From assembly GCA_963663405.2 (NCBI GenBank), contig CAXXSM010000002.1, forward strand, positions 1 to 39,222: a stretch of DNA of 39,222 bases. The letters are read 5' to 3'. Origin of the DNA: a bacterium (lineage in GTDB: Bacteria; Hinthialibacterota; Hinthialibacteria; Hinthialibacterales; Hinthialibacteraceae). This document shows, in pieces, positions 1-39,222 of this stretch; the first letter of the stretch is position 1, and every line of letters starts with the position of its first letter. Under the pieces are notes generated by a model. The model was not told the DNA's origin. It ran no database searches and worked only from the letters and a program-made list of their open reading frames with translations. The position numbers were made by a program, and so were the translations under genes.

Positions 1-333
1 AACCCGCATGAGATTGTATTCTCCGCAAATTGTAAAGAGGCGGTATGGTTGCGTCTCTCCGAATGGTCCTATCCAGGATGGCGGGCCTATCTCCTGCAAA
101 ATGATGGACGAGAGAAACAAGTGAAGGTTCATACCTCTCCCGAAGGTCTGCGAACGTTGGCGCTGCCCGCCGGAAATCATACCATTCGGATGTGTTATGA
201 AGCGTCCTGGGCGGGTTGGATTCTATCGACGGCTGCGGGGATCGTGTTTCTTGCGTTTATGGGATTGGCGATCGCGTTTCGAACCGATTGGTTTTGGCGA
301 ATCATGCAAAGGCTCTTAGGACGTGTCTCTTGA
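1..333 (+). CDS. YfhO-family membrane protein, C-terminal part (5' end outside window)
   Basis: Frame open from base 1 (NPHEIVFSANCKEAVWLRLSEWSYPGWRAY...GLRTLALPAGNHTIRMCY) followed by a C-terminal TM helix. The YPGW...G-x-H-x-I pattern is typical of YfhO C-termini. Confidence 0.65.
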   Translation, partial: NPHEIVFSANCKEAVWLRLSEWSYPGWRAYLLQNDGREKQVKVHTSPEGLRTLALPAGNHTIRMCYEASWAGWILSTAAGIVFLAFMGLAIAFRTDWFWRIMQRLLGRVS

Positions 334-1135
334 CGCTTCCCCTTTTATGACGTTGATATTATCCATGGTGAATTCCATGAGCGAACCTTCATCAATTATC
401 ACATTTACCGTGCTTTTCACATAATTCATCCCGGTCAACGTCCCTTTGCCATACGGTGTATCAACGCGGACACCGTTGCGGGGGAATTCCCGCCGGGCTT
501 CAACATACCCGTCCACCTCGTAGGCGAGACAGCACATCAACCGCCCGCAGAGCCCGATATCTTCGTTGGATTTAGCGCCAAGTTTTGATCTTTGGCCATA
601 CGGATCGTAATCGGTTCAAATTTCTGCAAAAACCGGGCGCAGCAGAGTTCCTGCCCGCAGATCCCATATCCTCCGATTTTCTTGGACCGGTCGCGGACAC
701 CGATCTGCCGCATCTCGATCCGTGTCCGGTAGACGTGCGCCAGGTCTTTGACGAGTTCGCGGAAATCGATGCGATGGTCGGCGGTGAAAAAGAAACGCAT
801 CTTTCTTCCATCGAACGCGCGTTCCACACAAGCGAGGACATCGGAAGATCCCGCTCGCGGATCTTATCAAGCGCGACCTCAAACGCGGCTTGTTCAAGCT
901 CGCGATTGCTGCGAAGAATGGCGAGATCGTTCTCTTCGATCACGCGCAATACATAGATCTCCGATTCCTGAGGAGGATCTTCATCCCAAACATATGGTTT
1001 TGATTTAACCTTGGCGATTTCTTTATCACCATCGCGTTCCACAAGGCATAAATCATACGGCTCCAAGGCGAACGGATTGTCTTGGAAACACGCGACGTAG
1101 CGTTGATCTCGAATTTTAATATCAATGACATCCAT
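316..1135 (-). CDS. ricT: PSP1-domain protein (RicT/YaaT), split by two frameshifts (~835 and ~545)
   Basis: Three overlapping ORFs join into one protein with FFFTADHRIDFRELVKDLA, RIEMRQIGVRD, GICGQELCC, MAKDQNLALNPTKISG and LMCCLAYE motifs. Confidence 0.88.
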
Positions 1136-1443
1136 GATGACCGTGTATCGTTTCTATAGAAATCAATGGCGCGCTGGAAATGTTGCGCATTCATAACAGG
1201 AAGAACAAAAAACGAAGCGCGGAGCGCCATGAAATTACTGAAAAGGGTTTCACCTTGCCGCCGCATAAGTAAGAGTACTTGGGAACCCTATGGGTTGTCA
1301 ACGCTATGAGCGAGGAAATAGTAATCACTGGACGTCTCTTCTCTAAAGAGTATAATTTTTCAAACATTAATAAACTCAAGTAGATTGGATTAATTTCGAT
1401 CGTGTCCACGTATAATCCGCTGGATTCGAACGATCCTCAATGG

Positions 1444-2785
1444 GTGAACCGGGTATTGAAATACCACCTGACCTCGCTGGGTTGTTCGAAAAATCTTGTT
1501 GAAAGCGAAGAGATGATGGCCCAATTGGCCATATCGGGGATGGTGCTGGTCAATTGATCCCCATGAGGCCGATTTGCTGATCGTCAACACGTGCGGATTT
1601 ATTACGGAAGCCAAAGAAGAAACGATCGGCGTCATCCTGGATTTAGTGGAATGCCGCCGCGCCAATCCTGGCAGCGTCTGGTGGTTGTGGGCTGCATGGT
1701 ACAGCGATACCGCCGGGAACTGATCGATGAATTCCCCGAAGTCGATGCGTTTATCGGTGTCGAAGATAAAGAATCGTTCATGCGGATCGCGTGGGACTGC
1801 TTCAACCGCCGCCCCGAACGAACGCCGCCTCATTACAAATACAAACCCCGGCTATTAACGACGCCGCCTCATCTCGCCTATCTTCGGATATCCGACGGCT
1901 GCCTGAACCGGTGCAGTTATTGCGTGATTCCCCAGATCCGCGGCCCTCTTCGTTCCCGTCCGATTGATGAAATCACCGACGAAGCCACCTCTTTAGTGGC
2001 GGGTGGGGCGCGGGAATTGGTCCTCGTTTCCCAAGACACCACCTCATATGGCTTTGATCTATACAAACGATACGCTCTGGTCGATCTGCTGACCCAGTTA
2101 GAGAAAATTGAATCTCTCGATTGGCTCCGCATCCTCTACGCGCATCCCAACCTCGTCGATCACCGTTTGGCGCATTTTTTCGCCGTGAGTAAAAAACTGG
2201 TTCCGTATTTGGATATCCCGATTCAACATGGCGATCCAGAGATCCTGAAATTAATGAATCGGGGTTCAAGCGAACAACCGATCCGCCGGACAGTCAATCT
2301 AATTCGATCCATGCGGAACCCAGTCACGATCCGCACAACCGTTATTACCGGTTTTCCCGGAGAGAAAAATCAGCATTTCGAAACCATGATGCGCCTGCTC
2401 GAAGAATTAGACTTTGACCGCGTCGGTGTGTTTATGTATTCCCGCGAAGAGGGTACACCCGCCGCTGGATTCCCTGGCCATATGTCGGACCGGATCAAAG
2501 AGAAACGCCTACCGGACATTGATTGAATGGGCGGCGGATAAAGCCCGTGAAAAGAACCAGCGTATGATCGGCGATATCCTCTCCGTATTAATCGATAGCA
2601 AAGATCCCAATGGAGAAGGCTACTGGGGGCGTTATGAAGGTCAGGCGCCCGATGTGGACGGCCGCGTCTTCGTCCGGGGAGGGAAACTGCGCGTGGGGCA
2701 ATTCACGCGGGTTCGGATCACCGAAGCGGACGAAGAAAATCTGTTCGGTCATGTAAATGTGGAGGTTATGGCGCCCGCGCAATGA
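1444..2785 (+). CDS. rimO: Ribosomal protein S12 methylthiotransferase RimO, with several frameshifts
   Basis: N-terminal [12 protein letters not shown] and NTCGFI (other frames, 1456-1670), radical SAM motif [42 protein letters not shown], and TRAM domain [12 protein letters not shown]. Start is approximate (GTG 1444 or TTG 1456). Confidence 0.9.
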
Positions 2786-3321
2786 TACTCAAACCTGGAG
2801 TTCTCTCGTTTAAATCATTTCCCCCGAATTTTGGCGCCTCAACATTGCTCCAAAAAATGTCTTACTTTTTATCGACCGGATTCTGTTTGGGACATCTTCC
2901 CGCATCTGGAACCTGGGGGGCGTTGCTCGCTTGGACGATTCACACCTTTTTATTTCCCCATGCGTTTACACTCGCGAACTGGAAACTCGCCTGCGCCGCG
3001 CTAGCCTCCGTTACAATCATCGGAATATTCTGCGCGGATAACACGGAAAGGCTATTAGGAAAGAAAGACGCGTCACGGATCAATATTGATGAGGTGGCGG
3101 GATATTGTATGGCGGTGATGTTCGTACCTGCGGGAATCACGTATACGATTCCTGCGTTTCTGTTGTGCCGTTTGTTTGACATCATCAAACCCCCACCCGC
3201 CAGGCAACTTGAGAGTGTGGGCGGTGGACTGGGAATCATGATCGACGATCTCATCGCCAGCGTTTACGCCTGCCTGATCCTGCATGGATTGATATGGCTG
3301 GGATGGCCGTTTTGGAAATAA
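2782..3321 (+). CDS. pgpA: Phosphatidylglycerophosphatase A
   Basis: ASGTWG, KDASRINIDEVAG, FLLCRLFDIIKPPP and GGLGIMIDDLIA motifs. ATGA overlap with rimO. Confidence 0.92.
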   Translation: MILKPGVLSFKSFPPNFGASTLLQKMSYFLSTGFCLGHLPASGTWGALLAWTIHTFLFPHAFTLANWKLACAALASVTIIGIFCADNTERLLGKKDASRINIDEVAGYCMAVMFVPAGITYTIPAFLLCRLFDIIKPPPARQLESVGGGLGIMIDDLIASVYACLILHGLIWLGWPFWK

Positions 3322-3336
3322 AACTACGCCGATTCA

Positions 3337-4054
3337 CTACCCCATGTCATAATCGCGGCGGTTCAACGCCTGTTCAGCCCAGATATACCCACGGGAAAAC
3401 GCGGGACGGCGATGTCCCGGCAGGATGATATCCGGTTTCATTTGCACAAAGCGCTTTAGACTTCGAATATACGCTTTCGGATTGAAATCAATGCTTCCAG
3501 ACCAACCCAAACTCCCTGATTCCGCTACTAGATCCCCCGTAACGGAAACCATTCGCTCCCGCCAGGAAAACGAATACACCATCGAACCTTCCGCGTGACC
3601 GGGCATGTAAATCGCTTCAATGCTCAGATCCCCAATCTTCAAACGGTCTTCATCGCGAAGGAAAAGATCAGTTTCGCAGGGATGATAGGGTTTATGGTAC
3701 AAATAGGAACAGACACGCTCATCTCCCCGCCCTATCGCTTCCGCGCAGATCGTATGCGCCACAAGTTTCACGCCCCGTTTTTGCAAAAGGGACGCGCCGC
3801 CGGAATGGTCGAAATGCGGATGCGTGATAAAACAATAGGCGATAGCGCCGGGATCTAAATCCCACGCGCGGAGATTGGCGTCGATTTGGTCCAGCGATTC
3901 CCCGTTCCCGCAATCGAAGAGGATGATCTGTTCTCCCAGATCAATCGCGAAAACGTTGCAGATCGATATACTCACAATCGGGACTGTGCCAGTCCGTATA
4001 CGTCAAGAAACAATCCTGACTGCCCACGAGATAAACACCGGGAACGATCTGCAT
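3337..4054 (-). CDS. MBL-fold metallo-hydrolase (N-terminus frameshifted near 3960)
   Basis: THPHFDHSGG, PGHAEGS, VTGD and LPGH motifs. An upstream frame from 4054 reads MQIVPGVYLVGS and joins by a 1-nt shift. Confidence 0.85.
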
Positions 4055-4198
4055 GGATACATCTCACAAAGAATGACCGCCATGGCAAACGAACAAAGAG
4101 AATATTTCCCTCTTAGCCCCGGATGCCAATCCGCGCCCATTCAATACAGTTGATCTGACGAATGGTTTCCCTCTGGATGATAGGCGGGAATAATGGAT

Positions 4199-4459
4199 TT
4201 ACTTCTTGCCATCCCCCATCTGGTTCCAACGGACCCGGGTTTTGGGCGCCGGCATAACAGTGGCGATCGCATGTTTGTAAACCAAATACTGCTCGTCACG
4301 CTCGTCATTTAATAAAATGATGGTGAAACTGTCAAACGCGGATATCTTCCCATGCAAATCAGAGCCGTCAATCAAATGCACGTCTAACGAAACTCGTTCG
4401 CGGCGAGCTTGGTTCAAAAAACTGTCTTGAATGTTCATCACAGACTTAGTAGTTGCCAT
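4199..4459 (-). CDS. hfq: RNA chaperone Hfq
   Basis: NIQDSFLNQARRE...G-x-I-x-x-FDSFTIIL...LVYKHAIATV. Lies downstream of miaA, the conserved miaA-hfq synteny. Confidence 0.95.
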   Translation of the reverse strand: MATTKSVMNIQDSFLNQARRERVSLDVHLIDGSDLHGKISAFDSFTIILLNDERDEQYLVYKHAIATVMPAPKTRVRWNQMGDGKK

Positions 4460-4710
4460 TGCACATCCCTCTTCACAGAATCAGGCATTTCATCAATATA
4501 TACGATCAATCATATTCCATTAAACAGAAGGCGCCAAAACGATCGCCCTGCAATTTTTATAATTATAAATACTCCCTCGCGCCTATCTCCAGGGAATTCA
4601 ACAGGGTTACCGCATTATTGCCGTTCGCCAAAAATGGATGTTACCCCTATATTGAACATCCATTATCCCGATTTTGCAACCACATGCGCATAGATTTACG
4701 CACAGTTTCC

Positions 4711-5659
4711 TCAAAAAAGTTTCTTGGTTACGGTAAGCCAATGTGTTTCGAATTGGCGGCGAAACCAGGTCATCTGCCGTTTGGCGTACCGCCGGGTTCC
4801 TAAAACCGTCTGTTCGACGGCGTCTTCAAGTTTCATTTTTCCTTGTAAATACGCATAACACTCCTTGTATCCCAGGCCTTGCATGGCGGTGTTTTTCTCA
4901 TGACAGGCCCAGTTCGATCAGCGTTTGCGTTTCTTCAATCAAGCCATTATCATACATCCATCCGGTTCGTTTTTCGATCCGTTCCACGAGTTCCTCCCGG
5001 TCCCGCAGAAGGCCGATGAAATACGTTTGCCGGATCCAGGATTTCTGTTCCTGCCGCCTCCGGAGTTCAGTCACAGTTTCCCCGGTCTGGTGGATAATCT
5101 CCAACGCGCGGACAATCCGCCGCGCGTCGTTGGGATGGATCGTCTGAGCGGTTTCGGATCGAGAGCGCTCAACTCACCAAGCAGGGCCGCGCCGCCTTCT
5201 TTTTCCGCTCGCTCGTTCAGCGAGGCTCGCAACGCGGGATCGGGATCCGGCGCGGTAAAAAAACCGGAGAGAAGCGCGCGGTAATATAATCCAGTGCCTC
5301 CGCAGAGAACAAGAGGCTTGCCTTTTTCCCTGGTCTCTTGAAGAATCGGTTCCGCATACGCGGCGAATCGGAACGCGCTATAATTTTCTACAGGGGAAAC
5401 GAGATCAATCCCATAATGGACAACACGTTGTTGTTCTTCGATTGTAGGTTTGGCGGAACCGATATCCAATCCCTGATAGACCTGCATGGCGTCGACACAG
5501 AGAATTGGCCGCGCCGGTCCGATCCGCCAATTCAAGAGCGAGTTCGGTTTTTCCCGATGCGGTCGGGCCGGTTACCGCGCAGATGGGACGGGAAGTCACC
5601 TGGACAAGTTGATCGATTGGGGCTCCGCTGATATTCTGCAATGAATTCGCCTGTACCAT
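4711..5659 (-). CDS. miaA: tRNA dimethylallyltransferase MiaA, with several frameshifts (3' end may extend to ~4650)
   Basis: GPTASGKT P-loop, DAMQVYQGLDIGSAKP, LCGGTGLYYRAL, RTGWMYDNGLIEE and TRRYAKRQMTWFRR, spread across frames. Confidence 0.9.
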
Positions 5660-5931
5660 CGCATGCACGATCCCTCCCCTCCTTCCAGAGGAGAGAGAAA
5701 ACGCTCGGGAGAATGTAGAGCGGCCCCGCGCAACCAAGCGCGCTGGAACGGCTGCGTTCAAGGAAAGTCAGAGAGGTAAATCCTGGATCTTTCCAAGAAT
5801 TGCACTCACCCTTTCGTTGCGTTAATTTAGTATGAGGAGTAGTATATCTCCTCAGCGCCGGATTGTGAGCGTTTCCGGCAGGGCTATGAACGAACGGATA
5901 GACTATCCGTATCAAGCAGGAGAGAAAAGGC

Positions 5932-6736
5932 GTGACCGAAGCGGTAAAAACGGAATCACTCCCAGACCATCAACGAGAAACGATGCGGCGCGCGGAAGAG
6001 GCGGGCGTCGATCTGAAGCGGTTGCCCCGGCATGTGGCCGTTATTATGGATGGAAACGGCCGCTGGGCCCGCGCAGCGAATAAACCCCGCATTTGAAGGA
6101 CACCGGGCGGGGATCCTGTCCGTAAGAGAAATCGTAGAAACCTGCGCCCCGCCTGGAAATTCCCTATCTCACATTATACGCGTTTTCCACGGAGAACTGG
6201 AAACGGCCATCTATGGAAGTGAATTCGTTAATGATCCTCTTGTGTAATTTTCTCCGGCGGGAAACACGGCGAATGAAAAAATTTCAAAATCCGTCTGCAT
6301 ACGCTGGGACGAACGGAGGAACTCCCCCTGGCCGTTCAACGAGCGATTGAGGACGCCAAAGCGGAAACAGCGGACGGAGAAAAAATGCGCCTCTCCCTGG
6401 CGCTTTCGTATGGAGGCCGATTAGAAAATTCTAGACGCGGTGAAAAAAGTGGCGCAAGCGGTGCAAGAAAAGCGTGTCACAGTCGATGAAATCGACGCGG
6501 AGTTGTTCTCGAACTGTCTGGACACGGCGGGGCATCCCGATCCCGATCTCCTGATCCGCACGAGTGGAGAGATGCGGGTATCCAATTTTTTACTCTGGCA
6601 GATCGCCTATGCGGAAATTTGGATCACATCGGTTCTTTGGCCGGATTTCCGAAAGGAGCATTTATTCGCCGCATTGCGGGATTATCAAGGGCGTCACCGG
6701 CGATTCGGCGGTGTTGATATTGATGGGGCGATATAA
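5932..6736 (+). CDS. uppS: Undecaprenyl diphosphate synthase (isoprenyl transferase), with several frameshifts
   Basis: GTG at 5932 after an AGGAG SD reads [15 protein letters not shown]. Later [18 protein letters not shown] and [26 protein letters not shown]...LWPDF. Confidence 0.92.
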
Positions 6737-6759
6737 TCCCACGCGTTTACTGGATTGAT

Positions 6760-7600
6760 ATGGTTTGGATCTCTACGCACTTACGACGAATTCTTTTTGG
6801 TGTTTGCCTTCTTCCCATCGTGCTTCTTTGCATTTTGTGGGAACATGGAGCTTGGCTGACGCTGTAGTCGTCCTAGCGTTTTTCTTTTTGCGCGGGATGA
6901 ACTCTACAATCTTTTAAACGTGGAAAACCGCAAACGGTTTTTTATCTGGCAAAATTTACTGGCGCTGCTTTTCTTCTACTTTACTGTGACTCAAAACGTC
7001 AGCGTTTTGCTCGCGCTTTCCTTTCTCTTCTTTTGGGGAAGTTGTTTGATTACCGTCTGGAAATCCGTAGAAAACTGCCGCCGTGAAATGTCGGCGCATG
7101 GATTGGCTTTAATCTATCTGCTCTTTCCCATCGCCTGTTTCATCTATTTACGTGGGATCGAGAACGGCCCCGTTTTATTTCACGTTTATGGTATTTGTAG
7201 CGTGCATGACGGATATCGGCGCCCTCTATGGGGGTAACCTATTTGGCCGAACGAAAATGGCGCCGGTCGTTAGCCCCAATAAAACCTGGGAAGGAACCAT
7301 TATTGGCACCTCGCTGGCGATTCTTGTCATCACCGGTATGGGCTACGGTATCAGTGTGCAGAATGGAACCACCTTTTGGCTGCCGGGGCCCCACCGCTAT
7401 GGTCATCTCTGCGCGGTCACGTTGATTATGTCCAGCATCGGCCATGTAGGAGATCTTTGTGAATCCGCAATGAAACGCGACGCGGGAATCAAAGATTCCG
7501 GTGTGACCTACACGGGGACATTGGCGGCGTGCTCGATATGATCGATTCGATGCTCTGGATCGGCCCCGCCATGTTTGTCTATGTCCAGCTGATTTCTTGA
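6760..7600 (+). CDS. cdsA: Phosphatidate cytidylyltransferase, with frameshifts
   Basis: Multi-TM protein with DIGALYGG, KMAPVVSPNKTWEG, GDLCESAMKRDAGIKDSG and GGVLDMIDS. Follows uppS as usual. Confidence 0.9.
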
Positions 7601-7607
7601 TAACACA

Positions 7608-7922
7608 ATGGTTAAAGAACGTGGTATAAAATACATCTGCGATTTCTGCGGTGATCTGATCGAAATCGGACGCCCCCGGTTTATCTTAAAAGGCGAATTA
7701 TACTGCGCTTACGATGGTGGTACTTTTGATGAATCCACCCTCATCCCCTCAGAATTAATTCCAGACGCGATTCAGAAAACCATCGAAATCGCAGAAAGCA
7801 AAAGCGAAAAAGAACTGAACGACGAAGTGCATTATCCGTTCCAGTTGGATCTGTGCCGCCGGTGCCGTGACCAGTTTTATACATTGTTGGAGAGAGGAGA
7901 ATCTCCCAAAAAAGAAGCGTAG
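7608..7922 (+). CDS. Small hypothetical protein with two CxxC pairs (possible Zn-binding)
   Basis: YICDFCG near the N-terminus and DLCRRCR near the C-terminus. Intact ORF 7 bp after cdsA. Confidence 0.7.
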   Translation: MVKERGIKYICDFCGDLIEIGRPRFILKGELYCAYDGGTFDESTLIPSELIPDAIQKTIEIAESKSEKELNDEVHYPFQLDLCRRCRDQFYTLLERGESPKKEA

Positions 7923-7979
7923 GAATAAGAGAAATTATCAATGGATTCTCTTGAAACGATAGAAGTTGACACGCTTGTC

Positions 7980-8008
7980 TTGACAGTTTGGAGCGTGGAC
8001 AGTAGCCT
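7980..8008 (+). promoter_or_regulatory. Putative sigma70 promoter of the BMC operon
   Basis: TTGACA (7980-7985), 17 bp spacer, TAGCCT (8003-8008). A second TTGACA lies at 7966-7971. Confidence 0.45.
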
Positions 8009-8050
8009 CATATCATTGAACACAATAGGTTTCGGACAGGCGCCGGAACC

Positions 8051-8066
8051 TTTGGTATAGACTAAA
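8051..8066. promoter_or_regulatory. Putative GntR/HutC-subfamily operator
   Basis: TTTGGTATAGACTAAA, an imperfect palindrome around the GTNTANAC core, between the promoter and the BMC-H start. Confidence 0.5.
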
Positions 8067-8105
8067 TTTAAACGAAATATTTACTACAGAATGGAGGAAC
8101 GGCCA

Positions 8106-8384
8106 GTGGAAGGTAAAGCCCTGGGACTCGTCGAAACCCGTGGATTGATCGGTTCAATTGAAGCCGCTGACGCCATGGTTAAAGCCGCTAGTGTCACGTT
8201 GATCGGAAAAGAAAAAATTGGAGGCGGTTATGTAACCGTTATGGTTCGAGGCGACGTTGGCGCTGTGAAAGCCGCCACCGACGCGGGAGCCGCCGCCGCG
8301 CGGAAAGTGGGAGAAGTGGTCTCCGTTCACGTCATCCCACGCCCTCACTCGGACATTGAAGGCATTCTGCCCGTCAAGGGCTGA
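8106..8384 (+). CDS. BMC-H microcompartment shell hexamer (EutM/PduA/CcmK family)
   Basis: [24 protein letters not shown]...[23 protein letters not shown]...HVIPRPH. GTG 8106 follows GGAGG (alternative ATG at 8091). Confidence 0.97.
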
Positions 8385-8454
8385 GCGGCCTGCGCGGCCA
8401 CGCCTTTTTCCAGAGGGCTGGATTCATTGATTCACCACGATTGAGACAATGAGC

Positions 8455-8488
8455 GCAGGCGCGGCCAATGCGCCGCGCCTGCTTTTTT
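8455..8488 (+). terminator. Intrinsic terminator after BMC-H
   Basis: 11-bp stem GCAGGCGCGGC / GCCGCGCCTGC with a 6-nt loop, followed by TTTTTT. Confidence 0.75.
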
Positions 8489-8553
8489 CTGCCCTCCAGT
8501 GTTTTGAGTTTCCGCATTAAAGGATCTGTGATTTCTTTTTGGTAGATGGAAGA

Positions 8554-9228
8554 ATGGCGAATTTCCTGTTGGACGAAGCATTAGTCAAACAAGTGACGCA
8601 GCGTGTTGTCGCGCGGCTGGCGCGAGAGCAGACGGCCACCGCAGGCGTTACGGAAAAACGGTTGATTCCTGTCAATATCTCCGTCCGGCACATTCATCTC
8701 TGCCAAGCGGATTTAGAAGTTTTGTTCGGACCGGGATTCGAGTTGGAATCCCGCAACGAACTCTATCAACCGGGCCAATACGCCGCTCAGCAGACCGTCA
8801 CCCTTGTAGGTCCACGTATGCGCTGTTTAGGCGATGTCCGTATCCTTGCCCCGCTCCGGAAAAACACACAAGTCGAAGTGTCCCGGACCGACGCGATCTA
8901 TCTCGGCATCGACCCTCCCGTGAAGCCGTCAGGCAATCACGAAGGAAGTGAGAGATTGATTCTCGTGGGGCCTGTGGGTGTCGTCCATCTGAAACAGGGA
9001 GTCATTCTGGCGAACCGGCATATCCATCTCTCTACAAAATCAGCGGAGAAATGGGGAATCCGGGACAACCAAATTGTTAGCGTACGGGTGGAAACAATGA
9101 AAAAAACTCTACTCGAAGACGCCCAAGTCCGTGTAGATCCTTCATTTGTGGATGAAATGCATGTAGACACTGATGATGGTAACGCCTGTGGATTGCGCGG
9201 AGGCGAACAGGTGGAGATCATCGTATAG
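8554..9228 (+). CDS. pduL: Phosphate propanoyltransferase PduL with N-terminal encapsulation peptide
   Basis: SVRHIHL, LYQPGQYAA, TQVEVSRTDA, ANRHIHL and EMHVDTDDGNA motifs. N-terminal amphipathic helix LDEALVKQVTQRVVARL. Confidence 0.93.
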   Translation: MANFLLDEALVKQVTQRVVARLAREQTATAGVTEKRLIPVNISVRHIHLCQADLEVLFGPGFELESRNELYQPGQYAAQQTVTLVGPRMRCLGDVRILAPLRKNTQVEVSRTDAIYLGIDPPVKPSGNHEGSERLILVGPVGVVHLKQGVILANRHIHLSTKSAEKWGIRDNQIVSVRVETMKKTLLEDAQVRVDPSFVDEMHVDTDDGNACGLRGGEQVEIIV

Positions 9229-9259
9229 ACTATTAAGATCGAGATCGCAACATGAAAAT

Positions 9260-9337
9260 TAGGGTGGGTCACGCTTTATCGACCCACCGGGAATGATTCT
9301 CGAAATCGGTGGGTCATAAAGACGCGACCCACCCTAC
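9260..9337. repeat. Inverted pair of REP-like hairpins (REPIN/BIME-like)
   Basis: TAGGGTGGGTC-N10-GACCCACC at 9260-9288 and its inverted partner GGTGGGTC-N10-GACCCACCCTAC at 9308-9337, with a GTAG-type end. Confidence 0.75.
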
Positions 9338-9374
9338 ATGCGAATAAGGTTTATAAAGCAAATAAGAGATTTGA

Positions 9375-10250
9375 ATGGATACCAATCAACTCGAACGCAT
9401 CATCCAGGAAGAAGTCCAAAAAGTCCTCGCCGAACAGGAGAGGAATGAAGGGACGCTCTTTCCACCCAATCCAAACGAAACGCTTGACGCCAGCGCGTGT
9501 CAGGGGCCAACCTGCGTCATGCCCACGGGAATGAATCCCGTTCCAGCGCCGGCGATACCTCCAGCGGTGGATGATGGTGGACCGGCGATTCTCTGTCTCT
9601 TCACTGGAGCGCGCGAAAAGTGGGATGTGATCGGTTCCGCATTTCAAACTTGGCGCAGTGAGGGATTTCGATTGGACGCGGTGTTTTCACGGGGCGCGCA
9701 GGATGTGATTCCATCGGATGAGATCACATCACTCGGTCTCCGGCAGATTGACCGTCCAGACGAATTATGGACCATCATGTATGAGATGAACCGCTATGCG
9801 GCGGTGTTTGTCCCCTCGATCAGCCGCACCCATGCGGCGAAGCTGGCCCTCGGTATTACGGATACCGTTATTTTAAATCTAATGCTCTCCGCGCTCGCGC
9901 AGAATACACCTACAATCGCTTCCGATGACGGCTTAAGTCCAACGGCTTGTGTGGTTTGTGGCAACAACGTTCCCGGCATTCAAGAAGTATTGGATAAATA
10001 TCAGGAACAGCTGCGCAAAATGGGCATGAAACTCGCTCCGGCGGAAGAAGCGGTGAAAGAAGTGGGCCGCGTGGTTCTCAACAAAGCCGAAAGCGGACCG
10101 GATCTGATTACAACCCTCGTGACAGAAGAAGACGCCGCGGCTATGCAAGGCCCTGTCGTAAAGGCCGCCCGCGGTGGATTAATAACTCCCTTGGCGTTGG
10201 AATTGCTTCATAAACGGGGGATTGAAGTTGTGATCGTGCCGCAGGATTGA
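9375..10250 (+). CDS. BMC-associated flavoprotein (HFCD/PF02441-like fold) with encapsulation peptide
   Basis: VPSISRTHAAKLALGITDT...ALAQNTP resembles the flavoprotein core. N-terminal MDTNQLERIIQEEVQKVLAE helix. C-terminal LVTEEDA...LITPLALELLHKRGIEV module. Confidence 0.75.
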   Translation: MDTNQLERIIQEEVQKVLAEQERNEGTLFPPNPNETLDASACQGPTCVMPTGMNPVPAPAIPPAVDDGGPAILCLFTGAREKWDVIGSAFQTWRSEGFRLDAVFSRGAQDVIPSDEITSLGLRQIDRPDELWTIMYEMNRYAAVFVPSISRTHAAKLALGITDTVILNLMLSALAQNTPTIASDDGLSPTACVVCGNNVPGIQEVLDKYQEQLRKMGMKLAPAEEAVKEVGRVVLNKAESGPDLITTLVTEEDAAAMQGPVVKAARGGLITPLALELLHKRGIEVVIVPQD

Positions 10251-10284
10251 TGATTATAAGCGAGAATACTTTGGGATAAAAACA

Positions 10285-11712
10285 ATGGATGAAAGCAAAA
10301 TTGCGGAGATAGTGAAGCAGGTCATGCGGGAATTACAGCTGCCCGGTGAGGCGGCGTATGAAACCCACATCTCGGCCTGCGCGGGTGGAGCGGCGAGCGG
10401 TGGGCGCGATGGAGTATTTGATAACATTGAAGACGCGATCCGCGCCGGGAAAATGGCCTTCGAACAATTTAAAAAGGTTTCGTTGGACGATCGCCGCCGG
10501 TTTATCTCGTTAATTCGTGAAACATCCCGGCAAAAGAACCAAGAATGGTCGGAATTCGCTGTCCAAGACACCCAGATGGGCCGTGTCGATCATAAAGTTA
10601 CGAAAAACAGTCTGGCAATAGAAAAAACACCGGGCATGGAAGACCTGGAAACCCTTTGTATCACCGGCGATAAAGGGATCATGATGCAAAAATACACGCC
10701 TTTTGGCGTGATCGGCACAATTACTCCCTCCACCAATCCGGTGGCGACGGTGATCAATCACGCGATCGCTATGCTTTCAGCAGGCAATACCGTCGTATTC
10801 GGCCCTCATCCGGGAGCGATTGAATGCACGCTCAAAGCGATGCAAGACATCAACCGGGCGCTCGTTTCAGCGGGCGCGCCGCCGAACTTGATGACATCAA
10901 TCCAAAAACCAACCCTGCGGACGGCGAAAGTGATTATGACCCACGAGTCGATCAATCTATTGGTCGTAACCGGTGGTCCCGCTGTGGTCCGTGCGGCGAT
11001 GGAAAGCCCGAAACGCGCGATTGTCGCCGGGCCGGGTAACCCACCCGTCATTGTAGATGAATTTGCCGATATCCAAAAAGCGGCTCGTTCGATTTATACC
11101 GGAGCCAGTTTCGACAATAACATGCCTTGTATTTGCGAGAAGGAATGTTACGTGCTTCCGTCCGTGTACGATCCATTCCTTTCCGCGTTACAACAGCAGG
11201 GCGCGTATTTGTTAAATCCAAGTCAGACCGATACACTCGCCCGTGTTGTCATCACCGCCGACAATCACGTAAACCGCGATTGGGTAGGAAAAGACGCCAG
11301 CAAGATTGCCCAGGCGATCAATGTGACCATTCCTTCAAGTTGCGATCTATTAATCGCCGAGGTCGGACAAAGCCATCCGTTCGTACAACATGAACTGCTG
11401 ATGCCGATTTTGGGGATTGTACGGGTGAATTCATTTGAAGAAGCGGTTCGTCTAGCCGTGGAAGCGGAACATGGATTCGGGCATACTGCGATCATTCACA
11501 GTCAGAATATGGACCGGATTACAGCGTTCGCTAACGCCATTCAAGTCGGATTGTTCGTTGCGAACGGCCCATGCGGAGCGGTGCTGGGCAATGGTGGAGA
11601 AGGATTTACGGCGCTTACAATTGCTGGAGCGAGTGGTGAAGGCTCCTGCACACCGCGAACATTCAGCCGGGTGCGCCGTTGCGCCATCGCGGATTCACTG
11701 CAAGTGTTTTAA
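10285..11712 (+). CDS. CoA-acylating aldehyde dehydrogenase (EutE/PduP family) with encapsulation peptide
   Basis: PFGVIGTITPSTNP, VTGGPAVV, AGPGNPPVIVDE, catalytic SFDNNMPCICEKE, ELLMPIL, AEHGFGHTA. N-terminal MDESKIAEIVKQVMREL. Confidence 0.95.
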   Translation: MDESKIAEIVKQVMRELQLPGEAAYETHISACAGGAASGGRDGVFDNIEDAIRAGKMAFEQFKKVSLDDRRRFISLIRETSRQKNQEWSEFAVQDTQMGRVDHKVTKNSLAIEKTPGMEDLETLCITGDKGIMMQKYTPFGVIGTITPSTNPVATVINHAIAMLSAGNTVVFGPHPGAIECTLKAMQDINRALVSAGAPPNLMTSIQKPTLRTAKVIMTHESINLLVVTGGPAVVRAAMESPKRAIVAGPGNPPVIVDEFADIQKAARSIYTGASFDNNMPCICEKECYVLPSVYDPFLSALQQQGAYLLNPSQTDTLARVVITADNHVNRDWVGKDASKIAQAINVTIPSSCDLLIAEVGQSHPFVQHELLMPILGIVRVNSFEEAVRLAVEAEHGFGHTAIIHSQNMDRITAFANAIQVGLFVANGPCGAVLGNGGEGFTALTIAGASGEGSCTPRTFSRVRRCAIADSLQVF

Positions 11713-12085
11713 GGCGGCCATAAAAAGAAACAGCCGTTCATCTCACCGCGTTTTCTTTCATTTTCCAACTCTTATATAAATCATCATGATCAAGATCACA
11801 ACCTGCAAATGAAAATGAGTTGCGGGAGTAATCAGGGACGAGTCAGTCTCGGAAACTCATTTTTATATAAATTACCAGTGACGAAATAGGGACCCAACCT
11901 TCTTTCGTTTCCATTTTCTATTACTATGATAAATACGGCGGCGGGAATATATATTCATCAATGAGATCTTATGGAAATCCCGCATATGGAATTTCTATTT
12001 TCCTTTCTGCAATGGGATTGGAAATGAATTGTTATTCTGCGTACCGCAGTTTTATTTTTGTTTTACATCCTGGAGGTTATCTGTA

Positions 12086-15000
12086 ATGAAACTGCTTTAT
12101 AAACGAGTACAATCACGGCTAACTGAGTTCAATTCTTTTTTATATAAATGGAAACAGACAGCCAATCCAATTCAGATTCTGAAAGCGGATCAGTATTCCT
12201 TGCAAATTCCCGGTCTGAAGGAAGATTGGCGGGATTTTCAGATTGGTTCCAATTGGCCTTCGTTTGACTCCTACTACTGGATTCGTCCAGCTATCCAGAT
12301 TCCCCGCTCCCTCACCGGTCAAGCGATTGAATTAAGAGTAGTTCTATCGAAAGAATATACCCTCCATACACCGGAAGGATTGGTTTTCGTTAATGGAGAA
12401 ATCCGTCAGGGGATCGACCGGAATCATGCGAATGTTCTCCTAACCTCAAACGCGCAAGCGGATGAAAAAATCGATGTGGCGATCCAAGTCTACACAGGAA
12501 AACAGTTCCAATTCATCAAACCGGAAGAGATTCCCCCTCACCAGCTGGTGGAATGCGCGGTCGCTGCACCGGACGAAAACGCCACCGCGTTTTATCACCA
12601 AGCAAAAAACTTTTTTGAAGCCGCGCAAACACTCCCAGAAGATACACGTCTCCGTTTAGAGATTTTGTCAATATTAGGTAAAAGTTTCGAGCGGATTGAT
12701 TATACGAATTTACATCGAAAGGAATTTAATGCGTCTGTTGAAGACGCCATGCGGTATTTGACACAAAAAATCCGTGGTTTGAAAGCGGCGCCTTCACGCG
12801 AAAAAGTCTGCTGTACGGGACATGCCCATATTGATGTCGCCTGGCTTTGGCCGTTGCGACGAACGAGGCAAAAGTCGATTCACACTTTCTCAACCGTTCT
12901 CGAATTGATGAGCCGGTATCCGAATTATCATTTCATTCAAAGTCAACCCCAACTCTATCAATACATCCAGGAAGATTGCCCCCCTCTCTTTGAAAAAATC
13001 AAAAATGCGATCGAAGAGGGACGCTGGGAAGCGGATGGAGGGATGTGGGTGGAAGCGGATTGCAACGTCACGTCCGGTGAATCCCTCATCCGCCAGTTTC
13101 TCTATGGACGGCGTTTTTTTGAAGAAGAATTAAACGTGTCTCCATCCGTGCTATGGCTGCCCGATGTCTTCGGTTACAGCTGGGCGCTGCCGCAGATCAT
13201 GCGCCAATGTGAAATCGATTATTTCATGACGACAAAAATTTCGTGGAATCAATACAACCAGATTCCTTACGACACATTCCAGTGGCGGGGGATCGATGGC
13301 ACAGAGGTTCTCACACACTTCATCACGACGCCATGCGATAAATGGTTTAAAACATACAATGGCGCCCTCACGCCAAAAGAAGCCGCCGAAACATGGAACG
13401 CATATCAGCAAAAAGAGATTAACGACGAGGTTCTTCTCTCCTTCGGCTATGGGGACGGTGGCGGCGGCCCTACCGAAAAGATGATCCAAACAGCGGAATG
13501 CCTTAAAAATGTACCCGGTTACCCGCAAGTTAAAATGGGCCGTGTGGACAAATTCTTTCAACGCTTGGAAAAGAAAGTAAAAGACAAAGCCCCTCTCTGG
13601 AATGGGGAATTGTATCTGGAATACCACCGGGGAACCTATACCACTCAGGCGCAAAATAAGAAATTTAACCGGGAAGCGGAATTCCACATGCAACGGGCGG
13701 AAACTATCGCGGCCATCGCCGCGCTCGCGGGGATGGAGTATCCACGGGAACGTTTCCAAGCGATCTGGGAAAGAATTCTCTTAAATCAATTCCATGATAT
13801 CATTCCAGGCTCCTCCATCCGCGAAGTGTACGAGGACAGCGCAAAAGATTACGCCTGGATCGAAGACGAAACAAACCGGATTCTCTCTGAAGCGGAACAG
13901 ACAATCACCACGTCTTCAGAGAAAGAAAAAGAAGCGGCGACAATCGTGAATACTCTCGGCTGGAAACGAACTACGCCTTTCCTGATCCCCGATCCCGGCC
14001 TGACCGAAGCAATGGAAGTTCATATTGGTGAAGAAACCGCATTCGCGCAGCCGGTCGAGACTCTGGAGGGAGAGCGTAAACTATTGATCGACAACGCTGA
14101 ATTGAATCCCTACAGCGCGTCCGTGTTGGAAATCAATTCTCCTTTCAAAACGAATAACAAATCGCTTCGGGTGACGAAACACTCGCTTGAGAATTCGCTG
14201 TTGCGAATCGAATTCAACGATCACGGTGAGATCGTGTCGCTTTACGACAAAGAGATCGAACGGGAAGTTCTCAATCCCGGTGAAGTGGCGAATGTTTTCC
14301 AAGCCTTTGAAGACAAGCCTCTTTCGAATGACGCTTGGGATATTGATATTTTCTATCAGGATAAACTACTCTCCACAGGTTCCAAAGCATCTATCAAGAT
14401 TTTAGAAAAAGGCCCACTGCGGGTATCGTTGCAGATTCGTAAGACCATTCTGGATGGAGAGATCATTCAAAATATATCTCTTTGCCGCCACTCCCGCCGG
14501 GTCGATTTCGAAACGCGGATTGAATGGACCAACAAAGATGTGCTATTGAAAGCAGCCTTTCCCGTCGCGATTCATGCGGCGGCGGCCACGTACGATATCC
14601 AATTCGGTTCCGTCGAACGTCCTACGCATTGGAACACGAGCTGGGATTGGGCGCGGTTTGAGACCTGCGCGCAGAAATGGGTCGATCTATCCGAGGGAGA
14701 TTATGGCGTCAGCCTGCTTAACAACTGCAAGTATGGGCACGATATCCACGATCACACGATCCGCCTCACGCTGATCAAATGCCCCGACGCCCCCGATCCG
14801 GACGCGGACGTGGGAACGCATCTCTTCACCTACAGTCTCTTCCCCCATCCAGGAGATTGGCGCGCCGCCCGCATCCCCCAGGAAGCATATGAATTGAACA
14901 CGGCGCCGTTGGTTCTGCAAGGACGTTTTTCTCACCCCCATCTAGAAACCGGCGCGTCCTTCGTCTCCGTCGACCAGGAAAACATCATCCTTGAAACCAT

Positions 15001-15214
15001 AAAATACGCGGAAAAAGAAGACGCTGTAATTCTTCGCCTTTACGAAAACCGCAACCAACGCGGCCCCGTCACACTTAATTTTGGAATAAAACCCAAGAAG
15101 GTAGAAGAATGCAATCTCCTCGAACGGCGCGGTAAAAAAATTAAATTAAACGGAGACACAATCGATTTCTATATCAAACCGTACGAACTCCGCACGTTTA
15201 AGGTCTGGTTTTAA
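12086..15214 (+). CDS. GH38 alpha-mannosidase
   Basis: GHAHIDVAWLWP, GGMWVEAD, WLPDVFGYS, FGYGDGGGGP, GELYLEYHRGTYT, LNQFHDIIPGSSI, ERPTHWNTSWDWARFE. ATG 12086 follows GGAGG. Confidence 0.95.
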   Translation: MKLLYKRVQSRLTEFNSFLYKWKQTANPIQILKADQYSLQIPGLKEDWRDFQIGSNWPSFDSYYWIRPAIQIPRSLTGQAIELRVVLSKEYTLHTPEGLVFVNGEIRQGIDRNHANVLLTSNAQADEKIDVAIQVYTGKQFQFIKPEEIPPHQLVECAVAAPDENATAFYHQAKNFFEAAQTLPEDTRLRLEILSILGKSFERIDYTNLHRKEFNASVEDAMRYLTQKIRGLKAAPSREKVCCTGHAHIDVAWLWPLRRTRQKSIHTFSTVLELMSRYPNYHFIQSQPQLYQYIQEDCPPLFEKIKNAIEEGRWEADGGMWVEADCNVTSGESLIRQFLYGRRFFEEELNVSPSVLWLPDVFGYSWALPQIMRQCEIDYFMTTKISWNQYNQIPYDTFQWRGIDGTEVLTHFITTPCDKWFKTYNGALTPKEAAETWNAYQQKEINDEVLLSFGYGDGGGGPTEKMIQTAECLKNVPGYPQVKMGRVDKFFQRLEKKVKDKAPLWNGELYLEYHRGTYTTQAQNKKFNREAEFHMQRAETIAAIAALAGMEYPRERFQAIWERILLNQFHDIIPGSSIREVYEDSAKDYAWIEDETNRILSEAEQTITTSSEKEKEAATIVNTLGWKRTTPFLIPDPGLTEAMEVHIGEETAFAQPVETLEGERKLLIDNAELNPYSASVLEINSPFKTNNKSLRVTKHSLENSLLRIEFNDHGEIVSLYDKEIEREVLNPGEVANVFQAFEDKPLSNDAWDIDIFYQDKLLSTGSKASIKILEKGPLRVSLQIRKTILDGEIIQNISLCRHSRRVDFETRIEWTNKDVLLKAAFPVAIHAAAATYDIQFGSVERPTHWNTSWDWARFETCAQKWVDLSEGDYGVSLLNNCKYGHDIHDHTIRLTLIKCPDAPDPDADVGTHLFTYSLFPHPGDWRAARIPQEAYELNTAPLVLQGRFSHPHLETGASFVSVDQENIILETIKYAEKEDAVILRLYENRNQRGPVTLNFGIKPKKVEECNLLERRGKKIKLNGDTIDFYIKPYELRTFKVWF

Positions 15215-15224
15215 GGAAGGAGAG

Positions 15225-17423
15225 TTAAGTGATTGGGTATATATCCAAGAAACGGATACTGCCTTGAGCGTCATTGATTAATAGTTGTTTCGCATCGGGA
15301 GAAAAATCAATACACCTGATTCCAGGAGCGTTTTGTTCACTATTGGGGGCATCAATGATTTGCTGAAATAGCTGAAATCGAAGTCCCATTGTGAAGATAG
15401 GTCTGAGTTGAGCGATTTCAACGCTCCCTAGTTTTTTCATCGTCTCTAATTCCCAAAGCGTTACCGATCCATCACTCTGTACTACCGCAATGTATTTTGC
15501 ATTGGGCGACAATGCAATGCCTTGATAAGTCCCTGGTATACGGCTAGGAATATCATAACTCACGTCATTCTCAATATCCATAATTTGAAGATATCCCATA
15601 GCATTACAAAACAAAACGGACTTTTCATCGGGTAAGACCATGATGGATTTTAACAGCGCATTTTTATTCTTGATTCTGCGGATGACAGCGCCTTTGCTGA
15701 AATCCCATAAGTCTATGTCGACACTATCCTTAGGATTGACTGCAAACCAGTTTTGGGTAGTATCGAATACGGTTTCATGAATCGCGTTCAACAATCGTCC
15801 CTGGATTTTGGTGATTATTCGCCCCGTTCCGATTTCCCATAGCGTGAGTGTCCCCTTTTGGTCATCACCGATTATTGTCGAGCCATCCTTAGAAAAAATG
15901 GCCTGAGATAAAGATGATGAGTGTCCTTTAAACGTTTGGATTTTTTCTCCCAAATGGACATCCCAAACATTGCAGACATTTTTTAACGCATGATTTCCGA
16001 TCACAAGATCCTGCTGATCTGTATCCATGAGTTGTGTGAGGAGCCATCGGCCATCGGATGAGTAGGCGGTTGTGAGTTGTGTATCAGCCTTTTTTAGAGG
16101 TGGATTTCGCATTGTCCGGCCAGTTTTAAAATCAAAAATATATGTATCGCCAAATGAGGTTCCGCTTAATATGCGGCGGCCATCGGGCAGGAACATAGAA
16201 TAATTCGTAATCTCTGAAGAGAGCGGTAAAGAACGAATGATCGCGCCTGTTTTAAAATCTCGAAAAGTAAACGATTTCGTTCTATTATTAAATACAACGA
16301 TTTGCTGACCATCGGGTGAAAATGCAGAAAATGCGGCCTGTCCGTTTTCATTCTCAAAAGCGCGGATGCGCATACCCGATTTTGCATCCCATAAATGGAT
16401 TTTATTCCAAGCGGACAATACATATTGTCCATCCGGTGAAAGCACAGCATTCCAATATCCACTTTGGTCCAGATGATTGAATGAGGAGGTTTGTAAAAAC
16501 GTTTCCCGTTCAATCTCACACCGATCTTCCAAAAGATTTACATCCCAAATAACGATTGGTTGAGTCAAATTCAAGGAACAATGTGATAAAATTCTTTTTC
16601 CATTAGAAGAGAACAACGCTAAAGGTTTCATTGCAAAGGGTGTTCGCCAAATAAGGCTAGGGTTTCCCTTCTTCGACAGAAGTAGCCGATTCTCTTTAAT
16701 ATCCCATAATTTGCTGCCAAGTGAACTGCCAACAAGAATGCGCCGGCTATCCGGTGAGAATGAGAGTGAGGAGATTTTGGTAAACAGTGTGATGAATCGC
16801 CCGATTCTTTCAGCCGTACGTGTATCCCATATTTTAACTATCCCATAGTTATCGCCAGTAGCTACTTGATTTCCGTCTGGAGATAAAGCGGTAATTATAC
16901 CTGATGTAGTATGTTGAGCGCGTATATGAAGGAGTATTTTTTCATTTTTCAAATCCCATAGAGTCAGAGAGCCTTTATGATTTCCTTGGGCCAGCCACTG
17001 ACCGTCCAAAGAAAACTCTACCGATACAGGAATTTCATTCGCGTTACGCAGCCATTGCGACAGAGCAGGCCGTTCTCCCGTAATATCCCATATAAACACA
17101 CCTAAAGAATTGACTGTGGCGATACGCTTCCAATCGTGTGAAAATGCGAATGTCAAGACCGGTCCCAAGCTAAGAATGGATTCATCCGAATTGTCATGAT
17201 GAGAAGACTTAGGCGAATGAATAACAGAGAGCGCGCTCCTGTCGAGTTCTACTTCCCCAAAGACCGGTGGATTAACGACTAAGGCAGGCTTTTCATTCTC
17301 CAATAGGGAGTATGCCAATAAGAAAAGAACGATCAATAATACAATCACCGCGGCAGAGCCAGCGATAAAAAACGTACGTGGATTCAATCTCCGCCGAAAG
17401 AGAAGACGATATAATTTTCTCAT
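15225..17423 (-). CDS. Membrane-anchored WD40 beta-propeller protein W9
   Basis: MRKLYRLLFRRRLNPRTF, a TM helix, then repeated FSPDG...WD units. Start follows AAGGAGG. Confidence 0.9.
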   Translation of the reverse strand: MRKLYRLLFRRRLNPRTFFIAGSAAVIVLLIVLFLLAYSLLENEKPALVVNPPVFGEVELDRSALSVIHSPKSSHHDNSDESILSLGPVLTFAFSHDWKRIATVNSLGVFIWDITGERPALSQWLRNANEIPVSVEFSLDGQWLAQGNHKGSLTLWDLKNEKILLHIRAQHTTSGIITALSPDGNQVATGDNYGIVKIWDTRTAERIGRFITLFTKISSLSFSPDSRRILVGSSLGSKLWDIKENRLLLSKKGNPSLIWRTPFAMKPLALFSSNGKRILSHCSLNLTQPIVIWDVNLLEDRCEIERETFLQTSSFNHLDQSGYWNAVLSPDGQYVLSAWNKIHLWDAKSGMRIRAFENENGQAAFSAFSPDGQQIVVFNNRTKSFTFRDFKTGAIIRSLPLSSEITNYSMFLPDGRRILSGTSFGDTYIFDFKTGRTMRNPPLKKADTQLTTAYSSDGRWLLTQLMDTDQQDLVIGNHALKNVCNVWDVHLGEKIQTFKGHSSSLSQAIFSKDGSTIIGDDQKGTLTLWEIGTGRIITKIQGRLLNAIHETVFDTTQNWFAVNPKDSVDIDLWDFSKGAVIRRIKNKNALLKSIMVLPDEKSVLFCNAMGYLQIMDIENDVSYDIPSRIPGTYQGIALSPNAKYIAVVQSDGSVTLWELETMKKLGSVEIAQLRPIFTMGLRFQLFQQIIDAPNSEQNAPGIRCIDFSPDAKQLLINDAQGSIRFLDIYPIT

Positions 17424-17518
17424 CGCGTAAACCTCCTTACTCAAAATGCGCTTTAAGTTACAAATGGTTAATAACAACTATATTGCATCGAACAGATCCA
17501 TACTTTCAAGGTCTGGTT

Positions 17519-19642
17519 TTAAGGGGTGGGAGTAGAATTCGGCGCCAGGTGATTGGATACATTCCAAAGTCGAATGCATCCATTGGGATCGCTGGTTAAA
17601 ACCTGTCTTCCATCCGAAGAAACCGCGGCGCAATAGGCAATTGAAACAGTGGGGGGAGTGCGGCCAATAATTTTCATCGTTTCATAATTTAAGAGAGTCA
17701 ATCGGCCATCCTTCCCTTTGGCCGCCGCATAGTTTTGATTGGGTGATATTGCGATGGTTTTCAAGGGATTTTTGTTACCGAATGTAATCTCTCGTGTGGC
17801 GCCGCTCACAATTGCGGTTATTTGAAGGCGATCCTTTTCATTCACGGCTGCAATGGACTCTCCATCAGGAGTAAAAAAGATATGATGCATGAATCCATAT
17901 TGTTGCTGTAATATACGAATTAAAGCGCCCGCTTGGATATCCCATAATTCCACGTCGCCGGATCGCGCCGAGTGGATCGCGATCCATTGTTCATTGGGAG
18001 ATAGCGCTAAACGATTTGCGGAACTCAATTGTCTGCACACAAACGAGACCGCGCCTTTTCCGGTTTGAAGATCCCATATCACAATCGCATTCTTCTGGTC
18101 TACACCGATCACTTTCGAGCCATCTTTTGAGAAAACGCCGTGATTCAAGGGGATTGTATGCCCTTTTAACGTCTGTACTTTTTCTCCCGATTGGACATCC
18201 CAAATCGTGAAGATCGAATGGCGCGCGTTATTTTTCAAAGACAATGATTGCGTGAGAAGCCATTGTTTATCGGAAGAATAGGCGATCGTATGCTGCGTTT
18301 CTTTCGTTTTAAGAGATGGGGTTTGCGCGCATCGGCCAGACTCTACATCCCAGATAAACGTTTGACCACCTACCATTGTTCCACTCAAGATATGCCGGCC
18401 GTCCGGCAGAAAATACGTACGCCCCGCTGTACTATAATAAAGGTTAAAAGAGCGGATCACCTTTCCTGTTTCCAACTCTCTAAATGTAAATAAATTCGTT
18501 CGAGAATCAAACGTAAGATACTGCTGACCATCCGGGGAACAAGCCGCGTAGTCAATCAGAAAATTGTCTTTTTCTAAAACACGGAGACGCGCCCCTGTCT
18601 CCGCATCCCATAACTCCGTGTCTTCCCATGTAGTTAAAATGGATATGCCATCCGGTGAAAACGAGGCGTTATGAAACCAAAAATTTTCCGTTCGGCCAAT
18701 GGAGGCGAGTTGCAAGCATGTTTCCCGTTCAATTTCACACGTTTCATCGAACGCATTCACATCCCACACAACAATGGGTTGAGTCGACTCGATAACATGC
18801 CGCGAGAGAATCCGCTTGCCATTCGGCGAAAATATCGCCGTCGGCGGTATTAGAAAATGCATATTCCCAAGTCCCTTTGCCTGTTTGGAAAAAATCAACG
18901 CTTCCTTCTCTATATCCCAAACATTGAGGGAATTGGTTGCGGCGCTGTCTGTTAGAAGATGGCGCCCATCCGGGCTGAAGGAAATTGCTGTTATCCGGCC
19001 AGAATCATCACTAAATCGACCGATTCTCTTCGCCGTCCGTACATCCCAAATCTTAACCAATCCATTCATATCTCCCGTGGCAAGCCGGGCGCCATCGGAA
19101 GAAAAATCCAATCTCGTTATGGCGGCGCCTAGATGCGCGTTAATATGAAAGAGTGTTTTGCCGCTTACAACATCCCAAAGCGTCAGGGAGCCTTCATTAT
19201 TTCCTTGCGCCAGCAGTTTCCCATCAGGAGAGAACGTCAGTGATTTTGGGGCTTCGTTCTGATTCTGAAACCATTTCAATAACGCAGGCTGTTCTCCTGT
19301 GATATCCCATAGAAAAACACCCATATCACATCCCGTTGCGAGACGTTTCCAATCAGGGGAAAGAACAAGTGTTTCGATCTTGCCAAAACCAAGGATGGTC
19401 TCGCCTGAATCGCCTCGTATAGGATACTCAATACGATCAATAATCGAGAGTTCACGATGATCGATTTCCACCTCCGAATTGGCCCGAGAAGAAACAACCA
19501 GGTTCGCCGCCTTTTTTTTCGATTGCACGATCGTCATCAAGGCAAGAAGAATCAAAACAACGATCACAGCAATCATAACACCAGTCATAAACATTCGCGG
19601 ATCGAGTCTTCGTTTAAACATGAGATTGTAGAATTTTCGCAT
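17519..19642 (-). CDS. Membrane-anchored WD40 beta-propeller protein W8
   Basis: MRKFYNLMFKRRLDPRMF, TM helix, WD40 repeats. Confidence 0.9.
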   Translation of the reverse strand: MRKFYNLMFKRRLDPRMFMTGVMIAVIVVLILLALMTIVQSKKKAANLVVSSRANSEVEIDHRELSIIDRIEYPIRGDSGETILGFGKIETLVLSPDWKRLATGCDMGVFLWDITGEQPALLKWFQNQNEAPKSLTFSPDGKLLAQGNNEGSLTLWDVVSGKTLFHINAHLGAAITRLDFSSDGARLATGDMNGLVKIWDVRTAKRIGRFSDDSGRITAISFSPDGRHLLTDSAATNSLNVWDIEKEALIFSKQAKGLGNMHFLIPPTAIFSPNGKRILSRHVIESTQPIVVWDVNAFDETCEIERETCLQLASIGRTENFWFHNASFSPDGISILTTWEDTELWDAETGARLRVLEKDNFLIDYAACSPDGQQYLTFDSRTNLFTFRELETGKVIRSFNLYYSTAGRTYFLPDGRHILSGTMVGGQTFIWDVESGRCAQTPSLKTKETQHTIAYSSDKQWLLTQSLSLKNNARHSIFTIWDVQSGEKVQTLKGHTIPLNHGVFSKDGSKVIGVDQKNAIVIWDLQTGKGAVSFVCRQLSSANRLALSPNEQWIAIHSARSGDVELWDIQAGALIRILQQQYGFMHHIFFTPDGESIAAVNEKDRLQITAIVSGATREITFGNKNPLKTIAISPNQNYAAAKGKDGRLTLLNYETMKIIGRTPPTVSIAYCAAVSSDGRQVLTSDPNGCIRLWNVSNHLAPNSTPTP

Positions 19643-19655
19643 GGATTATTCCCCT

Positions 19656-21797
19656 TTACCGCTTGGTTTCAACCATCGAAATTGTGCTGGTTATTAAATG
19701 ATCGGACACAGTAAAAACTCGTATCAATCCGCTGGAGCAACTAATTAACAGCTGTTTTCCATCCGGAGAGAAATCGATCGTCATGGGAAACCTCGTGTTA
19801 TGGCGGAAATAGCCGGTCATATTCATCGTTTCCAAATCCCAAAACGTTATGCGCCCATCCGATCCAGCGATAGCGAGAGATTCGCAGTCAGGAGATACCG
19901 CCATACAATTCTTGCGTTGTTTATTGATACAAGGAATCGCGCGCACGGAGCCACTCTCGATATCGGCAATTTGTATAAATTCCAGGCCTTTACTGGTAAT
20001 AATGGATTTCTCATCAGGGGTGAAAAGAATGGGTGGAAACAACCCTTCTGGATGCGGCAATGAACGGAGTGAGGCGCCGGTTTGGAGATCCCATAAATCC
20101 ACGGATTTGGATTGCTTTGACAGAACGGCGAGTTTTGTTTGATCGGGTGACAACGCGGCGCCAAAATACGCATACGCTTGGTTTTCCTGAACCGAAAACG
20201 TCATTTCTCCTGTTTCAATATCCCATACGGTGATATCGCCTTCTCCACCAACACCGGCCAATTTAGAATTATTATCAAAAAAAACGCAGGAATACAAAAA
20301 CGATTGATGCCCTTTCAAGGTCAGAATCTTCTCTCCCGATTGGACATCCCATAAATAGCAAACCGCCTTATATTCTACATTCTCTTTTCTTCCAGGTTGC
20401 GTAAGAAGCCATTGGCCACCGGTTGAATACCCAATCGTGAGCTGTGTTTCCTCGGTCTTCAGTGAAGGCGCTTGCTCACTCCGGCCGGTCTCTAAATCCC
20501 AGATCCATGTTTCTCCATAACTTGTTCCACTTAAGACATGTTGACCGTCCGGTTGAAAATACGTATACGGCGTGGCGTAGGAATGAAGGTGAAATTTTCG
20601 AACCACGTTCCCCGTATCCACCGCTCTAAATTGAAAGAAATTCTGGTGGGGATGAAACGTAACGAATTGGCGGCCATCCATAGAAAAAGACACATAGGCG
20701 ATCGAATAGCCATCATCCTGATACGCGCGGATTCGTTCTCCGGTTTCCACATTCCATAACTCAGCCTTATTCACACCGCTTAACAATTGCTTTCCATCCG
20801 GCGAGAATGCGATCCGTTGAAATAGGTTCAACCACATTGGACTGGTTATTGAGAGCCGCATCTTTTGTTCCTGCTTAATCTCACAACGGTCTTCGGATAG
20901 ATCCACATCCCATAAAACGTAGGGTTGAGTCGCGTTGGAGGGACAGAGAGCAATAATCCGCCTCCCATCGGGAGAGAACATCGCGGATGGTCTTAATAAG
21001 TTAAGATTATTAGAGAAGTAACGCGCAGATTCCTCCCCCTTCGATAGAATCAACTCATTCGTTTGAATTGCCCGGATGGTGAGTGAATCGTTTTGTTCAC
21101 TGCCCGCAAGAAGATATTGACCATCTGGAGTATAAGAGAGGGCGGTTATCGCCTTATGCCCATCGCTGAACCGCTCAATGATCTTCCCCGTTTCTGTATT
21201 CCAAAGTTTAACGATTCCGGTACGATCACCTGTGGCAAGCTGAGTTCCATCAGGTGAAAAAACGGTTCGTGTAATGAAGTTAAATAAATGAGCGCGAATG
21301 TGAAAGAGGATTTTCCCGCTTTCGATTTCCCAAAGCGTCATAGAGCCTTTCTCATTCCCTTGGACAAGTCGCTGACCATCCGGCGAAAAAGCGAGAGATT
21401 CAGGGATGTCGTTTTGATTTTTAAACCATTTCAATACAGAGGGTGGATCTTCCGCTAAATCCCAAACGAACACGCCCATGCTATTGCCAGTAGCAGCGCG
21501 TTTCCAATCAGGAGAAATGACGAACGCTTTGATACTCCCTAAACCAAGAATAGTCTCCCCCGCGGCGCCACGTATAGGATACTCGATCGAATCAATCACG
21601 GAGAGTTCACTTTGATCGATATCCCTTCCCATTCTAAGAGGAGGATACACTTCCAAAGGCGCCGGCCGCTTGTTCGCTTTCGTCAGCGTCAATACAATCA
21701 GAAAAATAAAAATAAGAATGGAAGCGGCGCCTAATCCATTCAAAAACGATCGCGGATCGAGTCTCCGCCGGAATAAGAGATGAAAGAATGTGCGCAT
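19656..21797 (-). CDS. Membrane-anchored WD40 beta-propeller protein W7
   Basis: MRTFFHLLFRRRLDPRSF, TM helix, WD40 repeats. Start assigned by homology to the paralogs. Confidence 0.9.
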   Translation of the reverse strand: MRTFFHLLFRRRLDPRSFLNGLGAASILIFIFLIVLTLTKANKRPAPLEVYPPLRMGRDIDQSELSVIDSIEYPIRGAAGETILGLGSIKAFVISPDWKRAATGNSMGVFVWDLAEDPPSVLKWFKNQNDIPESLAFSPDGQRLVQGNEKGSMTLWEIESGKILFHIRAHLFNFITRTVFSPDGTQLATGDRTGIVKLWNTETGKIIERFSDGHKAITALSYTPDGQYLLAGSEQNDSLTIRAIQTNELILSKGEESARYFSNNLNLLRPSAMFSPDGRRIIALCPSNATQPYVLWDVDLSEDRCEIKQEQKMRLSITSPMWLNLFQRIAFSPDGKQLLSGVNKAELWNVETGERIRAYQDDGYSIAYVSFSMDGRQFVTFHPHQNFFQFRAVDTGNVVRKFHLHSYATPYTYFQPDGQHVLSGTSYGETWIWDLETGRSEQAPSLKTEETQLTIGYSTGGQWLLTQPGRKENVEYKAVCYLWDVQSGEKILTLKGHQSFLYSCVFFDNNSKLAGVGGEGDITVWDIETGEMTFSVQENQAYAYFGAALSPDQTKLAVLSKQSKSVDLWDLQTGASLRSLPHPEGLFPPILFTPDEKSIITSKGLEFIQIADIESGSVRAIPCINKQRKNCMAVSPDCESLAIAGSDGRITFWDLETMNMTGYFRHNTRFPMTIDFSPDGKQLLISCSSGLIRVFTVSDHLITSTISMVETKR

Positions 21798-21821
21798 GAA
21801 TATTCCCCCCAAATCGCTCGT

Positions 21822-24068
21822 TTATTGTTTCATATTTACAAGTGTCGAAACAGGCTTCGGCGCGAAGGCGCCGGGCGCCTCCCAAATTCGTATACATCCA
21901 TCGGTGCAACTGGCTAAAATCTGTTTTCCCTCTGGAGAAATATCGATATACCGGATTTGAGGTGTCATAGAGACCCCTTCGTCAAAACTTGGCCAGATTC
22001 TTGACGGCTCGTTCGTCAATGGAACGGATTCGCGTTGTTTGAGTTTAACGCTTCCCACCTCTTGTTTTCTCTCTAAATCCCAGAGCGTCAAGCGGTTGGT
22101 TTCATTGGCGAATACCAGATACTTAAAATCGGGGGTAAACTTAAATCCAATTTTCCCGCAGGGAATCTCGTGAGTTTCTCCACTCTCGATCTCAATCATC
22201 TGAAGATGTCCCTTAGTATTGCCGGTTAATATAGAATTCCCATCAGAGGAAAAATGAACAGGATAAAACAATTTCAACGGACACTCTAAAGTTTGAATAA
22301 TGACCCCGATTTGGATATCCCATAAATCTATCGTATTGGATTGTGACGCATAGACAGCGATCCATTTATCATCTGAACCCAAGACGAAATAATGAATCGA
22401 ACTCCAATGCTCCACCTCAATCGTTGTTGTGATCTTTCCTGTCTGAACATCCCATACATGGATCAAACCATCACTCGTGGAGCCGATCACTTTGGAACCG
22501 TCTTTGGAGAGAACGATGGATCTCAAGAGATCCTGCGTTCGTATCGTCTGCAGCATCTCTCCCGTTCGGACATCCCATACATGATAGATTGGTTGATGCC
22601 CCAAATGATGCCTGTACTGCTTGGGCGCGGTATTACTATACATTACATGAATATCTCCAACCCCCATCACTTGCGTTAGAAGCCGTTGTCCATCCGATGA
22701 ATAGGCGATCGAACGATATTTTTCATTGATTTGAAGAGAAGGATTTTGAATTCGTTTGCCCGTATTCAGATCCCAGATATACGTTTCTGCGTTCACGGAT
22801 TCACTCAAGATATGTTGCCCGTCCGGCAAAAAGAAAGCGCGGTTTGAAATACTGGAATGAAGATAAAAGGAACGAGTCACCGCGCCTGTTTCCACCGTTC
22901 TAAATTTAAACAAATTCGATTGGGAATGAAACGTGAGAAACTCCAGGCCGTCCGGGGAATAAGCCGCATAATCGATCTGTCCACTATCTTCCGGATAAGT
23001 CCGGATGAGAGCGCCTGTTTCCGCATTCCACAACTGAGCAGTGTCTCGCGCGATTAGAATCTGTTTCCCATCCGGTGAAAACGACGCGTTTTGATACTGG
23101 GCGGATACGTCCTTTTCGGAGACGAGAAAATGCAAATTGGTTTCACGCTTGATTTCACATTTGTCTTCGAACAGATTCACATCCCATATCACAATCGGTT
23201 GAGTCGCGCTATTCGAACAACGGGAAAGAATCCGGCTGCCATCGGGAGAAAACATAGCTAAAGGCGTCAATAAATTGAAATTCATATTGTAAATAAATGG
23301 ATGACTCTGTTTCGATAGAATCATCCGATTGCTTTTTAATTCCCAAATGGTAATGGAATTCACGCGGGCATTGCTGGCTAAAAGATATTGACCATCGGGA
23401 GAAAAGGAAATCACCGTGCACTCTCCATAACGATGGAGAAAGCGTCTTGTTCTTTCTCCTGTCCGCATATCCCAAGTCTTAACATGACCGAGTTCATTTC
23501 CCGTGGCCAGCTGATTTCCATCCGGAGAAAACGCGAGTCCTGTAATGAAATGGCCAGATTGCGCGCGGATGTGCAAAAGCGCTTCTCCACTTCCCACATA
23601 CCAAATCGTCAATGAGCCGTCGTGATTTCCCTGCGCCAGCCGCTTGCCATCGGGGGAAAAAGCCAGCGATCGGCAAAGCCCCTTCTCATTTCGGAACCAT
23701 TTCAACAGTGTGGGCTGTTCCTGCGTGATGTCCCATAAGAACACGCCTAAATCGCTGGCTGTGGCTAGATAGTTCCAATCGGGAGACAAGGAAAACACCG
23801 AGAGCGCGCCTAATCCTAGAAGAATCTCCCCCGAATTACCGCGCAAGGGATATCCTGCTGGATCGGTAACCGAGAGTTCGCTCCGATCGAGTTCTTGTTC
23901 TCCAAAAACCGGCGGATTCACGACCAATTTTGTCTTCTTATTTTTCACTTGCGAATATGTCAGCACAATTAGAAGAACAAATAAAATGGTTACAGCGATC
24001 CCAGCAATGATATAAATCGTCCGTGGATTCAATCTCCGCCGGAAAAAGAGATGATAGAATGTACGCAT
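21822..24068 (-). CDS. Membrane-anchored WD40 beta-propeller protein W6
   Basis: MRTFYHLFFRRRLNPRTI, TM helix, WD40 repeats. Confidence 0.9.
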   Translation of the reverse strand: MRTFYHLFFRRRLNPRTIYIIAGIAVTILFVLLIVLTYSQVKNKKTKLVVNPPVFGEQELDRSELSVTDPAGYPLRGNSGEILLGLGALSVFSLSPDWNYLATASDLGVFLWDITQEQPTLLKWFRNEKGLCRSLAFSPDGKRLAQGNHDGSLTIWYVGSGEALLHIRAQSGHFITGLAFSPDGNQLATGNELGHVKTWDMRTGERTRRFLHRYGECTVISFSPDGQYLLASNARVNSITIWELKSNRMILSKQSHPFIYNMNFNLLTPLAMFSPDGSRILSRCSNSATQPIVIWDVNLFEDKCEIKRETNLHFLVSEKDVSAQYQNASFSPDGKQILIARDTAQLWNAETGALIRTYPEDSGQIDYAAYSPDGLEFLTFHSQSNLFKFRTVETGAVTRSFYLHSSISNRAFFLPDGQHILSESVNAETYIWDLNTGKRIQNPSLQINEKYRSIAYSSDGQRLLTQVMGVGDIHVMYSNTAPKQYRHHLGHQPIYHVWDVRTGEMLQTIRTQDLLRSIVLSKDGSKVIGSTSDGLIHVWDVQTGKITTTIEVEHWSSIHYFVLGSDDKWIAVYASQSNTIDLWDIQIGVIIQTLECPLKLFYPVHFSSDGNSILTGNTKGHLQMIEIESGETHEIPCGKIGFKFTPDFKYLVFANETNRLTLWDLERKQEVGSVKLKQRESVPLTNEPSRIWPSFDEGVSMTPQIRYIDISPEGKQILASCTDGCIRIWEAPGAFAPKPVSTLVNMKQ

Positions 24069-24120
24069 GAATTCCCCCTATACAGCGCGTTTATTGTTTG
24101 ATGTTTAAAAAGCATAACGA

Positions 24121-26346
24121 TCAAGGTTTGGTTTGAATCAATGGAGCAGGAGTAGGCTCCGGTTCGAAAGCAGTGGGAACATCCAAGATTCGAATGGCTC
24201 CTTCAGCGCCGGTGAACAGAATTTGTTTGCCATCTGGAGAGAAATCGACACATTTGATTTGAACAGGATTGCGGGGGAATCCGCTCACGTCTCGCCAGCC
24301 ACTTGGCTGCATCCCCATCATCGGTCCGGATGGAATTTTATAAATTTCAATACTTCCCACCTTTTTCATGGTCTCCAATTCCCAAAGCGTCACTTGGTTA
24401 TAGGCGTCAGACACCGCAAGATATTTTGAATCGGGCGATAATGCGATAGCGCTTGTGAATCTTGTCTTTGCGCTGGGAATCTCGTATTTGACGCCGTTTA
24501 ACATATCCGTGATCTGAAGATACCCCATCGCATTCAGGCCAAGAACGGATCTTTCATCTGGGAATACCATGATCGGAGATAACACACCATGTGTATTCTC
24601 AATCGTCATAATCAAGACGCCCGGTTGGATATCCCATTGAGCAATATCGTTGGAATTATCGGGGACAACTGCGATCCACTCTTGACCGGTTGACGCTAAA
24701 GAGCCCTGAATCTTATTTAATAGTCTCCCCCGAAGGGTAGTAATGAGTTCCCCCGTCTCGATATCCCATATGAAAATAGTATTATCCTTATCAGCGCCAA
24801 CGGCTTTCGAGCCGTCGTTTGAGAAATAGGCTTTTTCCAATATGGATGAATACCCTTTAAGCATTTGAACTCTCTCCCCGGTCCGTGTATCCCATACATG
24901 AAAGACAGGATCGGATTCCATATTATTGTTCGCAATGGATTGTGATAGCAGCCGCTGTCCATCGGAAGAATAGGCGATTGTCAATTGCCAATCCGAAGAT
25001 TGAAGAAAGGGAAATTGTATCGTCCGGCCAGACGCTAAATCCATAATGTACGTTTCACCCGTATCCGCGCCAGCTAAAATATGTTGGCCGTCCGGCAGAA
25101 ATTGACTCCAATGCGTAGGACGGGTATGAAGTGGGAAGGAGCGTATGACCTCTCCCGTATCCAAATTTCCGAATGTGAATACATTGATAAATGTAAATAG
25201 ATTTATATAGAAATTGAATGTTACAAACTCCCTGCCATTCGGAGAACAAGCGGCATAGATAATCCGGCCCTGAGTTTTTTTATAATCCCGGATACGCTCA
25301 CCAGTTTCCGCGTCCCATAATGTAATTTTGTTATCTGAGGTCAAAACATACTTTCCATCCGCCGTAAATGAAGCATTCATAAACTGGATTGATCGATCTG
25401 AAGGTATCTTTAAGTACGTTTCCCGTCCAATCTCACCATGGTTATTAGATAGGTTTACATCCCACAAAATAATGGGTTGCTCCAGGATAGAAGAACAGCG
25501 CGAGAGAATCCGTCTTCCATTTGGAGAAAACATCGCGGATGGCGTCACACAATTTTCAGATCGCTCATAAAATGAGTTGTCACTCCGCTTGGAGAGAATC
25601 AATCGTTTCGTTTTCATGTCCCAAACGGTAAGATAATTGATTTTGTTGCTGGCCGCTAGAAGATATTGACCGTCTGGAGTAAAAGAAAACGCTGAGATAC
25701 TGCTATGCCCCTTACTAAATCGCCCGATTCTCTTCCCAGTCTCCGTTTCCCAAATCTTAATCCGTCCCAAAATATCGCCTGTAACAAGACAAACGCCATC
25801 TGGAGAAAATAACATTTCCGAAATCATGGTTCTTGAATGAACGCGCTTGTGAAAAAGCGCTTCCCCACGTTCCACATCCCAAATAGTCAATGAACCTCGA
25901 TCATTCCCCTGCGCCAATCGCCGCCCATCCGGCGAAAACGCCAGGGATTGCGCCGTCTCCTTCTGATTCCGGAACCATTTCAATAACACGGGCCGCTGTG
26001 GTGTGATATCCCATAAAAACACCCCTAAATCACTGGCTGTGGCGAGCCGCTTCCAATCCGGCGAAAGAGTGAATGTCAAGACCGGCCCTAAGCCGAGAAT
26101 CGGCTCACCTGAATCTTCTTGTAAAGGAATGTTCGCCGAATGAACAACTGACAACGCGCTCTGATCGAGATCCTTTTCCCCATAGAGTGGTGGATAGACA
26201 ACGAGGCCTGTTTTTACGTCTTTAAGTTTTGGATATGTAATCACAACAAATACAATAAAAAATACAACGATCGCAACGCCAACAGAAATCATGAACGTTC
26301 GCGGTTTGAGTCTTCGTCTAAAAATGTGATAGTAGAGTTTACGCAT
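24121..26346 (-). CDS. Membrane-anchored WD40 beta-propeller protein W5
   Basis: MRKLYYHIFRRRLKPRTF, TM helix, WD40 repeats. Confidence 0.9.
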   Translation of the reverse strand: MRKLYYHIFRRRLKPRTFMISVGVAIVVFFIVFVVITYPKLKDVKTGLVVYPPLYGEKDLDQSALSVVHSANIPLQEDSGEPILGLGPVLTFTLSPDWKRLATASDLGVFLWDITPQRPVLLKWFRNQKETAQSLAFSPDGRRLAQGNDRGSLTIWDVERGEALFHKRVHSRTMISEMLFSPDGVCLVTGDILGRIKIWETETGKRIGRFSKGHSSISAFSFTPDGQYLLAASNKINYLTVWDMKTKRLILSKRSDNSFYERSENCVTPSAMFSPNGRRILSRCSSILEQPIILWDVNLSNNHGEIGRETYLKIPSDRSIQFMNASFTADGKYVLTSDNKITLWDAETGERIRDYKKTQGRIIYAACSPNGREFVTFNFYINLFTFINVFTFGNLDTGEVIRSFPLHTRPTHWSQFLPDGQHILAGADTGETYIMDLASGRTIQFPFLQSSDWQLTIAYSSDGQRLLSQSIANNNMESDPVFHVWDTRTGERVQMLKGYSSILEKAYFSNDGSKAVGADKDNTIFIWDIETGELITTLRGRLLNKIQGSLASTGQEWIAVVPDNSNDIAQWDIQPGVLIMTIENTHGVLSPIMVFPDERSVLGLNAMGYLQITDMLNGVKYEIPSAKTRFTSAIALSPDSKYLAVSDAYNQVTLWELETMKKVGSIEIYKIPSGPMMGMQPSGWRDVSGFPRNPVQIKCVDFSPDGKQILFTGAEGAIRILDVPTAFEPEPTPAPLIQTKP

Positions 26347-26423
26347 CGAGTCTTTTCCCCCACGCCTAAGAGCATTTAATGATTAACGTTTAAAAGAGAG
26401 AATTGTATCGGTGAATCTGTCGC

Positions 26424-28549
26424 TTATGGTTTAAGAATAGGGGTGGGAGTGGGTATGGGCATAAGGTTTGTAAATAGATTCCAAATTCGAATACTGCCAT
26501 CGGCGCCGCTGATTAACAGCTGCTTTCCATCTGGAGAAAAATCAATTGCTAGAATGACAGAAACATTTGAGTGAAAATAACCGATCATCTTCAACGTCTC
26601 TAAATCGAGAATCGACACGCGCCCGTCTTCACCAGCGGCCGCGTAATACTTTCCATCGGGCGAAACCGCGCAGCATTTCAAAAATCCCGTTATTGCGTTC
26701 GGAATTTGGCGGCTCTTAGTGCTCTCGATATCTGTAAATTTGAAGAGTTTTCCTGCCATCAACGGATAAAATTGATTTCCCATCGGGTGTAATAGCAATA
26801 GGATGAAATATATTTTGATTTTGTATTAATTGAATCAATTCTCCGGTTTCGATATTCCACAATGTTAGAGTATCCGATAGCATCGACTGCGTTATTATCG
26901 TATCTGGAATGGGAGATTGAAGAATTCCGTAAATCGGATTCTGTTGTTTCTCCTCCATGGACACGCTCACTTCTCCCGTCTTGATATCCCAGACAGAGAT
27001 TTGTCCTTTTTCCACGCCGATGACTTTGGATTTATCATTCGTAAATACTGGATGATTCACATTTCCCTTTAATGTCAGTATTTTCTCTCCCGATTGAATA
27101 TCCCATATATAACGTTCTTCCTTGGTTGTGGAATTTGGATTTCTACGAGGACGGGTGAGAACCCATTGCCTGTCAGGGGAATAATTGACTGGATAATGCC
27201 ACTCATCCGTTTGTAGAGAACACGATCGAACGCGCCGTCCCTGCTCGATATCCCAGATCTGTGTATCGCCTGATTCACATCCACTTATGACATACCGCCC
27301 ATCCAGCGTGACAATAGGCAAACGGAGTTGGATTGGAATGCAGGTGGAAAGTACGGATCGTTTTTCCGGTTTCAAATTCCCGGAATTGAAATAAATCCGC
27401 TTGAGGATGAAATGTGACGATCTGCTGGCCATCCGGTGAAAACGCCGCGTAGGAGATCAATCCGCGATCGTCCGGAAAATGATGAGTGGGAGCGCCTGTT
27501 TCTGCATCCCATAACTCAACGCGATTCCAAGCGGTTAGAACGTGTTTTCCATCCGGTGAAAAGGAAGCGTTAAAAAACCGGAACGATCCACTCACCTCAG
27601 AGGGTGAGAACTGCAAATAGATTTCACGGGTAATCTCACTCCCATTTTCGATAAAATTCACATCCCACACAACCAAAGGAAGATCCGGATTATTGGAACA
27701 TGGTGAGAGAATCCTCGCTCCATCGGGAGAAAACACCGCTGACGGTGAAATTTCATTTTGATCGTGACGGTAAGACAATACATTTTGCCCCTTCTTGGTT
27801 AGAAGCAATTGGCTCTTTTCAATCTCCCAAACGGTGAGTGTGTTGGTTTGTAAACTGCCCGTCAATACGTATCGGTCATCCGGATTAAAAACAATGGTTG
27901 AGATCCCCCCATGACTTGTATTCAACGTCTCAACCTTTTCTCCCGTTTTTGTATCCCACACTTTCACCAATCCCTGCACATCTCCCGTGACAAGCCGCCT
28001 GCCATCCGAGGAGAACGCGAGCGCTGTGATAATCGTGACGAAATGCGCGCGAATGTGAAAGACTGGTTCCCCACTTTCCAAATCCCACAGCGTCAGCGAG
28101 CCTTTATTATTCCCCTGCGCCAACAGTTTTCCATCCGGCGAAAACGCAAGCGATCGCGGAACTTCGTTCCGATTCCGAAACCATTGCGTCAGCGTTGGTT
28201 CTTCCCCCGTTATATCCCACAAGAAAACACCCATTTCGCTGGCCGTAGCGAGCCGTTTCCAATCGGACGAAAAATCAAACGCCTCGATCTTTCCCAAACC
28301 AAGAAGGATCTCCCCCGAATCCCCTCGTAAGGGATACTGAATCGAATCGAGAACAGAAAGTTCACTTGGATCGATATTCGCATCCCGATTCACCGGATTC
28401 GAAACAACAAAAGACGCCTGCTTTTCCTTAAACAACATAATCGTCAAAATGAGTACAATAAAAATGATTACTGACGCGATCACAATCAAAAACATAAACA
28501 CCCGTGGATCAAGTTTTCGCTGAAAAAGAACGTGATAGAATTTTGGCAT
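26424..28549 (-). CDS. Membrane-anchored WD40 beta-propeller protein W4, split by two frameshifts (~27312, ~26738); pseudogene or sequencing error
   Basis: ORFs 27275-28549, 26716-27432 and 26424-26798 together reconstruct one full-length paralog. Confidence 0.85.
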
Positions 28550-28620
28550 TGTTTTCCCCTTTTCTTTATTACATTTATAGATGTGGATATGTACTCCGCA
28601 CGAAAAGAAAAGATGTTATT

Positions 28621-30765
28621 TTACTCGAATGGCTCAGACAAATCCCAAATTCGAATACTGCCATCCGCGCCGTTGATTAACAACCATTTCCCATCTGGAG
28701 AAATATCAATACTTGTAACTTTCATGACTTTATGGGGGAATTGCTTTATCATCTTCATTGTCTCTAAATCGACGATTTTCACTTGACCGTCAATCCCTTC
28801 CGTGACATCAACAAAATAGGGGCGATCGGGCGCCGCGGCGAGATGATTATAGAAGGACGTAGACACAAGAGAATCTTGGAGCCGGAGTTTACTGCTGTTT
28901 CCACTGGGTATCACGCGCGTAGCGCCGCTCACTATATCTGTCATCAGATAATCTAATTCTCTCGTATTCGAAACAGCGGTTTTTTCATCCCTAGTAAAAA
29001 GAATGGGAAGATACAGCCCATCCGGGTAATGCCACGAGCGCAAAAATCGACCTGTTTGGATATCGCATAAGTAAACAGTATCGGATTCAGTCGAGTTGAC
29101 CGCAATCCAATTTTCATGGGGAAATAGCGAAAAACTATGAATTGATAGATGGTAGTTCTTCTGCATTTGAGCCGTGATTTCTCCCGTAGCAATATCCCAA
29201 ACGGTGATCAGCCCATTTTCATCACCCGTAATCAACTTCGAACCATCTTTTGAGAAAATGACAGAGATGAAAGGAGAGAAATATTCTTCGATCGTCTGTA
29301 TTTTTTCTCCTGTTTTGACATCCCAAATACTGCACACGGATATTCCATTGTTATAATGTTCGGCGTACGATTGAGTGAGAATTTTTTTTCTATCCAAAGA
29401 ATATGCGATTGGCCATTGCATTTCCTCTGTTTGTAGTAAGGGAGTTCGAATCCGCTGATGGGATTCAACATCCCAAATCAACGTATCACCAAAATAACTT
29501 CCACTTAAAATACGCTTGCTGTCCGGCATGAAGTAAGTATATGGCGTTGGAGCGGAGTGATATTGAAAAGACCGGATCACTCTGCCCGTTTCCAATTCTC
29601 TAAAGGCAAAAAAATTGCTATTGGAATGGACTGTAAGAAACTGTTCTCCATCAGGTGAACAAGCCACATAAGAAATGCTTCCGTTCTCTTCTTGAAATGT
29701 GCGGATGAGCTCCCCCGATTTAGCGTCCCATAACACGGCGCAGTCTCCAGCGGTCAAAATCCGCAGGCCATCGGGAGTAAACGTCGCGTTTTGATACTCA
29801 GCCGCTTGCGGCTGGTTGGAGGAGAGCCGCGACAGGTATGTTTCACCTAGAATATCACATCGATAGCTCGATAGTATCACATCCCAGAGAACGATCGAGT
29901 TAGCCTCACGGGTAGAACAGTGCGAAAGTATCCGCTTTCCATCCGGTGAGAACATCGCGGATGGCGGCGCCACATTTACATTGCTATAAGGATTATTTTT
30001 CAATCCTTGTTTGAATAGAATCTTCTTGTTCTTTTTTATATTCCATACGATTAATACATTGGATGTCAGTGAGGACGCTAACAGATATCGGCTATCCGGA
30101 GTAAAGGAAATTGATGTGACATCACTATCCATTATAAATTGTTCTATAAGTTCTCCTGTCTCCACTGCCCAAATCTTTACCCGCCCGTATGCATCTCCTG
30201 TCGCAAGCGAGGCGCCATCTGGAGAAAACACGATTCGTGAAATGGTTTTGGATACATGCGCGTGAATATGAATGAGCGCCTTCCCGCGTTCAATCTCCCA
30301 AAGCGTCAGCGAGCCTTTATCATTTCCCTGCGCCAGCCATTGACCGTTTGGTGAAAACGCCAGCGATTTTGGAACATCAGATGGATTGATAAAACGCTTC
30401 AAAATAGTGGGCCGTTCTCCCGTGTTGTCCCATAAAAACACACCCAACTCACATCCCGTGGCAAGCCGATCCCAATTGGATGAAAGAGCGAACGCCGTTA
30501 TCTGCCCTAAACTGAAAATGGTCTCACCCGGATCATTCGTCGTGAGATACTGCCTTTTCTCTTCGACATAAAGTTCGCTTGGATCGATCACTCTTCCCTT
30601 ATTGGCTGGAGGATATACAACGAGATCCGACTCCCATTGTTTTAATTTTCCCCCTACAACGATGACGAGAACGATGAAAATCAGAATCAAAGCGATTCCC
30701 ACACTCGTCATAAACATCCGTGGATCAAGTTTTCGCTTAAAAAGAAGATGGTAGATTTTCGGCAT
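28621..30765 (-). CDS. Membrane-anchored WD40 beta-propeller protein W3
   Basis: MPKIYHLLFKRKLDPRMF, TM helix, WD40 repeats. The longer ORF start at 30903 overlaps W2 and is rejected. Confidence 0.9.
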   Translation of the reverse strand: MPKIYHLLFKRKLDPRMFMTSVGIALILIFIVLVIVVGGKLKQWESDLVVYPPANKGRVIDPSELYVEEKRQYLTTNDPGETIFSLGQITAFALSSNWDRLATGCELGVFLWDNTGERPTILKRFINPSDVPKSLAFSPNGQWLAQGNDKGSLTLWEIERGKALIHIHAHVSKTISRIVFSPDGASLATGDAYGRVKIWAVETGELIEQFIMDSDVTSISFTPDSRYLLASSLTSNVLIVWNIKKNKKILFKQGLKNNPYSNVNVAPPSAMFSPDGKRILSHCSTREANSIVLWDVILSSYRCDILGETYLSRLSSNQPQAAEYQNATFTPDGLRILTAGDCAVLWDAKSGELIRTFQEENGSISYVACSPDGEQFLTVHSNSNFFAFRELETGRVIRSFQYHSAPTPYTYFMPDSKRILSGSYFGDTLIWDVESHQRIRTPLLQTEEMQWPIAYSLDRKKILTQSYAEHYNNGISVCSIWDVKTGEKIQTIEEYFSPFISVIFSKDGSKLITGDENGLITVWDIATGEITAQMQKNYHLSIHSFSLFPHENWIAVNSTESDTVYLCDIQTGRFLRSWHYPDGLYLPILFTRDEKTAVSNTRELDYLMTDIVSGATRVIPSGNSSKLRLQDSLVSTSFYNHLAAAPDRPYFVDVTEGIDGQVKIVDLETMKMIKQFPHKVMKVTSIDISPDGKWLLINGADGSIRIWDLSEPFE

Positions 30766-30784
30766 CACATATACCTCAGTTCGT

Positions 30785-33028
30785 TCAAGGCGCAGGAGCA
30801 GGCGCAAGTATGTTAGACAGATTCCAGATTTGTATATTCCCATCCGATCCACTAAGTAAAAGCCGTTTGCCATCTGGAGAAAAATCGAGGGCTTGGACCT
30901 CAAGGGCGCTTTGAGGAAAGTTGTATATAAATTGCGTTCCCATTTTCTTCCAGTTGGTCATCCCTGGGTTGGATTGAAGTGGGCCGGTGAGCAGGTCTGT
31001 TCCAACATTTATCACTCCTTGCGGCGTCTCCAAATTCAAAAATATCAACCGGCCTCCATATCCACTGCCCACAAGATATTTCCCATCGGGCGATATCGCA
31101 GCGGAATTTGAGAACTGATTTCTTCCATATTGGATCTCACGTGATTCTTCATTTTCAATCGAAAAGATTTGTAGATATCTGTCGCCAATGCCGGTCAATA
31201 TCGATCGCCCATCTGGAAAGAACAAAAGAGGGGAAGACGATCCAGATATGTACTTTGTTGTGCAAATCAATTCACCGGTTTGGATATCCCATATATTCAC
31301 AATATGCTCTTGTGATCCAGGTTGGTATTTTATTGGTCTAAGTATGACGGCGGCGCTCTCTCCTGTTGGAGATAAGGCGAAAGCCTCTATCGAAAAAGAT
31401 TTTTTCTCCTGAATAGACTCAATGATCTCACCCGTCTCAGCATCCCATATTGTGATATCCCCATCCACCCCCGCGCCGATCACTTTCGAACCATCTCGCG
31501 TCATAACACAGGATCGCAAGTACGATTTATATCCTTTAAACGTCTGGATCTTCTCCCCCGACTGAAGATCCCAAACATAACATTCATTCTTTCGATCCTT
31601 AAACAGGACACCAGGTTTCCCTCTAAACTCACTAAGCAGCCTTTGCCGATCAGAGGAATATCCAAACACACGTTGCGGTTCATTTGTTTTAAGTGAATAG
31701 GTCTCCGTGACGCGCCCCGATTCCAAATCCCGGATATATGTGACACCGGTATCGCTTCCACACAAGATATGGCGCCCATCGGGCATAAACAAAGTGAATT
31801 TCGATGGATTGGAATGCAGTTCGAAGGAGCGGATCACCTTTCCTGTTTCCAACTCTCTAAATGTAAAATCATGTGTCCGCCAATTAAATGTAACAAACTG
31901 CCATCCATCCGGTGAAAACGCCACATGAGAATAAGCGCCGTCAAGTTTCGGATACGCGCAGATACGCGCCCCCGTTTCCGCATCCCACAACGAAGCCTGC
32001 TCCCAGGCGGTCATCACATACTTGCCATCCGGCGAGAATGAGATGTTTTGGTATTGGATTGGTATGGACTGACCTGTGGCCGATTGGATCAAATGGGTTT
32101 CCCGTTCAATCTTACCGTTTGCGTCATTCAAACTTACATCCCACAAAACAAAGGGCTGCGTCGCGCTGGACACGCATTGCGAGAGAATCCGTTTCCCATC
32201 TGGCGAGAACAGAGCGGAAGGCGTCATCAAATTGAGATCGTATGGATGAAACGCAAGTTCGCCCCCCCGTTTGGATAGAATCATACGATTCTTTTCCCAT
32301 TCCCACACAGTCACTGTGTTCCCTTGCGCGCCGCCCACCAGAAGATACCGCCCATCTGGAGTAAACGACAGCGCCGTAATCCCGCCTTCCTGCTCATTAA
32401 GCTGACCGATCCTCTTCCCCGTTTCTGTATCCCAAATCTTCACCCGTCCAACAGCGTCACCCGTAACAAGAAGGCTCCCATCAGGAGAAAACACAAGTTT
32501 TGTGATGGTCGAGTTAAGATACGCGCGGATATGGAAGAGTATTTCCCCGCTTTCTTGTTCCCATAGCGTCAGAGTTCCTCCATCATTTCCCTGCGCCAGA
32601 AGCCGGCTATCCGGTGAAAACGCCAATGCATTGGGTATATCATCCTGATTCCGCAGCCATTTCAATAACCGGGGCGGATCTTCCGTGATATCCCAGATAA
32701 AAACGCCCATATTGCAACCCGTAACAAGGCGATCCCAATCGGGAGAAAAAGTGAACGTCAAAATCATTCCCAAGCGGAGAATCGTTCCTTTCGAATCCAC
32801 TTTGATGGGATACTCCAACGAATCGAGTACGGAAAGTCCACTTCGATCAATGGCCGTTTCCCAAACTGGCGGCGGAGATACAACAACGCCCGGTGGATTT
32901 TGTTCTGGTTTAAAAAAAACGATTACGGCGAAAAGTATAAAAACAATGATGAATACAATTCCTGCGCCGGTCATAAACGTCTGCGGAGTAAGTCTTCGCT
33001 GGAAAAAAAGATACCGATTTTTACGCAT
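30785..33028 (-). CDS. Membrane-anchored WD40 beta-propeller protein W2
   Basis: MRKNRYLFFQRRLTPQTF, TM helix, WD40 repeats. GAGGAGG SD. Confidence 0.9.
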   Translation of the reverse strand: MRKNRYLFFQRRLTPQTFMTGAGIVFIIVFILFAVIVFFKPEQNPPGVVVSPPPVWETAIDRSGLSVLDSLEYPIKVDSKGTILRLGMILTFTFSPDWDRLVTGCNMGVFIWDITEDPPRLLKWLRNQDDIPNALAFSPDSRLLAQGNDGGTLTLWEQESGEILFHIRAYLNSTITKLVFSPDGSLLVTGDAVGRVKIWDTETGKRIGQLNEQEGGITALSFTPDGRYLLVGGAQGNTVTVWEWEKNRMILSKRGGELAFHPYDLNLMTPSALFSPDGKRILSQCVSSATQPFVLWDVSLNDANGKIERETHLIQSATGQSIPIQYQNISFSPDGKYVMTAWEQASLWDAETGARICAYPKLDGAYSHVAFSPDGWQFVTFNWRTHDFTFRELETGKVIRSFELHSNPSKFTLFMPDGRHILCGSDTGVTYIRDLESGRVTETYSLKTNEPQRVFGYSSDRQRLLSEFRGKPGVLFKDRKNECYVWDLQSGEKIQTFKGYKSYLRSCVMTRDGSKVIGAGVDGDITIWDAETGEIIESIQEKKSFSIEAFALSPTGESAAVILRPIKYQPGSQEHIVNIWDIQTGELICTTKYISGSSSPLLFFPDGRSILTGIGDRYLQIFSIENEESREIQYGRNQFSNSAAISPDGKYLVGSGYGGRLIFLNLETPQGVINVGTDLLTGPLQSNPGMTNWKKMGTQFIYNFPQSALEVQALDFSPDGKRLLLSGSDGNIQIWNLSNILAPAPAP

Positions 33029-33111
33029 GGTTCATTCCTCCTCATTACATAAACGCGCGATAGTTGATTTATGTTTATTTTGAGAGAATGAATGCGGATG
33101 GATTGATCCAG

Positions 33112-35370
33112 TTATTGATGGATTGTATCTGTCGAGCTGAGGATAAGATGATCGGATAGATTCCAAATTCGAATCGTCCCATCATTGCCGCCGATTAAAA
33201 GTAATTTCCCATCCGGCGATAGATCGTAGCTACTAACGTTCGAAACGTTATGGGGAAATTCACCGATTTTTCGATACTTCTCTAAATCCCAAGCTATCAC
33301 ACGGCGATTCGATCCATACATTACTTCTACGAGGATTTTTTGATCGGAGTTTATTCCCGAATGGCGGGGACGAAGCAGCGCACCAATCATATTCCGTATT
33401 TCTGTCATTTCGATCTGAATTTCTCGTGTAGTTCCACTTTCTATATCGATAAAATCAAGAGTATTTCTATCATCATAAAAAGAAATAATGGATTTCCCAT
33501 CGGGAGATAAATTAATTCGTGGAAACATTTCATTAACTGGTCGATCTAATTTTATTGATCGCACAAACTTCCCCGTATGAGTATCCCAAAAATGAATGGT
33601 TTCAGATCCGATCGTAATAATAGCGGCAAAATCAGTGATGGAAGATCTAATAATTTCTTGCATGTCCTGATTCGGATTCTCCGTATTAATCTTACCACTA
33701 CTCCAATCAGTGAGTTGGTCGTGGTTTGAGGTTGTATTTCTACCCGTTTCAAGATCCCATATTGTTACTTCTCCACGTCCTGCGCTGCAAATCAGTTTCG
33801 AACCATCTTTTGAGAAAACGCCGTAATACAAACGGGGAGTAATTCCATCCAACGAACATACATTTTCTCCTGTCTCAACATTCCAAACATTACCCACCTT
33901 ATTGTAAATCCTATATTGTTTATCGTATGACTGCGTAAGGAGCCATTTCCGGTCAGAAGAATAGTTGACCGTCAATTGCCTATTTTTTGTGCTCAAGAAT
34001 GAGTGGCCTGTGATGCGGCCGGACTCAATATCCCAGAAAATTGTTTCACCGTATTGCGTGCCAGTCATCACGCGCTGGTTATCCGGCATGAAATAGATAT
34101 AGGGCGAGTTCTTCGAATGAAGATAAAACGAACGGATCACCTCCCCCGTTTCCAGCGCTCTGAATTGAAACAGATTCGCTTGCGGATGATACGTGAAAAT
34201 TCGCTGACCATCCGGGGAACACGCTAAATACGAGATCGCGCCGCGCTCTTCCTGAATCGAACGGATAGGCGCGCCGGTATGCGCGTCCCATATATCGATC
34301 CGTTCCCAAGCGGTCAAAATCATCTGACCATCCGGCGAAAACACAGCGTTCTGAAATTGGATTAATCCATCGGTATCGGTAGCGGATCGCAGCAAATGCG
34401 TTTCCCCTTTGATCTCACTCCCATTTTCGAATAGATTCACATCCCACACAACAATCGGTTGAGTCGCTTGAGAGGAACATCTTGAGAGAATCCGCTTGCC
34501 ATCAGGTGAAAACATCGCGGATGGTGTCTTCACATCAAACGTTTTTGGAAACACTATGTTCTGATACTGCCTGGGTAGAATAAACGTTTCCGGAGACACT
34601 AAGCTCTGATACTGCCTGGGTAGAATCAACGCTTCCTTGGCTAAATCCCAAACGGTCATCGTGCTTGAAAGGTCGCTGGTGACCAGGATATAGCGTCCAT
34701 CCGGAGAAAAAGAGAGCCCGGATATCGCGCTGCTAGTATATCGAAACTTTCCCATCTGGCTGCCCGCGGCTACGTCCCAAATCATCACACATCCCGAACT
34801 ATCGCCTGTGGCCATCTGTTTTCCATCGGGAGAAAACGCAAGTTGTAAAATAGCGGCGCCAATATTCGCGCGAATGTGAAAGAGCGATTCTCCACTCTCC
34901 AACTCCCAAAGAGTCAGGGAACCTTTCGCGTTCCCCTGCGCCAGGCGCCGGCCATCAGGCGAAAACGCAAGCGAACTGGGCACGTCGTTCTCATTCCGGA
35001 ACCATTTCAAGGGCATGGGATCTTTTCCCGAAATATCCCATACAAATACACCCAAAACGCTCCCCGTAGCGAGGCGCTTCCAATCCGGAGAAAGAGCAAA
35101 CGCTGAAAGATCCCCCAAACCGAGAAGGATCTCCCCTTCGGAGCCGCGAATGGGATACTCAAGCGTATCCATCACGGAGAGTTCACCTCGATCGATTTCC
35201 ATCCCCCGTTCCGGTGGATACACAACCAAAGGGGGACGCTCTTTTTTCGTTTTAAACAGTGTTATGCCAACAAGAAGAAAAAAAAGAACGGCTGAAACAA
35301 CACAAACACCTGTAATGAACGTCCGTGGATCAAGCTTTCGCCGAAAAATATAATAGAAGATTCTACGCAT
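33112..35370 (-). CDS. Membrane-anchored WD40 beta-propeller protein W1
   Basis: MRRIFYYIFRRKLDPRTF, TM helix, WD40 repeats. Confidence 0.9.
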   Translation of the reverse strand: MRRIFYYIFRRKLDPRTFITGVCVVSAVLFFLLVGITLFKTKKERPPLVVYPPERGMEIDRGELSVMDTLEYPIRGSEGEILLGLGDLSAFALSPDWKRLATGSVLGVFVWDISGKDPMPLKWFRNENDVPSSLAFSPDGRRLAQGNAKGSLTLWELESGESLFHIRANIGAAILQLAFSPDGKQMATGDSSGCVMIWDVAAGSQMGKFRYTSSAISGLSFSPDGRYILVTSDLSSTMTVWDLAKEALILPRQYQSLVSPETFILPRQYQNIVFPKTFDVKTPSAMFSPDGKRILSRCSSQATQPIVVWDVNLFENGSEIKGETHLLRSATDTDGLIQFQNAVFSPDGQMILTAWERIDIWDAHTGAPIRSIQEERGAISYLACSPDGQRIFTYHPQANLFQFRALETGEVIRSFYLHSKNSPYIYFMPDNQRVMTGTQYGETIFWDIESGRITGHSFLSTKNRQLTVNYSSDRKWLLTQSYDKQYRIYNKVGNVWNVETGENVCSLDGITPRLYYGVFSKDGSKLICSAGRGEVTIWDLETGRNTTSNHDQLTDWSSGKINTENPNQDMQEIIRSSITDFAAIITIGSETIHFWDTHTGKFVRSIKLDRPVNEMFPRINLSPDGKSIISFYDDRNTLDFIDIESGTTREIQIEMTEIRNMIGALLRPRHSGINSDQKILVEVMYGSNRRVIAWDLEKYRKIGEFPHNVSNVSSYDLSPDGKLLLIGGNDGTIRIWNLSDHLILSSTDTIHQ
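34537..34626. repeat. 45-bp in-frame tandem duplication inside W1
   Basis: 34537-34581 vs 34582-34626, 40/45 identical. Encodes ILPRQYQSLVSPETF / ILPRQYQNIVFPKTF. Confidence 0.9.
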
Positions 35371-35593
35371 GGATTCCCCCCAAAACTGTTTTCACGCATC
35401 TAACAAGAAGAGTATCACAAAAAAAATATCCTATCGATCAAATCTGCGCATTTATTGATGGACTAACACAAGGCAGGCAAGCGTCATTTGCTGATACTAT
35501 GCGGTATTCATATAATCCTGTGAATCCTGGCCATCCAGATTCAGACGAAAAAAATATCAAGTAATCAGTTGTGAAATTTAGGGGATATTCGTA

Positions 35594-35986
35594 TCAATCA
35601 ATTTTTTCTTTGCGCCGTTTTTTCACCATCCGGCGGATTTCTTTCAGATCCTCATCGCTCCAGTCTGGATAGTCGATGAAATGTTGAAACATATTCAGTG
35701 GATCGCCTTGGAACACATCGTCAATGAAAGACCGCAGCGAACGGGCGCTTTCTTCCTCCCGCGTCAGGACGGGGATGTAAATATAGTTTTTCCCTTTTCG
35801 ATTGTGTTTCAACCAGCCTTTTTTTTCGAGTTTCTGCATAGAAGAGAGGATCGTGGTATAGGCGAGATCTCGTTTCTTTTTCAACATCTCGCGCACTTCA
35901 TGAACTGGGCCGCCCCCCATATCCCATAGGATTTCCATAATCTCCCGTTGTAAATCACCGAGTTCCGCAATCGATTTTTTCTTCAT
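35594..35986 (-). CDS. BlaI/MecI/CopY-family transcriptional repressor
   Basis: LGDLQREIMEILW...LAYTTILSSMQKLEKKGWLKH...GKNYIYIPVLTREE...FIDDVFQG...LKEIRRMV. Confidence 0.92.
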   Translation of the reverse strand: MKKKSIAELGDLQREIMEILWDMGGGPVHEVREMLKKKRDLAYTTILSSMQKLEKKGWLKHNRKGKNYIYIPVLTREEESARSLRSFIDDVFQGDPLNMFQHFIDYPDWSDEDLKEIRRMVKKRRKEKID

Positions 35987-36022
35987 CGATTTCCTCCCCC
36001 CGCATTTACGTGACCATATTAC

Positions 36023-36059
36023 TACTAACCATAGTATTACATAACATATATAAATTCAA
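36023..36059 (-). promoter_or_regulatory. Promoter and probable autoregulatory operator of the BlaI-like gene
   Basis: Minus strand TTGAAT (36059-36054), 17 bp spacer, TACTAT (36036-36031). Palindrome TACTA-ACCA-TAGTA (36023-36036) overlaps the -10. Confidence 0.6.
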
Positions 36060-36167
36060 GTTACTCCATTTTAACAGATCGTCAAGCATTAGAAATCTGT
36101 TTTAACAGAAAATAAAGATTCGCTACGTATCACTATGAGATGCTTTTTTAGAATACCATTTGAGTCA

Positions 36168-36216
36168 TAATTCCGATATTCTTACTGGACGGATCTTCAA
36201 GTCTACAGGGAATTAT
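36168..36216 (+). repeat. 49-bp copy of part of the antitoxin gene
   Basis: 46/49 identical to 36749-36797. Confidence 0.9.
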
Positions 36217-36325
36217 ACTGAGCGCGGGCATAATCTGAGCTTTTCAATCCATATTTAACTTTCAACGGGGCTTGTTTCTGGTAATGAGAAACGCAGATTA
36301 TGATCGCACAGGGTATATATCAAGC

Positions 36326-36417
36326 AGCTGGGTAGCAAGGGGAAGGCTTTTTTCTCCCCTTGCATAATTTCCGGAACGTAGCCAGGGCAGAAAAAAGCCT
36401 TGCCCTGGGCACCCGCT
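36326..36417. repeat. Second type of inverted REP-like hairpin doublet
   Basis: GCAAGGGGA-AGGCTTTTTTC-TCCCCTTGC and the inverted homologue CCAGGGCA-GAAAAAAGCCT-TGCCCTGG. AAGGCTTTTTTCT / AGAAAAAAGCCTT is a perfect 13-bp inverted repeat. Confidence 0.65.
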
Positions 36418-36492
36418 AATACATTATTCACTAGATGAATCTCATATTCTTCTAAAAAGTTTACATCATCTTCCAATACTCAATCCGCACTA

Positions 36493-36533
36493 TTGTCGCA
36501 AGCAATTGACTTTCAGAGCGACAAATCTATACT
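36493..36533 (+). promoter_or_regulatory. Toxin-antitoxin promoter with inverted-repeat operator
   Basis: TTGACT (36506-36511), 16 bp spacer, TATACT (36528-36533). TTGTCGC (36493-36499) and GCGACAA (36518-36524) flank the -35. Confidence 0.6.
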
Positions 36534-36566
36534 AAAAAATGGTGAAAATATGAGGAGATCAAACCC

Positions 36567-36848
36567 ATGAGCAATGTTCAGGAATCTCGAATCAATGTAC
36601 GAATCAAAGGTCCTATGGCCGAATACGTTGAACGGAACATTGGGCCGCAAGGTTTATATGAAAATCAAAGTGAATACATACGCGATTTAATCCGGCACGA
36701 CATGGAAGATTCTATGTTGAAAGAAATGACCGAAGTTTTGCGTGAAAGTAATTCCGATATTCTTGCTGGACGCATCTTCAAGTCTACAGGAAATTATTAC
36801 GAAGATAAGAAGATATTTGAAGAAAAAGAAAAGAATGGTTGGGTTTGA
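36567..36848 (+). CDS. Ribbon-helix-helix antitoxin (ParD/CopG-like)
   Basis: RINVRI...YVERNIG..GLYENQSEYIRDLIRHD, the ParD-like RHH signature. Lies directly upstream of a toxin-like ORF. Confidence 0.85.
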   Translation: MSNVQESRINVRIKGPMAEYVERNIGPQGLYENQSEYIRDLIRHDMEDSMLKEMTEVLRESNSDILAGRIFKSTGNYYEDKKIFEEKEKNGWV

Positions 36849-36851
36849 TCC

Positions 36852-37220
36852 TTGACTGATTATTACATCACACGGCGTATGTTTCGGCAGCTTCATGAGA
36901 TTGAAGAAAGATCGGAGCAAAATTTCGGTCATACACAGACCGAAATATACATGGCCAAGATCTATAATGGATTTGAGAACGCAGCCAATAATCCACACTG
37001 TGATGAAATCCGATTCGACCGATCAAAACCATTTTTGATGCAACCGGCCGGAGGAAATCATTTTGCCATTTATCATCGTTTTAAGGATTATATTGTAATC
37101 GGCGCCATCTTCGGCCAGGAAATGAATATTGAAAAAAAACTATCCAGACTTAAAAGCCGTTTAGCTCGTGAGATCGATGATATGCACAAGGAGATTAATG
37201 CGAGAACCGGTGATAAATAA
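36852..37220 (+). CDS. RelE/ParE-family toxin
   Basis: YYIT...LHEIEERSEQNFGHTQTEIYMAKI...AANNP...HFAIYHR...IVIGAIFGQEMNI fits the ParE layout. 3 bp gap after the antitoxin. Confidence 0.8.
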   Translation: MTDYYITRRMFRQLHEIEERSEQNFGHTQTEIYMAKIYNGFENAANNPHCDEIRFDRSKPFLMQPAGGNHFAIYHRFKDYIVIGAIFGQEMNIEKKLSRLKSRLAREIDDMHKEINARTGDK

Positions 37221-37322
37221 GAATTATAGGACTAAACGCATTCAAACAATATAATTCATGGACAATTAAAACATCCAGGAGATATAAACATATTCCTCTG
37301 GATTTCTATGAACAGTTTAGTA

Positions 37323-38624
37323 TCAATCCTTAATCGGCCGCACAACATTCAATCCCATCTGCACATCTCCCATACTCTTATTCTGCACTTGCATCGTTCC
37401 AACGAAATGATTGGCCATGATGACGGCGGTTTGCACATCTGGACCGAGGTAGATCTGCTTCTTCGGCCGGACAAAATGGCAGGAAGAGACCTGGACCTCG
37501 CCTCCTTCAATCTGAAGAGCGGGCGCGTTTTTATCCTTTTTCGCCGCCCAATCGTCGAAATTACATTGTTGGAACGAAACATATCCCTGACCGCGGATCA
37601 ACGCGCATTGATGCGCCGGTCCCCAGAACGAGCAGTTATTCAATTGAACAACACCTCGAAACGACTCGGTGGTGACGAGTTCCGTTGGATCGTCTCCTCC
37701 GTTGAATGTGACGAATTCACCGTTGGTAATTAGAAGTCCGGGCGGTTGTGTCGCTTCAACCCATAGGCCGTACCGCCCCCCATCGGCGCCGATGCCCAGG
37801 AAATTCCCGTTACAGGCGCCATTTTCTGTTTTAATGAATTTATAACATTTATCAAAACCAAACGCGAAGGTGTTGAGCACGTATTCCCAATCCGTTCTGC
37901 CGAAGATGAAGCATTCCGTATGCGCGTTGAGATAGTCGATCAACGCGCCCATGTTTTTGATTTTCCGATCACCAGGAACGGCGGAACGGGCCCAATAATG
38001 AGGATTGAAGTGAACGTTTTCAATCCGTCCGATATCCGTACAGTTGTTGATGTAAATCCCGCGCCGCAACACCGTTCCAAAGACATTGCGGATCAGATGT
38101 AATTCATGATGGCGGGAACCGAAGTCGATTCCCTGGTACGCGTTCACAAGGGTAATATCGAGAACCGTGCCATGCATGCCGCCTTTTGTCTGAATCGCCC
38201 AGGGATATGGGACAATGTCCGGAAACCGCTGTTCAGGATAATAAATCGTTAATCCCTGCACAGTCGAACTGGGGGAAAGTTGGATCAATCCCGGCCCGTC
38301 TTCTTCCCCCCGATGTCCGATGGCGTGTATAACTGTGCCCCAGATTTGATCGGAGTGATGCGGCGCCTGCCAAACGCCCCGCAACGTTACACCCGATGGA
38401 ATGACAATGGATCCTTCAATACGGTACGTCCCGGCGGGAAGACACACTTCCCCTCCACCCGCTTTCCCCGCTTCGTCCAACGCCTTTTGGATGGAAGGTC
38501 CGTCATCGGTTTTTCCATCGCCTTTTGCGCCAAAATCCGCCGCGTTCCAAGACATGGCGGATGCAGGATGCCCAACGACGCAAACCATCGCTGCCACGGC
38601 CAAACAAATCATCGATACTCTCAT
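37323..38624 (-). CDS. Secreted pectin-lyase-fold (pectate_lyase_3 / GH28-related) beta-helix protein
   Basis: Signal peptide (…HPASA), then NAADFGAKGDGKTDDGPSIQKALD...GGGEVCLPAGTY, followed by beta-helix-like repeats. Confidence 0.85.
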   Translation of the reverse strand: MRVSMICLAVAAMVCVVGHPASAMSWNAADFGAKGDGKTDDGPSIQKALDEAGKAGGGEVCLPAGTYRIEGSIVIPSGVTLRGVWQAPHHSDQIWGTVIHAIGHRGEEDGPGLIQLSPSSTVQGLTIYYPEQRFPDIVPYPWAIQTKGGMHGTVLDITLVNAYQGIDFGSRHHELHLIRNVFGTVLRRGIYINNCTDIGRIENVHFNPHYWARSAVPGDRKIKNMGALIDYLNAHTECFIFGRTDWEYVLNTFAFGFDKCYKFIKTENGACNGNFLGIGADGGRYGLWVEATQPPGLLITNGEFVTFNGGDDPTELVTTESFRGVVQLNNCSFWGPAHQCALIRGQGYVSFQQCNFDDWAAKKDKNAPALQIEGGEVQVSSCHFVRPKKQIYLGPDVQTAVIMANHFVGTMQVQNKSMGDVQMGLNVVRPIKD

Positions 38625-38687
38625 TCGTCAATCTCCTTTCGTCCCGTTCCTTGATATTTTTCTCGATCACGGGATACTCTTCCTATC

Positions 38688-38969
38688 ATGCCGGATGAAT
38701 CCATACAACAATTCGATCCCGCGCGGGATGGGAACGATCTGCCATCCCGTATTATTTCTTGTGATAAGGTCTCTATGCAAGAGGAAGGCCGTGTCCTTAC
38801 GCTTTTTCTTTCCAGCAAAACCACTCTCAATGAGCAGGAAATCGGTCGAATCTTAATTGTAAGCGGTAAATGTCACAGTCAGGGAAAGCGCTGTATTCTG
38901 CGCTGCTCCAAATTAGTGGCGGAGCAGCTGACCGCGTTGGGATTGCATCGAATCCTCTGGCTGGAATAG
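38688..38969 (+). CDS. Small hypothetical protein, possibly STAS-like
   Basis: 93 aa. EIGRILIVSGKCHSQGKRCIL...VAEQLTALGLHRIL resembles the C-terminal half of STAS domains, but the canonical DSSG motif is absent. Confidence 0.5.
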   Translation: MPDESIQQFDPARDGNDLPSRIISCDKVSMQEEGRVLTLFLSSKTTLNEQEIGRILIVSGKCHSQGKRCILRCSKLVAEQLTALGLHRILWLE

Positions 38970-39095
38970 CAAGTAGACGCACTGTATGAATTCACCTGCC
39001 ATCCATTTGGAAAAGAAAATAGAAAGAAATATTTTAAACGTGCGCTTCGTATAAATATAGAGATTTTTTTATTTGCGATGGGTGAAGATTGAACA

Positions 39096-39222
39096 ATGAA
39101 AGAATGGCTTTATAAAGTTGGACGGATATCATTAGGGGTAATTCTTCTAATAATCGGCGTCATCGGGGGATTCATTCCGATTCTGCAGGGATGGATATTC
39201 GTATTTTTGGGATTGAGCGTTC
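39096..39222 (+). CDS. Small membrane protein (PGPGW/DUF454-like), truncated by window end
   Basis: MKEWLYKVGRISLGVILLIIGVIGGFIPILQGWIFVFLGLSV, open to the window edge. Confidence 0.7.
   Translation, partial: MKEWLYKVGRISLGVILLIIGVIGGFIPILQGWIFVFLGLSV

Follow-up and report, generated by a model that had tools for sequence, protein, structure and literature searches.

We sought to determine what nine adjacent genes, each encoding a membrane-anchored WD40 protein with no effector domain, could do for the bacterium that carries them. The genes lie at 15225–35370 of the stretch of DNA that was analysed (39,222 nucleotides; hereafter, the window). All are co-oriented on the minus strand, with starts refined to ATG:

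Gene I, 33112..35370, minus strand, 752 aa, anchored double WD40 propeller
Gene H, 30785..33028, minus strand, 747 aa, the copy modelled by AlphaFold2
Gene G, 28621..30765, minus strand, 714 aa
Gene F, 26424..28549, minus strand, full length, in three frames with two breaks
Gene E, 24121..26346, minus strand, 741 aa
Gene D, 21822..24068, minus strand, 748 aa
Gene C, 19656..21797, minus strand, 713 aa
Gene B, 17519..19642, minus strand, 707 aa
Gene A, 15225..17423, minus strand, 732 aa, 10 bp from the end of a convergent GH38 gene

Layout and integrity of the array

The array was confirmed and is unusually large. An earlier note on this DNA had described nine co-oriented genes 13–95 bp apart, and the coordinates agree: from gene I to gene A, the intergenic gaps are 83, 19, 71, 77, 52, 24, 13, and 95 bp, with no interleaved genes. 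No recombinase adjoins the array, no effector gene (kinase, NACHT, TIR, or caspase) was found in it or adjoining it, and PADLOC returned only a weak partial match at the locus. Short-read contigs from the same sample showed 0 differences from the array and bridged junctions A–B, B–C, C–D, E–F, F–G, G–H, and H–I. The D–E and blaI–I junctions were bridged by no short-read piece among those listed, a further 95 pieces lying outside the list behind this check. Joints seen within short-read pieces were disregarded because of their short sides. A foreign origin by composition was rejected (array GC3 of 0.40–0.48; genome median 0.52, 10th percentile 0.41).

Gene F is broken at ~27303–27314 and ~26737–26750, both outside the listed short-read contig pieces. 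Across 87 conserved genes of the assembly (112 kb), 12 frame breaks were counted, a background rate at which 2.2 breaks are expected in the array; two were seen. Since the breaks occur at the background rate, yet both fall in a single gene (a 1-in-9 chance), gene F may be either an assembly error or a pseudogene. The earlier count of eight intact copies out of nine stands in that eight frames are open, but may be too low, as the breaks in F match the background error rate.

Purifying selection and top-face variation

The copies had been described as homologous yet strongly diverged. This was confirmed: pairwise identity among the eight intact proteins is 39–48%, and in trees the nine copies form one star-like clade with a support of 100/100. 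The array has a single origin and grew by old tandem duplications. It is under purifying selection, as had also been proposed, with dN/dS of 0.20–0.45 in all 28 pairs; at least 8/9 frames are open although dS is above 1 and near saturation. The array showed neither recent gene conversion nor a DGR-like repeat, its best internal match being 87% over 69 nt. In a second study, matches to the array were limited to pieces of 225–466 bp, and the 40 listed of 240 differences, few and selected, were distributed 20/14/6 on codon positions 3/1/2.

Variation is concentrated in the top-face loops, the binding face. Top loops are 24% identical vs 56% for bottom loops, and all seven loops with length changes of at least 2 residues lie on the top face; the pN/pS of top loops was 0.81, not above 1. 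The top-face bias of the array (Dtop/Dstrand 2.63) was equalled by one of eight control WD40 groups (2.72) and approached by four others (1.87–2.07), and is thus in part a general feature of WD40s. The "diversified repertoire" of the earlier note is plausible; the bias lies at the upper end of the range of the eight controls, inside it.

Fold, relatives, and cell location

The array proteins share one plan: a basic tail and a single uncleaved helix, then a stalk of ~30 residues that leads into a double WD40 propeller of 14 blades, with about 17 residues in the cytoplasm under the predicted topology. All eight intact copies have one hydrophobic helix (19-residue Kyte–Doolittle score 2.5–3.2; next best 0.9–1.4), preceded by 5–7 K/R and followed by 1–4 lysine or K/R residues in the next 15, so that the charge is higher on the N-side in 8/8. 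The basic N-terminus and single transmembrane helix of the earlier note were thus recovered, and so was its estimate of about two propellers: the AlphaFold2 model of H (mean pLDDT 74.8) has 14 blades, and its best Foldseek matches are tandem double propellers (2ymu, the top match, Pwp2/Utp, and Aip1). PF00400 was above cut-off in 4/4 scanned proteins, Pfam gave WD40/propeller families only among the best 25 matches listed for each of these 4/9 proteins, and NCBIfam on 2/9 proteins gave no match over cut-off, in keeping with the claim that the proteins stand alone, with no kinase, NACHT, caspase, or other effector domain. They contain no M56 domain and have one helix. By model and profile, they are WD40 double beta-propeller proteins.

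The claim that the proteins match no named family held in these scans and in database searches. Among the best 120 of 6420 protein matches (8000 scored candidates), those outside this contig were at most 30% identical and mostly WD40 proteins of a generic kind that carry a kinase or NTPase domain. The whole N-terminal profile was matched, among the best 150, only by window proteins and one 734-aa protein; a further search gave 3/207 candidates, two of the three from the window, and a search among short proteins only gave no match. A metagenome scan yielded 7 loci at 25–31% identity, and the ESM Atlas only generic WD40 clusters. Failing to find relatives in searches swamped by WD40s does not prove their absence. 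No second genome of the same genus was present among 35 genomes. The array is known from one uncultured genome, and its fold is common.

Across the host's order, propellers of this subtype are found after signal peptides and after M56 proteases of the BlaR1 type; in the latter, the lead-in-plus-propeller domain follows the last helix. Anchored homologs were present in 5/34 other genomes, with a tandem count of at most two. Visual inspection of the ORF lists revealed no recognisable toxin gene adjoining the array or the eight anchored-homolog loci. When 46 homologs were scored with a stalk-to-blade-3 profile of the array, the three best were M56-WD40 fusions (113–116 bits; next 106) that, like the array proteins, have a ~30-residue stalk and no C-terminal tail. 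In trees (one with 3/55 rows dropped for lack of a lead-in match, the other of 34 chosen rows), the array fell in a polytomy, sister to no M56 fusion and outside the group of the M56-WD40 fusion on contig C110 (support 90/91). Direct descent from the C110 fusion was not supported, and on descent from stalk-type M56 fusions the polytomy gives no answer.

The host is diderm, with BamA and LpxC present, and probably belongs to Ca. Hinthialibacterota. There is no AxA site (0/9 copies) and no lipobox cysteine after the anchor helix, and the C-terminal W/F/Y-x-x-Y/H/F tail found in 19/28 signal-peptide homologs occurs in 0/8 intact copies; the array thus has neither the cleavable signal peptide nor the tail of the tailed secreted proteins of Hinthialibacterota. 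The presence of the same subtype behind signal peptides and M56 proteases supports extracytoplasmic propellers, as the earlier note had placed them, and the N-side charge is consistent with this; the topology call is based on charge and homology. Because the host is diderm, the anchor long and uncleaved, and the tail absent, a periplasm-facing position is more likely than the surface, and the proteins are probably anchored in the inner membrane.

Candidate functions and known systems

Upstream of gene I lie three further features:

blaI/MecI/CopY-family repressor, 35594..35986, minus strand, 130 aa (PF03965, E 1.5e-29)
Palindrome TACT-N9-AGTA, 36020..36036, no strand, candidate BlaI operator over the blaI promoter (pattern match)
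Short dispersed repeat in the blaI–gene I gap, 35504..35576, no strand (blastn)

The palindrome is the sole match in the window (0.06 expected). Upstream of the 10 closest blaI homologs it is exact in seven, has one mismatch in one, and is absent in two, the pattern having been derived from those same regions. It is not enriched genome-wide (42 sites; other spacers 28–42), so no regulon was drawn. An M56 gene directly follows blaI in 10/10 of these homologs (41–52% identity), and the genome's nearest blaI paralog (46%) is itself followed by an M56-WD40 fusion that shares the lead-in motif; at this locus, no M56 ORF follows blaI. Between blaI and gene I lie 223 bp that contain the repeat, for which blastn gave 89 matches, itself among them, on 48 of the genome's contigs. 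This gap showed no terminator-like site, and promoter and terminator scans performed at chance level. A complex prediction for the BlaI dimer with the N-terminal 45 residues of an array protein scored 0.00, giving no answer. The putative functional link between blaI and the array rests on adjacency.

Such a link is the core of one reading, which we consider unlikely: a rewired BlaI/BlaR system, in which the array proteins would be protease-less BlaR ectodomains feeding an M56 protease in trans, or a BlaI-repressed output. In the output version, a related M56-WD40 sensor (e.g., that on C110) would cleave this BlaI and induce the array. The BlaR1 sensor is itself homologous to the beta-lactamase that BlaR1 induces. 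The same-strand blaI with its intact palindrome, the missing M56, the M56 neighbours of related blaI genes, the gap in which no terminator-like site was found, and the top profile scores, stalk, and missing tail in common with M56-WD40 fusions all speak for this reading, and BlaR sensing domains are diverse (PMC13492132, in part). Against it stand the position of the array in the trees, the lack of an adjacent blaI at 0/8 anchored-homolog loci, the pairing of the stalk-type M56 fusions of genomes G009 and G012 with a different BlaI subgroup (22–23% identity to the BlaI of this locus), the repeat-bearing gap, and the lack of any operator pattern within the array. Moreover, 7/19 blaI-like ORFs in the genome have no adjoining M56 match, and three of the six others are followed by split or BlaR-like genes. 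A dismantled BlaI/BlaR system is, in our judgement, decidedly improbable: the protease would have been lost from the locus and the ectodomain amplified to nine receptors under the BlaI promoter, which could widen the input of an M56 in trans or act as induced sponges for the ligand class of a sister M56-WD40 sensor. If true, this would be modular multi-receptor regulated proteolysis, which was not found in the literature searched.

Generic envelope scaffolds or assembly factors, multiplied by birth-and-death duplication for dosage or slight subfunctionalisation and with no distinct specificities, have a limited chance of being the answer. The genome is prone to tandem WD40 duplication (four genes on C92, three on C21, two on C165, and two on C42), those paralog sets have a top-face bias similar to that of the array, and the homologs in relatives share no neighbours. 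However, dosage arrays are usually near-identical, whereas these copies are 39–48% identical with dS above 1, all retained, and the top-face bias is weaker in orthologous M56 ectodomains (1.44–1.50). The surface receptor, adhesin, or phage decoy of the earlier note lost ground, and display of adhesins, prey or host binders, glycan sensors, or phage decoys now has a slim chance: the same domain occurs in tailed, probably exported signal-peptide proteins, a phagocytic planctomycete has expanded periplasmic or outward-facing WD40 arrays (PMC11032199, in part), and a GH38 mannosidase adjoins the array, but the host is diderm, and the anchor is seemingly uncleaved, with neither lipobox cysteine nor tail. 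Moreover, the GH38 gene runs convergently to the array, and no array lies downstream of the four closest GH38 relatives for which downstream sequence exists (just 1 kb in one case). Cytoplasmic propellers acting as intracellular sensors, like the WD40 modules of NACHT or kinase proteins, are very improbable; lysines after the helix and the kinase- or NTPase-bearing database matches fit them, while the higher N-side charge, the cleavable signal peptides of many homologs, the lack of an effector gene, and the weak PADLOC match do not.

We tentatively prefer to read the array as a non-signalling battery of periplasmic binders, organised like a homogeneous polyimmunity locus. The basic tail would remain cytoplasmic, with helix and stalk holding the two propellers in the periplasm, on a constant scaffold with a different top face in each copy. 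Probably transcribed as one or a few transcripts, the set would thus capture various related proteins or peptides entering the periplasm (e.g., toxins from outside, lytic enzymes, or inhibitors), which it would hold or neutralise. Polyimmunity had been one suggestion of the earlier note, and the tandem co-oriented layout fits it; a family that adjoins or neutralises toxins was not recognised here. A 700-aa double propeller is also large for an immunity protein.

Bacterial extracytoplasmic WD40 domains have mostly been described within kinases, sigma factors, and proteases. A selected, effector-less set of nine is a natural panel for asking what propellers bind. Since the same domain occurs within one order on M56 sensors, secreted proteins, and bare anchors, learning what one form binds would shed light on the other two as well. 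The array would represent a new way of broadening a BlaR-type sensor, provided that its link to blaI is real.

Among known systems, polyimmunity loci (Zhang et al. 2012, PMC3482391, in part) are likewise tandem, co-oriented sets of distant paralogs that share a single binding fold, closely spaced and without interleaved genes, toxin genes included. The array differs in its 700-aa anchored double WD40 proteins, which belong to no listed Imm family ("WD40" has 0 mentions in the first 300,000 of the 357,715 characters of that text), and in lacking an adjacent recombinase and a recognised cognate toxin gene. BlaI/BlaR1, MecI/MecR1, and CenIR (PMC7593790 and PMC13492132, each in part) share the BlaI-family repressor and an operator-like palindrome, here predicted, at its promoter, and the array proteins resemble the last helix and ectodomain of the M56-WD40 fusions of the same order; the array differs in having nine ectodomain-only genes, no adjacent or fused M56 protease, and no beta-lactam-binding domain. 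The WD40 ectodomains of Planctomycetota Ser/Thr kinases and ECF sigma factors (PMC11032199 and PMC8567305, each in part) are also single-pass, periplasmic, and expanded by lineage, but are joined to a kinase or sigma domain in the cytoplasm, where the array proteins would have only a short tail. Highly repetitive prokaryotic WD40 proteins (2ymu; PMC5587647, in part) have the same fold and are young duplicates at the level of the repeat, whereas the array consists of whole-gene duplicates with divergent blades.

Architecture and integrity of the array

The window comprises all of contig C2, part of an 8.44-Mb genome, and its positions 15225–35370 are filled by nine minus-strand WD40 genes (A–I) with intergenic gaps of 13–95 bp. 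Eight are open frames of 707–752 amino acids with 39–48% mutual identity, so the earlier note's description of co-oriented, closely spaced, homologous but diverged genes holds. At the N-terminus of the intact proteins, a basic peptide conserved among them (MRKxYxLxFRRRLxPRTF) precedes a single hydrophobic helix; a stalk of 29–32 residues, the lead-in motif PxRGxSGExILGLG and the WD40 repeats follow. The structure check proposed in that note gave a 14-blade AlphaFold2 model of one copy (pLDDT 74.8), whose Foldseek matches were tandem double propellers.

Short-read contigs from the same sample agreed letter for letter with the array sequence and, among the pieces listed, bridged 7/8 gene junctions and covered 0/2 frame breaks of gene F, which is full length but spread over three frames. 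Indels are frequent in this assembly: 87 conserved genes contain 12 breaks (about one per 9 kb genome-wide), a background that predicts 2.2 breaks within the array; gene F may therefore be intact. The eight open frames previously counted as intact stand, and the exclusion of the ninth perhaps reflects assembly error. More generally, the assembly gives no safe basis for calling pseudogenes. Housekeeping genes at 572–7541, which we take to resemble PSP1, rimO, miaA and cdsA, are also split across frames.

Features flanking the array:
~8060–15214, plus strand: microcompartment genes (shell protein, PduL, unknown, aldehyde dehydrogenase), then the mannosidase gene GH38
35594–35986, minus strand: blaI, a BlaI/MecI/CopY-family repressor gene, 223 bp upstream of the array
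36168–36216 and 36749–36797: 49-bp direct repeat, 94%
36214–36416: ~200-bp element that contains an inverted repeat and recurs on other contigs (97% on C35)
36567–37220, plus strand: 93-aa ORF, then 122-aa ParE-like ORF (PF05016, E 0.003, below cut-off)

The ORF pair, divergent from blaI, is probably a type II toxin-antitoxin, and the repeats at 36168–36797 are possible mobile-element remnants. The microcompartment-GH38 order recurs at two loci of relatives (L061, L062). The closest GH38 relatives include the SURF_12 record, with the same microcompartment genes upstream; SURF_12 has been assigned to OLB16, Ca. Hinthialibacterota (PMC9324843), and the host therefore probably belongs to this phylum. 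None of the four nearest GH38 relatives for which downstream sequence is available carries the array at that site.

Relatives and membrane topology

A profile built on the N-terminus and the lead-in motif, 7 of whose 16 rows came from relatives that match by construction, matched 17 of 35 genomes of the phylum, all within the host's order; the host is the sole genome of its genus among the 35. Outside the host there were 62 matches, 42 of which had their loci examined. One form of the domain lies behind a signal peptide, with an aromatic C-terminal tail in 19/28; this tail, W-x-[LIMVEQ]-[YHF], ends 149 of 3529 long host ORFs, against about 6 expected. Another lies behind a BlaR1-type M56 protease adjoining blaI, on host contig C110 and in six other genomes (G001, G009, G012, G020, G021 and G025). 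The third has a basic tail and anchor and no C-terminal tail; its 10 genes are spread over 8 loci in 5/34 other genomes, with at most two in tandem; three in G021 have shorter helices and a less certain assignment, and one in G012 is a single propeller. By the coordinates of profile matches, none of the other genomes among the 35 exceeds two such genes per contig. A second study holds pieces of 225–466 bp at 85–99% identity to genes C, D, E, F, H and I, and sequence differences are also listed on gene B; on the evidence of these pieces, relatives carrying array genes exist. The array is real, old and under selection, and represents an expansion, specific to this genome, of a WD40 subtype restricted to the order.

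The intact proteins have 5–7 K/R before the helix vs 1–4 after it, hydrophobic runs of 19–25 residues without an AxA site, and no C-terminal tail; elsewhere, the same domain comes behind signal peptides or behind the final M56 helix. Together these features suggest that the proteins are anchored in the inner membrane and hold their propellers in the periplasm. The host is a diderm, and its genome encodes BamA and LpxC. Such a topology argues against surface display, an earlier proposal disfavoured by the uncleaved-looking anchor and the missing tail.

Divergence, selection and the top face

The nine genes group in one clade (support 100/100 and 100/98) whose interior is star-like. Pairwise dN/dS was 0.20–0.45 in all 28 pairs, values that are rough owing to saturation (dS 1.1–2.8) and that agree with the earlier view of an array kept intact despite divergence. 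No recent gene-conversion tracts were found within the array. Identity was 24% in top-face loops vs 56% in bottom loops (permutation p 1e-4), and the seven length-variable loops are without exception on the top face, the faces being assigned by standard WD40 geometry; identity also drops along the proteins, from 53% (blades 1–4) to 33% (blades 11–14). Dtop/Dstrand, compared for the first propeller only, was 2.63 in the array, 1.44–1.50 in two sets of orthologous M56 ectodomains, 1.87–2.07 in four WD40 paralog sets, and 1.26 and 2.72 in two other pairs. These controls temper the weight of the bias: the "diversified repertoire" gains from the variability of the top-face loops and loses from a control pair that reaches 2.72. 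The variation is consistent with divergent specificities, not proof of them.

Smaller tandem WD40 sets occur in the host on C92 (4), C21 (3), C165 (2) and C42 (2), so that the nine-gene array stands at the far end of a tendency of this genome. Three consist of signal-peptide genes with the C-terminal tail:
C92:90354–98761: four genes
C21:88811–92185: three genes
C165:20487–22723: two genes

The orphan repressor and competing explanations

The window's blaI has 11 homologs, at 41–52% identity to it. In 10/10 examined, an M56 gene with varied ectodomain directly follows blaI; the window's blaI has none. The palindrome TACT-N9-AGTA precedes it and, exactly, 7/10 of the examined homologs; at L048–L055 it is conserved upstream of blaI, sometimes in tandem at 15-bp spacing. 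It marks the promoter of this BlaI subgroup and is a candidate operator. The host has at least 12 blaI-M56 pairs, among them:
C110:140694–144060: blaI and an M56-WD40 fusion (BlaR1-like receptor with propeller ectodomain)

Some such fusions have a signal-peptide-like last helix and a C-terminal tail, which suggests that their ectodomain is shed. Separately, G001 carries two BlaR-like WD40 genes (L022:2–2047 and L153:1–1356) that have the same N-terminus; the one at L022 lacks the protease core, so that its N-terminal helices run straight into the propeller, through either a second protease loss or an assembly join.

We tentatively favour a non-signalling battery of periplasmic binders, organised like a homogeneous polyimmunity locus, in which each copy would offer a different top face. 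That the array is instead a decoupled BlaI/BlaR module seems unlikely, even with a partnerless blaI that retains its palindrome, whose nearest host paralog precedes an M56-WD40 fusion with the same lead-in, and with stalk-bearing fusions taking the top three of 46 scores against the array front-part profile. The trees do not resolve a descent of the array from such fusions, the stalk-bearing ones pair with another BlaI subgroup, blaI adjoins 0/8 anchored-homolog loci, its gap to gene I contains a dispersed repeat, and further host blaI genes likewise lack a clear partner. A set of generic scaffolds that grew through birth-and-death duplication is a similarly doubtful account. Surface adhesins or decoys, against which the topology evidence speaks, are improbable, and cytoplasmic sensors very improbable.

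A full-text literature search covering few subscription papers found neither the combination of WD40, BlaI and M56 nor OLB16 with WD40; the main text of PMC9324843, one of seven papers naming Hinthialibacter, contains neither "WD40" nor "propeller". The favoured binder battery resembles homogeneous polyimmunity loci in layout but is not a member, since no toxin link was found. In conclusion, the array is a variation on known kinds rather than a separate new system, and its possible tie to the orphan BlaI is testable.
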